Source: a virus. Taken from it: 64,000 bases of DNA. Below, one piece after another: positions 1 through 64,000 of this stretch. The notes under the pieces are model-generated. The model was not told where the DNA came from and did no database searches. It saw nothing but the letters and a program-made list of their open reading frames with translations. Numbering within the stretch: the first letter of the stretch is position 1; each line of letters starts with the position of its first letter. The translations under genes and the position numbers were made by a program. Location of the stretch: IMG/VR virus record IMGVR_UViG_3300008448_011250, positions 1 to 64,000 of that record. One strand, 5' to 3'.

Positions 1-1
1 T

Positions 2-280
2 CTTTACACCAACAAATTGTTCCGTAATTTTGAATTGTCAGAAGGTCAAAAAATGAAAGTAATTGAAAACTTTGACAGAGCTGGTAATACAAGAGAAGTA
101 AAATTAGTATTTAGTACGTTAGCAGAATCATTCAATAAGCCTAAAGCTAAAAGAGTTGTTAAAGAATCTTTAGCTTCTAAGCCTACAGCAACCACTGCAC
201 CGTCAAAACAAACAACTCAAGTTCTTTCAGAAGGTTTCGAAATGGCAAACCGTTGGAAGAAATTGGCAGGATTAATTTAA
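2..280 (+). CDS. Prohead scaffold/core protein, C-terminal part (5'-truncated by window edge)
   Basis: Frame is open from position 2 (LYTNKLFRNF...). Lies immediately upstream of the capsid gene. Has L/V-x-E motifs (LSE, LAE, VKE) and ends RWKKLAGLI. Confidence 0.7.
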   Translation, partial: LYTNKLFRNFELSEGQKMKVIENFDRAGNTREVKLVFSTLAESFNKPKAKRVVKESLASKPTATTAPSKQTTQVLSEGFEMANRWKKLAGLI

Positions 281-311
281 TTTAAAAAAAACAAAACAAA
301 GGAGAAAAACG

Positions 312-1991
312 ATGAGTTTAAATTCATTATTACAAAGTCCAGACGCTTCTCAACGTGCTGCATCGGTAGCAATCGTTAATAAGTGGGAAAAAACCGGACT
401 ATTAGAAGGTCTTAAACGTGAGACTGAAAGAGCCGGAATGGCACAATTGCTTGAAAACCAAGCACGTCAATTAGTAAAAGAAGCTTCACAAACAGGTACT
501 GCAGAAGGATCTGAAGAGTGGGCAGGTGTTGCACTTCCATTGGTAAGAAGAATCTTCGCTGAATTTGCAGCTAAAGAATTCGTTTCTGTTCAACCAATGA
601 ACTTGCCATCGGGTCTAGTATTTTATTTAGACTTTAAATATGGTACAGCTCAACCAGGATTCAATGATGATAACAACAACAGAACAGGTGATCCATTTGG
701 TAATCCTAATGCATTAGATTCATTGTTTGGTGTTACTACAACTGGTTCTGATGCGGCAGGTGGTCTTTATGGTGCTGGTCGTTTCGGTTATTCAATTAAG
801 AGTGTAACAACTTCAAACTTGTCAGCAGTTGCTTCAACAGGTTCTGGCGCAGGTGCATTAACAAATGCAGCAGATGTTAACTTTGATAGCGCGTATTCTG
901 CTTCATTGTCAAGCTACAAAAAAATAACTGTTGCAATGCCAAATGATGCTGATTTATTTGCGGTTAGAGCATTTACATTAGTATCTGGTTCAACTGAAAT
1001 CATTCCAGTTCAAGCATTCTCTTCAATTACTTCAGCTTACACTGCATCATTTATTGTTACAACTGCAGATGCAACAGAAATTCAAAAAGCAATTTCAGCT
1101 TCTAACTTTAAAGTTAATTACAGTGTTCAACCTATCTCTTATGAAAGAGGTGATTTTGAAGATACTAATCCATTCAAAGGTTCTACCGCAAATAGTGGTA
1201 TCGATGATGGTACTGATATTAACATCCCTGAATTGAACTTAGAGCTTCAATCAGATCCAATCGTTGCTAAGACTCGTAAGTTGAAAGCAGTTTGGACACC
1301 TGAATTTGCTCAAGATCTTAACGCTTACCACTCAATTGATGCTGAAGCTGAATTGACTTCAATGCTTTCTGAGTATGTATCAATGGAAATCGATCTTGAG
1401 ATCCTTGATATGTTGATTTCAGCAGCCCCAACAACTGAGTATTGGTCAGCTTTAAATAACAATGTATGGAATGGTAATGGATTTACTCAAGCTGCTGCTG
1501 GTTCAGTTGGTTCGGCTGGTGATGGATTCTACAACACTCAAGGTGGATGGTTCCAAACATTGGGTACTAAACTTCAAAAAGTATCTAACAAAATTCACCA
1601 AAAAACATTACGTGGTGGTGCTAACTTCTTAGTAACATCTCCTGCAGTTGCAACTATTCTTGAGTCTATCCCAGGATTTGCTGCAGACACTGATGGAACT
1701 AAAATGGAATTTGCAGCTGGTGTACAAAAAATTGGTGCAATCAATAACCGTTACACAGTTTACAAAAATCCATATATGTTAGAGAACGTAATCCTAATGG
1801 GATTCAGAGGAAGTCAATTCCTTGAAACAGGTGCTGTATTTAGCCCTTATATTCCGTTGATTATGACTCCACTTGTATACGATCCAGTTAACTTCACTCC
1901 ACGTAAAGGTGTCATGACACGTTACGCGAAGAAAGTAGTTCGTCCAGAATTCTACGGAAAAGTATATGTTCACGGATTAAACACTCTTTAA
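312..1991 (+). CDS. Major capsid protein (T4 gp23-like) with S/T/A-rich insertion
   Basis: gp23 motifs LPLVRR, VSVQPMNLPSGLVFYLDF, AKTRKLKAVWTPEFAQDLNAYHSIDAEAEL, PYIPL, FTPRKGVMTRYA. GGAG RBS at 301. Confidence 0.95.
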   Translation: MSLNSLLQSPDASQRAASVAIVNKWEKTGLLEGLKRETERAGMAQLLENQARQLVKEASQTGTAEGSEEWAGVALPLVRRIFAEFAAKEFVSVQPMNLPSGLVFYLDFKYGTAQPGFNDDNNNRTGDPFGNPNALDSLFGVTTTGSDAAGGLYGAGRFGYSIKSVTTSNLSAVASTGSGAGALTNAADVNFDSAYSASLSSYKKITVAMPNDADLFAVRAFTLVSGSTEIIPVQAFSSITSAYTASFIVTTADATEIQKAISASNFKVNYSVQPISYERGDFEDTNPFKGSTANSGIDDGTDINIPELNLELQSDPIVAKTRKLKAVWTPEFAQDLNAYHSIDAEAELTSMLSEYVSMEIDLEILDMLISAAPTTEYWSALNNNVWNGNGFTQAAAGSVGSAGDGFYNTQGGWFQTLGTKLQKVSNKIHQKTLRGGANFLVTSPAVATILESIPGFAADTDGTKMEFAAGVQKIGAINNRYTVYKNPYMLENVILMGFRGSQFLETGAVFSPYIPLIMTPLVYDPVNFTPRKGVMTRYAKKVVRPEFYGKVYVHGLNTL

Positions 1992-2016
1992 TAAGTTAAA
2001 CAATTAACTAATTAAG

Positions 2017-2047
2017 AAGAAGGGATGGCTCCGGTCATCCCTTTCTT
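2017..2047 (+). terminator. Intrinsic terminator after capsid gene
   Basis: AGGGATGGC-TCCG-GTCATCCCT stem-loop followed by TTCTT. Confidence 0.8.
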
Positions 2048-2055
2048 ACTGTTCG

Positions 2056-2064
2056 ATATTTATA
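2056..2064 (+). promoter_or_regulatory. Putative late promoter motif ATATTTAT(A), representative copy
   Basis: Same motif 10-25 nt upstream of starts at 2056, 3028, 9618, 15939, 18501, 19101, 20110, 28557, 30243, 35390, 50525 and 52643. Confidence 0.7.
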
Positions 2065-2074
2065 TTAAAAGATT

Positions 2075-2350
2075 ATGGCAGTTCCGTATGTTAAATATTC
2101 AATGGAAGTAATCATCAGATATGATGGTCGCTTAGTAGACGTATTAGATAGAATACGTGCAATTACCTTAGTACTCATGGTTCATATCGAACAAGACTTA
2201 GGCCCAGACAAAGAACGAATTACAATTAAGGTAATGACACCACATCCACCTAGACAAACGTATTTTGCTATTCGTAAAGCATGTTTAGGAAAGATTGAAA
2301 CACTTAAAGATATGTCATTGCAAGAATCAACACTTACAAAATTAGTTTAA
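2075..2350 (+). CDS. Hypothetical protein
   Basis: 91 aa ORF filling the gap, preceded by the ATATTTATA motif. Confidence 0.7.
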   Translation: MAVPYVKYSMEVIIRYDGRLVDVLDRIRAITLVLMVHIEQDLGPDKERITIKVMTPHPPRQTYFAIRKACLGKIETLKDMSLQESTLTKLV

Positions 2351-2362
2351 CGAAAGCAAGTT

Positions 2363-3028
2363 ATGGCAACACTGAACAAGGAGAAAACTCCACCGAAGAA
2401 TGACATTAAATATTCAATTACATTGTCAGAAGAACAAAAACAAGCAAAAGCAAAAATTATTGAAACTCCATTCAATTTTTTATTAGGACAAGCAGGTTCG
2501 GGAAAAACATTGTTAGCAGTTCAAATTGCATTGGATATGTTTTTTAAACGTCAAGTAAATAAAATTATCATTACACGTCCAACCGTTTCAAATGAAGATA
2601 ACGGATTTCTTCCAGGCTCATTAGCAGAAAAAATGGATCCATGGTTAGTTCCAATTAGATCTAATATGCGTAAAGTTTATAACAAACCTGAAATATTAAA
2701 CAAAATGGAAAAGGAAGAAAATATTGAATTAGTATCATTATCTCATTTTCGCGGACGTACTTTTGACAATGCAATTTGTATTGTAGATGAGTTTCAAAAC
2801 TTAACTAAACAACAATTACAAATGGTTTTATCTCGTTTAGGTAAGGACAGTATAATGATATTAACCGGAGATAAACATCAAGTAGATTTAAAATTTAAAA
2901 ATGATTCAGCCATACATGAAGTTCCTAAAATCAAAGAGTCTCGATTTGTGAATGAAATTATTTTAAAAGATAATCACCGCCATGAAGCGTTAACGGAAAT
3001 TTTGCGACTCTTAAATGAATCATATTGA
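2363..3028 (+). CDS. phoH: PhoH-family ATPase
   Basis: GQAGSGKT Walker A, ITRP, GFLPG, RGRTF, DEFQN, GDxxQxD. Confidence 0.95.
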   Translation: MATLNKEKTPPKNDIKYSITLSEEQKQAKAKIIETPFNFLLGQAGSGKTLLAVQIALDMFFKRQVNKIIITRPTVSNEDNGFLPGSLAEKMDPWLVPIRSNMRKVYNKPEILNKMEKEENIELVSLSHFRGRTFDNAICIVDEFQNLTKQQLQMVLSRLGKDSIMILTGDKHQVDLKFKNDSAIHEVPKIKESRFVNEIILKDNHRHEALTEILRLLNESY

Positions 3029-3052
3029 TATTTATATATAAAAGGATAAATC

Positions 3053-4285
3053 ATGGATTACTCAGAAAATAAGCCCATATGGCCTGGATCTTCTTCGTTT
3101 ACAACTGGATCAACACCATTTGGCTTTTTTGATACCGATCCCATGTTTCAACAACATGCAGATTCGTTTGCAAAATATGCCGCACAACAGGTTGGATATC
3201 CTATCATGGATGTTGAACTTTTAGCAATAAATTTTTATGCTGCATTTGAAGCAGCTACCATGGAATATTCCAATCAAATTAATCAAGTTAATATTATTAA
3301 TAATTTAGTATCAACTCTGGGAGTACAAACCGGTTCAAATGTTTTAGGAGCAAAAGGGTTGACAGGTACTTTAGTTGGCCAATCATTAGGATATATTACT
3401 AAATTATCAAAAGCATATGGTACTGAAGCTGATTCGGGAGGAACCGTACGTTGGTATTCGGCATCAATTGATATCGTCTCAGGACAACAAACATATAGTA
3501 TTAGACAAGCAGTATCAGCATCATTTGCTGCGGCAGGAAAAACTCTTTCAAATACTAGTTCAATTGAGATTAAACGAGTATTGCATAATGTACCTCCTGC
3601 AATTGTTAGATACTTTGATCCGTTTGTAGGAACAGGTTTAGGTTCTCAACAATTACTTGATGCATTTGATTTTGGAGGATTTTCGCCATCGGTTAATTTC
3701 ATGATGATGCCGATTCATATGGATTTGCTTCGTATACAAACTATAGAATTCAATGATCAAATACGTAAATCACATTTTTCTTTTGATATACATGGAGATG
3801 ATATACGAATATACCCTGTACCTGGAACGCAAGGCACAATGGCTTCTCCATATTTTAAAAATGTTTGGATTGAATTTTTATTTGAAGAAGATAAAGGTAA
3901 AGAAGCAATACTATTCGGAAATACAGCTGTACAAGATGGTTTGATAACAGATGCATCAAATATACCATATACATATCAAACTTATAAATCAATCAATGAT
4001 ATGGGGCGTGCTTGGATTATTAGATATGGAACGGCTCTAGTTAAAGAAACATTGGGATATGTACGTAGTAAATATTCATCAGTTCCAATTCCAAATGGTG
4101 AAGTAACGCTTAACGGAACTGATTTAGTTACACAAGGTCAGACTGAAAAAGAAGCATTAATAACGCAGCTTCGAGAATTTTTAGAAAAAATGACTAAAGA
4201 ACAAATGCTAACTCGACAAAATGCAGAAGCAACACAAATGAGTGAAATACTAGGCAAAGTGCCTTTGAAAATTTATATAGGATAA
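3053..4285 (+). CDS. Neck / head-tail adaptor protein (gp13-like)
   Basis: Position after the capsid gene. GYPIMDVEL N-terminal motif and VRSKYSSVPIPNGEVTLNG C-terminal motif resemble gp13-type adaptors. Confidence 0.7.
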   Translation: MDYSENKPIWPGSSSFTTGSTPFGFFDTDPMFQQHADSFAKYAAQQVGYPIMDVELLAINFYAAFEAATMEYSNQINQVNIINNLVSTLGVQTGSNVLGAKGLTGTLVGQSLGYITKLSKAYGTEADSGGTVRWYSASIDIVSGQQTYSIRQAVSASFAAAGKTLSNTSSIEIKRVLHNVPPAIVRYFDPFVGTGLGSQQLLDAFDFGGFSPSVNFMMMPIHMDLLRIQTIEFNDQIRKSHFSFDIHGDDIRIYPVPGTQGTMASPYFKNVWIEFLFEEDKGKEAILFGNTAVQDGLITDASNIPYTYQTYKSINDMGRAWIIRYGTALVKETLGYVRSKYSSVPIPNGEVTLNGTDLVTQGQTEKEALITQLREFLEKMTKEQMLTRQNAEATQMSEILGKVPLKIYIG

Positions 4286-4287
4286 AC

Positions 4288-4809
4288 ATGGCTCTATTTG
4301 GCGGTCAACGAGATGCGAGATTTTTAGCAGCAATTAATTCGGAATTGATTAATGCAATAATTGATACTGAAATTGAGTTCTTTAAACTGCTAGTAGATGC
4401 GAGTAACGCTAACATATACGGCGAATCAGAGCGCAAGGCATATTATGATTCCATTATGATTCCGTGCTTAATTACGAAGGACGATAAGACGTCAAATATG
4501 GATGATTATGGACACACATATACACGTACGGCAACATTTGCTATTTCAAGAGACATATTAGAACGAGCTACATTTTATCCAGAAGTTGGCGACATTGTAT
4601 TTTGGGACAATGAGTATTATGAATTAGATAGCGTCGATGCAAATCAGTATTTTGTAGGTAAAAATCCTGAGACATGGCCGAATGGCGACAAACATGGATA
4701 TAGTGTATCCGTATTATGTAACGCACATGCAACTCGTCAAACTCCACAAGGTATCAAAGATATTCGACGCGGAGGCAATAATACAACTAATGGACAGCGA
4801 GGATATTAA
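4288..4809 (+). CDS. Head closure / neck protein (gp14-like)
   Basis: NIYGES and PEVGDIV motifs; synteny. Confidence 0.65.
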   Translation: MALFGGQRDARFLAAINSELINAIIDTEIEFFKLLVDASNANIYGESERKAYYDSIMIPCLITKDDKTSNMDDYGHTYTRTATFAISRDILERATFYPEVGDIVFWDNEYYELDSVDANQYFVGKNPETWPNGDKHGYSVSVLCNAHATRQTPQGIKDIRRGGNNTTNGQRGY

Positions 4810-6035
4810 TGCCTAAATATAACAAACAAAATATTGACCGTAAAACAAATAAACCTGCATTGAAACGAACAGAAGGTTTAACGCCAGATGTATTGTTGAA
4901 TCGTGCAATGCAAATTCGTCGAGATGATGACGTAATTCGTAGTGCAAAACGTACGGCATATGATATTGACTATGCAATTAAATGGTACATTGAAAATGAA
5001 ATACAACCACAAATAACGGCAAATGAATCTGTAATTAATGTTCCAGTTATTTTTGCTAACGGAGAGAAATGGGACAATGTACGTAGATTAGGATATATAC
5101 GTGATGAAAAAGGAATGTTGCAATCTCCATTAATCATGTTGAAACGAAATAGTATTGCTGAACGTGATGAACATCGTACGTTAGATGTTAATAGACCACA
5201 ATCTGGAAATCAAATAGTTTATCGACAACGATATAATGAACGTAATCGTTATGAAGATGAATTATTTCCAATACCAACAAATCAACCAGCAGACTCAGAA
5301 AAAATTTATATTGTAGATATTCCAAAATATGTTACATTGGAATATGATATGATGATATGGTGTGATTTTACAACACAACTTAATGATTTAATTGATCAAA
5401 TATTACCATATGGGCGATTTGCTTGGGGAAATGATGCAAATAAATTTGCTACAACTATTGGGTCAGTATCATTTGAAACAGTGAATACAGTAGGCGAAGA
5501 TCGTTTAGTTAGAGCAACTATACCACTAACTGTTTTAGGAACGTTGCTTTCTGCACAAGAATCTAGAATTGAAACAATTCGAAAGGCATATTCACTTAAA
5601 AAAGTTTCATTTGATGTTGTAGTTGATGTTGGCAATCTTAATATATTTAGTACAACGCAAGTTCCACAAGCAGTACTTCAAAATCAACAACAAGTTATGT
5701 CCGGAGGCTCCGTAGTAGTTTCGGGGGGCGGTTCTACCATATCACTTAATGCAGCCGCAATGTTGTATTTAACCGCATTAACAGACAAACAAGCAACATA
5801 TGTCAATGCAACAACGGTGACGGTAGCAGCGTATGCTGCAATTAATCCAGTAACTAATACAATTGCAACGGTAAATGAATTTGATGTTTATATTAACGGA
5901 CAATATATTGATAAAGTAGTATATACATGGACGCCTACCGATGCATCAACGCAAACCATTGTGTTTAATACTTCCGTGTTAGGATATGGTATAGATCCTA
6001 CAGACACGGTAATTATAAACGGGAGATGGCAATAA
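4809..6035 (+). CDS. Tail terminator / sheath stabiliser (gp15-like) with C-terminal extension
   Basis: VPVIFANGEKW, PKYVTLEYDMMIW, QILPY motifs; synteny. Confidence 0.6.
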   Translation: MPKYNKQNIDRKTNKPALKRTEGLTPDVLLNRAMQIRRDDDVIRSAKRTAYDIDYAIKWYIENEIQPQITANESVINVPVIFANGEKWDNVRRLGYIRDEKGMLQSPLIMLKRNSIAERDEHRTLDVNRPQSGNQIVYRQRYNERNRYEDELFPIPTNQPADSEKIYIVDIPKYVTLEYDMMIWCDFTTQLNDLIDQILPYGRFAWGNDANKFATTIGSVSFETVNTVGEDRLVRATIPLTVLGTLLSAQESRIETIRKAYSLKKVSFDVVVDVGNLNIFSTTQVPQAVLQNQQQVMSGGSVVVSGGGSTISLNAAAMLYLTALTDKQATYVNATTVTVAAYAAINPVTNTIATVNEFDVYINGQYIDKVVYTWTPTDASTQTIVFNTSVLGYGIDPTDTVIINGRWQ

Positions 6036-9000
6036 TGAGACAGTTTAAGCCCGGACAATTACAATCAGGTTCACTATATCCAATTAGTGCAAGTTATGCA
6101 CTTACAGCATCATATCTATCAGGTAGCATATCAATTGACACTGGATCTTTAGTAACAACATCATCATTCAATGCATTTACTGCATCATATACAACCGGTT
6201 CATTTACGGGTTCATTTAAGGGCGATGGTTCTCAATTAACAGGCATTGTTTCAAGCAAATGGACCGGATCAAATCCTATATCACGCGAAAGCGATGTTGA
6301 AATAACAGGATCATTACGCATACAAGGTAGTATAACAGGTTCATTGTTCGGAACTGCCAGCTGGGCAAATAATGCAATAACTGCTTCATTTGTTAATCCG
6401 CTTGTACAAAATGTATTAATTACAGGTTCAATAACTGCAACTTCATTTACAGGTAGTTTAAGTGGATCCGTTACAGCACCAGGTTCATCATCACAAGTAA
6501 TTTTCAATAATGCAAACGTTTTATCTGCAGATGCTGGATTTACTTATAGTGGTAGTAAATTATCATTGGGTCAATTAAATGTTAATGGAGAAGTTATCTT
6601 AAATAGAGCATCAACTGGTCAAACTGTTGGAGGAATCCGTGCTATCCCTGGTGGAACGGAAATTGGAGGTTCGACGTATCTTGATAGGATAATTTTAGGT
6701 AATGGATCCGGTTTACAATTCTTTACCTTTACTTCAGGTGCTGGTAATGCTGAACGTATGCGAATCACATCTGGAACAAGTGGTGTGGGCGTTGGTATTG
6801 GAACTACAACAGTTTCAGCATCTCTTCACATATCCGGTGCAGATTCAGCTGCTTTATTTAGAATAGATTCTCCAAGTAATCCAAATATATTATTTGTAAC
6901 TGGCAGTGGACGAATTGGTATTGGAAAAACAACACCAAACGCTCGCCTAGATGTTACCGGATCTGCAATCATAACAGGTTCATTAACAGTAACACAAGGT
7001 ATTACAGGTTCACTATTTGGTACTGCAAGTTGGGCTGAAAATGCCATAACTGCTTCATATATAACAGCATCTGGAGTATATGGTCCATATGGTGCAAATA
7101 GTGTTACATCATCATCATATGCAGCAACAGCATCATATTCAAAAAACATACAAATATCAGGTTCGGTAAATAATGTTGATTATATTGATTTTAATACTGG
7201 TTCAGCAATACCTGCATGGAAATCGGGTCGTGTATTTTGGGATAACACTGATGGAGCATTGGCTGTATATAATGCAGAAGCTGACATTACTTTACAAGTT
7301 GGCCAAGAAAATTGGACGCGCGTATCAAATAGAACAGGTACTACAATTACAAACGGTACCGTTGTTAGACTATTAGGGGCACATGGTGACGTCCCTGAAG
7401 TTGAAAGAGCACAATCGCTTTTAGTATCGGGAAGTATAAATGTACTTAATCAAATACTAGGTGTAGCAACTCATGATATTGAACATAACTCAAAAGGTTA
7501 TGTAACAACACAAGGCCTTGTTAGAGGTTTAAATACTAATGCATTTAATGATGGCGACACGTTATTTGTTGGTACGGGATCATCAGGAGCTTTAACAAAC
7601 ATTCCGCCATATGCTCCGTATGAAATTATTCCAGTAGGCGTTTGTGTCAAAGCAGGCCCGGGCGGAAGTGGAATCATATACGTTGCTGTACAAGAACCAA
7701 TTGATTTTTCAGATTTAAGTTCGGTGCTAGTTGAAGGCATATACCATTATGGAGATTTGTGGACATATGTACAAAGTGGTAGTACCGGTGTTTGGACACA
7801 CACTAACCAACTTTCTGGTTCTTATGGCTTAACTGGTTCATTAACTGCAACTAGCATAACAGCATCTAATTTATATGCAGGTGCAACATACATATCTGGT
7901 TCATTGATAGTAAATGGTCAATCTACGTTTTACGGTACAGCTTCATTCGTTAGTGTAACTGCATCCAATTTATTTGTTAGTGAATCATTTATTTCCGTAA
8001 ATGTATTTGAACCGGTAGAACGGTTTGGAGGACTTAAAGTATATGATTCTGGTTCTTCCACAGCGACTGCTAGCTTGGCCTGGGACTCACTTCATAATCA
8101 TTGGGTATATCAAAATGTAGATGGTTTAACATATACCGGAGGTATGCTTTTATCAGGTCCTAGAAACACCGGATCATTAGGTGATGAACCTAACTTAACT
8201 AAATGGGTTGTCCCGCGCAGTGATGGCGGAGATCACTTAAACGACTCACAAATATTTACAAGTGCATCTGTAACACAAATTACAGGTTCATTAACTGTAA
8301 CAGCAGGAATAACGGGTAGTTTAAATGGAACATCAAGTTTTGCTACAAGCGCATCATTTGCAACAAGCGCATCATATGCACTAACAGCATCATATCTAGA
8401 TAATTACATTCCACCGTTTCCATATACAGGTTCAGCTCGTATAACTGGATCATTAGGCGTAACTGGATCATTAGAAATAACCGGATCTCAGGTTTATCTT
8501 AAAACTAATGGTTTTATAGTTGAAAATGTTGACCTTAATGCTAGTTTAATAGAAGCAACAACCGCCGGAGGTGTTTATGTTTGGAGTACAAACTCTAACC
8601 CATCAGCTGATTTTGAAAATAGACAATTATTAGATGAAAATGGCAGTGCTAGCATTGTCTGGACAACTCAACGAACTTTAGAACATGATAATGGCGCAGT
8701 ATTAGATTGGGCTAATCAAACACTAAACGATTACGATACATTACCATCGGTAAATTGGACTAATAGATATCTTTACGATCTAAATGGCAATCTTATGATA
8801 GCTTACGGAGGAGGAGATGGATTAAATATAGTAAATTATCGTCCCACTATTGAAGCCTTAACATTAGATATACAAGAGGATTTTACACAAACCAATGTCT
8901 ATTCTCTAAATGCTAATGCTGCTGGTAATATTATAGAGGTTTCAACAAACATAAGTTTAGCAGTAACAGCATCTAATCCTGTATTTTTAGACACAGATGG

Positions 9001-9328
9001 TATATGGAAACGATCAGATCAAACAACTGACACCACTACAAAACTTTTAGGAATTTGCGTAGAACCATATAACAAAGGCCTAATTCTAACAGAAGGAATA
9101 ATCACAGTCACAACAGCATCTGGATACCCAGACACTATGCCGTTTGTAAGTGGAAGTAGTTTTTACGGTATGCCTGTGTACTTAACCGGATCTACTGCAG
9201 CATTTACTACAACTAAACCAACCTCAGGATATGTAAGAGTGGTAGGTCATATGTATTATAACAGCACAACAACACCAGACTATTGGATAATGAAATTTAA
9301 CCCTTCTAACGATTGGTATGAGATATGA
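6026..9328 (+). CDS. Long modular fibre / structural protein rich in TGS/TAS/SGS/SAS
   Basis: 1100 aa. ERMRITS-G-VGIGT and GRIGIGKTTP..LDV fibre repeats; repeated ITGSLFGTASWA linkers. Confidence 0.75.
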   Translation: MAIMRQFKPGQLQSGSLYPISASYALTASYLSGSISIDTGSLVTTSSFNAFTASYTTGSFTGSFKGDGSQLTGIVSSKWTGSNPISRESDVEITGSLRIQGSITGSLFGTASWANNAITASFVNPLVQNVLITGSITATSFTGSLSGSVTAPGSSSQVIFNNANVLSADAGFTYSGSKLSLGQLNVNGEVILNRASTGQTVGGIRAIPGGTEIGGSTYLDRIILGNGSGLQFFTFTSGAGNAERMRITSGTSGVGVGIGTTTVSASLHISGADSAALFRIDSPSNPNILFVTGSGRIGIGKTTPNARLDVTGSAIITGSLTVTQGITGSLFGTASWAENAITASYITASGVYGPYGANSVTSSSYAATASYSKNIQISGSVNNVDYIDFNTGSAIPAWKSGRVFWDNTDGALAVYNAEADITLQVGQENWTRVSNRTGTTITNGTVVRLLGAHGDVPEVERAQSLLVSGSINVLNQILGVATHDIEHNSKGYVTTQGLVRGLNTNAFNDGDTLFVGTGSSGALTNIPPYAPYEIIPVGVCVKAGPGGSGIIYVAVQEPIDFSDLSSVLVEGIYHYGDLWTYVQSGSTGVWTHTNQLSGSYGLTGSLTATSITASNLYAGATYISGSLIVNGQSTFYGTASFVSVTASNLFVSESFISVNVFEPVERFGGLKVYDSGSSTATASLAWDSLHNHWVYQNVDGLTYTGGMLLSGPRNTGSLGDEPNLTKWVVPRSDGGDHLNDSQIFTSASVTQITGSLTVTAGITGSLNGTSSFATSASFATSASYALTASYLDNYIPPFPYTGSARITGSLGVTGSLEITGSQVYLKTNGFIVENVDLNASLIEATTAGGVYVWSTNSNPSADFENRQLLDENGSASIVWTTQRTLEHDNGAVLDWANQTLNDYDTLPSVNWTNRYLYDLNGNLMIAYGGGDGLNIVNYRPTIEALTLDIQEDFTQTNVYSLNANAAGNIIEVSTNISLAVTASNPVFLDTDGIWKRSDQTTDTTTKLLGICVEPYNKGLILTEGIITVTTASGYPDTMPFVSGSSFYGMPVYLTGSTAAFTTTKPTSGYVRVVGHMYYNSTTTPDYWIMKFNPSNDWYEI
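8339..8400 (+). repeat. Short tandem coding repeat (FATSAS)x2 followed by YALTASY
   Basis: tttgctacaagcgcatca-tttgcaacaagcgcatca-tatgca. Confidence 0.8.
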
Positions 9329-9627
9329 GTAACATAACAAAAATAAACGGTTTTCAAATAACAGCAGAGAGTGCTTCTTTTGCTGTAACCGCATCATATT
9401 TATCTGGAGCTGCACCTACCATAACATATATACGCAGAAGCGATTATACTGCGTCTCTTGATGCAAACGTAAATTTATTATATCTAGGAGAAGCAGTAAG
9501 TGGCTCAGCAGAATCTGCTACCGTTTGGGACATTACACGATTATCAATATCATCATCTGGTGCAACAACACCTAATTCAGCTTCCGGAGTAGCTTGGACC
9601 AATAGATATTCATATACATATTTATAA
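9325..9627 (+). CDS. Small fibre-associated structural protein
   Basis: Shares SAS(F/Y)AxTASYLSG with the N-terminus of the 6026 protein; overlapping ATGA start. Confidence 0.65.
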   Translation: MSNITKINGFQITAESASFAVTASYLSGAAPTITYIRRSDYTASLDANVNLLYLGEAVSGSAESATVWDITRLSISSSGATTPNSASGVAWTNRYSYTYL

Positions 9628-9640
9628 TAAAGGACCAGTT

Positions 9641-9931
9641 ATGCCAATTCAATCCACAAATCCGATTGTTGTAGATGGTGTTGAATATCCATACTACACT
9701 GTAAACCTAGCAATTTCACCTTTAGTAAAGGAAACCGAAGTTGGTGCTAGTGTTGCAATGCGTTTAACACCATATCGTGAATTAGAGGGAGGACGTCCAG
9801 ATGTTCTGCAAGGACATGACACACCGGTAGTTTATTTAGATGTATTTGCATCAGAGGATGTTCCAGCTGAAACAGCAGCATACAACATTCTAGGAATTAT
9901 TCAACAATACATAACGGAAAAAGGATTGTAA
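9641..9931 (+). CDS. Hypothetical protein (possible fibre chaperone/adaptor)
   Basis: AGGA RBS, ATATTTATA motif upstream, abuts the paralog array. Confidence 0.65.
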   Translation: MPIQSTNPIVVDGVEYPYYTVNLAISPLVKETEVGASVAMRLTPYRELEGGRPDVLQGHDTPVVYLDVFASEDVPAETAAYNILGIIQQYITEKGL

Positions 9932-11335
9932 ATGCCGAATCGTTGGCCCATAGCATCAGGTAATTGGAGTGACTCGGCAATTTGGTCAGGTTCAATTAAA
10001 CCTGTTGCTGGGGATGATGTATTTGCTAATAATCAATCAATTTATATAGATGAAGATATTAATGTTGCTACATTAAGAAATTCTTCAACAACTGGGGTTA
10101 CACAAGGTGGAATATTTTACATAAATAATGGAGTTAATATTAATTTAACAGCAAATCCTGCAATGTATCATACAGGTCCAGCAGTATTTGCAGTTACAAA
10201 CACACCTTTAGTAATTATTTCTGGTTCAAATACCGCATCACTTACTGGAAGTTTAGGGGCAACTACATATGGTCCAAAAATCCATTTACAAGATAATTCA
10301 AGTTTACGTATTTCCGGAAGTGTAGTTTCTACAACTAACACAGCAAATATAGGAATACGACATAGTTCAACTGGCAATTTAACTATAACAGGTAGCATTA
10401 CAACGGGAGGAGGACAATCTTCTCATACAATTTACATCGATAGCTCAAGTTCTACTAATATATCCGGAAGTGTAGTTGGTGCAGGTAATGCAATAGGTAT
10501 ATATAATCTTTCATCTGGTACTGTCCGTATTGTAGGAACAGTCACTGGCGCAAATGGTGGTAATGGGGCAATATCTGTTTATAACCTAGCAAATGGAAAT
10601 ATTATAGTTACAGGTAGTATTTTAGGTGCATCCGATGCTAACTATAATGGTAAATGGGGTATTTACAATACCTCTAATGGAAATGTTTATGTTTCTGGTA
10701 GTGTTATTGGCGGCCAAGGAGGTCAACAAGCTAATGGTGTAGCAAATACTTCTGTAGGTACAGTTATAATAGATGGAACTGTAACTGCTGGTACAGCTGG
10801 ATCCGGCCCAAACGCTTCAATGTATGGTGTATTCAATTCAGGAACAGGAACCCTAATTGTTAGAGGAGCCATCTCAGCTAGTACAATATCACCGGGTGTT
10901 GGAGCTACAGCAACAACTTCCACTAACTTATTCACAGGCCCATTCTACAACACAGGTTCATTCAATGCTGTTTTTGCATATCGTATGCAAGTATTTGATC
11001 AACCAACACGCTGGACTTTTGACACGGAAACAGCGGGTGTCGTAAAAACACTATATACTTCAAATCAACTTCCCGGAGTACCTCAACAAACAGATGTACG
11101 TAAAGGAACAACATATAATTTTGGATTAACTGGCTCACTTGCAATGCCAGATCCAACAACGGTAAAAACGGGTGTTGCAACAGACAATACAACAGGCTCT
11201 GCTATTTTAACAGCAGAAGATATGTTTGGAGTTTTAACACAAAATATAACTACTTCGGGTAGTATAGGAACATTATTAACCGGAGCTTCCACTGCACAAA
11301 CAGTAGGAGCTACCATTGCATCATTTAAAGTATAA
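9932..11335 (+). CDS. MPNRW-family G/S/T/N-rich beta-solenoid-like structural protein, copy 1
   Basis: Conserved N-terminus MPNRWPIASGNWS, repetitive GIxNxSxGxVxVxG core, C-terminal DNTTGSA block. Confidence 0.75.
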   Translation: MPNRWPIASGNWSDSAIWSGSIKPVAGDDVFANNQSIYIDEDINVATLRNSSTTGVTQGGIFYINNGVNINLTANPAMYHTGPAVFAVTNTPLVIISGSNTASLTGSLGATTYGPKIHLQDNSSLRISGSVVSTTNTANIGIRHSSTGNLTITGSITTGGGQSSHTIYIDSSSSTNISGSVVGAGNAIGIYNLSSGTVRIVGTVTGANGGNGAISVYNLANGNIIVTGSILGASDANYNGKWGIYNTSNGNVYVSGSVIGGQGGQQANGVANTSVGTVIIDGTVTAGTAGSGPNASMYGVFNSGTGTLIVRGAISASTISPGVGATATTSTNLFTGPFYNTGSFNAVFAYRMQVFDQPTRWTFDTETAGVVKTLYTSNQLPGVPQQTDVRKGTTYNFGLTGSLAMPDPTTVKTGVATDNTTGSAILTAEDMFGVLTQNITTSGSIGTLLTGASTAQTVGATIASFKV

Positions 11336-11337
11336 TT

Positions 11338-12846
11338 ATGCCGAATAGATGGGCAGTAGCATCAGGAAATTGGTCAAATACCGCAACATGGAACAATGGA
11401 GCTGTATTAGGAGCACCTACTGCATCTGATGTAGCATATGCAAATAACCAATCAATTTATATTGATACTAACGTAACAGTACAAGCATTAAGTAACGCAG
11501 CACTAGCAGGTACTGCATCTGTATCAGGTAGTTTTTATTTGAATAACGCCATAACGGCTAGTACAACTGCGGCAACTGGATTAATAAGTGCTGTATCAAA
11601 TACACCATTAGTTTATATCAGCGGTTCTAGTCAAGCTCGTATTAATACAACAATGGGTGATACTACAGGTATTCGTATACGAACATTGGATAATTCAACT
11701 CTTACGGTTAGCGGAAGTGTCTTTGGGGGAAGTGCACAGCTAGGATATGGTATTCTACACACGTCAACTGGCACGCTATATATTACCGGCAGTATATCTC
11801 TGGGAACGAACTTATTACAATATGGGTTATACGTTTCAGCTAGCGCGGGTCCAACTTTTATTTTAGGTAATATAATAGGTGGAGTATCCCAAGCTGTACT
11901 TAATAACTCAATCACCGGAAGTATAACTGTATACGGAAATGTAACAGCCGGTGGATTTTCTAATGGTTCTGGTGTAATAAATTCAGGTGGTGGTAATCTT
12001 AACGTATATGGTAATGTAACATCTAATGCCAATACGGGAATCAGTAACACCGGCACCGGAAATGTATTCGTACAAGGTACTGTTTCATCATTTTTCGGAA
12101 CAAATGCAGGAATTGCAATAGCAAACTCATCAACTGGTAATGTAACAGTTATAGGTAATGTGATTGGTAGCAATGCAACATCTGCACCATCAGTTGGAAT
12201 AAGTAATACCAGTACCGGTATCATAATCGTAACAGGAAGTATCATAGGAAATAATGCTGCAGGAATATCTACATCTGGTGACACATATATTTCCGGATCA
12301 GTAACAGCTGGCGCAGCTGCTACTGGAATATCATCAACTGCTAATAAATTAATACAAGTAATAGGACCTATTACAGCCGGAATTACCACCCCAGGAATAA
12401 CATCAACGGGAACATCTACAACATGTAGTTTGTCAGGACCTTTTATTAATAAAAATAACCGTAATGCAGTTTATGCGCCAAACATTTTTATTATATCAGG
12501 TTCTACGCCAACATGGGTATTTGATACAGAAACATACGGAGAACAAAGAACCCTATATACACAAAATTATCCCGGTAATTTTCCATCTGCCTCAAACGTA
12601 AGACAAGGAATAGTATTTGGAGATACAAACCAATTTACAGGAACAGTAGCAATACCTCCTACTGGTTCTGTACTTAAAGGAGTACTTGTAGATAATACAA
12701 CAGGTTCTGCTTCATTTGATACACAAAGTGTGTGGGGTATAAACACAAATTTATTAACTGTAACCGGAAGCTTAGGAGCACGTTTACGCAATGTTGCAAC
12801 AGTTGCAACAGATGGTGCTGCAATAGCTTCAAAAGGAAAATTATAA
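11338..12846 (+). CDS. MPNRW-family structural protein, copy 2
   Basis: Paralog of the 9932 ORF with the same terminal blocks. Confidence 0.75.
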   Translation: MPNRWAVASGNWSNTATWNNGAVLGAPTASDVAYANNQSIYIDTNVTVQALSNAALAGTASVSGSFYLNNAITASTTAATGLISAVSNTPLVYISGSSQARINTTMGDTTGIRIRTLDNSTLTVSGSVFGGSAQLGYGILHTSTGTLYITGSISLGTNLLQYGLYVSASAGPTFILGNIIGGVSQAVLNNSITGSITVYGNVTAGGFSNGSGVINSGGGNLNVYGNVTSNANTGISNTGTGNVFVQGTVSSFFGTNAGIAIANSSTGNVTVIGNVIGSNATSAPSVGISNTSTGIIIVTGSIIGNNAAGISTSGDTYISGSVTAGAAATGISSTANKLIQVIGPITAGITTPGITSTGTSTTCSLSGPFINKNNRNAVYAPNIFIISGSTPTWVFDTETYGEQRTLYTQNYPGNFPSASNVRQGIVFGDTNQFTGTVAIPPTGSVLKGVLVDNTTGSASFDTQSVWGINTNLLTVTGSLGARLRNVATVATDGAAIASKGKL

Positions 12847-12849
12847 GAT

Positions 12850-14286
12850 ATGCCGAATAGATGGCCCATAGCGAATGGAAATTGGAGCGATACCGCAATA
12901 TGGAATGGTGGTTTGGGATTACCTACTGCATCAGATGATGTGTATGCAAATTTAAAAACAGTAGTAATTGATACCAATGTTACGGTTTTTAGAATGACAA
13001 ATGCTGCATCTGCCTCTGCTATATTAGGCGGAGGGACATTTTTACTTGCAAATGGAGTAACATTAACTGCAACTTCACCAACAGGTATAACACCATTTGC
13101 ACCCGTAGCATCTGGCTCTGTTCTTTTAATATCTGGTTCTAATTCTGCTACTATTATAGGAAATTTAAGACCATTAAGAAACTCATCTGGAGCATGGCCT
13201 TCGGGTAGTGCTGGTTTAACACTAAGTGTACGGAATAATGCTCAGGTAACTATTACTGGAAGTGTCGCTGGAAATTCAGGATTTATTGGCTCAATAGGAA
13301 TTACAGTAAGTGGTTCTGGAGCCGTTGTGAATATTTCTGGAAGTGTCGAAACAGGACCTGGCCAGGGAGGTATAACATCCCAAGCTGGTATTTCAGTATC
13401 CCCACGCGGGTCTGTAAATATTAATGGTAATGTATCATTTTTTAATATAACTGATCTAGGAGCAGCAAATGCAATTGTATTTAATAGCTCGGATATATTA
13501 ACAATTACTGGAAGTGTGATACAAACTGATGCTAATAATTCAACAATTGCAAATACTTCTGGAACTGGTAGTATATATATCTCTGGAAGTTTGATCGGCC
13601 GAACAACTAGTACTAGTGCTATTATATCAAAAACTACAGCTGGAGATATTATTGTAATAGGAAACTTACTAGGTCCAACATCTGCAAATGCTATATCACA
13701 TACATCTACAGGCAATATAATCGTTTCAGGAAGTATTATAAAAATAGGTGCAGGTATCCCTATATCAACAACGGGAGCTTCAACAACCATAGTTACCGGT
13801 TCTATATCATTTACTGGTTCGATTTCTGGGCCTGTTATTTCTTCAACCTCAACTTCTGGTTTAGTTAGAATTGCTAGCCCCGTTGCTAGTTTTAATACAT
13901 TTAATCCAATATACTCACCCAGAATACAATATTTTTCAGATTCTCGTCCAGCTTATACTTTCCAATCAGACACATTTGGTAAAGATGTAACATTTTATGA
14001 TGTATCATATACCGCGAGCCTACCTTCTCAAACCGATGTTCGAAGTGGAAGTTTATATGGTGGATCAAACGAATTTTCTGGTTCAATGGTAGTACCTTCA
14101 ACAGGTTCTGTACGGTTTGGAGTGCCCGTAGATAATACGACAGGATCTGCCACACTAACACCGCAAGACATTTTAACGTATGCAACTCAAAATTTAACGG
14201 GTTCAAATACAATTGGAGCTCGTTTACGAAATATATCAACAACACAAACTGCAGCAGCAACTATTGCTGCTTTTAAAGGAAAATAA
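12850..14286 (+). CDS. MPNRW-family structural protein, copy 3
   Basis: Paralog of the 9932 ORF. Confidence 0.75.
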   Translation: MPNRWPIANGNWSDTAIWNGGLGLPTASDDVYANLKTVVIDTNVTVFRMTNAASASAILGGGTFLLANGVTLTATSPTGITPFAPVASGSVLLISGSNSATIIGNLRPLRNSSGAWPSGSAGLTLSVRNNAQVTITGSVAGNSGFIGSIGITVSGSGAVVNISGSVETGPGQGGITSQAGISVSPRGSVNINGNVSFFNITDLGAANAIVFNSSDILTITGSVIQTDANNSTIANTSGTGSIYISGSLIGRTTSTSAIISKTTAGDIIVIGNLLGPTSANAISHTSTGNIIVSGSIIKIGAGIPISTTGASTTIVTGSISFTGSISGPVISSTSTSGLVRIASPVASFNTFNPIYSPRIQYFSDSRPAYTFQSDTFGKDVTFYDVSYTASLPSQTDVRSGSLYGGSNEFSGSMVVPSTGSVRFGVPVDNTTGSATLTPQDILTYATQNLTGSNTIGARLRNISTTQTAAATIAAFKGK

Positions 14287-14287
14287 A

Positions 14288-15607
14288 ATGCCAAACAGAT
14301 GGCCTATAGCAAATGGTAATTGGAGCGACTCAGCAATTTGGAGCGGTAGCATAATACCTACTGCAGCGGATGATGTATTCTTAAATAATCAAACAATAAC
14401 ATTGGATCAAACCATTATTGTGAGGAGTATACGAATAGGAGCAACAGGTAGTGCTGTTGCTGGCGGATTACTTAATATTTATAGTGACTATGACATTGCA
14501 TGTACAACTACACAATCAAATCTTGCAGGAGGATTAGACAGTAATGGTGCTACCGTAACCGGAGGATTTGTAAAATACTACAACACCGGATCAATCACAA
14601 TAATAGCACATTTAGTTGCTGCAAGAAATACTTTAGAAAATGTTAATAATGGCACTATTAATATAACAGGAGATGTTAGAATACCAAGTAACGTTATTAC
14701 AAATGGTAGAACTATAACAAATACATCGAATGGTATTATCAATATAATAGGAAATATTTCTGCAGGAACTACAATACAATCAGGAAATTATGCTATATTA
14801 AATTCTTCAAATGGAACTATCTCAATAATAGGAAATGTAACAGGAGGTAATAACGCATCTGCGCCCCATGCTATTGTTAATAATAGTATTGGAACAATTA
14901 ACGTAACAGGTACAGTAACAGGCGGTGCAACGGGCGCAACATATGGTATTAATAATGCTCTTAATGGTATAGTTAATGTAACTGGAAATGTAAATGGAGG
15001 CACTGCATTAACAGGCCATGGTATTAATAATGCATCAATTGGAACAATTAATGTTACAGGTAATATTACAGCTGGTTCTCAAACAGGAACTGGAATTAAT
15101 TCAACTACAGCTGGTATAATAAACATAATAGGTCAATTACAAGCCACGACAACAGCAAATGCAGTATCATCAACATCAACCACAGCAACTAACTTGCTTT
15201 CAGGTCCATTCATCAATTCAGGCTCACGCAACGCAATATATTGCTATAACGTACAAATGTATAAAAATGCCGTCACATCATATCAAATTGGTGTTTCTGG
15301 TTCTGCTAACATAATAACATTGCTTAGTGAAGACCAAGCACTCGGAATGCCTACATCTGCAAATGTAAGAACTGGCACCATATATGGCCCAACTTCAGCA
15401 ATAACAGGTTCAATGGCTGTTCCAAATCCACAATCAGTATCATGGGGAGTAGCAGTAGACAATACTACGGGTTCGGCACTAGTTAAACCAGAAGATTTAT
15501 GGAATTATGCCATAACCTCATTAACGGCATCAAACAGCATCGGTCAACGTTTAGCTAATGCATCAACATCGGCTTCTACAGCTGCAACAGTAAATGCATT
15601 TGGATAA
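14288..15607 (+). CDS. MPNRW-family structural protein, copy 4 (start corrected from 14213)
   Basis: ATG at 14288 gives MPNRWPIANGNWS, matching the paralogs, 1 nt after the previous stop. Confidence 0.75.
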   Translation: MPNRWPIANGNWSDSAIWSGSIIPTAADDVFLNNQTITLDQTIIVRSIRIGATGSAVAGGLLNIYSDYDIACTTTQSNLAGGLDSNGATVTGGFVKYYNTGSITIIAHLVAARNTLENVNNGTINITGDVRIPSNVITNGRTITNTSNGIINIIGNISAGTTIQSGNYAILNSSNGTISIIGNVTGGNNASAPHAIVNNSIGTINVTGTVTGGATGATYGINNALNGIVNVTGNVNGGTALTGHGINNASIGTINVTGNITAGSQTGTGINSTTAGIINIIGQLQATTTANAVSSTSTTATNLLSGPFINSGSRNAIYCYNVQMYKNAVTSYQIGVSGSANIITLLSEDQALGMPTSANVRTGTIYGPTSAITGSMAVPNPQSVSWGVAVDNTTGSALVKPEDLWNYAITSLTASNSIGQRLANASTSASTAATVNAFG

Positions 15608-15650
15608 TTGAAATAAAATTCATATAATAAAACAAAAAGGATAACAAGTT

Positions 15651-15920
15651 ATGACTCGTAAACTGGACAAGGAACATTTAGAAGAAATTCAATTGCTTCG
15701 AGATGCATTTGCAAAAAATTCAACAATTCTAGGCAATTTAACAATTGAAACATATGCATTAGAACAACAACTAGAACAATTGAAATATGAAAAAGAAAAG
15801 CTATTAAACGAATTCACACAGCTTCGCGAACAAGAATCTGAATTAATTGATAAAATGCGTGCACGATATGGCGATGGTCAAATAAATATTGCAGATGGCA
15901 CATTTACTGCAAATTCCTAG
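15651..15920 (+). CDS. Small coiled-coil hypothetical protein
   Basis: Heptad-rich E/Q/K/L sequence ending YGDGQINIADGTF; AAGGA RBS. Confidence 0.75.
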   Translation: MTRKLDKEHLEEIQLLRDAFAKNSTILGNLTIETYALEQQLEQLKYEKEKLLNEFTQLREQESELIDKMRARYGDGQINIADGTFTANS

Positions 15921-15969
15921 GTTTGGTAACATATTAGTATATTTATATAAAAAAATCATAGGAGTTTAA

Positions 15970-18447
15970 ATGGCAGAAAGAATAATTTCGCCCGGAGTAT
16001 TTACGAGAGAGGTAGATCAATCGTTTTTACCCGGAGCAATTGCACAAATTGGTGCAGCAATAATAGGACCAACTGTAAAAGGTCCTGCACTAGTTCCAAC
16101 ACAAATTACATCGCTTTCACAATTTCAAAACACATTTGGATCATTCACTGATGAATCATATGTTCCATTCGTTGTTAAAGAATACTTAGAAAAAGGTGGA
16201 AATGTAATTACAGTAACACGTTTATTGTACGAAGATGGATATGAATTATCAAATGGTGTATTAGCTATTGTAGCACAATCAGGTTCAACCAAAGTTGTAT
16301 CTCACGTATTACATCCAACGTACCCAGTAACAACTACGGGTGCAACAAATCTATTTGAAGATTCAGTATTGCTTGATGCAGGTTCGGGAAGTTTTGCAAT
16401 TAAAATATCTGGATCATACGGTGTAGCTACAGGTACTGATGCAACGGCAATTAGTTTTGGCGGTTCATTCTTAGTAGCAGAAGGAGTTGCAATTTCAGCA
16501 TCAATTACGCCTTCAAGCAATAGATACCTAACCAAAGTATTTTCAGCTGATCCAAAGTCAATTGATTATCCAGTATATGTACAATATGATACTGATACAA
16601 CCGGGTTATTTGCAAACATAGGTCATGTAACAATGTCTTTAGAAAAGATTGCAAGTTTTAGACTATTACAGGATTATCAGTCTGCATCAACACCATGGGT
16701 AACTTCACAAAAAGTTGGAAGTACCGCAAAAAACTTGTTTAAGTTTCATACATTATCGCATGGTACATCAGTTAATTATGATGTTAAAGTTTCTATCTCA
16801 GAGCTTGTTACAAGTGACGAAACAAATGACCCAGATGGTTATGGATCATTTACGGTACAGATTCGTCGAGTAAATCCGCAAAATTTAGGAATTGAAAATT
16901 CTCCATATGGAAACAATTCAGATACAGATTCGTCTCCGGCATTAGTTTCATTTCAAAATGTTAATTTGAATCCAGCATCATCTAGATACATTGCACGAGT
17001 AATTGGAGACCGTTATCAAACTGTAACAGACAATGGCGTAGTTGTTATTAACGGAGATTATCCAAACACAAATGCATGGATCCGAGTAGAAGTTGATCCA
17101 GGTGTTGCAAATAAAACAAATAGCAAAACGTTAATTCCGTTTGGATTTAGATCAATGTCAAGTCCAATACCAATGGCATCCGGCTCATTGAATTTAACTG
17201 CTACTTCATATGTTACTTCGCAAGTAGTTGGCGGAAATTATAGCAGTTTAAATTTACATGGATTTGATTTTGGTAGCACGAACAACAGAGCATATTTAGC
17301 TCCAACTCCAACTAGTGGTTCTGTAACCGGAAGTAACGCAGATTTTTATCTTGGAGATGTTAATCAATCTGCACAAGTAGGATATCCGTCTGCAACTGCA
17401 GCATATTCGGGTTCATTAGAATCTGCATTAACAGGTGGAACATTCCAAGCAAATGTTGCATTATCAACACGTAAGTTTGTTGTTGCATTCCAAGGTGGAT
17501 TTGACGGAGCTCGTCCAAACTTACCAAAATATGCTGGAACTTATATTGCTGATGATAATACATTTGGATTTGATTGTAGCACTACAACATCTACAGGTAC
17601 AACAGCATATAATAAAGCATTCACAGTATTGAGCAATACTGATTATTATGATATGAATTTATTGTTAACACCGGGTATTATCGATAGTTTGCATGGATCA
17701 GTAACATTATCTGCAAGACAATTAGCAGAAGGACGTCAAGATACATTCTATGTAATGGATTCAAATGCATTAACAGATTCAATTAATTCAGTAACAACAC
17801 AAGTTCAAACTTTGGATAGCAATTATACAGCAACATATTGGCCATGGGTTAGAATAACCAATCCTAGCAACAATGTTCCATTATGGGTTCCACCTTCAGT
17901 TGTAGTTCCAGGAGTATTGTCATACAATGATGCAGTAGCTCAACCATGGTATGCACCTGCAGGTTTGAATCGTGGCGGCTTAACTAGTGTTACTGATACT
18001 TATATTAGATTGTTGCAAAGTGATCGAGATACATTGTATCAAGCTCGTGTTAACCCTATTGCGAACTTCGTAAATGATGGCGTTTGCATTTGGGGGCAAA
18101 AGACACTACAAGCTAGACCAAGTGCATTAGACCGAGTAAATGTGCGTCGTTTGCTTATTGCGGTTAAGAAATTTATTGCATCTTCAACTCGTTATTTAGT
18201 ATTTGAACAAAATACAGCATCAACACGAGCAAGATTCTTAAGCATCACAAACCCATACTTAGAACAAGTAAGAGCACAGCAAGGTTTATTTGCATTTCGA
18301 GTTATTATGGATGAAACAAATAATACTCCAGATGTAATTGATCAAAACATATTATACGGACAATTATTTTTGCAACCAACTAGAACGGCTGAATTTATTG
18401 TATTAGATTTCAATATTCAACCGACAGGAGCAAGTTTCCCGGCATAA
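15970..18447 (+). CDS. Contractile tail sheath protein
   Basis: SPGVFTREVD, GPTVKGP, YWPWV, PWYAPAGLNRG, RDTLYQARVNPI, WGQKTLQ, LDRVNVRRL, PTRTAEFIVLDF. Confidence 0.95.
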   Translation: MAERIISPGVFTREVDQSFLPGAIAQIGAAIIGPTVKGPALVPTQITSLSQFQNTFGSFTDESYVPFVVKEYLEKGGNVITVTRLLYEDGYELSNGVLAIVAQSGSTKVVSHVLHPTYPVTTTGATNLFEDSVLLDAGSGSFAIKISGSYGVATGTDATAISFGGSFLVAEGVAISASITPSSNRYLTKVFSADPKSIDYPVYVQYDTDTTGLFANIGHVTMSLEKIASFRLLQDYQSASTPWVTSQKVGSTAKNLFKFHTLSHGTSVNYDVKVSISELVTSDETNDPDGYGSFTVQIRRVNPQNLGIENSPYGNNSDTDSSPALVSFQNVNLNPASSRYIARVIGDRYQTVTDNGVVVINGDYPNTNAWIRVEVDPGVANKTNSKTLIPFGFRSMSSPIPMASGSLNLTATSYVTSQVVGGNYSSLNLHGFDFGSTNNRAYLAPTPTSGSVTGSNADFYLGDVNQSAQVGYPSATAAYSGSLESALTGGTFQANVALSTRKFVVAFQGGFDGARPNLPKYAGTYIADDNTFGFDCSTTTSTGTTAYNKAFTVLSNTDYYDMNLLLTPGIIDSLHGSVTLSARQLAEGRQDTFYVMDSNALTDSINSVTTQVQTLDSNYTATYWPWVRITNPSNNVPLWVPPSVVVPGVLSYNDAVAQPWYAPAGLNRGGLTSVTDTYIRLLQSDRDTLYQARVNPIANFVNDGVCIWGQKTLQARPSALDRVNVRRLLIAVKKFIASSTRYLVFEQNTASTRARFLSITNPYLEQVRAQQGLFAFRVIMDETNNTPDVIDQNILYGQLFLQPTRTAEFIVLDFNIQPTGASFPA

Positions 18448-18461
18448 TTAAAAACATCATG

Positions 18462-18491
18462 AAAAGGTAGGGCGAAAGTTCTACCTTTTTT
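18462..18491 (+). terminator. Intrinsic terminator after sheath
   Basis: AAAAGGTAGGGC-GAAA-GTTCTACCTTTTTT. Confidence 0.85.
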
Positions 18492-18529
18492 ACTGTACAT
18501 ATATTTATATAAAAAAACGAGGTATTGAA

Positions 18530-19051
18530 ATGGCATTAATTGATAACGCAAATCCAAATTTGGCAATTGCATCTGAAAACGAAATGTTTCAAACGGCGTT
18601 TTCGTGGGAACCGAAACGTCAACATCAATTTATATTAGAGTTAAATGGAATTCCATCATACTTGATAAAAGCATCTGGTAAACCTACAATTACTAACACA
18701 GCAGTTGAACTTGATATGATCAATGTTAAACGTTATGTTGCTGGTAAACATTCATGGGATACTATCACGATGACACTTTATGATGCAATTGTTCCATCTG
18801 GAGCACAAGCAGTTATGGAGTGGGTTCGTTTACATCATGAGTCTGCAACAGGTCGAGATGGGTATTCTTCATTCTACAAAAAAGAAATTCGCCTACACCA
18901 ACTTTCTCCACTAGGTGAAGTTATTGAAGAATGGATTTTGAAAGGTGCATTTATTACAAGTGCAGGATTTGGAACATATGATTGGTCAAGTGATGCAGTA
19001 CAAGAAATTGAATTAACTATTCAATATGATTGGGCATTCTTGAATTTCTAA
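18530..19051 (+). CDS. Tail tube protein (gp19-like)
   Basis: Follows the sheath. EPKR..F, YVAGK..W..ITMTLYD, WILKGAF, IELTIQYDWA. Confidence 0.9.
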   Translation: MALIDNANPNLAIASENEMFQTAFSWEPKRQHQFILELNGIPSYLIKASGKPTITNTAVELDMINVKRYVAGKHSWDTITMTLYDAIVPSGAQAVMEWVRLHHESATGRDGYSSFYKKEIRLHQLSPLGEVIEEWILKGAFITSAGFGTYDWSSDAVQEIELTIQYDWAFLNF

Positions 19052-19065
19052 TTCATAAAATTTAT

Positions 19066-19091
19066 AATGGGAGTTCCGGCTCCCATTTTTT
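19066..19091 (+). terminator. Intrinsic terminator after tube
   Basis: AATGGGAGT-TCCG-GCTCCCATT followed by TTTT. Confidence 0.85.
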
Positions 19092-19133
19092 ATGTTCTGT
19101 ATATTTATATTAAAGTTATAAAAGGAAATCATA

Positions 19134-19889
19134 ATGAGTAAAGTTACAACAAGATTAGGCAATCAAGACATCGTTAATTTAGCAAAACAACGTTTTGAAT
19201 CACAACAAAAAAGCAAATTACCAACAGTTATTGTGTCATTGCCAAGTGGCGGCAAAATTTATCCCGAATCACATCCTTTGCGAAGCGGAAAAATAGATAT
19301 GCGCTATTTAACGGCATATGATGAAGACATTCTAACCAATATTTCTTATATTAGAGAAGGAGTAATGTTTGAAAGATTGTTAGAAGCAATCATTATGACG
19401 GATGTTGATGTTGCAGACATTGCTGCAGTAGATAAAGATGGATTAATTATACACGCGCGCGTATTAGCATATGGTGCAGAATATCCAGTTGTAATAAAAG
19501 ATCCAAAAACTGAAAAGGAATTGCAACGAGTAGTTGATTTATCTGCCGTAAAATATTTGCCATTTGAATTAGAATCAGATGAAAATGGAGAATTTACTTA
19601 TGATGTAGCGGGACACGTCATTAAATTTTCTTATTTAGGTCGCGACACAAGCAAAATGTCTGTCTCAGAAACACTTAAACATATAATTTGCCAAGTAGAT
19701 GATTTGAGATCAGAAGAAGCAATTGATGAATTTGTACGTTATCATTTCTTAGCTCGAGATGCAAAAATATTCCGCAAATATTATGCAGATAATGCACCAG
19801 GCCTGGATTTAACATACGAATTCGAAGGTGAAACAGGAGGCACCTTCACTGCCGGGTTTCTTCTTGGAACAGACCTTTTTTGGTTTTAA
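19134..19889 (+). CDS. Tail assembly chaperone / baseplate hub assembly protein (gp26-like)
   Basis: LPSGGKIYP and MRYLTAYDEDILT motifs; lies between tube and tape measure. Confidence 0.7.
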   Translation: MSKVTTRLGNQDIVNLAKQRFESQQKSKLPTVIVSLPSGGKIYPESHPLRSGKIDMRYLTAYDEDILTNISYIREGVMFERLLEAIIMTDVDVADIAAVDKDGLIIHARVLAYGAEYPVVIKDPKTEKELQRVVDLSAVKYLPFELESDENGEFTYDVAGHVIKFSYLGRDTSKMSVSETLKHIICQVDDLRSEEAIDEFVRYHFLARDAKIFRKYYADNAPGLDLTYEFEGETGGTFTAGFLLGTDLFWF

Positions 19890-20109
19890 ACCAGAAGATC
19901 GTGTTAAATTGCATGAAAATATTTTTAATTTGATTTGGTGGGGTGCTGGTCGTTGGGACTGGGATACTATATATCATATGCCCGTACACATTCGGCGATT
20001 TTGGACTAAAAAAGTCAACAAGATGATTGAAGATGAAAATGATCGGCAAGAACAATTGGCAAATGCTGCTAAAACAAAACGACGTGCAGTACCAAAATCT
20101 CCTAGATAA
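19876..20109 (+). CDS. Downstream chaperone segment (gp51/gpT-like), probably reached by frameshift
   Basis: +1 frame FFGFKPEDR...W..DTIYHMPVHIRRFW overlapping the end of the upstream ORF at CTT TTT TGG TTT TAA; no convincing RBS of its own. Confidence 0.6.
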   Translation, partial: FFGFKPEDRVKLHENIFNLIWWGAGRWDWDTIYHMPVHIRRFWTKKVNKMIEDENDRQEQLANAAKTKRRAVPKSPR

Positions 20110-20135
20110 ATATTTATTAAAAAGAAGAGTTCAGT

Positions 20136-21818
20136 ATGCCAGTAGATTTATCTAGTTTATTAAGCGGATTAAATAATCATTTTACTAATCTAATGGAAGC
20201 TTCGCCAATTGTTGGCGAGTTAACTTCAGCTGTAACTGGCTTAGCTAATGCGACGTTGAATTTAAACAGCGAAACTAACAATTATCTTCGAGGTTTAGAT
20301 AAACAAATTGCATACAACGAAAAGTTATCAGAACGATACATTGAAGCTGCTAAACAAACGTTAACGTTAGAACGAAGAAATTCGCAACTTAATAAATCAT
20401 TCGGCGTTGGAGTACGACAAGCAGCAAAATTATCAGAATCATTTCAAGTTGTTGCAGAATCATTAAAAATATCTGGAGTACAAGTCGGAGCATATGCTGG
20501 ATCTATCAAAAAAATGGTGCCAACATTAAATCAAATGACCGAAGCTGGCGGCGACATGTATAAATCATTAGTACAAACGCAACATATACTTAGAACTAAT
20601 TTAGGACTAACAGAAGAGCAATCAAATGCATATACACAATACGCTGAACAAAATGGTAAAAGTTCTTCATCCATGTTGTTAGCAACTAAACAATTAGCAG
20701 AAACATTGGATCCAGATGGCACGATGGGTTATTTCAAAATGATCACCGAAGAGATTAGCGGAGCGACAGCAGACATTACATTGCAGTATGGTAAACTTCC
20801 TATGAATTTAGAAATGGCCGTGTTAAAAGCAAAAAAACTAGGTTTTGAATTATCTGATTTAGCCGATGCTGGTGGTCATTTATTAGAAATTGAATCGAGC
20901 ATCGGAGAAGAATTAGAATATCAACTTTTATCCGGCCGCAGACTAGTTGACAATCAAGGTAACAGTTTAACCAACATGTATCGAGAAGCAGCATTGCGGG
21001 GAGACATGAACAAGCAAGCTGATATCATGAATAATATTTTAGAAACTGAAGGCAAAACCATAGAAAATAACATGTTTGCTAGAAAACAATTAGCATTAAC
21101 GTTAGGTCTTGAAGAAACCCAACTTGCATCTGCATTGCAAAAGAAAAAGATTCTAGATAAAGCATCCGCTAGCGGCATTGATATAAATTTAGATGGTTCT
21201 AATGCAATGCAACAAGCTGCACAAGCGCTTGAAGCAGGCGCAATAGATGAAGCCGATTTTGAAGAATTAAAAAGAGCATCTGATACTCGTACTACCGAAG
21301 ACATCATGAAGCAACAACTTGATACATTGCAAGAAGCAAATATTCTAAGTTTATTACAATTAGAGCAATCAACTATGGTTGGAAAAAATCAAGACGATAT
21401 TTTAAACAATCTTTCTAACAAAAAATTTATGTTGGATGCAGTTAGTAGTTTTAAAGATTTAGGTGATATGAGACGACAACTTGCAGCAAAAAAAGGAGTA
21501 GAAGACGTAAAAACCGATTTTGAACAAGCAACACTAGGAAATGAATTGGAAGCGATAAAAGGAGGAGATGCTGTTATCACCCCAGGTTACGGAAAACGAG
21601 TATTAACATTCCCAGAAGATACCCTACAAGCACCAATTGCATTCAATGATAATGATACAATTGTAGCAGGAACAAATTTAGCTGGAAAAGGTGGAGGATC
21701 TGGCGGTGCAGATATGACAGCTGTAGTTGCAGAACTTCAAAAGGCTAACGCTCTGTTATCAAAAATGACATCGACACCAACATTTAGTGGCGGATTAAAT
21801 GCACCATATTACGGATAA
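20136..21818 (+). CDS. Tape measure protein
   Basis: Helical A/L/Q/E-rich sequence, IESSIGEELEYQLLSG motif, position after the chaperones. Confidence 0.75.
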   Translation: MPVDLSSLLSGLNNHFTNLMEASPIVGELTSAVTGLANATLNLNSETNNYLRGLDKQIAYNEKLSERYIEAAKQTLTLERRNSQLNKSFGVGVRQAAKLSESFQVVAESLKISGVQVGAYAGSIKKMVPTLNQMTEAGGDMYKSLVQTQHILRTNLGLTEEQSNAYTQYAEQNGKSSSSMLLATKQLAETLDPDGTMGYFKMITEEISGATADITLQYGKLPMNLEMAVLKAKKLGFELSDLADAGGHLLEIESSIGEELEYQLLSGRRLVDNQGNSLTNMYREAALRGDMNKQADIMNNILETEGKTIENNMFARKQLALTLGLEETQLASALQKKKILDKASASGIDINLDGSNAMQQAAQALEAGAIDEADFEELKRASDTRTTEDIMKQQLDTLQEANILSLLQLEQSTMVGKNQDDILNNLSNKKFMLDAVSSFKDLGDMRRQLAAKKGVEDVKTDFEQATLGNELEAIKGGDAVITPGYGKRVLTFPEDTLQAPIAFNDNDTIVAGTNLAGKGGGSGGADMTAVVAELQKANALLSKMTSTPTFSGGLNAPYYG

Positions 21819-21827
21819 GGATAAAAC

Positions 21828-23579
21828 ATGAGTATGCAAAACCCAACTTTGTCAGCGGCATCGCAATTTATTGGACCTTTCGATATATTGCCAAATGTTT
21901 TATATACTAATCCTACTACAGCTGTTACTACAATTGCACCGATACCAATTGGCAATAAAAATCCAACATATGAAGCTGATTACCAATTTACCGAACCATA
22001 CAGCGTACCGACAAGGCCGACTAGTATTTACATATTAAACCCAAACAGTCCATCATATACATATCTTGGAAAAGATGGAAAAACAGATTGGAAAACAAGT
22101 GCAGGTAATATTAAAGATATTAAAGGAAACGTAAAATCAGGTCCTAGTGCAATATGGAATCCAAGACCATTATCTAATACTAACATAACACTTGAAACTG
22201 TAGGAGCTAAAGCTGCAGCATTTAGTTTGTCGTCATTAGGTGGGTTTACTGGAATTCCATATGTAACACAAATAGGTCAAGCACAATTTGGACAATTTGG
22301 CGAAGACACATTATCTGGAGATTATGTAACGTTGTCAGCTGATCAATTAACAACAAAAAAGTTTCCATTATCTGCAATACTTTATCCGGATTTTAGATCT
22401 AGACTAGGGTTACAAAATGAATCAGATAAAACGAGTCAAGCAATACTAAGTTTTGTTGCATCAAAACGTTTTGATGGAGCTTCGGCGCTAACTCGCGGTG
22501 CAATTAGAGGTGGTATTTATGCTGCAGCATCTGCATTACCGGTAGGACCGTATAGTGCATTTAACAGAGAAACATTGTATGGTTGGGGCGAACATGATAA
22601 TCCTAATGCAATTCGTAGCGATTTTACATTAACAAGTCATGTTGCAACTACGTGGGATAAAACATTACCTCTTCCGCAGATATCAAATGGAAATATATCA
22701 AAACGAGCGAACGGAGATTTTATACCAACACGTAATCCTATAGCATTAGCAACACCATTCCGCGGAGATAAAATTTCAGTAATTGATTTTGGTAAAAGAA
22801 AATTAAAAAATGCATATGATTGGAAACGAAAATTTTTCACCGGAAAGCCAAAGTTAGATAACGTTGTACAAGCAATTGCATCCGTTACTGATTTAACGCA
22901 AGATTTTATAAAATTTTATTTTACCGGGCCTGCACTTCAAAACGGATTAGAAGATGCCGAAGATGACATAATTGTATTTAGAGCAGTTATAACTTCATTT
23001 TCAGAAAATTTTAATCCAGGTTGGACAGACGTAAAAATGATAGGTCGTGCAGATCCGAATTATACATATACTGGATATACTCGCGATGTATCAATTGATT
23101 TTGATATATATGCAACGGATCGGGATGAATTAAAACCAATTTATAGAAAACTTAATGCACTTGCCGGATATACTACTCCTATATATAGTGGCGAATCAAT
23201 TGCAATGCAAGCTCCATGGATGCGTTTAACAATTGGCGACTTATATGTGCAAACACCAGTTGTTATGAATTCATTAGCATATACATATGCAATGGATGCT
23301 CCATGGGAAATTAATATTGAAGATGATCCAACAATGATGCAAGTTCCGAAGAAAATTTCAGTATCATGTCAATTCAACGTAATTACAGACTACTTACCAC
23401 AAAAGGGCGGTCGTTTCTGGACATTAGCTAAGAAATTTGATGTAGATGGAACACCGGCTGCTGGCGGCGATAATTGGTTAAGTGATACATTTGGAAATAT
23501 TGATAGAACATTAATTGAAGAAAACAAACGAAAAACTCTAGCCGGCAAAGGAAGCAGGGGCGGAAATCAAACAAATTAA
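21828..23579 (+). CDS. Baseplate / tail tube initiator-like protein
   Basis: C-terminal FRAVITSFSENFNPGW..GRADPNYTYTGYTR..P.MRLTIGDL tube-like domain. Confidence 0.6.
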   Translation: MSMQNPTLSAASQFIGPFDILPNVLYTNPTTAVTTIAPIPIGNKNPTYEADYQFTEPYSVPTRPTSIYILNPNSPSYTYLGKDGKTDWKTSAGNIKDIKGNVKSGPSAIWNPRPLSNTNITLETVGAKAAAFSLSSLGGFTGIPYVTQIGQAQFGQFGEDTLSGDYVTLSADQLTTKKFPLSAILYPDFRSRLGLQNESDKTSQAILSFVASKRFDGASALTRGAIRGGIYAAASALPVGPYSAFNRETLYGWGEHDNPNAIRSDFTLTSHVATTWDKTLPLPQISNGNISKRANGDFIPTRNPIALATPFRGDKISVIDFGKRKLKNAYDWKRKFFTGKPKLDNVVQAIASVTDLTQDFIKFYFTGPALQNGLEDAEDDIIVFRAVITSFSENFNPGWTDVKMIGRADPNYTYTGYTRDVSIDFDIYATDRDELKPIYRKLNALAGYTTPIYSGESIAMQAPWMRLTIGDLYVQTPVVMNSLAYTYAMDAPWEINIEDDPTMMQVPKKISVSCQFNVITDYLPQKGGRFWTLAKKFDVDGTPAAGGDNWLSDTFGNIDRTLIEENKRKTLAGKGSRGGNQTN

Positions 23580-23582
23580 ACG

Positions 23583-23885
23583 ATGAGCAGATATTTAACA
23601 GCATTAACAGAACGAGATAAAGTAACAGAAAAAAGAAAATTATCAACTGTTATAATTCCCGCTGCCCCTATCCGGACAGATGATGTATATATAAAAACAA
23701 TTGGTGTAGAACGTTTAGATAAATTATCCTTATTGTTTTATCAAGATGCTGCATTTTGGTGGGTTATTGCTGCTGCAAATGGTTTAGGAAAAGGCACATT
23801 GCTTGTTCCATCGGGTATCAACATAAGAATACCAAGTTTTACAAACATGCAAAGTTATATTAATGAAACAAACTCATCACGATGA
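23583..23885 (+). CDS. Baseplate wedge LysM-like protein (gp53/gpX-like)
   Basis: ERLDKLS..FYQD..FWWVIAAANGL...G..IRIP. Confidence 0.8.
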   Translation: MSRYLTALTERDKVTEKRKLSTVIIPAAPIRTDDVYIKTIGVERLDKLSLLFYQDAAFWWVIAAANGLGKGTLLVPSGINIRIPSFTNMQSYINETNSSR

Positions 23886-26620
23886 ATATATTTTATACAC
23901 AAGTAGATACAAACTTACAAGAAGAATTAAATGCCCGGGGTCGAACTGGATTTCAAAATCGCACTACTAAAGCTATTGATTTCATGGTTGGAAAAATTGC
24001 TAATGTTGAAATAGTAGCATATGAAACGAGTAGTAGTCTTTCAGCTAAAATTGCAGTATTAGGAGGTCGAAACGTACAAATTGGTAGATATTTACCTAGC
24101 GGACCTGAAGGGTATTTAACAGATTATTCTTATAAACAAGAGTCAATTGATTTTTATACGCAAGATGATGTATCAATTGCTCAAACAAATGCAGGACTTT
24201 CTGGAAAAACTACTAATGCAAGCGTCGGCGATGCATATCTTAAACAGACAGAATTAACCGATCGTAGTAGACGTACCGGACCTTATATTACAACCGTCGA
24301 TGTTACAATTGGCGATCATTCCATGGGTTTATTAAATAAAGCTACAGTTAGCATTGTTATTCCAAACGTAGCCCGGGATTTAGATAATATTGAAGATGCA
24401 TGGTTTCGTCCCGGTCGTTATGTATCAATACGAATTGAACACCCTGAAACTGCCGTTGTAACAAGAACAGTTAACAATGCAGGAACTGTCACCGGCGGAC
24501 TATTAGCACCTAAGACATTACCTAATCCAGAGCGAATTAAAGAATTATATCCGGCGTGGGACGTTGATAAATTTCTTAAACAGTATTCAAAAATGAATGC
24601 ATTTATATTTGAAGGATTAATTACATCATTTGATTTCTCATATACAGCAGATGGAACTGTAGAAGCAACATTATCATTAACGGGTACTAGTAATGTATAT
24701 TCAGATGTGTCAATGTTTTTAACAGATCCTAAAAAAAATGAAAAAGATTCAACAAAAACTACTAATACTGAAAACTTTAAAGTAGCCCCGACAGGGTCAA
24801 CCATTCCTTCATTATCAGGAGTCGGGCCAGATCAAAATGTAGATCAATTAGTTGAATTGATATATAATCGTATTAATACAATTATAGATAAGTTTAAATT
24901 AAATTGCGATGCTGCAAAATCATTTACAGATTTTATATTACCATTTTCACTTAATGATTCATTAACGGAACACAACGATTTATTTTTACTAGTAGGTAAC
25001 CAAACATTACCTAAAATACAATCAGTACAAATTCCAGATGCAAACAATGAATATAAATATGCGGGTAATATTAAAAATAAAATCATACAAGTAGCTAAAC
25101 TAGATAAAACGGAAAGAGCTAAAGCATTATCAATTCCAGCTTCTGGTTCTACACCTGCTATACCGCGAGATCCTGCATCTATACCAGATGCATCTACATT
25201 AATTGATCCAGTTACTAGTGCAACCGGCTTACCGACATTAACTGCAGATAGTACTATTGACGATGTTAACAACGTTGTTCAAATTTTAAGCTTTAATGGG
25301 TTGATAACTGCAGAAGAAAATGATCGTTTTGAACGAGATTTAGAAAGAGCAAAAAATGAACAACAAGCAGCTATAGATCTTGCAATTAAACAAAATACGC
25401 AAAGAGATGAATTTATTAAAAAATTTAATACTAGTCCAGAAGCTACTTATAATTTTAATCGTTATATTACATTAGGTGCGTTAATCTATATAATTAATGA
25501 AGAAATTATTAAAAAAGCTGCAACGCCTGGTCAATTAGCTCAAATTATACATACAGATGAATTATGTTTTAGTAATTATTATCCTAGATTAGTATCAACA
25601 CGTCCCGAAGATATATTATTTCTACCAGAAAAACCAGATGCATTTAATGATATGAATTCATATGGCACAGATGCGGCAGTTGGATTGGTATATTATAAAA
25701 ACGTTGTTAAACAATTTAATGATACGGGCTTATCTCGCGAATCATTAAAAAACTCCGGATTTAAACCATGGCCCGGTGTTTATAAAAAAGCTGATTCGTC
25801 AACGGGCGTTATGTATCCTAGTAGAATTTTTATTAATATCGAATCAATTAATCGCATAATTAATGCAATAACTGCTCAAGGAAAAAATGCATTTACAATA
25901 AAAACATTTATAGCAAACATATCAGATTTAGTTTCCAAATGTAGTGGAAATGCAATAGATTTAAAATTAGTATCATATCCTGACGATCAAAACAAATTGT
26001 TATTAGCAGATACGCGATATTTAAAATCTAAAAATGAAACAGTAATACCGTATTCAGTTCCAATGTTTGCAAATCACCCGAATGGAAGCGTAGTATTAGA
26101 ATTTTCTTTCACAGCAAAATTACCAGAAAATGTTAAAAATTTATCTTATGTATTAAATCAGGGTGATACTGTAACAGAAGAACAAATTGCACCTTATATG
26201 AATTTCATGTATAATTCAAAAAATCCAGAACAAATTAATAAAGCATTAAATTTATATCGAGAAAAATTTAATGAATCTATAAAACAATTGGAAGAAGCTA
26301 GAATTAATTATGGTGCATCCCCTGGAGTTCCGGAACGAGCACGAGCGTTATACAAAGCTATTACTAGTTATATCAAGTATCCAACAAATGATATTAAAAC
26401 ATCTCAACAAATAACTGCTCCAATATTTCCTTTTGAAGTTAAATTTACAATTGATGGAATCAACGGATTACGTTATGGCGATGTATTAACATTTGACGCG
26501 TTGCCTAGTAAATATCGAGAAAATACGGTATTTAGTGTTATAGGACTAACGCATACGGTTTCAACCGAAGGGGATTGGCGAACTGAAGTTAGATGCATAA
26601 TGAGACCTAGTATAGATTAA
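23882..26620 (+). CDS. Baseplate hub-like protein
   Basis: GLITSFDFSY..DG and C-terminal FTIDGINGLRYGD..LP..Y..F.V....H.VS..W.TE; synteny. Confidence 0.6.
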   Translation: MNIFYTQVDTNLQEELNARGRTGFQNRTTKAIDFMVGKIANVEIVAYETSSSLSAKIAVLGGRNVQIGRYLPSGPEGYLTDYSYKQESIDFYTQDDVSIAQTNAGLSGKTTNASVGDAYLKQTELTDRSRRTGPYITTVDVTIGDHSMGLLNKATVSIVIPNVARDLDNIEDAWFRPGRYVSIRIEHPETAVVTRTVNNAGTVTGGLLAPKTLPNPERIKELYPAWDVDKFLKQYSKMNAFIFEGLITSFDFSYTADGTVEATLSLTGTSNVYSDVSMFLTDPKKNEKDSTKTTNTENFKVAPTGSTIPSLSGVGPDQNVDQLVELIYNRINTIIDKFKLNCDAAKSFTDFILPFSLNDSLTEHNDLFLLVGNQTLPKIQSVQIPDANNEYKYAGNIKNKIIQVAKLDKTERAKALSIPASGSTPAIPRDPASIPDASTLIDPVTSATGLPTLTADSTIDDVNNVVQILSFNGLITAEENDRFERDLERAKNEQQAAIDLAIKQNTQRDEFIKKFNTSPEATYNFNRYITLGALIYIINEEIIKKAATPGQLAQIIHTDELCFSNYYPRLVSTRPEDILFLPEKPDAFNDMNSYGTDAAVGLVYYKNVVKQFNDTGLSRESLKNSGFKPWPGVYKKADSSTGVMYPSRIFINIESINRIINAITAQGKNAFTIKTFIANISDLVSKCSGNAIDLKLVSYPDDQNKLLLADTRYLKSKNETVIPYSVPMFANHPNGSVVLEFSFTAKLPENVKNLSYVLNQGDTVTEEQIAPYMNFMYNSKNPEQINKALNLYREKFNESIKQLEEARINYGASPGVPERARALYKAITSYIKYPTNDIKTSQQITAPIFPFEVKFTIDGINGLRYGDVLTFDALPSKYRENTVFSVIGLTHTVSTEGDWRTEVRCIMRPSID

Positions 26621-26624
26621 AAAT

Positions 26625-27242
26625 ATGGCACGTTTAAAATTATATTATCCCGCAGAAGAAATTACTAATAATCTTTATACATTTGGTTCGGAATTAATGA
26701 CTGAAGATAATGTAGAATATGTAGGTCCGTTTCATCGTTATGTTACTGGTGAAGTATATACTGGTTCAACTTGGAACGCAAAAACATCAAAAAAATTAGT
26801 TGTATTTCAACAACAAAATAAAATAACAATTTACAATACACTAAAACCAGATATAAAAGTAAAGTATATAACGCCAAAACGCATACAGCCGCAAATAACA
26901 TCAGCTGATATTTCGAGAGGTTCGATTCAACGTTATTTTATTTGCAAACAAAATGAACGCATTATTTTTGAAGTAGATGCCGCACAATACAATGACTGGA
27001 CTAGCAATGTTATTGATAATAAAATATACATTGCAACGCGTATTGAATGGACAATAACGGGGCCTATACAAGATTCACAAAAAGGAAACGTTTTAATACC
27101 AGGCGCTACAACTAAAAATATACAACAAATAAAAGTTGCAACACGTACGATTCCAGCAATTGCTTCAATTTTAACAGACCCTTTAGAATTCTATACAGAT
27201 ACGGATTACATTGCACCCGTCGACATTAACGGTTTGAAATAA
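26625..27242 (+). CDS. Hypothetical (probably structural) protein
   Basis: LYT.G.E...EYVGPFH..YTG and RYF motifs; end of the tail operon. Confidence 0.6.
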   Translation: MARLKLYYPAEEITNNLYTFGSELMTEDNVEYVGPFHRYVTGEVYTGSTWNAKTSKKLVVFQQQNKITIYNTLKPDIKVKYITPKRIQPQITSADISRGSIQRYFICKQNERIIFEVDAAQYNDWTSNVIDNKIYIATRIEWTITGPIQDSQKGNVLIPGATTKNIQQIKVATRTIPAIASILTDPLEFYTDTDYIAPVDINGLK

Positions 27243-27261
27243 GAAAATAATTTCATATATT
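27233..27261 (+). promoter_or_regulatory. Sigma70-like early/middle promoter TT(T/G)G(A/T)-N18-TATA(A/T)T, representative copy
   Basis: Same spacing at 15600, 27233, 30921, 33995, 37536, 44200, 51037 and 55412. Confidence 0.7.
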
Positions 27262-27268
27262 ACCATTA

Positions 27269-28591
27269 ATGATAGTGGATTGTATAGAAGATGCCCAAAG
27301 TACATTACAAGCAGTTTTAAATCGACGTGCATTGTTAGTACCAATATTTTCTAGCCCTACCCATCATGTTACGCAAAATCCGTTATGTGCTATATACATT
27401 TATACGGAAGATGATGTAGAACGACTAATACCGATACGACATACTGAACAGATAAGGGGCTTTTCAGAACTTGTCCCGGAGTTCTTAGCATTAGAGAATA
27501 TCTTTGTTCATGACAAGAAGCAGTGGTTACAAACGGGAGGTAATGGTGCTGTATGGGATGTTAAAACATTGTGGTGGTATACATACGGTGAAGCATATGA
27601 TGAAAGTCATTATCCAACCACAGCACACAATTTTTATTGGAGACGTCACGCTGCAATGCCACAAGTAAATGCAATTGTTCCTTTACAGCAACATTTAGCA
27701 ATGTGTCAAAAGATACGACACTATGCCTGGCCAATGTGTGTTAATGCAGAACGATCAGAATCCTATTTGCAATTTAATGCAACATATCCAGAAGTATTTG
27801 CAACGTTGGAATCTGCAGGATTAGCAGTTAATGAAACATTTCGAATGCCAGAATTGATACATAAAGGACAAGTATATTCACAATACAATTATCACACCAC
27901 AACGGGTCGTCCTAGCAATGCATTTCGAGGATTCAATTTTGCGGCAATGAATAAAGAAGATGGAACCAGAGCAGCATTTTGCAGTCGCTTCGATAATGGT
28001 GCACTAGTAGAAATGGACTTTGATTCATATCACGTTAGATTGATTGCTCGATTAGTAGGATATGCATTGCCCGCATCATCGATTCATGATTACTTAGGAC
28101 GATTTTATTTTGACACTGCAGAATTAACAGATACTCAACGTGAAGAAAGCAAAGCAATAACATTTCGTTTGCTATATGGAGGTATCGATCGAGAATTTTT
28201 AGCAATACCATTTTTTGAAAAAGTAAATGCATTTATATATGAGTTGTGGTCTAAATGGAAATCTAGAGGATACATTGAAACACCCGTACTTAAACGGCGA
28301 TTAACTGCAGACACATTAAAAAATATGACAGCAAACAAATTGTTTAACTACTTTTTGCAAGCTGTTGAAACGGAAGTATCCGTACAAAAGTTACGGCAAG
28401 TACAAAATGTATTAAACCCAATGAAAAGCAAAATGGTGTTATATACATATGACTCGGTACTTTTTGATATTGAATATACAGAAGCAAAAACATTATTACC
28501 AACTATTAAGAATATGTTAGAACAAGGAAACTTTCCGGTTAAAACAAAAGTTGGCGATATTTATGATAAAATGAAAACTATATCTCTATGA
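27269..28591 (+). CDS. Compact family-A DNA polymerase-like protein
   Basis: TTTGRPS, motif A EMDFDSYHVRL, motif B R..SKAITFRLLYG, NYFLQ, motif C YTYDSVLFD. Confidence 0.85.
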   Translation: MIVDCIEDAQSTLQAVLNRRALLVPIFSSPTHHVTQNPLCAIYIYTEDDVERLIPIRHTEQIRGFSELVPEFLALENIFVHDKKQWLQTGGNGAVWDVKTLWWYTYGEAYDESHYPTTAHNFYWRRHAAMPQVNAIVPLQQHLAMCQKIRHYAWPMCVNAERSESYLQFNATYPEVFATLESAGLAVNETFRMPELIHKGQVYSQYNYHTTTGRPSNAFRGFNFAAMNKEDGTRAAFCSRFDNGALVEMDFDSYHVRLIARLVGYALPASSIHDYLGRFYFDTAELTDTQREESKAITFRLLYGGIDREFLAIPFFEKVNAFIYELWSKWKSRGYIETPVLKRRLTADTLKNMTANKLFNYFLQAVETEVSVQKLRQVQNVLNPMKSKMVLYTYDSVLFDIEYTEAKTLLPTIKNMLEQGNFPVKTKVGDIYDKMKTISL

Positions 28592-29844
28592 CCATAGATT
28601 CAATTTTAACAGAATGGAGTTACAGATTACCAAAAGGTTATCCTACTCGTTCTAAAGATTATGAATTGTTATATCATGTTATTCTAGAAATGACTGAATT
28701 AACACCGTTAGAAGCTCGTGCCGTAGTTAATCGTGCACAAGGCGTAATAACAGAACAAGTAGAATTTTCACAATTAAATTTATCTGATGATTTAACTCAA
28801 CAGATACAAGATCGATATGAAGATTTATCTCCGCAAGAAAAACTAGAATTTGAAAAAAATTATCGACAACATACCGTTGATTCTTTTATGTCAAGCGGAT
28901 ACAAATCATTTACTAAATTTTATGATATTTTACCAACCGGCAAATCTGCAGCAGGTATGGGTAAAGGTGAAATTGAAATTTTATTAGCAGTAAAAGATTC
29001 ACAACCTGGAGGAACGGCATCTCATGATATTATTATGCCCGGTGGAGAATGGGAAGTTAAAGAAATCGGTAAATTACCCAGACCTACCAAATCTGGAGAA
29101 ATGGGTAAAGCACCAGAAGGAAAAACATTTCGTCCTGCAAAATCAGGAATGCCAGTTGACGGTGACTTATTAACGCAGACAGTAAACTTTTTTAATGATA
29201 TCATAAAGCCATTAGCTGAAATGGGTGATTCATTTGAAGAATTAAAAGATCTAGTAGATCCGCATTCTTGGAAACAATTAAATGATTTGATTCAAGTATT
29301 AGAAAAAGTATTTGTTCCATTAATGGATAATGTAGCTAGTACAGAAATAAGTTACAAAAGCGGTTGGGCTCAAATGTATCGGGGTTGGCAATTAATCCAT
29401 GAAATTTTATGGAAATCTGAATTAGATGCAGATATACGAGATACTAGATTAACAATCAAAACTGGAAGTCAAACATTATCATATTGGATAACAGCAGAAG
29501 ATTTTGAAAAGATACAACAAGGTTCCGGCGAGCAAAATGAAGTTTCTATTAAAATAGGACAACAAATTAGCAACGAAACAAATAATGCAGCAATTTGGTT
29601 TAATAAATTAAAACATAATGATTTAGTTCGTAATCCAAATTACATGATACAATTATTGAATACTACAAAAAATAAATTCTTTGAAGGAATTTTAGGACTG
29701 ATTGCATACGATGTTAATAATCCAGGAATTCCGATTGTAACGGACGCAACGGATTGGGCTATTATAGGATTATCTCAAGGAATGTGGGTATTTGGATTGA
29801 AAGCAGTATACCCTAAATATGAATTTATACAACAACAATCGTAA
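28588..29844 (+). CDS. Hypothetical protein with putative PD-(D/E)XK nuclease-like core
   Basis: GKGE...HDI......EVKE arrangement; late motif upstream; N-terminal ILTEW. Confidence 0.5.
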   Translation: MTIDSILTEWSYRLPKGYPTRSKDYELLYHVILEMTELTPLEARAVVNRAQGVITEQVEFSQLNLSDDLTQQIQDRYEDLSPQEKLEFEKNYRQHTVDSFMSSGYKSFTKFYDILPTGKSAAGMGKGEIEILLAVKDSQPGGTASHDIIMPGGEWEVKEIGKLPRPTKSGEMGKAPEGKTFRPAKSGMPVDGDLLTQTVNFFNDIIKPLAEMGDSFEELKDLVDPHSWKQLNDLIQVLEKVFVPLMDNVASTEISYKSGWAQMYRGWQLIHEILWKSELDADIRDTRLTIKTGSQTLSYWITAEDFEKIQQGSGEQNEVSIKIGQQISNETNNAAIWFNKLKHNDLVRNPNYMIQLLNTTKNKFFEGILGLIAYDVNNPGIPIVTDATDWAIIGLSQGMWVFGLKAVYPKYEFIQQQS

Positions 29845-29856
29845 GGATGAGGACGA

Positions 29857-30243
29857 GTGAAAACACAATTACTTTGCACATTTGCACATAGATCGGATTT
29901 AAACATAATAACCGAATACATACAACAAAGCTACACGATACCAGAAAGACGAATCTTTGTATTTTCAAATGCAGAAGCTACAGACAATTTGTATTGCACA
30001 TACAATGCAGATGCTGGAACACAAAGAGGACAAAATACTATAAGCATACATCGAAAAAAAGAAACAAACACATTGTATACAGTAAATGCTTTGAATGAGA
30101 TAATTCGAATTGTAAACAACGGAGTGTTAGACAAAACTTACCAATTGGATTGGACGATGTATGAAAATTCTTTTATCCTTACTGATGAAGGAGGCTATCG
30201 CATAATTCCACTTGTTTTCTTTAAGAAAATTACCTGGAAGTAA
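29857..30243 (+). CDS. Hypothetical protein
   Basis: GTG start after GAGGA; motifs QLLCTF and HRKKETNTLYTVNALN. Confidence 0.75.
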   Translation: MKTQLLCTFAHRSDLNIITEYIQQSYTIPERRIFVFSNAEATDNLYCTYNADAGTQRGQNTISIHRKKETNTLYTVNALNEIIRIVNNGVLDKTYQLDWTMYENSFILTDEGGYRIIPLVFFKKITWK

Positions 30244-30264
30244 TATTTATATATAGGAACAGTC

Positions 30265-30891
30265 ATGAAAAAATTAGAAAATATACTTGCAGAAAATATG
30301 CGCCGATTTGGTACCAAGAATCTAAATGAACAAGAAGAACAAGACTTTCTTAATGTATATCTAGAAGATTTTAAAAAACAAGGTTGGACATTGGAGTCTG
30401 GAGTTGCAAAAGGTGTTGGAGGTATGACTGACGGACGGAGTACAAATACATTAACAAAAAATGATATGCAAATTATTTTTACCAGCAATGCACTAACAGG
30501 GATTAAAGTTTCTGTTAAAATATTTCCATCTGATATGGGTAGTGATAATTTGCAAAATAAAGATTTAGCAAATGCATTTAAGGCATATAATCATAAGACT
30601 CCTCCGGATATAATAAAACTTCCTCGACCACACGAATCTGGAGAATTCAAATTTTGGTATGCGACAGTAAATTATTCAACTGTTGGCAAAACAAAAGAAT
30701 CTACGCCATTTTACAAATATTATGCTGATATCATTAAACTTTCTCAAATTAGTGATAAATTTTCAGCAGTTAATAACATGAATGTAAAAGATCAATTAAA
30801 AACTGCCGGCAGCGCATTAAAAACAGGTTTTGGCCAATTGGCAGGAAAAGCAAAAGCTGCAATTGCCAAAACAAATGCAACGCCAGAATAA
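30265..30891 (+). CDS. Putative internal head protein with LAENMRRFGTKNLxE leader
   Basis: Leader shared with the 50550 ORF; late motif at 30243. Confidence 0.55.
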   Translation: MKKLENILAENMRRFGTKNLNEQEEQDFLNVYLEDFKKQGWTLESGVAKGVGGMTDGRSTNTLTKNDMQIIFTSNALTGIKVSVKIFPSDMGSDNLQNKDLANAFKAYNHKTPPDIIKLPRPHESGEFKFWYATVNYSTVGKTKESTPFYKYYADIIKLSQISDKFSAVNNMNVKDQLKTAGSALKTGFGQLAGKAKAAIAKTNATPE

Positions 30892-30995
30892 TAATTTATT
30901 CAAAAAAATTAACAATTAACTTTGATTTATCCCATTAATTATCTATATTATAATTAATATTTTATTTTATTAACCAATTAACAAAAGGAAGACTT

Positions 30996-31775
30996 ATGGC
31001 ACTTAACTTAGATGCAATTAAGGCAAAACTTAATCAGTTAAACAAAGCTGATGACAAAAAACAAAATTTGTGGAAGCCCGAAGCTGGCAAAACAAGAATT
31101 CGAATTGTACCTTACGTACACAGAAAAGACAATCCATTTCTAGAATTGTATTTCCATTACGACATTGGTAAAAGATCAATGTTATCACCAATCACATTTG
31201 GTAATGCAGATCCAATCGTTGAATTTGCAGAAAAGCTAAAAAAGACTGGCGATAAAGATGAATGGCTAATGGGCCGTAAAATTGAGCCGAAAATGAGAAC
31301 TTATGTTCCTGTAATCATTCGCGGTAAAGAATCTGAAGGAGTTAAATTTTGGGGATTTGGAAAACAAATCTATACAGAATTGTTATCAATCATTTCAGAT
31401 CCAGATTATGGTGACATTACAGATTTGATGAATGGACGCGATATTGATGTTGAATTCACACCAGCAGAAGGCGGAGCATATCCTAAGACAGCAATTCGAG
31501 TTAAGCCTAATACACAGGCAGCAACTGAAGACAAAGAAATTGCTCAAAAAATTATGAATCAACCGCAAATTACCGATTTATTTCCAGAACCAACTTATGA
31601 CGAACTAGAAAAAGCATTAGCTGAATGGATGAATCCAGAAAATGCAGATTCAGATGTTGAAGAATCAGATGAAGAAGAAGAAACAGTAGCAACAGCTCCT
31701 GCAAAAGCAGCAAAGCCAGCAGCAACTAAACAAACAGATGTAGCATCTGCATTTGATGATCTATTCAATTCTTAA
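30996..31775 (+). CDS. Single-stranded DNA-binding protein (gp32-like)
   Basis: WKP..G...IRIVP, DPI.EF, GVKFWGFGK, DYGDITD...GRD, acidic tail ending AFDDLFNS. Confidence 0.85.
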   Translation: MALNLDAIKAKLNQLNKADDKKQNLWKPEAGKTRIRIVPYVHRKDNPFLELYFHYDIGKRSMLSPITFGNADPIVEFAEKLKKTGDKDEWLMGRKIEPKMRTYVPVIIRGKESEGVKFWGFGKQIYTELLSIISDPDYGDITDLMNGRDIDVEFTPAEGGAYPKTAIRVKPNTQAATEDKEIAQKIMNQPQITDLFPEPTYDELEKALAEWMNPENADSDVEESDEEEETVATAPAKAAKPAATKQTDVASAFDDLFNS

Positions 31776-31788
31776 GAAGGAGTTATAA

Positions 31789-32949
31789 ATGGCAAAAAGT
31801 AAAAGTAAACTGGAAATCGAGGACAGCTTAGCAAACACCCTTGCAGAATCAATCAACAAACAATTCAAAGGGCAATCGTTAAAAACTGCTTTCTTTTTAG
31901 CCGGCGATGATGATTCTCCTAGCAATGTTAAAGAATGGATTTCATCTGGTTGTGATTCTTTAGATTTAGCAATATCTAATAGACCACACGGAGGTTTTCC
32001 GGTAGGAAGAATAACTGAGATAACTGGATTGGAAGCATCGGGTAAATCTTTATTAGCATCACATACCTTAGCAGAAACACAAAAGAAAGGTGGCTTAGCT
32101 GTTTATATTGATACAGAAGCTGCAACTAGTAGTGAGTTTTTAACGGCTATTGGGGTTGATTTAAAAACCATGTTGTATGTCCCATTAGAGACAGTTGAGG
32201 AAATATTCGAAACAATTGAAACTATAGTTGAACAAGTCCGAAAGTCAGACAAAGATCGTTTAGTTACAATCATTGTTGACTCAATAATGGGTGCTTCAAC
32301 TAAAATTGAAATGTCTGCCGAATATGACAAAGATGGTTATGCAACATCAAAATCAATCATTTTATCAAAGGCAATGCGTAAAGTTACCAATTGGATTGCA
32401 CGAGAAAGAATTTGTCTCATATTTACCAATCAGTTACGTACCAAAATGGGAGTGTCTTTTGGCGACCAATGGACAACTGCAGGTGGTAAGGCAATTCCAT
32501 TCCACGCATCAGTTAGACTTCGTTTGAAAAATACAGGTATGATCAAAGCTAAAATAAATGGCGTTGAACAAGTTGTAGGAAGTAAAACAGAAGTACAAGT
32601 TGTTAAGAATCGTATGGGTCCACCACACCGCAAAGTTAATTACGAAATCTATTATGATAGCGGAATTGACAATTACGGTGGTTGGTTAGAAACTATGAAA
32701 AAGTTTGATTTAGTTAAACAATCTGGAGCACATTATACATTGGAAGATGTTGATATTATAACAGGCGAAAGTTTTGGCGAAATCAAATTTCAATCAAAGA
32801 ATTTTATTGATAAGGTAATTGCATTACCAGAAGTAAAAGAACGGTTATATCAAAGAATTTGCGATGCATATATCTTCAAATACCAAGCAGGTATCGATGG
32901 CGGAATTGATGATGTAATAATCACTGATGAAGTTTATGATGAAGAATAA
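31789..32949 (+). CDS. recA: RecA/UvsX recombinase
   Basis: GRITEITGLEASGKS, YIDTE, IVDS, FTNQLR, GGKAIPFHASVRL, VVKNR. Confidence 0.93.
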   Translation: MAKSKSKLEIEDSLANTLAESINKQFKGQSLKTAFFLAGDDDSPSNVKEWISSGCDSLDLAISNRPHGGFPVGRITEITGLEASGKSLLASHTLAETQKKGGLAVYIDTEAATSSEFLTAIGVDLKTMLYVPLETVEEIFETIETIVEQVRKSDKDRLVTIIVDSIMGASTKIEMSAEYDKDGYATSKSIILSKAMRKVTNWIARERICLIFTNQLRTKMGVSFGDQWTTAGGKAIPFHASVRLRLKNTGMIKAKINGVEQVVGSKTEVQVVKNRMGPPHRKVNYEIYYDSGIDNYGGWLETMKKFDLVKQSGAHYTLEDVDIITGESFGEIKFQSKNFIDKVIALPEVKERLYQRICDAYIFKYQAGIDGGIDDVIITDEVYDEE

Positions 32950-33994
32950 GTATCAAGAATTATTCAAACAGTTACAACAAGAAAAAGGTTCAAATCCGTC
33001 TGCTCCAAATGATCATATCATGGTGGTGGACGGGTTGAACACCTTTATTCGAAGTTTTGGTGCAACGCCTGCTTATAATGAAGATGGCGACCATATTGGT
33101 GGTATTACTGGTTTTTTGTATTCAATAGGCAAAATTGTTAGAGATTTCAAACCAAGCAGATTAGTAATTGTATTTGATGGAAAAGGTGGAAATGCCCGCC
33201 GCAGAAAGATTTATGGAGATTACAAAGGTAATCGAGCTAATAAAACTAAATTGCGACGTCATGATCATCATGATTCTTCAATTGAAGATGAACAAGAATC
33301 AATGCGACATCAATTTAGCAGATTAGTTTCTTATTTGGATAATTTGCCTGTTACGTTCATAGCTATGGATGGAATTGAAGCAGATGATGCAATTGCATAT
33401 ATTGCTCAAATGTATGAAACGGAATGCAAAAAAATAACCATAGTATCCACAGATAGAGACTTTTATCAGTTAGTAGACGAACGAATTCAAGTTTGGTCTC
33501 CTATCAAAAAGAAAATGTATGACATACAAGCAGTGCACGATGAATTTGGAGTGCACCCTGCAAACATGGTTATTTATCGTACATTTACAGGCGATGCTTC
33601 AGACAACATTCCTGGGGTAAATGGAATAGGACCTAAAACTGTTTTAAAATTGATTCCAGAATTAGCAGATGCTGCCGAGTTTACAGTTGATGCATTATTT
33701 CAAAAAAGCAAAGACGCTTTAAAAGAATCTAAATCATATCAAAAGATATTGGATAATTCCAGCATCATTGAACAAAATTATCAACTCATGAATATCAAAT
33801 TGTTAGACATACCTGCACAAACAGCTAGCAAGATACGAGGCATCATGGAACAACCTATTAGCGAATTAAATCGTGCAGAGTTTCAACGTCTTTTCTATGA
33901 AGATAAGATGTGGGCAATTATGAAGAATTTACCAGAATGGTTAAACAATACTTGGTTATCTTTAAATGCTTTCGCAAAACAAACACAAAAATAA
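32936..33994 (+). CDS. 5'-3' exonuclease / RNase H (flap endonuclease family)
   Basis: VDGLN, VFDG, YKGNR, EADD, STDRDFYQL, GDASDNIPGVNGIGPKT. Confidence 0.92.
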   Translation: MMKNKYQELFKQLQQEKGSNPSAPNDHIMVVDGLNTFIRSFGATPAYNEDGDHIGGITGFLYSIGKIVRDFKPSRLVIVFDGKGGNARRRKIYGDYKGNRANKTKLRRHDHHDSSIEDEQESMRHQFSRLVSYLDNLPVTFIAMDGIEADDAIAYIAQMYETECKKITIVSTDRDFYQLVDERIQVWSPIKKKMYDIQAVHDEFGVHPANMVIYRTFTGDASDNIPGVNGIGPKTVLKLIPELADAAEFTVDALFQKSKDALKESKSYQKILDNSSIIEQNYQLMNIKLLDIPAQTASKIRGIMEQPISELNRAEFQRLFYEDKMWAIMKNLPEWLNNTWLSLNAFAKQTQK

Positions 33995-34029
33995 TTTGAA
34001 TTTAACATTGTTTTTATTATAATGGTTAT

Positions 34030-35385
34030 ATGACAGATAAATTATCGGAATACGGTTATGGATTTCAAATAAAAACTATTGCAGCATTATTTACGGATAG
34101 GTCGTTTTTGCAACAAATTGCAGATATATTACGTCCTGATTATTTTGAATCAGATGCAAATAGTTGGTTATTAGAAGTAACATTACAACATTTTCAAGAA
34201 TACAAAACACCACCGTCAAAAGATGTGCTTAAAGTAAAAATTACAGAAATTGAAAATGATATATTAAAAACTGCAGTATTAGAACAACTTAAAGAAGTTT
34301 TCCGATACATGGAGTCAGACGATTTGTCTTTTGTAAAAGATGAGATTCTTCGTTTTTGTAAGAATCAAGAAATTAAGCGTGCCATTATGGATTCAGTTGG
34401 TTTACTCAAAATGGGTAACTATGATGAAATAAAAACCAAAATTGACGGAGCAATGAAAGCTGGAGCTGATACCAATATTGGATTAGATTACAAAGCAAAT
34501 ATTTCAGCTCGATATGCAGAATCATCCCGACACACAATTACAACGGGTTGGGATGTTATTGATGACTTAATGGACGGAGGATTAGCACCGGGAGAATTAG
34601 GGGTAGTAATGGCTCCTGCAGGTATTGGTAAATCTTGGATGCTTATTAATATAGGTGCAAATGCAGTAAAAGCTGGCAAAATGGTAATACATTATACATT
34701 GGAGCTTAACGAAAACTACGTAGGGCAAAGGTATGACTCCGTTTTAACAGGTATCAATGCACAGACTCTTAAGAATCACCAAGACACTGTAGAAGAACGT
34801 ATGCGCACTCTATCCGGCAATTTGATAGTAAAATATTATCCAACCAAGTCAGTTAGCGTGTTAGGATTAAAGGCACATTTAGAAAAAACCATAATGATGG
34901 GACAGAAGCCAGATCTAGTAATAGTAGATTATGGTGACTTATTAAAAATTAATACAAAAAAGGATCGACATGAAGCACTTGAAGAACTATATGAAGAACT
35001 CCGGGGGATGGCTGGAGAATATGAAATACCTGTTTGGACTGCATCTCAAGCTGGCCGTTCGGCGTTGGAAGAAGATGTTATCGAAGCTGACAAAATAGCC
35101 GGAGCATACGGAAAAGTAATGGTTGCAGACTTTTTAATGTCGCTTTCTAGAAAAGTGGAAGATAAAATGTCAGGCACAGGTAGAGGACATGTTATTAAGA
35201 ATCGTTTCGGCCCAGATGGTATTACTTTGCCAAGTAAAATTAATACTAATAACGGACAATTTCAATTCTTCGAACCACAGACATCGCAGGGTAAACAAAC
35301 AACTCAAGTAATGAAAACAGGTGAGAACATGTTGAAGAAAAATTTAGCACAAAAGTTCAAAGATTTGGGCGGACAATTAGGATAA
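34030..35385 (+). CDS. Replicative DNA helicase (DnaB/gp41-like)
   Basis: APAGIGKS, YTLEL, IVDYGDLL, WTASQ, KNRFG. Confidence 0.92.
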   Translation: MTDKLSEYGYGFQIKTIAALFTDRSFLQQIADILRPDYFESDANSWLLEVTLQHFQEYKTPPSKDVLKVKITEIENDILKTAVLEQLKEVFRYMESDDLSFVKDEILRFCKNQEIKRAIMDSVGLLKMGNYDEIKTKIDGAMKAGADTNIGLDYKANISARYAESSRHTITTGWDVIDDLMDGGLAPGELGVVMAPAGIGKSWMLINIGANAVKAGKMVIHYTLELNENYVGQRYDSVLTGINAQTLKNHQDTVEERMRTLSGNLIVKYYPTKSVSVLGLKAHLEKTIMMGQKPDLVIVDYGDLLKINTKKDRHEALEELYEELRGMAGEYEIPVWTASQAGRSALEEDVIEADKIAGAYGKVMVADFLMSLSRKVEDKMSGTGRGHVIKNRFGPDGITLPSKINTNNGQFQFFEPQTSQGKQTTQVMKTGENMLKKNLAQKFKDLGGQLG

Positions 35386-35479
35386 AAACATATTTATATA
35401 AAATTAGGCACGGATGGAATACTCCGGCCTTTTTTTATCTAAAAAAATTAAGTTAACAAACATTCAAAGGATTTATGCA

Positions 35480-37336
35480 ATGGAGATTTCAAATCAAATT
35501 TTAAGTGAAATTACAGTGTACATGAAGTATGCTAAGTATGTTCCCGAACTCAATCGTCGAGAAACATGGGAAGAATTAGTTACAAGAAACAAAGAGATGC
35601 ATCAGAAAAAATATCCCGCATTAGTGCAGGAAATTGAAACGGCGTATCAATATGTTTACAATAAGAAAATATTACCTTCAATGCGTAGTTTGCAATTTGG
35701 AGGAAAACCAATTGAAATTTCTCCGAACCGTATTTACAATTGTGCTTATTTGCCAATTGATGATTACAGAGCATTTGGTGAGGCAATGTTTCTACTTTTA
35801 GGCGGTACAGGTGTTGGATATTCAGTTCAAACACATCATGTAGAAAAATTACCAGAGATTCGCAAACCAAATCCTAAGAAAACACGAAGATTCTTGATTG
35901 CAGATTCAATTGAAGGTTGGGCAGATGCAGTTAAAGCTCTTGTTAAATCTTATTTCGAAGGTGGCTCAACGTTTAATTTTGATTTCTCTGATATTCGTCC
36001 AAAAGGAGCAAGATTAGTAACATCAGGAGGAAAAGCTCCAGGGCCACAACCACTTAAGGAATGTTTAATTAAATTAGCAGGAATATTAGATGCAAAAGAA
36101 GATGGCGACAAATTATCAGCGATTGAAGTGCACGATATGGTATGCCACGTTGCGGATGCGGTATTGGCAGGAGGTATTAGACGTGCGGCCCTTATTAGCT
36201 TGTTTAGTGCCGATGATGAAGAAATGATTGCATGTAAATCAGGCAATTGGTGGGAAACAAATCCACAAAGAGGTCGTGCTAACAATTCAGCAACATTGAT
36301 GCGTCACAAATTAACAAAAGAATTCTTTATGGATCTTTGGAAACGTGTTGAATTGTCAGGAGCAGGAGAACCAGGAATCTATTTAACTAACGATAAAGAT
36401 TGGGGAACTAACCCATGTTGCGAAATTGCACTACGTCCTTTCCAATTCTGTAATTTATGTGAAGTAAATGCATCAGATATTGAATCACAAGAAGATTTAG
36501 AAGCACGTGTTAAGGCAGCAGCATTTATCGGAACACTTCAAGCAGGTTACACTGATTTTCATTACCTTCGTCCAATTTGGAAACGCACAACTGAAAAAGA
36601 TGCTTTAATTGGAGTATCAATGACAGGAATCGGTTCTGGCACAGTATTGGGTTATGATATGAAAGCTGCGGCAAAAGCTGTTAAAGAAGAAAATGAAAGA
36701 GTTGCAAAACTTATTGGAATTAATAAATCAGCCCGAACTACAACGGTTAAGCCAGCTGGAACAACTTCATTAGCATTAGGAACATCATCAGGTATTCACG
36801 CTTGGCACAATGATTACTATGTAAGAAGAATACGCGTTGGAAAGAATGAAGCAATTTATTCATACTTGGCAATTAATCACCCAGAGTTAGTTGAAGATGA
36901 ATATTTCCGTCCACACGATACTGCAGTTATTTCTATTCCACAAAAGTCACCGGAAGGAGCTATTCTAAGAACAGAATCACCATTTGCTTTATTGGAACGA
37001 ATTAAAAAAGTGCACTTAGAGTGGGTTAAACCGGGACATAGAAGCGGAAACAATACACACAATGTATCAGCAACAGTTTCGCTTAAAGCAGATGAATGGG
37101 AATTGGCAGGAGAATGGATGTGGACAAACAGAGATCATTATAATGGATTATCAGTTTTACCATATGATGGAGGAACTTACACTCAAGCACCATTTGAAGA
37201 TATTACTCAAGAACAATATGAATCAATGTTAAAATCATTAACGGATATTGATTTAAGTCAAGTTGTTGAATTAGATGATAACACTGACCTGTCAGGCGAA
37301 TTAGCTTGTGCAGGCGGAGCGTGCGAGATAAAGTAA
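35480..37336 (+). CDS. nrdJ: Class II (adenosylcobalamin-dependent) ribonucleotide reductase
   Basis: RRETWEE, LPSMRSLQFGG, YNCAY, GGIRRAALISL, TNPCCEI, TTVKPAGT, C-terminal ACAGGAC. No beta-subunit gene adjacent. Alternative start at 35414. Confidence 0.9.
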   Translation: MEISNQILSEITVYMKYAKYVPELNRRETWEELVTRNKEMHQKKYPALVQEIETAYQYVYNKKILPSMRSLQFGGKPIEISPNRIYNCAYLPIDDYRAFGEAMFLLLGGTGVGYSVQTHHVEKLPEIRKPNPKKTRRFLIADSIEGWADAVKALVKSYFEGGSTFNFDFSDIRPKGARLVTSGGKAPGPQPLKECLIKLAGILDAKEDGDKLSAIEVHDMVCHVADAVLAGGIRRAALISLFSADDEEMIACKSGNWWETNPQRGRANNSATLMRHKLTKEFFMDLWKRVELSGAGEPGIYLTNDKDWGTNPCCEIALRPFQFCNLCEVNASDIESQEDLEARVKAAAFIGTLQAGYTDFHYLRPIWKRTTEKDALIGVSMTGIGSGTVLGYDMKAAAKAVKEENERVAKLIGINKSARTTTVKPAGTTSLALGTSSGIHAWHNDYYVRRIRVGKNEAIYSYLAINHPELVEDEYFRPHDTAVISIPQKSPEGAILRTESPFALLERIKKVHLEWVKPGHRSGNNTHNVSATVSLKADEWELAGEWMWTNRDHYNGLSVLPYDGGTYTQAPFEDITQEQYESMLKSLTDIDLSQVVELDDNTDLSGELACAGGACEIK

Positions 37337-37551
37337 TGATACATTCGGCATCAAAAGATTGGATACAACAACTGTATGTGAAGGAGTTTGGCAACAAGCT
37401 CCTTCCTACAGACTTTTACTATGAAAATGGGTATCGAGTAATGACTGAATCATATCACAAAAGAAGAGGGACATGTTGCGGAAATGGTTGTCGACATTGT
37501 CCGTATGAACCTGCACATAAAAAAGGCAATACGACTTTGAAATCCGAATAA
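37336..37551 (+). CDS. DUF5522-like small Cys-rich protein
   Basis: DFYYENG..VMTE.YH.RRG.CCGNGCRHCPY. Confidence 0.75.
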   Translation: MIHSASKDWIQQLYVKEFGNKLLPTDFYYENGYRVMTESYHKRRGTCCGNGCRHCPYEPAHKKGNTTLKSE

Positions 37552-37581
37552 ATTTTATTATATTAGAAATAAGATTAAGTT

Positions 37582-38283
37582 ATGACAAAAGAACAAAGAA
37601 AAAATTTAGAATTAGTTAAATCTGGTTTTGCTAACGGTATTTCAACGCAACTAGCAACTAAACAAGCAATGTTCGGCCCAGATGCTGAATTAACTCAAGA
37701 AGAAAAACAAGCAATTATTGATGATGCTGCATTTTATTATGGAGAATTTCTTCGTGCATTAGGTGTAGCTTGGGAACAAGATCCTAATTCAGACAATACT
37801 CCACGCAGAGTTGCAAAGGCATACGTAAATGATTTATGGAAAGGTCGTTATGAGCCAATGTCTAATATTACTTCATTTCCAAGTGATGGTTATGATGGTA
37901 TTGTGTTTGAAGGCGGTATTCCATTAACATCAATGTGTAGTCATCACCACCAGACAATTGAAGGATTAGTTCATATTGCATATATTCCGGCAGAGAATGG
38001 TAATGTAGTAGGTTTAAGTAAATTGAATAGAGTTGTAGAACACTTTGGTAGAAGAGGTGCAATTCAAGAACAATTGACAGTAGCAATTCAACACGCAGTT
38101 GACGAACTAATTACTGACAATAAAGGAGTAGCAGTTATGATTGAAGCAACTCATAATTGTGTATCATGTAGAGGTGTTAAGCATCGTGGTGCTTCAATGA
38201 AGACAGCAAAATTATCTGGAGCATTCTTGGAAGATGGCAATGCGAGATCAGAATTTTATCAATTCGTAAAAGGTTATAATTAA
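37582..38283 (+). CDS. folE: GTP cyclohydrolase I
   Basis: TPRRVAKAY, SMCSHH, GLSKLNR, IQEQLT, HNCVSCRGV. Confidence 0.95.
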   Translation: MTKEQRKNLELVKSGFANGISTQLATKQAMFGPDAELTQEEKQAIIDDAAFYYGEFLRALGVAWEQDPNSDNTPRRVAKAYVNDLWKGRYEPMSNITSFPSDGYDGIVFEGGIPLTSMCSHHHQTIEGLVHIAYIPAENGNVVGLSKLNRVVEHFGRRGAIQEQLTVAIQHAVDELITDNKGVAVMIEATHNCVSCRGVKHRGASMKTAKLSGAFLEDGNARSEFYQFVKGYN

Positions 38284-38885
38284 TGGCTGATTGGGACGCA
38301 TTGAATGCAGAATTAGATACTGCATTAGATTCAATGACTCATGAAGATTGGTTACAATGGAAAAATATGTCTATTATAGATTGGGAATTACACCAAAAAC
38401 TTATGCAAAAGAAAAGTAAAATGAAAAAGTTTAAGTCAACAAAATTATTTGATGGTTATTCTGCTTGTTTTAGACAATGGCGAGCAGAAGATACGCATTG
38501 CAAATTCTTACATGGGTATGCAGTATCATTTCGAGTATGGTTCGAAGGTGATTTAGATCATCGCAATTGGGTATTTGATTTCGGAGGAATGAAACGTGCA
38601 AAAACGCAAATTGCAGGTATGTCTCCGAAAGATTACTTTGCGTGGCTATTAGATCACACTACGATTGTATCTGTCGATGATCCATACTTAAAGACATTCG
38701 AACAAATGCATGAAGATGGTATTATCCAATTGCGAATATTAGCAAACGTTGGTTGCGAAAAGTTTGCAGAACATTTATACAATGTAATCAATATATTCTT
38801 ATTACAAGAAACCGAAGGTAGAGTTAAGGCAACAAAAGTAGAAGTATATGAACACGAAAGAAATTCGGCAAGTTATGGAGAATAA
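38283..38885 (+). CDS. queD: 6-carboxytetrahydropterin synthase (core probably starts at 38421)
   Basis: HCKFLHGY, WVFDFG, LDHT, GCEKFAE, VEVYEH..NSA.Y. Confidence 0.88.
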   Translation: MADWDALNAELDTALDSMTHEDWLQWKNMSIIDWELHQKLMQKKSKMKKFKSTKLFDGYSACFRQWRAEDTHCKFLHGYAVSFRVWFEGDLDHRNWVFDFGGMKRAKTQIAGMSPKDYFAWLLDHTTIVSVDDPYLKTFEQMHEDGIIQLRILANVGCEKFAEHLYNVINIFLLQETEGRVKATKVEVYEHERNSASYGE

Positions 38886-38994
38886 AAAGAGAAATATAAT
38901 AAATATTGATTTAAGTGGTTGTAAAAACATGAAGGAATGTGCTAAAGCAATTGATATGATCTTATCTGGTAAAATTAAAATTACAATACAATAG
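38875..38994 (+). CDS. Small hypothetical protein (39 aa, not in the ORF track)
   Basis: ATG 38875 to TAG 38994 fills the gap between queD and the 39000 ORF. Confidence 0.45.
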   Translation: MENKKRNIINIDLSGCKNMKECAKAIDMILSGKIKITIQ

Positions 38995-38999
38995 ACAAA

Positions 39000-39380
39000 A
39001 TGAAAAATAATGAAGAGATATATGTATCACTTTATGAGTATTTAGGTAAAGGTTCTGGTGGTACTAATATTGGTCGAGAAGTAACGGCAGAAGCTGTTAA
39101 ACAAGGCGTTGATATCAAATGGAGAACTCTACCTAAAGAAGCACAACGTCCGGAATATACTCAAGTACAAATATATCCAATATCATTTTTGGATTCATAT
39201 TTTGCTAATGATCCGACTGTAGGTAATGTTGAAATAGATCGAACTCCATTAGTACGTCGTTCCGAATTGCTTAAATTGCAGCAACGACTACAAGAACTTG
39301 AGGCTAAATTTGACGCCGTAATTAAAAAATTAGATGTACCAACAACCAAATTAGAAGATGACTATGACCTCCCATTCTAA
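39000..39380 (+). CDS. Hypothetical protein with acidic DDYDLPF tail
   Basis: ORF in the operon; coiled-coil segment followed by EDDYDLPF. Confidence 0.65.
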   Translation: MKNNEEIYVSLYEYLGKGSGGTNIGREVTAEAVKQGVDIKWRTLPKEAQRPEYTQVQIYPISFLDSYFANDPTVGNVEIDRTPLVRRSELLKLQQRLQELEAKFDAVIKKLDVPTTKLEDDYDLPF

Positions 39381-40146
39381 AAGAATTACAGATTACAACA
39401 AAACATTGCCCATAGTAGAATTGTATAGATGTGTACAATCAGAAGGCTCTCGCTTTGGCAGACCTACTATTGCAGTTAGAACTACGGGTTGCACTCATCG
39501 ATGCTATTTTGGCGAAGGTGGTTGGTGCGATTCTTGGTATACTAGTATTCACCCGGAGAAAGGCACATTTACTTTCAATGACATCATAAAGATATATGAC
39601 GAAAATCCGCATATCAAAGAAATGATGTTAACTGGAGGTTCTCCAACAATGCATCCAGCATTGGTAAATGAATTGACACACTTTGCACATGAAAGAGACA
39701 TTCTTATCACTATTGAAACTGAAGGCTCACATTTTATTGCTACTGATTATCCTATCGGCTTATTATCTATTAGCCCTAAGTTTAATAATAGTGTACCCGT
39801 TGTGGGCGTTGCTACGCCGCAGGGCACTATCACGGATTCAAAGATGGTATCCCAACATAACAAGTTTAGATTGAATTACACAGCAATCAATGAAATGATA
39901 TCATATCATACAGATTATCATTATAAGCCAGTATGGGATGGTACAGAAGAAAATTTGCGAGAAATTGAAGAAGCTCGCATATTCCTAGATATTCCAAAGG
40001 AAAAAACATACATTATGCCAGCAGGAGATACCAGAGAAGAATTAATTAAAATGTATCCCGTAGTATTTGAAATGTGTGCCGAACATGGATATAACATGAC
40101 AGGTAGAGACCATATTATTGCATATGATACTAAAAGAGGCGTGTAA
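39358..40146 (+). CDS. queE: 7-carboxy-7-deazaguanine synthase (radical SAM)
   Basis: VQSEG...G.P...VRTTGC..RC.......CDS, LTGG.P, IETEGS, SISPK, R.HI. Confidence 0.9.
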   Translation: MTMTSHSKRITDYNKTLPIVELYRCVQSEGSRFGRPTIAVRTTGCTHRCYFGEGGWCDSWYTSIHPEKGTFTFNDIIKIYDENPHIKEMMLTGGSPTMHPALVNELTHFAHERDILITIETEGSHFIATDYPIGLLSISPKFNNSVPVVGVATPQGTITDSKMVSQHNKFRLNYTAINEMISYHTDYHYKPVWDGTEENLREIEEARIFLDIPKEKTYIMPAGDTREELIKMYPVVFEMCAEHGYNMTGRDHIIAYDTKRGV

Positions 40147-40172
40147 ACTAACAACTTAAAATAAAGGAAAAA

Positions 40173-40379
40173 ATGGAAGAACAAATAAAACCATTAGAAG
40201 AACAAAATCTTAAGATTAGAATTCAAATTTTAGATGTTGAAGATAATGTACTTATATCATCGGTAATAAGTCAAATGATGGTACATAATTTAAACGTTTA
40301 TCATGGCGTCAGTGGGGTAGATCAAGCATACAATTTATTATTAGATGAATTATCCAAAAAACAGTCTATAGAAAAATGA
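40173..40379 (+). CDS. Hypothetical protein
   Basis: AAGGA RBS, 68 aa. Confidence 0.6.
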   Translation: MEEQIKPLEEQNLKIRIQILDVEDNVLISSVISQMMVHNLNVYHGVSGVDQAYNLLLDELSKKQSIEK

Positions 40380-40431
40380 ATTGGACAATAACAACAACGT
40401 TTGGAGACGTTAAAATAATTTACGAGATAAA

Positions 40432-40683
40432 ATGAAAAAGATATTATACTTCACAGCAGAATGGTGCGGCCCATGTACATATGTAAAACCGCAGATGCAA
40501 GAAATTGCTAATCAAGTTCCTATTACATTTATTGATGTCGACACTAATTCAGCTACCGCATCGAAATACAATGTAAAAAATATACCATGTGTCATTTTAA
40601 TTGACCAATCCGGTACTGCTCTAGGTAAACTAGTAGGAACAAATGTAACAAAACAATCAGTTATTAATTTATATAATCGTTAA
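40432..40683 (+). CDS. Thioredoxin
   Basis: F.AEWCGPC active site, IDVD, V..IP. Confidence 0.93.
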   Translation: MKKILYFTAEWCGPCTYVKPQMQEIANQVPITFIDVDTNSATASKYNVKNIPCVILIDQSGTALGKLVGTNVTKQSVINLYNR

Positions 40684-40694
40684 AAGGAAAAGTT

Positions 40695-40994
40695 ATGGAA
40701 TGGAAACCATTAGGTGATCAAGTATTGATCAAAGTAGAGAAAACTACCGAAAAAACAAAAAGTGGAATTATTTTGGTAGATAGAGACATGAACTTTAAAG
40801 CAGGAACAATTGTTGCTGTTGGAGACGGATTGTTTACGCAAACGGGAGATAGAATTCCAATGACAGTTAAACCCGGAGATACTGTATACGTATACAAATC
40901 AAATTTAGGTGAAAACAAAAGTATAGTTTTAGATGATGAAGATTATATGTTGCTTCGAGAATCTGAAATTGGACTCGTAAACGCAGCACAATGA
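40695..40994 (+). CDS. groES: Co-chaperonin GroES
   Basis: KPLGDQVLI, KTKSGIIL, G.IVAVG.G, VKPGD.V, LLRESEI. Confidence 0.93.
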   Translation: MEWKPLGDQVLIKVEKTTEKTKSGIILVDRDMNFKAGTIVAVGDGLFTQTGDRIPMTVKPGDTVYVYKSNLGENKSIVLDDEDYMLLRESEIGLVNAAQ

Positions 40995-41224
40995 TAGAAG
41001 CATTAGGGTGGGCTAGTACCGCATTGGTATTAGTAGGTTACATTTTAAATGCACGACAATTTACACGTTATGCAATGTATGCCTGGATCATTGGCGATAT
41101 TGGTTGGATTACATATGATTTTTTCATTGATAATTTCAGCCATTTGGTATTAAGCTTAGTTATTATTATTATAAATTTATACGGAATATGGAACTTATTA
41201 TCAGCAAAAAAGAAATCCAATTAA
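40991..41224 (+). CDS. Small membrane protein (about 3 TM helices)
   Basis: Three hydrophobic segments; GW....LVL.GY.LNA and NLYGIW. Confidence 0.7.
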   Translation: MIEALGWASTALVLVGYILNARQFTRYAMYAWIIGDIGWITYDFFIDNFSHLVLSLVIIIINLYGIWNLLSAKKKSN

Positions 41225-41694
41225 GAGTAAAACAATTGGCATTAGACATTGCAAATGACCATATAAATACAGGTAATGCATTGCCACCAGTAATGATTTG
41301 CATTTTGAACGGTGCGTACATGTTTTATACGGATTTGCTCCGTAATATGCCGGTAGATGTACAATCTGATTTTGTTAGAATGAAATCATATCAAGGTCAA
41401 GATAATTCCGGCGGGATTGAAATCCTTAAGGGTTTAGAAGTAGATCTTAAAGGTCGCAATGTTTATATTGTAGATGATATTTGTGATACGGGTACAACTA
41501 TATTAGAAGCATTGTTTATGGTTAATAGTCACTTGCCCGCTCAAGTTAAAGTTGTTACATTAACAAGAAGAGGTGGCGGTGTTGATTTAACAAATTTTTG
41601 TGGTTTTGTTTTAGGCGATGAATGGATTGCTGGCTATGGGCTTGACAACAACGGGGTAGGAAGAAATTTAGAGGATTTATACAAGGTTAATTAA
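41188..41694 (+). CDS. hpt: Hypoxanthine/guanine phosphoribosyltransferase
   Basis: ILNGAYMF..DL, KSY, VYIVDDICDTGTT PRPP motif, GYGLD. Confidence 0.9.
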   Translation: MELIISKKEIQLRVKQLALDIANDHINTGNALPPVMICILNGAYMFYTDLLRNMPVDVQSDFVRMKSYQGQDNSGGIEILKGLEVDLKGRNVYIVDDICDTGTTILEALFMVNSHLPAQVKVVTLTRRGGGVDLTNFCGFVLGDEWIAGYGLDNNGVGRNLEDLYKVN

Positions 41695-44210
41695 TGTTTC
41701 AAGGAATAGGTTACGACAAAAAAAATAACATCATGCACGTATGGGATGATGAATTAGGACACCAAAAGTTTTCTTTTCAACCATATGCATATTTGCCAGA
41801 TGATAATGGTGCACACGTTTCATTAGATGGAACGCGACTATCACAAGTCCCAGGCAATCACAAAGACAATAGAACTGCATATGAATCAGATCTAAACGAA
41901 GAAATGCGCACATTGATTGATTTATATTATGAATCAGATGAGCCGTCCAAAGGACATAGAGATTTCTTTTTTGATATTGAGTCAGAACGTGATGAAAATG
42001 GTTATTCAACACCGCAAGATGCACGTTTGCGAATTACATCCATTGCATATTATGATAAAGCAGCAAATGACCGCAAAGTATTGGTATTAGATGAAGAACA
42101 TCGAGTTACAACAAAAGGTTTTAAAGAAGCTGAATATGAAGTAGAGATATTTCGCACAGAAGCGGATATGTTGACTAGATTCATAAATATTTTTGCTGCA
42201 GCTAAACCTACCGTAATTACAGGTTGGAACATTGACAATTATGACGTTCCATATCTTGTTAATCGTATTAAAAAAGTATTAGGTGCACAAGCAGTTAAAA
42301 AGCTTTCTCCTGCAGGTATTGTAGATTGGAATAAGAATCGAGAAAGATACAAAATCTTTGGAGTATCTAGTTTAGATTACCTGACACTATATAAAAAGTT
42401 TACGTATACAGAATTACCAAATTATCGATTAGACACTGTAGCAAAAACAGAATTAGGTAAGGGTAAAGTTGAATATGAAGGAGACTTGAATCAATTGTTT
42501 GCAACTGATATTCGCAAATTTGTTGAATATAACATGGTTGACGTTAATTTGGTTTATGAGTTAGATGAAAAGACACAGTTATTGAATCTTGCTCGAACCA
42601 TATGTCATAAAGGCCATGTTCCATATGAAGATGTATATTATGCATCTAAATACCTGGATGGTGCTGCAATAGTTGATTTGAAACGCAATGGATTAGTTGC
42701 ACCTAACAAACAATTCCGATTTGTTGAAGAAGAAACGGAAGCTGATGCATTAGCAGGAGCATATGTAAAAGATCCGATACCCGGCTTATACAAATGGATA
42801 TATGACTTAGATTTAACGTCATTATATCCTAGCATCATCATGAGTTTAAATATTTCTCCAGAAACTAAAGTAGGAGTAATACAAAATTGGAATGAAGAAT
42901 GTTTATTGAAACCAGAAGCACAACAAGTCACATTTACCAATGGCACGTATGCTCAAAATGTTAAAACATGGCTACAAGACAATGCATATACCGTTGCAAG
43001 TAATGGTGCCGTTTATAGAACAGATATCCGGGGATTCTTACCAACGATTCTAGAAAAATGGTTTGATGAACGTGTTGAATATAAAGACAAACGCGATGAA
43101 TATGCAGTCGGAACGGAAGAATATAAGTTTTATGATGCATTGCAGTTAACACAAAAAGTATTGCTCAATTCATTTTATGGAGTATTAGGACTTAAGACAT
43201 TTCGATTCCACGATTTAGATAATGCAGGTGCTATCACAGCAACAGGTCAAAGTGTAATTAAGTTTTCCGCAAAAGTTATTAATAATCACTATGCAAAAGA
43301 AGTAGGACAAGACCATTTCATTAATGCAACCAATGGCAAAGCAGAATTTGCATTCTATACGGATACAGATTCAACCTTTGTTAGTTCATTGCCTTTAATT
43401 GCAAAACGATTTCCTGGATTTGATGAAACAGATGAAAAGTTTATGATTGAACAAACCAATGCAATTGCATCAGAAGTTCAACGTCTTGTAAATCAAATGT
43501 ATGACCGATATTCGGAAGTATTTCACAATACCAAAACGCATCGATTCCAAATTAAACAAGAATATGTTGCAAAATCAGGTTTATGGATTGCTAAGAAGCG
43601 ATATGCACAATGGGTTATATTCAAAGAGGGTAAACCTACGGATAAATTAGATATCAAAGGATTAGATGTTGTTAGATCTAGTTTCCCGGAAGATTTCAAA
43701 AAGATAATGAAAGAAACACTTTGGAATATTCTTAAGGAAAAGAATAAAACAGAAACAACCGATATGATTCACACGTTTAAATCTGGATTAAAGAATTCGC
43801 CAGTACTTAATGTGATGAAGAATTCCGGGGTAAAGGAAATATCAAAATATACCAAGAAAAGAAAACCATTTACAGGATATTTACTCGGAACACCAGCACA
43901 CGTTAAGTCAGCAATTAATTTCAATGATTTGTTAACGTCTAATGACATTCGAGACATTGAACCTATAACAGATGGCGAAAAGGTTAAATGGGCATACTTA
44001 TCAGATAATCCTTTTGGTTTTGACACAATGGCACTTCGAGGTTACCAAGATCCAAAAGTTATCGTGGACTTTGTAGAGCAATACATAGATCGCAATAAAA
44101 TCTTTGAAAAGGAATTGAAAAATAAACTGGATGATTTCTATGCAGCAATGAATTGGGGTGCATTCCCGGAAAATAATTCAGTTGCCAAGTTCTTTTCATT
44201 TGGAAAATAA
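41694..44210 (+). CDS. Family-B DNA polymerase
   Basis: Exonuclease FDIE, TGWN..YD.PY; polymerase DLTSLYPSII, K..LNSFYG, YTDTDS, KKRY. Confidence 0.96.
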   Translation: MFQGIGYDKKNNIMHVWDDELGHQKFSFQPYAYLPDDNGAHVSLDGTRLSQVPGNHKDNRTAYESDLNEEMRTLIDLYYESDEPSKGHRDFFFDIESERDENGYSTPQDARLRITSIAYYDKAANDRKVLVLDEEHRVTTKGFKEAEYEVEIFRTEADMLTRFINIFAAAKPTVITGWNIDNYDVPYLVNRIKKVLGAQAVKKLSPAGIVDWNKNRERYKIFGVSSLDYLTLYKKFTYTELPNYRLDTVAKTELGKGKVEYEGDLNQLFATDIRKFVEYNMVDVNLVYELDEKTQLLNLARTICHKGHVPYEDVYYASKYLDGAAIVDLKRNGLVAPNKQFRFVEEETEADALAGAYVKDPIPGLYKWIYDLDLTSLYPSIIMSLNISPETKVGVIQNWNEECLLKPEAQQVTFTNGTYAQNVKTWLQDNAYTVASNGAVYRTDIRGFLPTILEKWFDERVEYKDKRDEYAVGTEEYKFYDALQLTQKVLLNSFYGVLGLKTFRFHDLDNAGAITATGQSVIKFSAKVINNHYAKEVGQDHFINATNGKAEFAFYTDTDSTFVSSLPLIAKRFPGFDETDEKFMIEQTNAIASEVQRLVNQMYDRYSEVFHNTKTHRFQIKQEYVAKSGLWIAKKRYAQWVIFKEGKPTDKLDIKGLDVVRSSFPEDFKKIMKETLWNILKEKNKTETTDMIHTFKSGLKNSPVLNVMKNSGVKEISKYTKKRKPFTGYLLGTPAHVKSAINFNDLLTSNDIRDIEPITDGEKVKWAYLSDNPFGFDTMALRGYQDPKVIVDFVEQYIDRNKIFEKELKNKLDDFYAAMNWGAFPENNSVAKFFSFGK

Positions 44211-44233
44211 GAATTAATTCATTATATTATAGT

Positions 44234-44686
44234 ATGATTGGTTATAAAAGTATATGGTATGGTAAAGAAGTTGAAGGACGCTTTACGGATATCGAAACAT
44301 GTTTCATTGCAGACTTTACGCCATTAGTTTATGGTACGCAACGAATGAAACCTATGCCGCACATTTATATTTGTTCTCCGGCTACTGAACAATTGGTTAA
44401 TGACAGCAAAAGCAAAGATTTCAATTGGCAGAATGTTTTTAACATGATATCAGACACGCAATTTGTTTCAATTGAAGCAACACCTGGTATGTTAGAACAT
44501 ATTCCTCCGATGATTAGAATTCGAGCGCATATCTTATTAATGTTAGATTGCAAAGATGCTGGATTGTTAAAGCAAACGGATAGTATCAAAGTAGTTTATG
44601 GAGATTATAAATTGTATTGCACAACCGTTCATAATATGCAATCAGTAAACCCAGATGATTATAAATTCGACCGCCATGAAGTATAG
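44234..44686 (+). CDS. Hypothetical protein heading the putative DNA-modification operon
   Basis: WYGKEVEGR..D.ET.FI motif; own promoter at 44200; overlaps the next gene. Confidence 0.7.
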   Translation: MIGYKSIWYGKEVEGRFTDIETCFIADFTPLVYGTQRMKPMPHIYICSPATEQLVNDSKSKDFNWQNVFNMISDTQFVSIEATPGMLEHIPPMIRIRAHILLMLDCKDAGLLKQTDSIKVVYGDYKLYCTTVHNMQSVNPDDYKFDRHEV

Positions 44687-45017
44687 TGTAGTAGTAACAT
44701 TTAGCATCGAAGGATTTCATAATTGGCCTGATGCTAAAGATGTTTTTCCAGAAGTAGCATTCTTATCAGATAGACATCGTCATATGTTTGGATTTCGTTG
44801 TTATGCACACGTAACACACACTGATAGAGATGAAGAATTTATTCTAATGCAACGAAGATTGAAACAACAGTTGCGAACTAACTTCGGTGGTAACATATTA
44901 GAGTTTGGTTCAATGTCGTGTGAGATGATTGGAGAATGGATATTAGAAAACAATAAAAATCTTTACAAAGTAGAAGTTTGGGAAGATTGGGAAAATGGTG
45001 CAATCATTGAAAGATAG
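44676..45017 (+). CDS. QueD-paralog T-fold protein, DpdL-like (putative CDG decarboxylase)
   Basis: GFH.WP, LSDRHRHMF (LxxxHRHxF), DRD.EFI, SCEMI, V.ED.ENGA. Confidence 0.7.
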   Translation: MKYSVVVTFSIEGFHNWPDAKDVFPEVAFLSDRHRHMFGFRCYAHVTHTDRDEEFILMQRRLKQQLRTNFGGNILEFGSMSCEMIGEWILENNKNLYKVEVWEDWENGAIIER

Positions 45018-45018
45018 T

Positions 45019-46053
45019 ATGAAAATATTTTTAGTAGATTTAGAATCTGTTCCAACTCGTTATACTTGTGAATGGAAATGGCACGTGCCGCAATTGCTTA
45101 GAGATAATGGCTTCGATGTAGAAGTTATCGAAGGTGACTTAGATATTCCAGAAGCAGTAACACCAGGTGCCTTTTTGAATTTCGGTGGCACTAATATGTA
45201 TAAGGCTACACAAACACATCGTTTAGCAGAATTATTTACACGAGGTGATATTAAAGCAGGAGATCATATCATATTCACTGATGCTTGGCATCCAGGTATT
45301 ATCAATGTTAAGTACATGAGTGAACTCCTAAATATTCCTGTTGTAACGCACGGACTTTGGCACGCGGGTTCATATGACCCAAATGACTTTTTAGGTCGTC
45401 TCGTTGGAGATAAACCATGGATTCGTCACGCTGAACAAGCCTTTATTGGAGCATTTGACCATAATTGGTTAGCAACTGCAGCACATTTTAATTTAATGTG
45501 TAAAACATATGACATATTTCATAATCCAACTTTTGATAGAACGGGTTGGCCTATGGAATATACAAAAACGATGATTGCTCCTAAAATGTGGGCAAAGAAA
45601 GAAAATATCATTGTATTTCCGCATCGCATTGCACCAGAAAAGCGTTTAGATTTATTTCAGCGCTTAGCAAAGCATCCGGATTTGAAACATTATCAATTTT
45701 GCGTTGCAATGGAAATGAATTTAAGCAAAACAGAATATCATGAATTGCTTCAACGTGCAAGATTTGCAGTGTCGTTTGCAGATCAAGAAACTTTAGGCAT
45801 TTCTATGTATGAATCAGCTTGTGCTGGAGCTTGTCCTATAGTTCCAAATCGTTTATCATATACGGAAATGTATGATCCGATGTTTAAACGTGCTGATTCG
45901 GTAGCAGAGGCAGCAAAAGCAATACTAGAATATGAACAGCAAGAAATGTCCGAAGCAATTGGGCAATTAGTTGCAAAATTACATAATAACTTTTTTTCAG
46001 CAAAACAATTAATCAATTATTTAAAAGGATACGAAAAAGATGAGCGAAAATAA
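45019..46053 (+). CDS. GT-B fold glycosyltransferase in the DNA-modification operon
   Basis: FPHRIAPEK, QETLGISMYE, P.VPNRLSY.EM donor-binding region; N-terminal RYT.EW and WHAGSYDP.D. Confidence 0.8.
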   Translation: MKIFLVDLESVPTRYTCEWKWHVPQLLRDNGFDVEVIEGDLDIPEAVTPGAFLNFGGTNMYKATQTHRLAELFTRGDIKAGDHIIFTDAWHPGIINVKYMSELLNIPVVTHGLWHAGSYDPNDFLGRLVGDKPWIRHAEQAFIGAFDHNWLATAAHFNLMCKTYDIFHNPTFDRTGWPMEYTKTMIAPKMWAKKENIIVFPHRIAPEKRLDLFQRLAKHPDLKHYQFCVAMEMNLSKTEYHELLQRARFAVSFADQETLGISMYESACAGACPIVPNRLSYTEMYDPMFKRADSVAEAAKAILEYEQQEMSEAIGQLVAKLHNNFFSAKQLINYLKGYEKDERK

Positions 46054-47299
46054 AAGATTCATATACTTTCCATCATTGTCCGCAGGTTCCATGGTATCTG
46101 CTTTCAAAAAGGATATGAAATTTGAAGATGGTAACCCTGTCAAATTTTTTGATTCGAGATATCCGGCAGATTGGAGACATCCATATTTCCTAGTCACTGC
46201 AGGACATCATTACAAAAAAATAGACTTTAGAAAGCAAATGGGCTTAGAAGATGATGTATTAGTATTTGGAGATTCAGGAGGTTATCAGATTGCAACTGGA
46301 GCTTTGCCATATAGCAATGAATTACGTGAAAAGATATTTCATTGGTTAGAAGCAAATAGTGATGTTGCAGCAAATTTAGATATTCCACCTAAGACAAAGT
46401 ATAAGAATCAATTTGCTCTATGTGCTGATATTAGTTTTGATAACTTTGCTTGGTTTGAAAAACATCAATCAGGTAAGACAAAATTCTTGAACATGTTGCA
46501 AGGATCAAATTCCGAAGAGTATACATGGTGGTATCACAAATTTAAGCATTTTGATTTCCAAGGTTGGGCAATCGGAGGTCCGCAGAAGTTAGTAGACTTT
46601 ATGTTTGCGGTTTCATTGATGCTTAAGAATAGAGAGTTTGAAAATAAACGATTAGAATATGTCCATTTATTAGGTATTTCTAAAATATCAGATTTCTTCA
46701 TATTAGCAACCTTGCAAAAGTTAATGAATCAACATACAGGTAATAGAATTTATATTACAACGGATTCATCTTCTCCAGGTCAATATCCGGTATTCGGAAC
46801 ATACCTGCATTCAACGAATTACAAGTCACAATCATTTTCTGAATTGTATTTTCCTAAGAATGCAGAATACCGCAGAAAGACACATATTAAACAAGGTAAG
46901 ACGGGTGAAGTTCCAATTGATTTAACTCAACACGTTCCTTGTTCATTAGGTTGTCCGGCTTGTAAAGATTTTACCTATGATTTGCTAGGAGGTAAGACTC
47001 CAGAAGGATTAGATAGATATTCTCAAGAAGCTATGCCTAGAATGGTTGTTCACAATACGCATTTGTATGTACAAGCAGCAAATGAAATAAATCAATTAGT
47101 TGATAGTCACGTTGAATTGCTAGAAACGTTGATACCAAGAGACTTATATGATGTAATCCTTTCATTACACGAAATGTTTGCAGATCCAGATGGCGCACCG
47201 CAAGTATATGAAAAATACATCAAAACATATAAAAAATTCGGCGGAAGTAGTATTTCCACAACCGATGCAGAAAACTTTAATAAATTCTTTAAATTTTAA
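46040..47299 (+). CDS. dpdA: tRNA-guanine-transglycosylase-like DNA deazaguanine insertion enzyme (DpdA family)
   Basis: GDSGGYQ, LDIPP, WAIGG, HLLG, TDSSSP, Zn-site C..GCPAC...HN. Confidence 0.8.
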   Translation: MSENKRFIYFPSLSAGSMVSAFKKDMKFEDGNPVKFFDSRYPADWRHPYFLVTAGHHYKKIDFRKQMGLEDDVLVFGDSGGYQIATGALPYSNELREKIFHWLEANSDVAANLDIPPKTKYKNQFALCADISFDNFAWFEKHQSGKTKFLNMLQGSNSEEYTWWYHKFKHFDFQGWAIGGPQKLVDFMFAVSLMLKNREFENKRLEYVHLLGISKISDFFILATLQKLMNQHTGNRIYITTDSSSPGQYPVFGTYLHSTNYKSQSFSELYFPKNAEYRRKTHIKQGKTGEVPIDLTQHVPCSLGCPACKDFTYDLLGGKTPEGLDRYSQEAMPRMVVHNTHLYVQAANEINQLVDSHVELLETLIPRDLYDVILSLHEMFADPDGAPQVYEKYIKTYKKFGGSSISTTDAENFNKFFKF

Positions 47300-47311
47300 T
47301 CAGGATAAACA

Positions 47312-48022
47312 ATGGAAAAAAGCAAGTTACAATCATTTATTAATCGTTATTATTTAGCAGGAAATTGCGAAGCGGTTAAATTGAATCAAAACGAAGAAGG
47401 TGTTGGTTGTGAATTGATCGATATGGATCAAACAATTGTAGGTAAAATACAATGGAAAACAACACCATTCATGAAAGGCGAATTAGGTATCAATCATACC
47501 GGTGCCTTAAACAAAATGCTCGGAGCATTGGGTGAAAATATCAATATCAATGTAAAAGATGCAGCAGGTAAGAATTATGCAATGGAAATTGCTGAAGGTA
47601 GCACTAAGGCAACATTTATGTTGGCAGACACGACAGTTATTCCAGCAGTTCCTTCAATCAATGCAGAACCTGATTATGTTATTGAAATTCCTGTCAATGA
47701 AGAATTTATTAGCAAGTTCATTAAAGCCAAGAATGCATTACCTGATGCCAAAAACTTTGCAGTGCAAGTAAAAGATGGTGTTATTAAATTTATTATCAAT
47801 TACACAACAGTTAATGCAGATAACATTACATTCGAGGTAGGAAATACAACTGCTGCCGATATGGATCCGGTTTGTTTCTCTGCGGATAAATTGAAAGAAG
47901 TACTTGTAGCAAATCGTGGAGACTCTGGTCAATTGAAAGTATCTCCAGATGGATTATCTAGAATTAATTTTACGGGTTCTGATTTTGAATCAACTTATTG
48001 GTTAGTAATGTTACAAAACTAA
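47312..48022 (+). CDS. Sliding clamp (gp45/PCNA-like)
   Basis: About 236 aa with a two-domain beta/alpha pattern, LAD..VI linker, VS.DGL....F....S.Y.LV; near the clamp loader. Confidence 0.7.
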   Translation: MEKSKLQSFINRYYLAGNCEAVKLNQNEEGVGCELIDMDQTIVGKIQWKTTPFMKGELGINHTGALNKMLGALGENININVKDAAGKNYAMEIAEGSTKATFMLADTTVIPAVPSINAEPDYVIEIPVNEEFISKFIKAKNALPDAKNFAVQVKDGVIKFIINYTTVNADNITFEVGNTTAADMDPVCFSADKLKEVLVANRGDSGQLKVSPDGLSRINFTGSDFESTYWLVMLQN

Positions 48023-48030
48023 GGAGTCGA

Positions 48031-48459
48031 ATGCAAGTAAAAATAAAACGACTACATAAAGATGCAACGATCCCGGCATATTCAAAGCCGGGAGATGCAG
48101 GAATGGATTTAACGGCAACATCTGCAAGGAAAGATGATTATGGTAATGTTGTTTATGGAACAGGCCTGGCAATTGAAATACCGGAAGGTCACGTTGGATT
48201 GATTTTTCCTAGATCATCAAATAGCAAAACAGATCTATATCTAACAAATCATGTAGGTGTTATTGATTCTGGGTATCGAGGAGAAATTATGTTTAAGTTT
48301 CGCCCAATTGATGGATTACTTAATGCTAAAGTATATCAAATTGGTGATAGAATAGGACAATTAATGATATTACCATATCCTGCTGTTGAATTAATAGAGG
48401 CAGCAGAATTATCTTCATCAGAACGTGGAGATGGCGGATTTGGATCAACGGGTAAATAA
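48031..48459 (+). CDS. dut: Trimeric dUTPase
   Basis: AGMDL, PRSS, GVIDSGYRGE, RIGQL, RG.GGFGSTG; GGAG RBS before 48031. Confidence 0.95.
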   Translation: MQVKIKRLHKDATIPAYSKPGDAGMDLTATSARKDDYGNVVYGTGLAIEIPEGHVGLIFPRSSNSKTDLYLTNHVGVIDSGYRGEIMFKFRPIDGLLNAKVYQIGDRIGQLMILPYPAVELIEAAELSSSERGDGGFGSTGK

Positions 48460-48464
48460 AAAAT

Positions 48465-49391
48465 ATGTTTGGACAACAAGAAAATACACTTTGGGTTGAA
48501 TCATTTCGACCTGACACATTAGAAGGATATATAGGCAATGAGCATATTATCGAGAAAGTTAAAATTTTTATTGATAATGGCGATGTTCCGCATCTCTTAT
48601 TTTATGGATCGGCTGGAACAGGCAAAACGACGTTGGCGAAAATAATTGCCGGATCGGTAGATGCAGATTTAATGTATATTAATGCATCAGATGAAAACTC
48701 AGTAGATGCGGTTAGAGATAAGATTAAGCGTTATGCATCAACAGTAGGATTTCGCAGATGGAAAATTATCATCTTAGATGAGGCAGATTATTTAACACCT
48801 AATGCTCAAGCTGCTCTTCGTAACTTAATGGAGACATATAGCAAAACAACACGCTTTATTTTAACATGTAACTATGTTGAAAAGATTATTGATCCGATTC
48901 AATCACGTTGTCAGACATTTGCTATTACACCACCAAATAAAAAAGAAGTAGCACAACGTTTAGTTACAGTACTTGATGAAAAAGGCGTAAGCTATGACAT
49001 CAAAGATATTGCTGCAATTATCAATGCATCATATCCAGATATTCGTCGAGCAATCAATGCAGCACAAGCATCAGTAGTTAATGGCAAATTGCAATTGGAT
49101 AAAGCTTCTGCAATTCAAGCTAATTATATGACTGAAATACTTGAAATGCTCAAAAATGCAAAAGACAAAAAAGCAACATTCACAAAAATTCGTCAATGTA
49201 TTGCAGATAGCAAAGTTAGAGACTTTACTCCTTTGTATACATTTTTATATGACAATTTAGATGAATTTGCACATGGACATATTGCACCTTGCATTTTGAT
49301 TATAGCAGAATCGCAATTTAAAGATGCTAGTGTAGTAGATAAAGAAATTAACATAATGGCAATGTTTGTCAATTTATTAGGAGAAATATGA
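48465..49391 (+). CDS. Clamp loader ATPase subunit (RFC/gp44-like)
   Basis: LWVE.FRP, GSAGTGKTT, INASDE, LDEAD, AQAALR, SRC. Confidence 0.93.
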   Translation: MFGQQENTLWVESFRPDTLEGYIGNEHIIEKVKIFIDNGDVPHLLFYGSAGTGKTTLAKIIAGSVDADLMYINASDENSVDAVRDKIKRYASTVGFRRWKIIILDEADYLTPNAQAALRNLMETYSKTTRFILTCNYVEKIIDPIQSRCQTFAITPPNKKEVAQRLVTVLDEKGVSYDIKDIAAIINASYPDIRRAINAAQASVVNGKLQLDKASAIQANYMTEILEMLKNAKDKKATFTKIRQCIADSKVRDFTPLYTFLYDNLDEFAHGHIAPCILIIAESQFKDASVVDKEINIMAMFVNLLGEI

Positions 49392-49612
49392 GTAAATTAA
49401 CCGCACCAGGAATTAAGCCAACAGATATGCAACCAATTATCTGTAAAGAATGTGACGGAATGTATTTTCGTCAAGTAATGGCAATTAACAAAGTATCAAA
49501 ACTATTAACGGGTTCTGATAAAGACACAATGGTTCCAATACCAGTATTTAGATGTGATGATTGCGGAGCTATTCCAGAAGAGTTTCAACCAATTAAAACG
49601 AAACTTAAATAA
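49388..49612 (+). CDS. Small zinc-ribbon protein
   Basis: CKEC ... CDDCG. Confidence 0.75.
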   Translation: MSKLTAPGIKPTDMQPIICKECDGMYFRQVMAINKVSKLLTGSDKDTMVPIPVFRCDDCGAIPEEFQPIKTKLK

Positions 49613-49827
49613 TGTCAGTACAATATCACAAAAGCACGGTTAGCATTGTATTTAAAACATCGAATAGAAGCAATGCTAAAACTAAAATGAAAACATTTCG
49701 CAATAAAACAATAGATGACATTTTAGATGCAAAACGTATTATCGGAGTTCCAGATAATGCGGTGATAATTGAATTAGGAATAGGTAAACAATTGGAACAA
49801 CAATATCGTAACAAATATAAACTATAA
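49612..49827 (+). CDS. Hypothetical basic protein
   Basis: Tightly packed ORF in the operon. Confidence 0.6.
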   Translation: MSVQYHKSTVSIVFKTSNRSNAKTKMKTFRNKTIDDILDAKRIIGVPDNAVIIELGIGKQLEQQYRNKYKL

Positions 49828-49830
49828 TAA

Positions 49831-50280
49831 ATGGCAGAAGAAAAAAAGGGTGCAACAATTTTTGATTTCATTAATGGCGTAACTGACAAGAAAAAAGAAT
49901 GGTCTAAATGGTCTGAAACGGATCAAAAGAAATTTACTCCATTTATTGTTAATCGTTGGTTGTCAATGCGTATGGAATTAACAGAAATTGTTAATGAGTT
50001 TCAAACCTATACAATTGGCTTATTGCGTCCACAAGAAACGTATAGATTATACTATGAATTTCTTCCTGCAACTAAAGGATTTGCAAAATACATAAAAGGC
50101 AAATCAGAAGATAAGTATGAAAAGGATTTAGTTGCACAAATTGCCGAACATTATCAAGTATCCAAATCAGAAGCTACTGACTATATCGATTTAATGGATA
50201 AGACTCAATGTGATAGAATTTTATCAATGTATGGTTATAGTGAAGGAGAAAAAAAGAAATTATTGAAAGGAATAAAATGA
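49831..50280 (+). CDS. Clamp loader small subunit (gp62-like)
   Basis: IFDFIN, F.PFIVNRWLSM, KYIK, IAEHYQVS..EA..Y. Confidence 0.75.
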   Translation: MAEEKKGATIFDFINGVTDKKKEWSKWSETDQKKFTPFIVNRWLSMRMELTEIVNEFQTYTIGLLRPQETYRLYYEFLPATKGFAKYIKGKSEDKYEKDLVAQIAEHYQVSKSEATDYIDLMDKTQCDRILSMYGYSEGEKKKLLKGIK

Positions 50281-50513
50281 CACAAACTGATGAAACTCGA
50301 ATCATACCAGTACTGGATACAATTGTAGATTCAATTATAGATCGATTCATACAACGTTCCGTAATCGGAAAAGCAAAATATGGAACTGATATGGATCGCA
50401 CAGACCTTTCACTTAAAGAATGGTTACAACATAGCATTGAAGAAAAATTAGATGATATTCTTTATATGCAACGTGCATTAAAGGAGATAGAAAAGTTGGA
50501 ATCTGATAAATAA
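50277..50513 (+). CDS. Small all-alpha protein, possible MazG-like (d)NTP pyrophosphohydrolase
   Basis: R...G..KYG..MDR.DL...WLQH..EE.LD..LY acidic motif. Confidence 0.5.
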   Translation: MTQTDETRIIPVLDTIVDSIIDRFIQRSVIGKAKYGTDMDRTDLSLKEWLQHSIEEKLDDILYMQRALKEIEKLESDK

Positions 50514-50549
50514 TTTTTTTTCTGATATTTATTTAAAAATAGGTAAAAT

Positions 50550-50984
50550 ATGAAAAAAAATACATTAGCAGAAAATATGCGTAGATTCGGCACTAAGAAT
50601 TTACATGAAACTAATTTCACTTTAACTGATCTGGAAAATAAATTAGGATTTGATTCAGGTGCTAACCGAGATCCAAAAACAGGCAATTTAAGAGATACTG
50701 ATTCAAATAATAACGGATATCCAGATGATACCGAAGGATCTGCTAATAAGCAAATGATTTTATTTTCTGGTACTAATAAGTTCATGGATAGAGTTGCTAT
50801 TAATGTATTTAACAGATATGGCTTCGATAAAACTTCGATTAACCGATCATATGATCCAAACGAAGGTATTGTTGAATTTAAAGTAACTATTTCAGATGAA
50901 ATTGCAGATAAAATTAGTGATGAATTAGAACGAGCAGATAGAGACCGCGGCGAATATGGTGGCTACATTGTAGTTGAACAATAA
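50550..50984 (+). CDS. Putative internal head protein with LAENMRRFGTKNLxE leader
   Basis: Leader shared with the 30265 ORF; late motif at 50525; own terminator. Confidence 0.55.
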   Translation: MKKNTLAENMRRFGTKNLHETNFTLTDLENKLGFDSGANRDPKTGNLRDTDSNNNGYPDDTEGSANKQMILFSGTNKFMDRVAINVFNRYGFDKTSINRSYDPNEGIVEFKVTISDEIADKISDELERADRDRGEYGGYIVVEQ

Positions 50985-50996
50985 AAAAATTAGTAT

Positions 50997-51027
50997 AAGG
51001 TGCTAGCAGAAATGTTAGCACTTTTTT
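50997..51027 (+). terminator. Intrinsic terminator
   Basis: GTGCTAGCA-GAAA-TGTTAGCAC followed by TTTTTT. Confidence 0.85.
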
Positions 51028-51071
51028 ACTATCCGGTTGGTATATAGTGATATTTTTCATATATTAATAGT

Positions 51072-52028
51072 ATGAAATCCGGAAACTATCTTTCACCGAT
51101 ATATCGTTTATCTCAACGAGATTCAACGACAGTTCCAAGAAAAATATCTTATTCGCAGTGGTCAATGTATGAACGTTGTCCACTTTCTTGGAAATTAGCT
51201 TACATTGATGGATTAGCTCCATTCACATCTTCAATTGATACATGTTTCGGAACAGCATTTCACGAAACATTTCAATATTTCTTAACGGTTATGTATACCG
51301 AATCAGTTAAGAAAGCAGAAGCAATAAATTTTAGAGACATATTAACGGCAAAGCTCAAAGAAGAATATTCACGATGTGTTGCTGAAAATAATGGTGAACA
51401 TTTTTCAAATCCATTACAATTAGCAGAATACCTTGAAGATGGCGTTGCAATATTGAATTGGTTTATGAAACGACGCTCACAATACTTTTCATCTAAGAAT
51501 TGGGAATTGGCAGGCATCGAAATGGAATTGTGTGTACAAGCTTCAGACGAAAATCCTTCAGTATATTGGTATGGATTTATGGATGTTGTTATGCGACATG
51601 TTCCTAGCGGTAAAATATACATATATGACATTAAAACAAGTCGTAATGGTTGGAATCAAAATGCAAAATCAGATTCACTTAAATTAGCTCAGCTTATTAC
51701 ATATAAAAATTATTTTGCAAAACAATATGGTATTCCTAAAGAAAACATTGAAGTTGAATTCTTTGTGGTTAAACGCAAAATAATGGAAGAGTCAATGTTT
51801 CCTCAGAAACGCATACAAAACATCAAACCTGCTGCAGGTAGTGTAACACAAAAGCGTGTTCAACGTAGCATTGATTTGTTTATTGAACATTGCTTTGATG
51901 CAGAAGGCAACAAATTAGCAGATAAAACATATTTAGCAGTAGCCGGCAAAGGTTCTGCAAATTGTAAGTATTGTCCATTTAAAACTGATTACGAACGATG
52001 TCCGAAAGCGAACAGAATAAAAGAATAA
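51072..52028 (+). CDS. PD-(D/E)XK Cas4/RecB-like exonuclease
   Basis: ISYSQ....CP, FGTAFHE, G.MD, YDIKTS, QL..Y, C.YCPF.....C. Confidence 0.85.
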   Translation: MKSGNYLSPIYRLSQRDSTTVPRKISYSQWSMYERCPLSWKLAYIDGLAPFTSSIDTCFGTAFHETFQYFLTVMYTESVKKAEAINFRDILTAKLKEEYSRCVAENNGEHFSNPLQLAEYLEDGVAILNWFMKRRSQYFSSKNWELAGIEMELCVQASDENPSVYWYGFMDVVMRHVPSGKIYIYDIKTSRNGWNQNAKSDSLKLAQLITYKNYFAKQYGIPKENIEVEFFVVKRKIMEESMFPQKRIQNIKPAAGSVTQKRVQRSIDLFIEHCFDAEGNKLADKTYLAVAGKGSANCKYCPFKTDYERCPKANRIKE

Positions 52029-52240
52029 AGTATTTGCATGAACATGTTTATGTTTATCAATTCGATATTGAAAATCACCCAACATGGGGTGGTAAGCGTT
52101 GGACTACAATGGAATATGCTCTTTGCACTAACATTGATGATCCAAACCACAAAGAAAATAAAAAGCTATTAGAATCCATGCTCAGACTAGTATATGGATA
52201 TTATCCAAAAGGTGTTAAATTCATAAAGGAACGAGTATGA
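51998..52240 (+). CDS. Hypothetical protein
   Basis: Fills the gap between nuclease and SLOG genes; start uncertain. Confidence 0.55.
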   Translation: MSESEQNKRIKYLHEHVYVYQFDIENHPTWGGKRWTTMEYALCTNIDDPNHKENKKLLESMLRLVYGYYPKGVKFIKERV

Positions 52241-52641
52241 CCCGAGTTGCAGTAGTAGGCAATACAAATTGGCAAAATAAACGCAAAGTACAGGATACAC
52301 TTCAAATGCTTAAACGTAAGTTTGGAGAAGAGTTAACAGTAGTTGGCGCCGGGGGAACTGAAGGTGCTAATAGTATGGTTAGAAAATATACATTAGAATT
52401 TTCAATACGTTATGAAGAATACAATCCTAGTTTTTCCGGATACAACATGTACTCCGCTATGCCAGAATCTTATTATGGAAAACCTTATCATTTTAGTCAA
52501 CTTCATCATCGCATGAAATTGATTGCTGAACGTTGCGATTACATGATGATATTAACCAATGAAATGCAACTTGATCCGGTGTTGCAAACAGCTTGGTCTA
52601 AGACAAAAAAACTTAATAAACCGGTTGTTATTTTAGGATAG
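52237..52641 (+). CDS. SLOG/YspA-like nucleotide-binding protein
   Basis: VAVVG, VVGAGG.EGA, R.KLIAE.CD, A...KKLNKPV. Confidence 0.65.
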   Translation: MTRVAVVGNTNWQNKRKVQDTLQMLKRKFGEELTVVGAGGTEGANSMVRKYTLEFSIRYEEYNPSFSGYNMYSAMPESYYGKPYHFSQLHHRMKLIAERCDYMMILTNEMQLDPVLQTAWSKTKKLNKPVVILG

Positions 52642-52672
52642 TATATTTATATTAAAGTTATAAAGGAATAGA

Positions 52673-54160
52673 ATGGAATTACCAAAGTTACAAAAGATTG
52701 ATCCTAACAAACCTAAGAAAAAGAAAATCTTATTGTTAGCAGATGATTTTCGCTTACCATCAGGTATCGGAACAATCAGTAAAGAAATTATTTTTAATAC
52801 AATTCATCACTATGATTGGGTTCAATTAGGTGCTGCACTAAATCATCCTGATGCTGGTAAAGCATATGATTTGTCCGAAGATGTTCGCAGAGAAACAGGA
52901 GTTGAAGATGCTTCAGTTAAATTAATTCCATATAATGGTTATGGTGATAGAAACATTTTGTTTGCATTGCTAAATCAAGAAAAGCCAGATGCAATCTTTC
53001 ACTTTACAGATCCTAGATATTGGACATGGTTGTATGCATTAGAACATGAAATTAAAACTACATATGCAACGCCAATTATTTATTATTCAATTTGGGATGA
53101 TTTACCATATCCAATGTGGAACGCCCCTTTTTATGCAAGTTGCGATTTAATCATAGGCATTAGTAAGCAATCCGATAATATCCATAGAGAAGTGCTTAAA
53201 CAGAACGGATTTAAGGTTGTAGATTATGATGAATCTGATGAACTTTGTGCCGAAGTTAGTTCAGATGAAATCATTACAGGTTTTGTTCCTCACGGATTAA
53301 ATCATAATACGTTTAAACCTTTAGACGCCAAAGATCCGGTGTTGGTTGATATGCACAAAAAAATCAAAACGGATAATGGAGTAGATTTTGTAGTATTTTG
53401 GAATAATCGAAATATTCGAAGAAAACAACCAGGAGATGTAATTTTAGCATTCAAAACATTCGTTGATGGATTGCCAGAAGCCAAACGTCAAACAGTTGCA
53501 TTATTAATGCATACTCAGATAGTAGACGATAATGGAACAGATTTACGTGCAGTATGGAAAGCAGTATGTCCTGATTATAAAGTATTATTTTCGGAGGCAA
53601 AACTAAACACGCCGGAATTGAATGCAATGTATAACGTAGCAGATGTTGTAGTTAATATTGGATCAAATGAAGGTTGGGGACTAAGTTCAACTGAGGCAAT
53701 TTTATCCGGAACGCCTATCATTAATAATGTTACTGGTGGATTACAAGATCAATGTGGCTTTGTAGACGAAAATGATGAATGGATACGTTTTAATGGTGAA
53801 TTTGCAACTAATCATGCTGGTAAGTATAAATTACATGGAGTTTGGGCTAAACCAGTATTTCCTAGTAATAGAAGCTTACAAGGATCTCCGCAAACACCTT
53901 ATATCTTTGATGATCGTGTTCGATTTGAAGATGTAGCCGATGCAATTGCATATTGGTATGACACACCAGAAACCCTTCGTTCAGAAATGGGACAATCAGG
54001 AAGAGAATGGGCGTTAAAAAATGGATTAACGGCACAACAAATGGGGCAGAAAATGATTTGGATGATTGATTATTTATTTGAATCAAAACAAGTAATTAGA
54101 AAGCGATACACATTAACACCAGTTACAGAAACAAAATACGAAAAAATAGGAATAGTATGA
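52673..54160 (+). CDS. Glycosyltransferase family 4 (GT-B)
   Basis: VPHG, NNRNIRRK, LN.MYN.ADV, EGWGLS..EA..SG.PII. Confidence 0.9.
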   Translation: MELPKLQKIDPNKPKKKKILLLADDFRLPSGIGTISKEIIFNTIHHYDWVQLGAALNHPDAGKAYDLSEDVRRETGVEDASVKLIPYNGYGDRNILFALLNQEKPDAIFHFTDPRYWTWLYALEHEIKTTYATPIIYYSIWDDLPYPMWNAPFYASCDLIIGISKQSDNIHREVLKQNGFKVVDYDESDELCAEVSSDEIITGFVPHGLNHNTFKPLDAKDPVLVDMHKKIKTDNGVDFVVFWNNRNIRRKQPGDVILAFKTFVDGLPEAKRQTVALLMHTQIVDDNGTDLRAVWKAVCPDYKVLFSEAKLNTPELNAMYNVADVVVNIGSNEGWGLSSTEAILSGTPIINNVTGGLQDQCGFVDENDEWIRFNGEFATNHAGKYKLHGVWAKPVFPSNRSLQGSPQTPYIFDDRVRFEDVADAIAYWYDTPETLRSEMGQSGREWALKNGLTAQQMGQKMIWMIDYLFESKQVIRKRYTLTPVTETKYEKIGIV

Positions 54161-55416
54161 GAACAGCGGTTATATCATCACCAGTAGCAACACAATCAGG
54201 TTACGGACACCACGCACGAGAAGTAATTAAACAATTTATAGATAAACGAGGCGAAGAGTGGGACATTAAATTACTTTCAATGCCATGGGGACATACTCCA
54301 TTTACATATCCTATTCCGTTTGATTGGCAAAGCAGATTTGTTCCGCTTCCATTAACAGCACAGCCAGACATCTGGGTTCAAATTACAGTACCAAATGAAT
54401 TTCAACCTATAGGTAAATACAATATTGGTGTAACAGCAGGAACTGAAGGAGACGTTTGTCCTGCAGAATGGATTGATAAGATCAATCAAATGCAAGTTAC
54501 TATAGTTCCTAGCGAATTTACTAAATCAGTATTCGAAACAACAGCAAAGAATGCTGGAAAGTCGATTACAACTAGTTTACAAGTAGTTCCAGAATATTTT
54601 GATGACAAAATATATGACAATAAAAATGTAACCGTTAAAGTTGCTGGATTAGATGATATTAAAGAATCTGCAGCATTTTTAAGTGTCGGACATTGGTTGC
54701 AAGGTCAATTGGGGGAAGATCGTAAAAACATCGGGGGACTAGTGCATTGTTTCTTCAATACATATAAAAACAAGAAAGATGCTCCTGCGTTGATACTAAA
54801 AACAAGCGGAGCAACATATTCGGTAACAGATCGAAAAGAAATTGAAAATAGAATCAATCAAGTTCGAGATTTATTTCCAAATGTAAAACTTCCTAGTATA
54901 TACTTATTACATGGTGATTTAACAAATGCAGAAATGAATGCATTATACAATCACACTAAAGTAAAAGCAATGATATCATTTACTAAATCTGAAGGATTCG
55001 GACGACCATTGTTAGAATTTGCTACAACAGGTAAGCCAATCATTGCCCCACATTACTCCGGGCCTGCAGACTTCTTAAAAAAAGATTTTATGTGTGCCCT
55101 GCCAGGAGCATTAACTCCAATTCATCCATCTGCGCAAAATGAATTTTTAATTGCAGACGCAAAATGGTTTACGATAGATTATGGGTATGCTGGGAAAATG
55201 ATGCAAGAAGTATTGAAAAATTATAAAACATTTAAAGATTTAGCAACTCGTCAAAGATACTTTGTAAATACTAATTTTACAGAAACTGCAGTAGCTAAAC
55301 GTTATGATGAAGTATTGCAAATCATTGATGATGGCGTAAATAAAATTCCGAAAGCAGTTGAATTAAAATTACCGCAGTTACAAAAAGTAGAATTACCTAA
55401 GCTTCAAAAGGTTTGA
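54157..55416 (+). CDS. Glycosyltransferase family 4 (GT-B)
   Basis: SGYG.HAR, DRKN, EGFGRPLLEF...GKPII...SG..DF. Confidence 0.9.
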   Translation: MRTAVISSPVATQSGYGHHAREVIKQFIDKRGEEWDIKLLSMPWGHTPFTYPIPFDWQSRFVPLPLTAQPDIWVQITVPNEFQPIGKYNIGVTAGTEGDVCPAEWIDKINQMQVTIVPSEFTKSVFETTAKNAGKSITTSLQVVPEYFDDKIYDNKNVTVKVAGLDDIKESAAFLSVGHWLQGQLGEDRKNIGGLVHCFFNTYKNKKDAPALILKTSGATYSVTDRKEIENRINQVRDLFPNVKLPSIYLLHGDLTNAEMNALYNHTKVKAMISFTKSEGFGRPLLEFATTGKPIIAPHYSGPADFLKKDFMCALPGALTPIHPSAQNEFLIADAKWFTIDYGYAGKMMQEVLKNYKTFKDLATRQRYFVNTNFTETAVAKRYDEVLQIIDDGVNKIPKAVELKLPQLQKVELPKLQKV

Positions 55417-55445
55417 TAATAATCTAAATTTTAATATAATATAGT

Positions 55446-56066
55446 ATGACAATAACATATGCTATTACCGTTTGTAATGAATTTATAGAAATTCAACGAT
55501 TACTTGGTTTCTTGTTAAAACATAAACGTATACAAGATAATATTGTAGTTTTATATGATGAAGCAAATGGAGATCTAGAAATTGAAAATTTTTTGCGTTC
55601 GCATTCTGTTAATGCGGAATTTGCTTGGCATAAAGCAAAGTTTCAAGGACATTTTGCAGATTGGAAAAATCATTTAACTAAATTATGTACAGGAGATTAT
55701 ATTTTTCAAATTGATGCCGATGAAATGATTGATGAGTATATATGCCGTCTCTTACCACAAGTATTAGAACACAATCAAGTAGATGTAATTCGTGTACCAA
55801 GAATCAATACGGTACAAGGTATGACACAAGATCATATGCAACAATGGGGCTGGAATGTTAATGAACATGGATGGATCAATTTTCCAGATTATCAATGGCG
55901 CGTTTATCGTAACGCACCACACATTAAATGGGAAAACAAAGTTCATGAAGTGTTAACTGGATATGAAACAATATCTCATTTACCAACTGATAAAGAATGG
56001 TGTCTATTGCATCCTAAAACAATTGAACGACAAGTAAAACAGAATTCATATTATGCAAATCTATAG
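55446..56066 (+). CDS. Glycosyltransferase family 2 (GT-A)
   Basis: YAITVCNE, F..WKN, IFQIDADE, PD.Q.R, W...VHE. Confidence 0.88.
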   Translation: MTITYAITVCNEFIEIQRLLGFLLKHKRIQDNIVVLYDEANGDLEIENFLRSHSVNAEFAWHKAKFQGHFADWKNHLTKLCTGDYIFQIDADEMIDEYICRLLPQVLEHNQVDVIRVPRINTVQGMTQDHMQQWGWNVNEHGWINFPDYQWRVYRNAPHIKWENKVHEVLTGYETISHLPTDKEWCLLHPKTIERQVKQNSYYANL

Positions 56067-56910
56067 TCCATTAACATTTTGTATATCTACGTTCAATAAT
56101 TTGCCATATTTGAAGATTGCTATTGATTCTGTTAGAAAAAATAGTTATTACAAATCGGCTCCATTTCTTATTCATGCAGAAAATTGTACAGATGGTACTA
56201 ATGAATGGTTACAGGAAAACAAAGACACATACAATTTAACATTACTTATTGAACCTGAGAATGATGATATAAAGGGCATTGGCGGCGGAATGAATATTTG
56301 CGCCGAACATGTTGAAACTGACTATATCATGTTTCTCCATTCTGATTTTTATGTCACAAAAAATTGGGATAAAGCTTTGTTAGATATACATGAAAAATAT
56401 CCTACGGAAAAGTTATGGGTTAATTCACATCGTGTAGAGCCGAATATGTTTAATAATCCAACTAGTAGACCAGGTACAGTAATAGTTCCGCCTACAATGT
56501 TTGGTGCTTACTTTCATGATTTTAATTCTGAGTACTTTGATGCATGGGCTGAAGATTTTATTCGAATAAATAATGAAATTGAAATTCCAAAAGGAGAAGG
56601 AGTCTCTGGATTAGTTAAAAAATCAGTTTGGATCGAAGTTGGAGGCAATGATCCGAGATTTGCTCCTGCAAGTTGGGACGATATGGATTTATTCTTAAGA
56701 ATGTTACAACATGGTGTAAGATTCATATTACCAGCTTCATCATTAGTATGGCATTTTGGTGCTAGAGGTAGTCATCGATTAGAAGAAAATAATGGACAAA
56801 GTTCCGAAAGGCAACGCATTGCAGAACATGAAAATGCACACAAATGGTTACAAAAATGGGGAGCGATGCCAGCGTTTGATGAGTATGGAATGATAAAAGG
56901 AATACAATGA
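56053..56910 (+). CDS. Glycosyltransferase family 2
   Basis: TFNNLPYL, CTDGT.EWL, FLHSD, VGG.D.RF...WDD.DLF.R. Confidence 0.85.
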   Translation: MQIYSPLTFCISTFNNLPYLKIAIDSVRKNSYYKSAPFLIHAENCTDGTNEWLQENKDTYNLTLLIEPENDDIKGIGGGMNICAEHVETDYIMFLHSDFYVTKNWDKALLDIHEKYPTEKLWVNSHRVEPNMFNNPTSRPGTVIVPPTMFGAYFHDFNSEYFDAWAEDFIRINNEIEIPKGEGVSGLVKKSVWIEVGGNDPRFAPASWDDMDLFLRMLQHGVRFILPASSLVWHFGARGSHRLEENNGQSSERQRIAEHENAHKWLQKWGAMPAFDEYGMIKGIQ

Positions 56911-57593
56911 AAAATATACCTATAGTAATTTTAAACAGAGATCGTTTATATCCTTTAATTGATCAAGTTAATGTTTTAAAGAAAAAAGGATATCATAATA
57001 TAACTATCATCGATAATCAATCAACATATCAACCTTTATTGGATTGGTATAAAGAAACCGGAATTGATGTTTTTTATAATGATGTGACTGAAAATTCGTG
57101 CCATGCTTTTAGAGATTTAGTAATGATGAATCATCCTAAATTTAAAGCTATTACATCTGATTGGTATGTATTCAATGACAGTGACATTATCCCTTTAGAT
57201 ACAGTTCCAGATAATTTTATTGAAGATTTAATTGATTATGCAATTCGACACAACAAAACGAAAGTTGGAATGTCAATTAAAATTGATGACATAGATCTGT
57301 CATATCCATTGAATGCTTGGGTACATAGTTACGAATCAACTTATTGGACTAATGCAATTGTAGATGAAGATGTTGAATTATATCCACATCCAATTGATAC
57401 AACATTTGCAGTACATGCCCCGCATATCATTCCAACTTGGAGTAATGATACATTGCGAGCTGGCGAACCGTATATTGTTAAACATGCTCCATTCTATTAT
57501 GATCCAAACAATTTACCAGAAGATGAAAAGTATTATCTGATGCATATGAATAAACAAAGTAGTAATTGGTCAAGTAAAGTAGAAGTAAAATGA
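56907..57593 (+). CDS. GT-A/GT2-like protein
   Basis: ILNRDR, IIDNQSTY.PL, DSDI, IDTTFA, H.P.Y. Confidence 0.75.
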   Translation: MKNIPIVILNRDRLYPLIDQVNVLKKKGYHNITIIDNQSTYQPLLDWYKETGIDVFYNDVTENSCHAFRDLVMMNHPKFKAITSDWYVFNDSDIIPLDTVPDNFIEDLIDYAIRHNKTKVGMSIKIDDIDLSYPLNAWVHSYESTYWTNAIVDEDVELYPHPIDTTFAVHAPHIIPTWSNDTLRAGEPYIVKHAPFYYDPNNLPEDEKYYLMHMNKQSSNWSSKVEVK

Positions 57594-58255
57594 TTCCAAT
57601 ACATAAATTTGGTGTTGATTTTGTTATCACACCTTCCACTCCAGCATTAGATGATTTTTGGCAAAATGCATATCAAAACAATTGGGAAAATGAAACGTTT
57701 AATGATATATTACCAGCTCTAGATAAAAATAAAACATTTATTGATATAGGTGCATGGCAAGGTCCAATATCATTGGTAGCACAACAATATTCAAAACAAT
57801 GTTTATGTTTCGAACCCGATCCAGATGCATATAAGTATTTAGCAAAAAACATACAAGCAAATAACTTTAAAAACATACTGCATGAAAATGTAGCTGTGTC
57901 AGCAGAAGCAGTATTAAATCTAGGCGCCGATGAATTAGGCGGCGGTGTAACTAGTTTTACTAAATCTAATAATAGTATACAATGTCCTACAATATCAATA
58001 CAACAGATATTTGAAAAATATAAATTAACACAGGATGATGTATCTGTAATTAAAATTGATGTTGAAGGTTATGAATGTGAACTATTGAAAGATCCTTTTT
58101 GGAAAACTTTAAATGTAAATTTACATATAAGTTTACATGGTTTATTTTTTCAAGACAAACAAAAATATTTTAATGATTTACGAGAATTCTTTGGAAGTGA
58201 TTATCAATTTTTAGAACATGCAGATACACAAGAAATCTTTATAAGGAAACGATGA
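57590..58255 (+). CDS. FkbM-family methyltransferase
   Basis: FIDIGAWQG, FEPDP, IKIDVEGYE. Confidence 0.9.
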   Translation: MIPIHKFGVDFVITPSTPALDDFWQNAYQNNWENETFNDILPALDKNKTFIDIGAWQGPISLVAQQYSKQCLCFEPDPDAYKYLAKNIQANNFKNILHENVAVSAEAVLNLGADELGGGVTSFTKSNNSIQCPTISIQQIFEKYKLTQDDVSVIKIDVEGYECELLKDPFWKTLNVNLHISLHGLFFQDKQKYFNDLREFFGSDYQFLEHADTQEIFIRKR

Positions 58256-58890
58256 AAACAATAGCACTATTTGGAGCAAGTGGAGGCTTAGGAAGCCAAT
58301 TATTGCCAGTATTACAAAAAAAGTACAACGTTATTGCAATTAGTTCAGCTGACGTTAATGTAACTAATTATGATGCAGTTAAAACATTATTTGATACACA
58401 CAAAATTGACATTGTTATCAATTTAAGTGGTTATAATTCAGATGCATTTGCTCATAAAATTAATAACGAGCAATTGGATAAACAAATTGATATCAACATA
58501 AAAGGAACTGTAAATATAGTTTCAAATTGTTTGCCATTTATGCGAGAACAACAATTTGGTCGTATTATTTTAGTTTCATCAGTTTTAGCAGATCATCCCG
58601 TTGTTAGTACTAGTATATATTCTGGCTGTAAAGGTTTTGTGGATAGTTTTACTAAAACAGTAGCATTAGAAAATGCAAATAAAAACATCAATTGTAATAG
58701 TTTGCAATTAGGATATTTCGACGGAGGTTTAACATATAAAATACCAGAAACCTTTAGAGATACAATTAAAAATAATATACCAGCAAAACGTTGGGGTATG
58801 ATTTCTGAATTATATAATACAATTGATTATTTAATCGAAACAGGTTATATCACGGGACAAAATATTAATATCAGCGGAGGAATCATATAA
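58252..58890 (+). CDS. Short-chain dehydrogenase/reductase
   Basis: GASGGLG, GRII.VSS, Y...K (YSGCK), IP.KRWG, YITGQ.I.ISGG. Confidence 0.92.
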   Translation: MKTIALFGASGGLGSQLLPVLQKKYNVIAISSADVNVTNYDAVKTLFDTHKIDIVINLSGYNSDAFAHKINNEQLDKQIDINIKGTVNIVSNCLPFMREQQFGRIILVSSVLADHPVVSTSIYSGCKGFVDSFTKTVALENANKNINCNSLQLGYFDGGLTYKIPETFRDTIKNNIPAKRWGMISELYNTIDYLIETGYITGQNINISGGII

Positions 58891-59741
58891 TGGAAGTATA
58901 TCAAGATTTTGCTAACAATGTACATATAACAGCTAAAGAAATAAATATCGGAAGCAATGTTCGTTTTGGTAAGGATATCAAAATAAATGTACGAGGAACA
59001 TTTGAAGTTGGTAATAATAGTATCATAGGCGATCGTTTTACTGCAAATGCCGAAGAACTTATTATTGGAGAATATTTTTATAATGGGCCAACTGATTCTA
59101 GGGGTATGGTAATAGGCGGCGGAGGAGCTAACTTTCCATATGCAAAATTAAAAATAGGCGATCGGGTTGTTTGTCATACAGGACATATAAATCTTGCAAG
59201 TCCAGTTACAATTGGAAATGATGTAGGTTTATCTCATGACGTCGATTTGATTACGCACGGATTTTGGTATTCTATTTTAGAAGGATATCCTAGAGTATTT
59301 AAAGACATCAATATTGGAAATAATGTTATTGTAGGGTGGAAAACAGTTATTATGAGTGGCGTTACAATAGCCGATAATACAGTAATTGGTTCGAATTCAA
59401 CCGTAACAAAATCTTTGTTAGAATCTAAAGCCATTTACGCCGGCTCTCCTGCTAAGTTAATTAAACATATCACTGAACCTACGTTGCAAGAAAAACATCA
59501 AATGCTTGAATCTTTGATTGCAGATTTTAAAGATTTAATGTCATATTACGATGTGCCAGAATTTACCATTAATGCACAATATCCATATTTATATATAAAT
59601 CAACTAAAGGTTAATGTTGATGATTTTAGTTATGAAGGCGAACATGATGCAATAACAGATGCATTCAGAGATTTTGCTAGAAGATATGGAATACGAATTT
59701 ATGTTCCACATGGTTTTAAATTTAATTTAACACGTAAATGA
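58890..59741 (+). CDS. Left-handed beta-helix acyltransferase
   Basis: Hexapeptide repeats IG.NV, GV.I...TVIG..S.VTKS, YAG.PAK. Confidence 0.88.
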   Translation: MEVYQDFANNVHITAKEINIGSNVRFGKDIKINVRGTFEVGNNSIIGDRFTANAEELIIGEYFYNGPTDSRGMVIGGGGANFPYAKLKIGDRVVCHTGHINLASPVTIGNDVGLSHDVDLITHGFWYSILEGYPRVFKDINIGNNVIVGWKTVIMSGVTIADNTVIGSNSTVTKSLLESKAIYAGSPAKLIKHITEPTLQEKHQMLESLIADFKDLMSYYDVPEFTINAQYPYLYINQLKVNVDDFSYEGEHDAITDAFRDFARRYGIRIYVPHGFKFNLTRK

Positions 59742-60370
59742 AATTTTTAAATTTTAATAGAGTATTATGTTTAAGTCCACATCCGGATGATACTGAATAT
59801 AGTATGGCGGGAGTTGTTTTAAAACATCAAGATACGCGCTTTGACATATTATGTATGACACAAGGAGGAGATTGCGATTTAACATCAGGAACAGGTCGTA
59901 TTCAAGAAGTACGTAATGCATGGTCTGCATCTAAAGCAAAAAATTATACATTGTTTTTCAGTGATGTTAAATATCTTAAAGAACGTGCAACTGACGAATG
60001 GATAAATTACATAGAAACCAATTTCACTAAAAACTTCGAATATGATTGTATTATGACTACTTCACAATGTGACAGTCATTTTGAACATGTTATAGTTTCT
60101 TCATTAGCAGCACCATTGGCACGAGTTAAACCATACAGTATCATTCAATATAAGTCGCCATCGACACTAGATAAATGGACTCCAAATTTATTTGTTTCTT
60201 TGGGAGATTTTTATTATATTAAGAAAAAGATGCTACAAGAGTTTAAGTCACAAACACATCATGAGTATTTTGGAGATTTTGTACTCGATGGTTTTCATAG
60301 TAATTTTCAATGTATGAAAAAAGGACAAGGATTTGTAGAATCATATAAAATAGTTACCATATATGAATAA
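59738..60370 (+). CDS. PIG-L/LmbE-family de-N-acetylase
   Basis: SPHPDD.E and DSH.EH metal motifs; K...L..F.SQ. Confidence 0.88.
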   Translation: MKFLNFNRVLCLSPHPDDTEYSMAGVVLKHQDTRFDILCMTQGGDCDLTSGTGRIQEVRNAWSASKAKNYTLFFSDVKYLKERATDEWINYIETNFTKNFEYDCIMTTSQCDSHFEHVIVSSLAAPLARVKPYSIIQYKSPSTLDKWTPNLFVSLGDFYYIKKKMLQEFKSQTHHEYFGDFVLDGFHSNFQCMKKGQGFVESYKIVTIYE

Positions 60371-61142
60371 AATAGTATTGTATTGTAAATCATATGATAA
60401 AGATGTTCATCGTGCAAAAACGCTTTTGAATAGCATCATTCAATACAATACGGATAACATTCCTTTTTATATTTCCGTTCCAGAAAAAGATATTGAACTA
60501 TTTAAAACTGTTTTAGGAACTGAAAATTACGTATTGATAACAGATGAATCAATTGATGCTGATAATGAAGGATGGAAAGGTCAACAAATCGTAAAGAGTC
60601 AATTTTGGAAATTAGGCCTTTGTGAAAATTATGTATGTGTTGATTCTGATTGTTTTTTTATCAAGCCCTTTAGCATTAAAGATTTCATGTTTAATGATGA
60701 AACGCCATATACCATATGTCATGAATATAAATCATTCTTTGAATTTTTAGATAAGCATCCATTAGGTTTTGATCCATATGAATCATTTCTTAAAGAACGT
60801 TTGCATATCATGGAATTATTTGGTAGGGAAGGAGTTGTATATGATTTTGGCCCAGGTCCAACTATATGGTCTTCAACGGTATGGCAAAGTTTGGAAGAAA
60901 ATTATATTCAACCAAACGGACTTAAGTTTAGCGATCTAATACAAGCAAATGGATCTGAATTTACATGGTATGGTGAATGGTTATTACGTAGCCAGGTAAT
61001 TAGATTAATACCGAAAGGTCCACTATTTAAAAACTATCATTATCCAAATCAATTTGAATATGACAAACATTATGGGTATGATCTAGAAAGAATATCAAAA
61101 CTATACTTAGGAATAGGTATGCAATCAATTTATGAATTTTAA
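60363..61142 (+). CDS. Putative nucleotide-sugar transferase-like protein (DUF6492-like)
   Basis: GW..QQIVK, VDSD.FF DxD motif, EF..YG. Confidence 0.6.
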   Translation: MNKIVLYCKSYDKDVHRAKTLLNSIIQYNTDNIPFYISVPEKDIELFKTVLGTENYVLITDESIDADNEGWKGQQIVKSQFWKLGLCENYVCVDSDCFFIKPFSIKDFMFNDETPYTICHEYKSFFEFLDKHPLGFDPYESFLKERLHIMELFGREGVVYDFGPGPTIWSSTVWQSLEENYIQPNGLKFSDLIQANGSEFTWYGEWLLRSQVIRLIPKGPLFKNYHYPNQFEYDKHYGYDLERISKLYLGIGMQSIYEF

Positions 61143-61773
61143 TGAAAAGTATAATATGAAAAAAAGTTTAGAAGAAATTAGTAAAAATTATCGTTCAGAC
61201 AAAGGATCTGTATATCATAACTATCTAGAAATTTATGAAAAATATTTTTCTAAATATCAAAATAAATTGAAAACTTTCTTAGAAATTGGATTATGGGAAG
61301 GCGAAAGTATTCGAATGTGGAGAGAGTATTTTACAACAGGTAATTTAGTCGGTGCAGATATTTTAGATTTATCTCATATAAAATTACCAAATACTAGTTT
61401 TCATGTTTGCGATCAGTCTGACAGACAACAATTGGAAGAACTAGTTCAAAAAACATACAACCAGTTTGATATTATAATCGACGATGGAGGACATATGATG
61501 CATCAACAACAAATTACACTAGGAACAATGTTTAAATATTTGAAACCAGGCGGCGTTTTTGTTATTGAAGATTTACACACATCAGGAAACCCAGCATATA
61601 CACGCCCGGGCGACACAGATACGTTAGAAATGTTGCATCATTATAATAATACAAAACAATTTGTAAGTAATTGTATGTTACCGGAAGAAATACGTTATCT
61701 AAATGAAAATATCAAAGAATTAAATATTGAATCAGGAAACGTTTCGCCAATTGCCTTTATTATTAAAAAATGA
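61132..61773 (+). CDS. Class I SAM-dependent (sugar O-)methyltransferase
   Basis: SDK...H.Y...YE.YF, LEIG, DQS.R, IIDDGGH, GG.FVIEDL. Confidence 0.88.
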   Translation: MNFNEKYNMKKSLEEISKNYRSDKGSVYHNYLEIYEKYFSKYQNKLKTFLEIGLWEGESIRMWREYFTTGNLVGADILDLSHIKLPNTSFHVCDQSDRQQLEELVQKTYNQFDIIIDDGGHMMHQQQITLGTMFKYLKPGGVFVIEDLHTSGNPAYTRPGDTDTLEMLHHYNNTKQFVSNCMLPEEIRYLNENIKELNIESGNVSPIAFIIKK

Positions 61774-62615
61774 AAAGTTGTATAATCTTTGCATGTACAA
61801 TCATTTCAGAATCTAGATTAATAGTTTTACATAGATTTTTAGAAACATTTAAACTACATTTTTCTGATTGTGATATTTTTATTGGAATCAATCCAAATAG
61901 TTTACAACATGTTGAGGAAATTATCGATTCATATGATTTAAATGTATTATCAATGCAACGATGTTCAGAAGAATTGTATTCATTCAGTGATGCATCTGCA
62001 TACCAAATAGCATTAAAACAATTATATCAATCTAAAAATGAATATGAGAATTATTGGTTTGTTCATACCAAAAGCGGTGTTAATGAACATAGTAACTATT
62101 TACGAGAATGGTATATTGGTAACTTTTTAGCAAAACGTAATTCAATAGAATCATTTATACAATCTTCACCGGGCGTCGGGTCGTATGGAATGTTAGGATT
62201 AGAATTTGATAAATCTAGAAACTACTCCGAAACTGATTGTGAAATTGACTTGTTTAAAAACGTAATAACATCGGAATTACCTTGCACTCACGCAAACTTT
62301 TTTTATATACATACGCTTTATGTAATTAATAAAAAACCAATGCAAAATTTTCTAAAATTGATATCAAATACGTGGTTCGATATAAAATTAGATCGTTATT
62401 ATTTCGAAGGAGTGTTTCCATTCATCGTTTCCAGATCTGGATACTTTCCGTATTTAGAAAATCGCTACAGTTGTTCATTTATTGACTTACAACCATATAT
62501 TGAACAATGGATTTCAGAAAATAATTTGGAAATATTCAAAAATTATACTAATATATTTAAAACGGATTTTACATTCGAACAACTTTATCCACCATATGTT
62601 AATAGCAACACTTAA
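61770..62615 (+). CDS. Hypothetical glycan-related protein
   Basis: DAS.YQ.AL, FVHTK.G motif, RYYFE; embedded in the glycan cluster. Confidence 0.5.
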   Translation: MKSCIIFACTIISESRLIVLHRFLETFKLHFSDCDIFIGINPNSLQHVEEIIDSYDLNVLSMQRCSEELYSFSDASAYQIALKQLYQSKNEYENYWFVHTKSGVNEHSNYLREWYIGNFLAKRNSIESFIQSSPGVGSYGMLGLEFDKSRNYSETDCEIDLFKNVITSELPCTHANFFYIHTLYVINKKPMQNFLKLISNTWFDIKLDRYYFEGVFPFIVSRSGYFPYLENRYSCSFIDLQPYIEQWISENNLEIFKNYTNIFKTDFTFEQLYPPYVNSNT

Positions 62616-63318
62616 TCATAATCTTCCTGATTGGACAGATAATTTAGTTAATCAATTACAACGAGATCCACTATTTGCAGACTGCGAATTGATGGTATTA
62701 GATAACGGCTCATCAGAGCCTTTGGCAAATACAACAACACATCGCTTAGAAGAAAATGTATACTTCGGCGGAGGCTTCAATGTAGTACTTGATTATTTTT
62801 TACAAACAAAACATGAATACTTATATTTTCTAAACAATGATTTAGTATTCCACGGTCCTGCATTTTTAACTACATCATTACGAGAAGCACGAGAATCAGA
62901 TGCAGCAGTATATTCTGCAACTGTTATTAATGCATCAGTAGAACAATGTCATTGGCGACAAATGTGGAATTGGGGAACGGGTTTACGAGAAGTACGTTGG
63001 ATAGATTTTCAAGCTCCATTGATACGTAGAGACATTTTAGAACATATACAGCAATTTCCTGCAGAATTGATACATGGGTGGGGTTTAGATTTTTATGCTG
63101 GATGTGTTGCAGAATCATTAGGATTAAAAACCATAGTTTCAGATACCAATACAATTACACATATGAATTCATTGACTTTCAAGGAAAATAAAATTAATAT
63201 AGGAGTATCTGAATTTTGTCAACGGGCAGAACTTGGAATGTACAATTATTTTTCTAATTCTATATATAAAGATTTATACTTTGAATTGAGAAGTTACGGA
63301 GAAAATTACACAATATGA
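62596..63318 (+). CDS. Glycosyltransferase family 2 (start corrected from 62482)
   Basis: LNHN, VLDNGS, N.YFGGG.N, FLNND, GWG.D. Confidence 0.82.
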   Translation: MLIATLNHNLPDWTDNLVNQLQRDPLFADCELMVLDNGSSEPLANTTTHRLEENVYFGGGFNVVLDYFLQTKHEYLYFLNNDLVFHGPAFLTTSLREARESDAAVYSATVINASVEQCHWRQMWNWGTGLREVRWIDFQAPLIRRDILEHIQQFPAELIHGWGLDFYAGCVAESLGLKTIVSDTNTITHMNSLTFKENKINIGVSEFCQRAELGMYNYFSNSIYKDLYFELRSYGENYTI

Positions 63319-64000
63319 TTCAACTAAAAGGAACAAAAATAGTAGAAGTTCCATACTTTGCAGATCAATTAACTGATAATACAAAATCAGTACTAATAAT
63401 TGGAGAATGTCAAGGGGGGCATGAAGGAGTTTCAGAAACTATTCATGAAAAGGGTTTTTTAAACGTAGCTACTACGGATATTATGCCATCACTACCAGAA
63501 TATTGGTTAAGACAAAATACAGAATGGGAACATATACAATGTGACTTTATTGAGTTTGATGAATCAAACAAATATGATTTTGTAATTTCAATATCAGTAT
63601 TTGAACACTTCGGATTTTGGTTTGCTGGTAATCGTATGGCAAACGGATTAGTAGAAGATGATACATGTAGGTGGAATCACGATATATTAGGAATCAATAA
63701 AGCATGTAAACTTCTTAAAGATGCAAATTCAAAACTTATAATTACATTGCCAGCTGGGCCATATATGAATTATGAAGAATCTGGAGAACCATTTTTACGG
63801 TATTATGATTATCGTAGGCAGAATTTAATTAAACAAGAATTGCAAAGAAATGGATATTATGTTTCAAATGAAAAGTTCTTTTATTCCGCAGATTTCAATA
63901 CATGGGAAGAAATGTCTGCAGAAATAAATGATCCAAAATTTTATTCACATTATAATTTATATACACCTAATGTAATTTGGGGAGTAACAATTCAACAAAT
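63315..64000 (+). CDS. SAM-dependent methyltransferase-like protein, 3'-truncated by window edge (not in ORF track)
   Basis: ATG at 63315, open to the end: VEVPY...VLIIG...D...DF....YDFVISISVFEHFG...D...LLK....LIITLP.G. Confidence 0.75.
   Translation, partial: MIQLKGTKIVEVPYFADQLTDNTKSVLIIGECQGGHEGVSETIHEKGFLNVATTDIMPSLPEYWLRQNTEWEHIQCDFIEFDESNKYDFVISISVFEHFGFWFAGNRMANGLVEDDTCRWNHDILGINKACKLLKDANSKLIITLPAGPYMNYEESGEPFLRYYDYRRQNLIKQELQRNGYYVSNEKFFYSADFNTWEEMSAEINDPKFYSHYNLYTPNVIWGVTIQQ

Follow-up and report, generated by a model that had tools for sequence, protein, structure and literature searches.

An order-specific [ST]-[GA]-S excess in outward-facing virion proteins of a T4-like phage, a candidate O-glycosylation motif that accompanies a conserved glycosyltransferase triad

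The tripeptide in the structural genes

The window (the whole stretch of 64,000 nucleotides that was analysed) comes from an uncultured Flavobacterium-type phage, and the structural genes, the glycosyltransferase triad with its upstream motif and the tailoring island described below lie on its + strand. The structural genes encode a gp23-like major capsid protein (MCP; 312..1991; PHROG 138, E 1e-66) with an insertion domain spanning roughly residues 100-300, a neck or head-tail adaptor protein (3053..4285; PHROG 211), an 1100-aa fibre (6026..9328), a 100-aa protein (9325..9627), four MPNRW paralogues (9932..15607, the fourth of which probably starts at 14288) and a tail sheath with insertion domains (15970..18447; PHROG 23, E 5e-70). 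Pfam and PHROG searches gave no informative family for the fibre and MPNRW proteins; the central domain of the 1100-aa fibre also occurs in tail fibres of phages that are not related to this one. A preliminary description of this DNA had quoted instances of the tripeptide [ST][GA]S from the capsid, neck, sheath, fibre and MPNRW paralogues, and we located all of these peptides.

We find that [ST][GA]S occurs 3-7 times more often than expected by chance in the outward-facing proteins of the particle, based on shuffles of whole proteins and of blocks of 40, 20 and 10 residues, which preserve local composition. The MCP has 6 motifs compared to 2.0 expected (p about 0.01), all of them inside residues 144-264 of 559, while the neck has 4 compared to 1.1 (p about 0.02) and the sheath 10 compared to 3.0 (p ≤ 0.001); pooled, these three proteins have 20 motifs where 6.2 are expected, and the motifs show no periodicity. 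The numbers are 55 versus 8 for the 1100-aa fibre, 5 versus 1.1 for the 100-aa protein, and 60 versus 14 for the MPNRW paralogues taken together. Enrichment over composition-shuffled controls, which had been suggested as a check, survives both the whole-protein and the block shuffles for the MCP, neck, sheath and fibres. Non-structural proteins are at expectation (9 observed, 9.3 expected), consistent with the rarity in replication enzymes previously noted by eye. Similarly, the tube, hub and other baseplate proteins are not enriched as a pool (4 versus 4.9), and neither the tube protein nor any of 70 tube orthologues has a single motif. The peptides PTGST and ASGST had been assigned to the baseplate hub, but they actually lie in a 912-aa baseplate protein (23882-26620) in which the motif is at chance level (2 versus 1.3).

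The excess depends on the order of the residues and on Ser at position 3. Replacement of this Ser with Thr, giving [ST][GA]T, yields only 1.3, 0.76 and 1.08 times expectation in three protein groups, and neither permuted words nor Thr-ending words exceed expectation; together with the block shuffles, these results rule out an artefact of composition. The strand-alternation word [ST]-V-[ST] was likewise not enriched in the protein groups. Indeed, in an unbiased scan of the MCP, neck and sheath from seven genomes, SGS ranks first among tripeptides (41 versus 8.6 expected, z 10.7). The codons that encode the motif are diverse, which rules out an origin of the excess at the DNA level and implies that the signal acts at the level of protein.

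Individual sites are strongly conserved among close relatives. Of 121 close homologues, 106-119 retain MCP sites 144, 225 and 244, three neck sites are common to the Mel-JY01 neck protein (45% identity), and the sheath SGS motifs at 104, 139, 147 and 480 are kept in 76-78 of 79 orthologues despite variable flanks. The middle residue of the motif exchanges between G, A and S across sheath orthologues, and from one sublineage to the next most sites are replaced at maintained density, such that the motifs occupy 18 distinct columns in the MCP and 37 in the sheath. AlphaFold2 models of the sheath and MCP were built from shallow alignments (mean pLDDT 49 and 40, respectively), and we used secondary structure from the better segments only; in these, SGS is found at beta-hairpin turns and TAS/SAS in strands, and thus Gly would be structurally expected at the SGS sites, insofar as such poor models can be relied upon.

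Most motifs, however, do not reside in the capsid, neck or sheath. The structural genes as far as the sheath contain 140 motifs, and about 120 of these are in the fibres, within periodic repeats with hydrophobic flanks; about 80% of occurrences belong to periodic repeats of the fibre or beta-helix kind, in which the motif has a structural role as well. Many of the motifs in the 1100-aa fibre are in six-residue repeats of the form hydrophobic-T-G-S-hydrophobic-x, with spacings of 6; in the MPNRW paralogues, motifs are spaced 21-30 residues apart in the context hydrophobic-x-hydrophobic-[ST]-G-S-hydrophobic, in repeats that look like beta-helix coils. In both, residues −1 and +1 are mostly I, V, L, F or Y. 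The 100-aa protein carries an SAS/TAS module also present in the 1100-aa fibre, and repeated modules are common to these two proteins and a 188-aa protein (contig 67849-68415). Since the motifs of the fibre and MPNRW proteins belong to periodic repeats, their excess could be due to repeat structure. The proposal that one tripeptide converged in non-homologous proteins is supported by the order-specific enrichment, but most fibre occurrences belong to periodic structural repeats, many of them in homologous modules, and do not represent independent convergences.

Glycosyltransferase triad and the adjoining sugar genes

Three consecutive genes encode a GT4-like protein of 495 aa (GT4-495; 52673..54160), a second GT4-like protein of 419 aa (GT4-419; 54157..55416) and a small GT2-like protein of 206 aa (GT2-206; 55446..56066). 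Pfam gives only weak Glycos_transf_1/GT4 matches for the two GT4s, both of which lack DUF1975, and a GT2 match below the cut-off for GT2-206. Both GT4s have the EX7E motif (E333..E341 in GT4-495 and E279..E287 in GT4-419), and its glutamates are invariant or nearly so in both families. GT4-495 has an N-terminal ELPKLQK and GT4-419 has C-terminal tandem LPKLQK peptides. The closest solved relative of both proteins is chlorovirus B736L (profile E 1.5e-16 for GT4-495), and there is a marginal profile match to GtfA (4pqg; E 0.0035). GT4-495 is a core gene, found in 155 of 160 related loci, and in 155 of 160 the two GT4 genes adjoin each other; the GT4-419 family comprises 361 clusters at E ≤ 1e-30.

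Modelling supports a predicted heterodimer of the two GT4s, with a complex score of 0.88 compared to 0.00 for the best of three controls, although this score may in part stem from resemblance to GT-B pairs of solved structure. The runs share at least 97% of contacts, and the partner pLDDT is at least 89. Of 80 solved complexes, 58 reached this mark, as did 2 of 110 mismatched pairs; these counts are rough since the alignments were self-made.

The motif ATATTTATA lies upstream of the GT4-495 gene (52643..52651). This motif is common to GT4-495 and structural genes, and together with the leader it is almost identical to that of the baseplate hub gene. It also lies 5' of the RNR gene (35414) and of a gene at 30265, and thus does not establish ‘late’ timing. 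Upstream of the GT2 gene lies a different sequence, of the replication type.

The triad is followed by a variable glycan-tailoring island (56053..64000, continuing to about contig position 65191) in which Pfam scans identified GT2s, an FkbM methyltransferase, an SDR, a hexapeptide acyltransferase, a PIG-L deacetylase, a DUF6492 protein and a methyltransferase. While the triad is core in about 160 related loci, any given island gene is common to only 1-10 of 160. GT2 or GT2-like genes are found at 55446, 56053 and 62482, and at contig position 63977 just past the window, and a GT-B gene at 44995 lies inside the dpdA operon; with the two GT4s and the island enzymes, these agree with the earlier count of at least six glycosyltransferases plus tailoring enzymes. 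The gene at 44995, being in an operon for 7-deazaguanine DNA, probably serves DNA and not the virion. By Pfam, no flippase (Wzx), polymerase (Wzy), priming phosphoglycosyl transferase or oligosaccharyltransferase was found among the cluster genes, a few of which matched no family.

Distribution of motif and triad among relatives

To compare genomes, we counted a protein as enriched if it had at least four motifs and at least 2.5 times expectation. Between 9 and 13 proteins are enriched in each of seven divergent genomes with the GT4-GT4-GT2 triad, and 7 are enriched in RM378, which has a partial set. There are no enriched proteins in LR756508, G001 or T4, and one each in S-PM2, phi38:1 and HTVC008M. 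GT4-419 is missing from LR756508, G001 and RM378; GT2-206 orthologues are present in immuto, Mel-JY01, RM378, G004, G006, G007 and G009, and were not found in LR756508 or G001, both of which thus lack the second GT4 as well as the GT2. Every wider-family genome examined that has the conserved glycosyltransferase set shows an excess of the motif. The counts for T4, S-PM2, HTVC008M and phi38:1 rule out that the excess is a generic trait of phage structural proteins.

LR756508 has charged or other residues at the positions of the motifs, and thus the motif is dispensable for the fold. Gly is nevertheless retained at MCP site 225 in both LR756508 (AAGD) and RM378 (ASGD). LR756508 has an intact GT4-495, yet no motif excess; we rejected the idea that this gene is a pseudogene, since its in-frame TGA sits 5' of the true start. 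The expected co-variation of motif and glycosyltransferases is observed between the seven triad genomes on the one hand and LR756508 and G001 on the other, but it is imperfect in RM378 and in LR756508. Moreover, as judged from these genomes, it is one clade-level transition, and the clade differs in many further genes. The MCP tree has an unresolved, star-like shape that would fit a single transition.

Searches for the GT4-419 family in a cultured-phage database returned immuto and Mel-JY01 only, and 80 divergent IMG/VR loci with the family all belong to one superclade with identical synteny; no unrelated phage lineage with this family was found among the cultured phages and these 80 loci. No viral contig was retrieved for one divergent representative of the family, and a search with the RM378 capsid gave ordinary T4-like capsids only. 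The hosts of the relatives vary, and include Flavobacterium, Rhodothermus and, reportedly, Microcystis.

A candidate acceptor motif and its alternatives

As the best explanation we tentatively propose, at a probability that we place a little below even, that [ST]-[GA]-S, with Ser fixed at position 3, serves as the acceptor motif in a cytoplasmic system, encoded by the phage, for O-glycosylation of the virion. The idea that the tripeptide is an enzyme recognition site gains from its order-specific excess in outward-facing proteins and from the triad that travels along with it, and loses from the baseplate protein at chance level and from the single transition. In such a system, the conserved and putatively late-expressed triad, composed of the two GT4s as a predicted heterodimer and the small GT2, would prime exposed Ser/Thr of the motif in the neck, in the fibres and in the insertion domains of capsid and sheath. 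The hypervariable downstream island, with its GT2s, methyltransferases, acyltransferase, deacetylase and SDR, would then elaborate the glycan into a lineage-specific structure. The motif would plausibly be an address tag for a phage-made sugar coat, and the virion might carry the ‘dense O-glycan coat’ previously suggested. We infer the action of the glycosyltransferases on virion proteins, the residue modified and the role of the glycan, be it in shielding, stability or adsorption. The broader generalization, that a widespread lineage of aquatic T4-like phages related to immuto O-glycosylates the whole virion (capsid, neck, sheath and fibres) at a Ser-specific tripeptide sequon, with the heterodimeric GT4 pair and GT2 priming and the island providing each phage with a glycan ‘serotype’, is possible, although we consider it somewhat more likely to be wrong than right. 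If it holds, no sequon-directed system of protein glycosylation would have been described earlier for tailed phages.

A rather unlikely alternative, to which we nonetheless assign appreciable weight, is that [ST]-G-S and [ST]-A-S form turns or strands in the surface domains of this lineage, with their beta-helix coils, hexapeptide fibre repeats and beta-hairpins, have been spread by module shuffling and kept for folding, and that the glycosyltransferases serve another acceptor. The periodic, hydrophobic-flanked motifs of the fibre, the modules shared with the 100-aa and 188-aa proteins, the placement of SGS in hairpin turns and of TAS/SAS in strands in the better-modelled segments, and the Gly kept at MCP site 225 are all as this explanation would have them. 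However, it leaves unexplained why one Ser-specific tripeptide recurs across the unrelated folds of capsid, neck and sheath, and why T4, S-PM2, HTVC008M, phi38:1, LR756508 and G001 have no comparable excess despite fibres and homologous capsid and sheath folds. Site turnover at maintained density and the lack of enrichment of [ST]-V-[ST] also argue against a purely structural motif.

We considered two further explanations. The motif could have another reader, such as a different modification (phosphorylation or acylation), a host enzyme, or a binding partner, for instance a decoration protein. The statistics are silent on which agent reads the motif, and the cluster also has methyl- and acyltransferases, but the window showed neither a kinase nor any further enzyme that modifies proteins, and among the conserved candidate enzymes it is only the glycosyltransferases that follow the motif; a host enzyme is further disfavoured by the widely different hosts. 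We consider another reader improbable. Even less probable, in our estimate, is that the triad modifies DNA or nucleotides and that the virion motif is unrelated to it. The triad does adjoin a PD-(D/E)XK nuclease, a SLOG-domain protein and replication genes; the nuclease-SLOG-GT4 synteny persists even in LR756508, and in RM378 it lies beside replication genes, and another glycosyltransferase (44995) is in the dpdA operon. Immuto, however, has the triad, and HPLC-MS of its DNA detected only dA, dC, dT and fdPreQ1, with no glycosylated nucleoside (PMC10516641). In addition, no hydroxymethylase was found, the ThyA homologue scores as a canonical thymidylate synthase (302 bits), and GT4-495 has an upstream motif of the structural-gene type.

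If the acceptor-motif proposal is correct, phage glycoproteins would become predictable from sequence. It would account for the large glycosyltransferase islands that are common in the genomes of aquatic phages, would have consequences for the stability and adsorption of phages as well as for grazing and immune recognition, and might provide a compact tag for cytoplasmic glyco-engineering. Immuto and Mel-JY01 were isolated on known hosts, and thus the hypothesis is testable now.

To our knowledge, virion glycosylation by phage-encoded enzymes is documented only for mycobacteriophages, where no defined short sequon is known to have been described. Freeman et al., in Cell Host Microbe in 2023, reportedly found glycans on C-terminal extensions of capsid and tail-tube subunits of mycobacteriophages. 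The proposed system is similar in that phage-encoded glycosyltransferases would act on virion proteins in the cytoplasm, but differs in that the candidate sites are in internal insertion domains, the neck and fibres, with none in the tube; the hosts and phage lineages are unrelated, and in the present phage a variable glycan island of about 10 kb lies behind the conserved triad. Mycobacteriophage virion glycosylation of the Che8 type is cited in PMC12619734. In chlorovirus PBCV-1, the capsid protein Vp54 is glycosylated at atypical sequons independently of the canonical host machinery, and A64R and B736L are putative glycosyltransferases, the latter a putative capsid-glycan transferase (PMC4691112). 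The phage gene set resembles that of chloroviruses in having virus-encoded soluble glycosyltransferases with sugar-tailoring and methylating enzymes and no lipid-carrier or flippase route. Chlorovirus glycans, however, are N-linked to Asn in viruses of eukaryotic algae, whereas the enriched word here has no Asn and a fixed Ser.

GtfA and GtfB are the priming pair for serine-rich repeat adhesins of Gram-positive bacteria (PMC6973325). The phage system would share with them a conserved, adjacent GT-B pair (here a predicted heterodimer) and, behind it, extending glycosyltransferases that vary in number and give diverse glycans, as well as cytoplasmic Ser-rich acceptors resembling SAS/TAS. There are clear differences: GtfB is a non-catalytic chaperone while both phage GT4s keep EX7E, the DUF1975 domain through which the GtfA/GtfB system binds acceptor and partner is found in neither, and the acceptors here would be short isolated tripeptides in folded domains, without accessory Sec export. 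General O-glycosylation in Bacteroidota uses a D-[ST]-[AILVMT] sequon and periplasmic transfer from a lipid-linked glycan, while virions assemble in the cytoplasm. The phage motif differs from this sequon, as Asp does not rank among the seven commonest residues at position −1 in either protein group, and no flippase or oligosaccharyltransferase was found. Aah and TibC, dodecameric heptosyltransferases that use ADP-heptose, O-glycosylate the beta-helices of the AIDA-I and TibA autotransporters in the cytoplasm. These enzymes belong to a different family, no such gene being seen in the window, but their acceptors are Ser/Thr at beta-helix turns within a short strand-loop-strand motif, to which the MPNRW paralogues are similar.

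Distribution of the tripeptide among the proteins of the phage

The window covers the first 64 of the 86.6 kb of a viral contig, with every gene on the + strand. Its front codes for an insertion-bearing gp23-like major capsid protein (MCP, 312–1991), PhoH, the neck protein (3053–4285), a 1100-aa fibre (6026–9328), four MPNRW paralogues (9932–15607), the sheath (15970–18447), tube and baseplate; after these come replication genes, the FolE/QueD/QueE set for 7-deazaguanine, PolB and a cluster of glycosyltransferase genes. Among cultured phages, Flavobacterium phage vB_FspM_immuto (MCP identity 55%) and Microcystis phage Mel-JY01 are nearest. An uncultured huge phage, LR756508, is as close as these two, Rhodothermus phage RM378 is further off than all three, and close homologues of the MCP number in the thousands in metagenomes.

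The preliminary description proposed that [ST][GA]S recurs throughout the virion proteins. Based on whole-protein shuffles and block shuffles of 10–40 residues, we find this excess in the MCP (6 observed, 2.0 expected), neck (4 versus 1.1), sheath (10 versus 3.0), fibre (55 versus 8), a 100-aa protein (5 versus 1.1) and the MPNRW paralogues (60 versus 14), but not in the tube, hub and baseplate proteins together (4 versus 4.9); both of the baseplate motifs quoted originally fall in one 912-aa protein (23882–26620), where they are at chance level. The 44 non-structural proteins have 9 occurrences compared to 9.3 expected. None of the patterns [ST][GA]T, [GA][ST][GA], [ST][ST][GA] and [ST]-hydrophobic-[ST] was enriched in any protein group, and the signal is specific to both residue order and residue identity. 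The codons used for the motif are varied, which places the signal in the protein rather than the DNA. When all tripeptides were scanned without bias in three proteins (MCP, neck, sheath) from seven divergent genomes, SGS ranked first (41 versus 8.6, z 10.7); each of the remaining top words came from one conserved site, with every orthologue adding a count. Past the window, a 188-aa protein (contig 67849–68415), encoded after the glycosyltransferase island and an amidase gene, has 11 motifs versus 2.4 expected and shares TGS/SAS modules with the 1100-aa fibre.

Conservation and turnover of the sites

In the sheath, compared with 78 orthologues of 65–97% identity, SGS at residues 104, 139, 147 and 480 is retained in 76–78 of the 79 sequences amid variable flanks; G, A and S interchange at the middle position, and the mean motif count per orthologue is 8.0, compared to 2.6 expected. 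Similarly, three of the six MCP sites are almost invariant among 120 close homologues. Sublineages at 40–60% identity have few sites in common and differ at most, spread over 18 distinct alignment columns in the MCP and 37 in the sheath, while density stays high. LR756508 has other, often charged, residues at these positions (AAGD, HRVEF, RKDFI, YQEDN), and thus the folds tolerate absence of the motif. The motif is dispensable for the folds, with some sites kept and others replaced at constant density.

Glycosyltransferase genes and the motif excess

To compare genomes, whole or in large part, we scored a protein as enriched if it had four or more motifs and at least 2.5 times as many as local shuffles predict. 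The excess occurs in all seven genomes with the full triad of GT4-495 (52673–54160), GT4-419 (54157–55416) and GT2-206 (55446–56066): 10 enriched proteins in this partial contig, 13 in G004, 10 in immuto, 12 in Mel-JY01, 13 in G006 (271 kb), 12 in G007 and 9 in G009. RM378, with GT4-495 and a GT2 relative only, has 7. There are none in LR756508 (416 of 484 kb covered), which has an intact GT4-495 but neither of the other two, or in G001 (263 kb, complete), which has none of the triad genes; among the outgroups, T4 has none and S-PM2, phi38:1 and HTVC008M one each. The association of triad and excess is perfect at the present sample size, although it represents a single co-transition, because LR756508 and G001 are members of one clade, beyond which the MCP tree gives no resolution. 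Many other genes differ in that clade as well. LR756508.1 (303690–306748) retains the nuclease–SLOG–GT4-495 synteny without GT4-419 and GT2-206, followed by about a dozen small genes without BLAST relatives. The GT4-495 orthologue of Mel-JY01 (PP395634.1, 83441–84920) is in two ORFs (query residues 14–177 and 199–481); the split may be genuine or stem from a frameshift or a sequencing error.

The block of nuclease, SLOG protein and triad is kept in ∼160 related IMG/VR loci at 42–95% identity, while the genes downstream vary between phages. Both GT4 families retain the EX7E motif, and the closest solved relative of both is chlorovirus B736L, itself only a putative transferase of capsid glycans, with an unproven acceptor (PMC4691112). 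Modelling lends support to a putative GT4-495/GT4-419 heterodimer: the complex scored 0.88 and the best of three controls 0.00, with at least 97% of contacts agreeing between runs and partner pLDDT of at least 89. Of the solved complexes, 58 of 80 came up to that mark, as did 2 of 110 mismatched pairs; these counts are only rough because our own alignments were used. The predicted interface comprises residues 118–178 and 477–486 of GT4-495 and 46–259 of GT4-419. GT4-495 starts with the peptide ELPKLQK(I/V) (52676–52696), and GT4-419 ends with one to three tandem copies of it (55368–55413). The peptide is kept in most of ∼50 distinct related loci; a few GT4-495 orthologues are without it, and so is that of LR756508. 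Since the peptide lies outside the predicted interface, both enzymes may use it to dock onto a third partner.

No flippase, polymerase or priming phosphoglycosyl transferase came up when the cluster genes, a few of which are without any family match, were scanned with Pfam; this points to an acceptor in the cytoplasm. For the triad, DNA is unlikely to be that acceptor: immuto has the triad and, in published HPLC-MS, its DNA shows only dA, dC, dT and fdPreQ1 (PMC10516641). In addition, the ThyA homologue on the contig looks canonical. The glycosyltransferase at 44995 is within the dpdA operon and separate from this question.

The sequence ATATTTATA precedes the first GT4, whose leader is almost identical to that of the hub gene. 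Four virion genes (neck, sheath, tube, hub) and two small genes of the structural region have it 10–30 nt upstream, and it also precedes the RNR gene and a gene of unknown function at 30265. Window-wide there are two upstream classes: ATATTTATA with an AAGGA-type leader (e.g. 3028, 15939, 18501, 19101, 52643), versus a TATAAT/TATATTA-like box nearly at the start codon (e.g. 27269, 34030, 37582, 44234, 51072, 55446), which precedes replication genes and GT2-206.

A recognition site or a structural repeat

The enriched tripeptide is lineage-specific, Ser-specific and confined to outward-facing, non-homologous virion proteins, and in this sample its excess is confined to genomes with at least part of the conserved glycosyltransferase set. 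Together with the turnover of sites and the dispensability for the folds, these properties make an enzyme recognition site the best explanation, and we give [ST][GA]S a little under an even chance of being a sequon. The triad would be the natural candidate to read the site, with the glycan then elaborated by the variable island (56053 to ∼65191 of the contig). Such an architecture would work like GtfA/GtfB and the variable glycosyltransferases of serine-rich repeat adhesins (PMC6973325), or like autonomous chlorovirus glycosylation, although the phage system does not have the defining features of either.

The main rival, that the motif is purely structural, we regard as rather unlikely, but it accounts well for the fibres. 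Motifs are spaced 6 residues apart in the fibre and 21–30 apart in the MPNRW paralogues, with hydrophobic neighbours, and thus belong to a repetitive architecture; ∼80% of occurrences are of this periodic kind. In these proteins the repeats suffice to explain the excess, yet are compatible with modification. The structural reading fails for the capsid, neck and sheath signal, and does not account for the absence of that signal in relatives and outgroups. The AlphaFold2 models of sheath and MCP are both poor because the alignments are shallow; in their better segments, sheath SGS 104 and SGS 139 and MCP 225 are predicted on beta-hairpin turns, TAS 244 and SAS 176 within strands, and SGS 480 just ahead of a helix.

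The fibre genes of relatives, from neck to sheath, are highly variable (80 loci). MPNRW paralogues are present upstream of the sheath gene in one of these; other loci instead have recurring motif-rich N-termini, e.g. MANEF..., MPNWKKV..SGS and MAEWKKV..SGS. For the fourth paralogue (14213–15607), the Met of MPNRW (14288) is the most likely start; the longer TTG-initiated ORF overlaps the preceding gene. The central domain of the fibre (residues ∼380–600) is 30–41% identical to tail fibres of unrelated small phages (Roseobacter CRP-6, Pseudomonas Rollin, Acinetobacter phiAC-1, Nitrincola 1M3-16), which do not share its motif-rich flanks, and weakly matches Phage_cement_2/head-decoration. Near the contig end, past the window, 81576–84782 includes an ORF whose N-terminal sequence looks, by eye, like that of a GroEL-type chaperonin, and a thymidylate synthase of 375 aa that contains an insertion.

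Follow-up and report, generated by a model that had tools for sequence, protein, structure and literature searches.

The 7-deazaguanine modification of phage DNA is currently described as a post-replicative base exchange by free DpdA enzymes, which vary from those that replace 0.1% of G to those that replace close to 100%, and every phage paralog of tRNA-guanine transglycosylase (TGT) assayed to date has DNA as its substrate (PMC10516641). Several of these systems provide a basis for comparison. The DpdA2 of Vibrio phage nt-1 is active on its own in E. coli and leaves about 350 modifications in 10^6 nucleotides, or about 0.1% of G; in Cellulophaga phage phiST, which carries DpdA3, G is completely replaced by dDG; expression of the dpdA and dpdL genes of Acidovorax phage ACP17 in E. 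coli yielded no product; and the DNA of phage PA5oct is resistant to five restriction enzymes with G-containing sites.

DNA-modifying enzymes can also work from a sliding clamp, as does DNMT1, a PIP-box client of PCNA that couples maintenance methylation to the fork. In phage T4, the C-termini of the gp45 ligands gp43, gp55, and gp33 are interchangeable, and gp55 and gp33 are built as an unstructured linker followed by an epitope (PMC2988020). In a report on ParB-dependent phage thymidine dioxygenases (PMC13229309), a phage hypermodification enzyme is likewise described as needing a DNA-loaded partner protein. No paper linking DpdA to a clamp was found in our literature search. Here, based on a viral DNA stretch of 64,000 nucleotides (the window), we propose that a DpdA-like enzyme probably works docked on the phage's own sliding clamp, so that 7-deazaguanine insertion would be coupled to replicated phage DNA.

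No cultured phage near-identical to the window could be detected by megablast. All of the genes considered here lie on the plus strand, and the DpdA-like gene is co-encoded with FolE, QueD, QueE, and DpdL, which lie within 9 kb. The first step of the 7-deazaguanine pathway is represented by a FolE-like GTP cyclohydrolase I (37582..38283; phrog_2197, E 1e-60), followed by a QueD-like 6-pyruvoyl-tetrahydropterin synthase (38283..38885; phrog_2389, E 1.5e-35) and a radical SAM enzyme (39358..40146), whose QueE-like identity is partly inferred, from a weak Radical_SAM Pfam match and from a place in the cluster that is taken by QueE in ACP17 and phiST. A purine phosphoribosyltransferase (41188..41694; Pfam Pribosyltran, E 2e-19) immediately precedes an 838-aa family B DNA polymerase (PolB) of the T4/RB69 gp43 type (41694..44210; phrog_262, E 4e-184; RB69 gp43, E 5e-75). 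The next gene (44234..44686) encodes a 150-aa protein to which family searches assigned no function and which showed no similarity to phiST CGPG_00066. It is followed by a DpdL-like protein (44655..45017), a predicted CDG decarboxylase of QueD fold with 39% identity to phiST CGPG_00067 (DpdL; E 2e-23) and the DpdL signature LxxxHRHxF (PMC10516641), and by a GT-B-like glycosyltransferase (44995..46053; weak Glycos_transf_1 match; 40% identity to ACP17 gp124, E 2e-63) that is kept beside dpdA. Downstream of the DpdA-like gene (46040..47299) and the clamp gene are a dUTPase (47998..48459; Pfam dUTPase, E 2e-20) and the large, gp44-like AAA+ (48465..49391; phrog_168, E 5e-85) and small, gp62-like (49831..50280; phrog_225, E 7e-21) subunits of a clamp loader. 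QueC was found neither on the contig nor in three complete relatives, and the inserted base is therefore probably 7-deazaguanine itself, the product of FolE-QueD-QueE-DpdL.

The 419-aa protein encoded at 46040..47299 is predicted to be a DpdA-type DNA guanine transglycosylase with the TGT fold. The AF2 model (pLDDT 91.5) shows the TIM-barrel TGT fold and was matched by Foldseek to arcTGT 1j2b, bacterial TGT, and QTRT1 with E about 1e-10 (3e-10 for 1j2b) and probability 1.0. Residues D78 (in DSGG), D114, D242, and H209 are invariant in 57 sequences, and the invariant Asp residues may include the TGT catalytic Asp pair. A C-x3-C-x2-C...H site (C301/C305/C308/H338), a candidate counterpart of the TGT Zn site (C-x-C-x2-C...H type), is conserved as well. 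Sequence-level matches were weak (TIGR00432, E 0.014), with zero Pfam or PADLOC matches for the protein itself and PF01702 present in homologs 72-80% identical to it; PDB sequence searches with this enzyme and with the clamp returned nothing useful.

The enzyme was compared with described DpdAs. Like DpdA2 (Vibrio phages nt-1 and VH7D) and ACP17 gp123, it appears to be TGT-derived and is encoded beside deazaguanine genes, as in these large T4-type myoviruses, and the DpdA-glycosyltransferase-DpdL module is common to the window and ACP17. The nt-1 DpdA2 was not reached directly by tblastn with the window DpdA; the sole link is ACP17 gp123, which is 34-36% identical to nt-1 DpdA2 over 250 residues and 24% identical to the window DpdA (E 5e-8). 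The window DpdA is regarded as a likely sister clade of the large-myovirus DpdAs. Assignment to DpdA3 was rejected: the same chemistry is predicted for phiST, with a QueC-less FolE/QueD/QueE set plus DpdL, but its DpdA3 (CGPG_00065) is 259 aa long compared with 419 aa, shows no BLAST similarity to the window enzyme (BLASTP E 0.22), and has no tail, and the phiST replisome is T7-like without a clamp. A tblastn search with phiST DpdA3 did not reach Campylobacter phages.

The feature that sets this enzyme apart from nt-1 DpdA2, which has no tail, is a polymerase-type C-terminus encoded directly before a clamp gene. The original prediction, that PolB and DpdA share a KFFxF tail, was confirmed from sequence: PolB terminates in ...NNSVAKFFSFGK, with the final residues VAKFFSFGK, and the DpdA-like protein in ...AENFNKFFKF. 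In PolB only G-K lies between the motif V-A-K-F-F-S-F (44181..44201) and the stop codon, and the motif occupies the site at which gp43 has its epitope for clamp binding. In DpdA the motif F-N-K-F-F-K-F (residues 413-419; 47276..47296), which is conserved in the family, follows a disordered linker (residues 401-412; 47240..47275) with pLDDT about 50 and residues 404-409 below 50. After this low-pLDDT linker, whose sequence is variable among homologs, AF2 predicts a short helix at residues 410-416. Among about 100 contig proteins (27,450 residues), FFxF occurs 5 times and KFFxF twice, the latter only at the very end of PolB and of DpdA, compared with a chance expectation of about 0.07 proteins per proteome ending this way. 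No recent duplication is indicated, because the two tails lack extended DNA identity.

The tails had also been called PIP-box-like, a description that holds in part. The hydrophobic-x-x-aromatic-aromatic core is present (F-N-K-F-F in DpdA, V-A-K-F-F in PolB), whereas the canonical PIP box Qxx[LIMV]xx[FY][FY] does not fit, as the Gln at position 1 is missing and the residue three upstream of the core is Ala or Asn. With eukaryotic and archaeal PIP-box clients, the proposed system shares a DNA-modifying enzyme, a trimeric clamp, and a short motif ending in two aromatics; it differs in the missing Gln and in a chemistry of base exchange rather than methyl transfer. The traits of gp45-client epitopes are found more fully: a short hydrophobic peptide at the extreme C-terminus, an unstructured and divergent linker, a hydrophobic-x-x-[FL]-F core, and occurrence in unrelated proteins of which the phage polymerase is the founding client, as for gp43, gp55, and gp33. 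T4 gp43 ends in ...SLDFLFG and gp55 in ..SLDFLYEAND, and the alignment of the window PolB with RB69 gp43 reaches window residue 819, facing RB69 residue 887 of 903; the PolB tail is positionally homologous to the T4/RB69 clamp-binding epitope. The window differs from T4 in its motif, KFFxF, which is basic and rich in Phe where the T4 tails are acidic, and in its putative client, a DNA base-exchange enzyme and not a polymerase or transcription factor. Searches with T4 gp55 and phrog_234 gave no match in five relatives (three of them complete genomes), and scanning the remainder of the contig against PHROG revealed no late sigma factor and no gp33; in the absence of a gp55 homolog, the locus offers no third internal control among clamp clients.

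The gene downstream of dpdA (47312..48022) encodes a 236-aa protein that is, according to its predicted structure, a sliding clamp of the PCNA/gp45 fold, predicted to form a trimeric ring. Foldseek matched it to PCNA and T4 gp45 (3u61_F) with E about 1e-9, probability 1.0, and TM 0.6, and NCBIfam NF002222 ('DNA polymerase sliding clamp') gave a weak match (E 4e-5). The AF2 model is moderate (pLDDT 66), with the C-terminal domain above 85 and the N-terminal domain below 50; its secondary structure shows the repeated helix-and-strand pattern of a two-domain fold, and the gp44- and gp62-like loader genes lie downstream. The dpdA stop ends at 47299 and the clamp ORF starts at 47312, in agreement with the 12-nt distance originally noted, and the spacer (47300..47311, tcaggataaaca) contains an AGGA ribosome-binding site. 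Moreover, dpdA lies directly 5' of the clamp gene and no more than 60 nt from it in 120 of 126 related loci, in some of which the two genes overlap by 4 nt.

The tail is kept across relatives well beyond the surrounding sequence. All but a few of 120 close DpdA homologs retain FxxFFxF. In a broader set of 116 full-length representatives (clusters at 50% identity; 24-47% identity in the family), [FLM]F falls within the final 8 residues of 72%, against a background of 5.7% for windows taken from the rest of these proteins, which corresponds to a 13-fold C-terminal enrichment; the family consensus is [IL]-[NDS]-x-[FL]-F. A survey of 150 related loci, with about 6,300 ORFs, recovered the C-terminal motif in 87 members of the PolB family and 94 of the DpdA family; the other carriers are short ORFs, mostly antisense. 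In a complete 159.6-kb relative, coding-strand FFxF ends are restricted to PolB, DpdA, and one structural protein, as judged after frame-checking the hits of a DNA pattern search that is noisy in an AT-rich genome. Homologs from jumbo phages (L147-L153) carry a FNSLF-type motif 30-40 residues before the C-terminus, followed by an acidic extension, and the motif is absent or degraded in some clamp-encoding phages, including nt-1, pf16 (ending in ..TLDLMCA), and Peetri (basic tail). Taken together with the structural models, these sequence patterns support the view that DpdA ends in a short linear motif that is conserved and is borne on a disordered linker.

Co-variation of the two tails was observed within genomes. 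Across 22 lineages, the tail of DpdA changes with that of the PolB encoded in the same genome (z = 6.1; the observed score was reached in 0 of 100,000 shuffles, with motifs not anchored), and an anchored-motif permutation test in 13 lineages gave P about 0.001. Paired tails within genomes include IETFFDF/IESFFEF (L125), KINNLFKF/KINSLFKF (L130), KMDALF/KMDGLF (L144), TLDELFE/SLDDLFE (ACP17), SLDDLFG/SLEDLFGW (Ps15), SLDSFFD/TLDDFFS (BUCT-ZZ01), and SFNSLFD/HFDSLFGW (PA5oct), and in phages richer in GC, ACP17 and Ps15 among them, the tail type switches together with that of PolB, from FF to LF and from K/N to D/E in the flanks. Within the window's own clade, the FFxF core is common to both tails and 4 of 8 residues are identical, and the own PolB ranks 12 of 22 for DpdA; the signal therefore comes from deeper lineages, not all of which are independent.

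Co-variation shows only that the two tails have a common partner and does not give the identity of that partner, which leaves room for docking on another replisome protein, such as a gp32-like SSB, the clamp loader, or the helicase. The tip of the gp32-like SSB is indeed hydrophobic-acidic (..AFDDLFNS), and several tail-mediated contacts exist in the replisome; such a partner is nevertheless unlikely, given that the PolB tail lies at the gp43 epitope position, for which the experimentally shown ligand is gp45, and that the gene joined to dpdA in those 120 of 126 loci is the clamp gene and not an SSB or loader gene. The host beta clamp (DnaN) could also be the target, which would bring DpdA to host-type replication or repair sites. 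The bacterial beta-clamp-binding motif is QL[SD]LF, which both the DpdA family consensus and variants like SLDDLF resemble. Even so, these phages carry their own clamp and loader beside dpdA, and the DpdA tail follows the phage PolB tail across hosts from Synechococcus to Pseudomonas, as fits a phage-encoded partner, so that docking on the host clamp appears very unlikely.

Two further explanations dispense with docking on any clamp. The tail might be an element of oligomerisation, autoinhibition, or stability whose likeness to PolB is due to coincidence or AT bias. At 34% GC, TTY codons for Phe are common, and only those four residues are shared in the window's own clade; the C-terminal enrichment, the lack of KFFxF elsewhere in the proteome, and the switch of tail type in step with PolB in the GC-richer ACP17 and Ps15 speak against it, and this explanation is already disfavoured and has little probability. 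The least probable explanation is that the enzyme acts on tRNA as a tRNA-guanine transglycosylase and that its link to replication is mere gene order. Its best structural matches are tRNA TGTs, and the DNA activity of its clade is predicted only, but the protein lacks a PUA or other tRNA-binding C-terminal domain, its 419 residues ending in helices and the tail; the pathway encoded with it has DpdL and no QueC, like that of phiST, in whose DNA dDG is present; the phage TGT paralogs mentioned above all act on DNA (PMC10516641); and a polymerase-type tail would be sensible only for an enzyme working on DNA.

If DpdA is a client of the phage clamp, its architecture would comprise a catalytic body, a flexible linker of ~12 residues, and a C-terminal peptide of the form hydrophobic-x-x-[F/L]-F-(x-F), the same kind by which the gp43-type PolB would dock on the clamp encoded next door. 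The gp44/62-like loader would load clamps at the primer-template junctions of phage DNA in replication, and the DpdA tail would take a free hydrophobic clamp pocket, on a clamp shared with the polymerase or on one that the polymerase has left. The tethered enzyme could then stay on the newly made duplex and swap G for the 7-deazaguanine base. Clamp binding, activity at the fork or shortly behind it, and effects on modification density or host sparing are all inferred here. The ParB-dependent dioxygenases differ from this system in their partner protein, which is ParB, as well as in the base that is modified and in enzyme family (PMC13229309).

Clamp docking would confine modification to replicating phage DNA by a physical mechanism, supply a testable cause of the differences in DpdA efficiency, and add a DNA base-exchange enzyme to the proteins known to operate from a viral sliding clamp. 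Circumstantial evidence for it comes from the nt-1 enzyme, which has no tail and is active alone in E. coli, and from the motif-bearing ACP17 DpdA, which yielded no product there together with DpdL. The idea that it gives dense, phage-specific modification agrees with the trace level of the tail-less nt-1 enzyme and the restriction resistance of PA5oct, whose DpdA carries the motif, but it does not extend to phiST, which replaces all G without tail or clamp, so that a clamp is not needed for dense modification. Much more tentatively, clamp tethering may be a general principle of phage DNA hypermodification that has gone unrecognised, in which a large clade of DpdAs from phages with T4-type replisomes would be obligate clients and the tail would set trace versus near-complete G replacement; we consider this possible but rather doubtful. 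If true, it would explain the failure of ACP17 dpdA and dpdL, whose DpdA carries the tail motif, in E. coli, where the clamp and loader of the phage are lacking. Co-expression of clamp and loader would be the suggested fix for such failed heterologous reconstitution. As four cultured phages carry the tail (ACP17, Ps15, BUCT-ZZ01, and PA5oct), the proposal is bench-testable now. In at least one phage, BUCT-ZZ01, a neighbouring glycosyltransferase bears the same tail.

The 86.6-kb contig, of which the window represents the first 64 kb, belongs to an uncultured phage with a GC content of ~34% and was estimated by CheckV to be 46% complete. It encodes an 838-aa PolB (41694-44210; C-terminus ...SVAKFFSFGK), which matches phrog_262 (E 4e-184) and RB69 gp43 (E 5e-75) and is, judged by sequence similarity, a polymerase of the T4/RB69 gp43 type. 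The alignment with RB69 gp43 extends to PolB residue 819, which pairs with residue 887 of the 903 in RB69, and the 19 PolB residues beyond it can thus be regarded as the counterpart of the C-terminal tail of gp43. The 236-aa protein encoded downstream of dpdA has no Pfam match and only a weak NCBIfam match ("DNA polymerase sliding clamp"); its AF2 model (mean pLDDT 66; C-terminal domain good, N-terminal domain poorly predicted) matches PCNA and T4 gp45 (3u61_F) with a Foldseek probability of 1.0, and gp44-like and gp62-like clamp-loader genes follow this clamp gene. A gp43/44/62/45 replisome of T4 type was also observed in three complete relatives of 158-173 kb (G001-G003), in none of which the late sigma factor gp55 (phrog_234) could be detected, and their late transcription is probably not T4-like. 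Homologs of gp55 or gp33, candidates for further internal controls, were not found in the window phage and the relatives searched.

Genes of a deazaguanine pathway are interleaved with these replisome genes. The DpdA-like enzyme (46040-47299, 419 aa; C-terminus ...NFNKFFKF) has no Pfam match itself, PF01702 being present in homologs with 72-80% identity. Its fold, predicted from a 57-sequence alignment (pLDDT 91.5), resembles those of archaeosine TGT, bacterial TGT and QTRT1 (E ~1e-10); DSGG, D114 and D242 are conserved, as is a C-x3-C-x2-C...H site. FolE, QueD and QueE are encoded around dpdA (37582-40146), and a 120-aa neighbour protein is 39% identical to phiST DpdL and bears the DpdL signature LxxxHRHxF; QueC was not found on the contig or in the three complete relatives. 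From this gene set and fold, the TGT-fold protein is therefore taken to be the DpdA of a QueC-less pathway, whose product is probably 7-deazaguanine (dDG). A distant relation (24% identity, E 5e-8) was detected between the window DpdA and gp123 of Acidovorax phage ACP17, which in turn shows 34-36% identity to DpdA2 of Vibrio phage nt-1. Assignment to DpdA3 was rejected, given the lack of similarity to phiST CGPG_00065. A conserved glycosyltransferase by dpdA (within 44655-46053) is 40% identical to ACP17 gp124, and a DpdA-glycosyltransferase-DpdL module is thus common to both phages; dDG, or a glycosylated form of it, may be the modified base. Downstream of the replication genes, two adjoining GT-B glycosyltransferases (phrog_2170, 52673-55416) stand at the start of a long block for sugar tailoring. 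A purine phosphoribosyltransferase gene (41188-41694), which ends exactly at the PolB start, could serve the salvage of guanine freed by base exchange or the activation of a deazapurine base; phiST likewise encodes a phosphoribosyltransferase.

The original prediction held that PolB and the DpdA-like enzyme share a C-terminal KFFxF PIP-box-like tail and that the clamp gene begins 12 nt after dpdA, and all of these sequence statements were confirmed, with AGGA present in the spacer between the dpdA stop codon and the 236-aa ORF. The contig proteome (~100 proteins; 27,450 residues) contains five copies of FFxF and exactly two of KFFxF, the latter being these two C-termini. In a complete relative of 159.6 kb, just three true coding-strand ORFs end in FFxF, namely those for PolB, DpdA and a structural protein. 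Of ~6,300 ORFs at 150 related loci, only members of the PolB and DpdA families have the motif C-terminally, except for short, mostly antisense ORFs. Otherwise, one real ORF alone has an FFxF-like C-terminus; it encodes a 251-aa tail/baseplate-region protein (19134-19889; ..GTDLFWF, and ..GADFFWF in its G001 homolog), whose end probably represents a structural strand and not a docking peptide. No extended DNA identity was found between the PolB and DpdA tail sequences. In the predicted DpdA structure, the catalytic body stops near residue 401, residues 404-409 have pLDDT <50 and a short helix spans residues 410-416, so that the tail is modelled as a linker followed by a peptide.

Conservation of this tail, proposed as a check, was borne out among DpdA homologs. 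FxxFFxF is kept in nearly all of 120 close homologs, with variable preceding residues, and in a wider sample of 150 cluster representatives (clustered at 50% identity; 24-47% identity) the C-terminus of most proteins is a variant such as NEFFxF, NxFF, DLF or SLF. Within the last eight residues, [FLM]F is found in 72% of the 116 full-length representatives (consensus [IL]-[NDS]-x-[FL]-F-(x-F)); in the remainder of these sequences, only 5.7% of 8-residue windows contain it. The DpdA motif copy of jumbo-phage contigs is not terminal but stands 30-40 residues ahead of an acidic extension at the C-terminus. A DpdA-like protein of Pseudomonas phage Peetri_00102 (L201:2046-3416, 21% identity) is devoid of a polymerase-type motif and has a ~45-residue basic tail with many Lys, Arg and Ser residues, which might be an alternative DNA-holding device.

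The strongest evidence is the co-variation of the two tails, whose sequences are alike where both proteins are encoded on one contig. The DpdA and PolB tails are IETFFDF and IESFFEF, respectively, in the related locus L125, KINNLFKF and KINSLFKF in L130, and KMDALF and KMDGLF in L144; in cultured phages they are TLDELFE and SLDDLFE (ACP17), SLDDLFG and SLEDLFGW (Ps15), SLDSFFD and TLDDFFS (BUCT-ZZ01), and SFNSLFD and HFDSLFGW (PA5oct). Permutation of PolB partners across 13 lineages gave P ~0.001, and an anchor-free test on 22 lineages gave a score of 477 versus 353.5 +/- 20.2 for shuffles (z = 6.1; reached by 0 of 100,000). Since the lineages are interrelated, independent motif switches are fewer than lineages, perhaps five to seven. 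In the case of the window DpdA, the PolB of the same genome comes only 12th among the 22, KFFxF being common to many PolBs of the window clade. The gene order also agrees with a DpdA-clamp link: at 120 of 126 loci, among them 14 of the 20 with <70% identity, dpdA precedes the clamp gene by no more than 60 nt, and at some loci the two genes overlap by 4 nt.

Comparable tails are known from T4, where gp43 ends in ..SLDFLFG and gp55 in ..SLDFLYEAND; no such tail is found in the T4 alpha-glucosyltransferase. According to the Geiduschek review (PMC2988020), the gp45 clamp accepts the hydrophobic-acidic C-termini of gp43, gp55 and gp33 interchangeably as ligands; the linkers that connect them to the protein bodies are divergent and unstructured, and a co-crystal structure of the RB69 clamp with a peptide exists. 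These tails and those of the window PolB and DpdA have a common core, hydrophobic-x-x-[FL]-F.

Alongside the fold, motif, motif conservation, PolB co-variation and synteny, all observed here, the reading with the best support makes DpdA a client of the phage sliding clamp. The tail could instead bind the host beta clamp, in favour of which stands its resemblance to the bacterial motif QL[SD]LF, or another replisome partner common to PolB and DpdA. Alternatively, the tail could have a non-docking role or its likeness to the PolB tail could be coincidental, or the enzyme could act on tRNA rather than DNA. These four alternatives are less likely than the phage-clamp reading, as each accords less well with the position of the PolB tail, homologous to that of the gp43 epitope, with the adjacency of dpdA and the clamp gene, with the enrichment of the motif at C-termini and with its co-variation across hosts.

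As a clamp client, DpdA would act where the phage loader puts clamps on replicating phage DNA, the tail keeping it on fresh duplex beside or behind the polymerase while it swaps G for the deazaguanine base. Clamp binding, timing relative to the fork, and effects on modification density and host-DNA sparing are what we infer. The tail-less nt-1 DpdA2, active by itself in E. coli, yields ~350 modifications per 10^6 nucleotides (PMC6884629), and no dDG was obtained from ACP17 dpdA and dpdL in E. coli (PMC10516641), which is consistent with this reading, if circumstantial. A tether is not necessary for full replacement, because all G is replaced in phiST, a phage without a clamp whose DpdA3 has no tail. 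No DpdA-sliding clamp link was found in a full-text literature search, and a 2023 survey of DpdA subfamilies, in which "clamp" is absent, describes all 7-deazaguanine modifications as post-replicative. Clamp-client peptides are well known, as are DpdA enzymes; their combination is not.

PA5oct gp170 (L200:1235-1981, 248 aa, annotated 'structural protein'), encoded between the C-terminal part of PolB and the DpdA-like gp168, is probably the PA5oct sliding clamp, judged by position and size. A GT-B-like glycosyltransferase of Synechococcus phage BUCT-ZZ01 (ON615601.1; L193:165-1505, 447 aa), encoded directly upstream of dpdA and not homologous to the window glycosyltransferase, ends in ..GSLEDFFND, a tail of the same type as those of this phage's PolB and DpdA; a second putative DNA-modifying enzyme may thus be a clamp client. 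In addition, the gp32-like SSB of the window (30996-31775; phrog_1192, E 5e-20) ends in ..SAFDDLFNS, which fits the hydrophobic-x-x-L-F core of the ACP17 and T4 client tails, and this hydrophobic-acidic tip may be a further docking peptide of the replisome.
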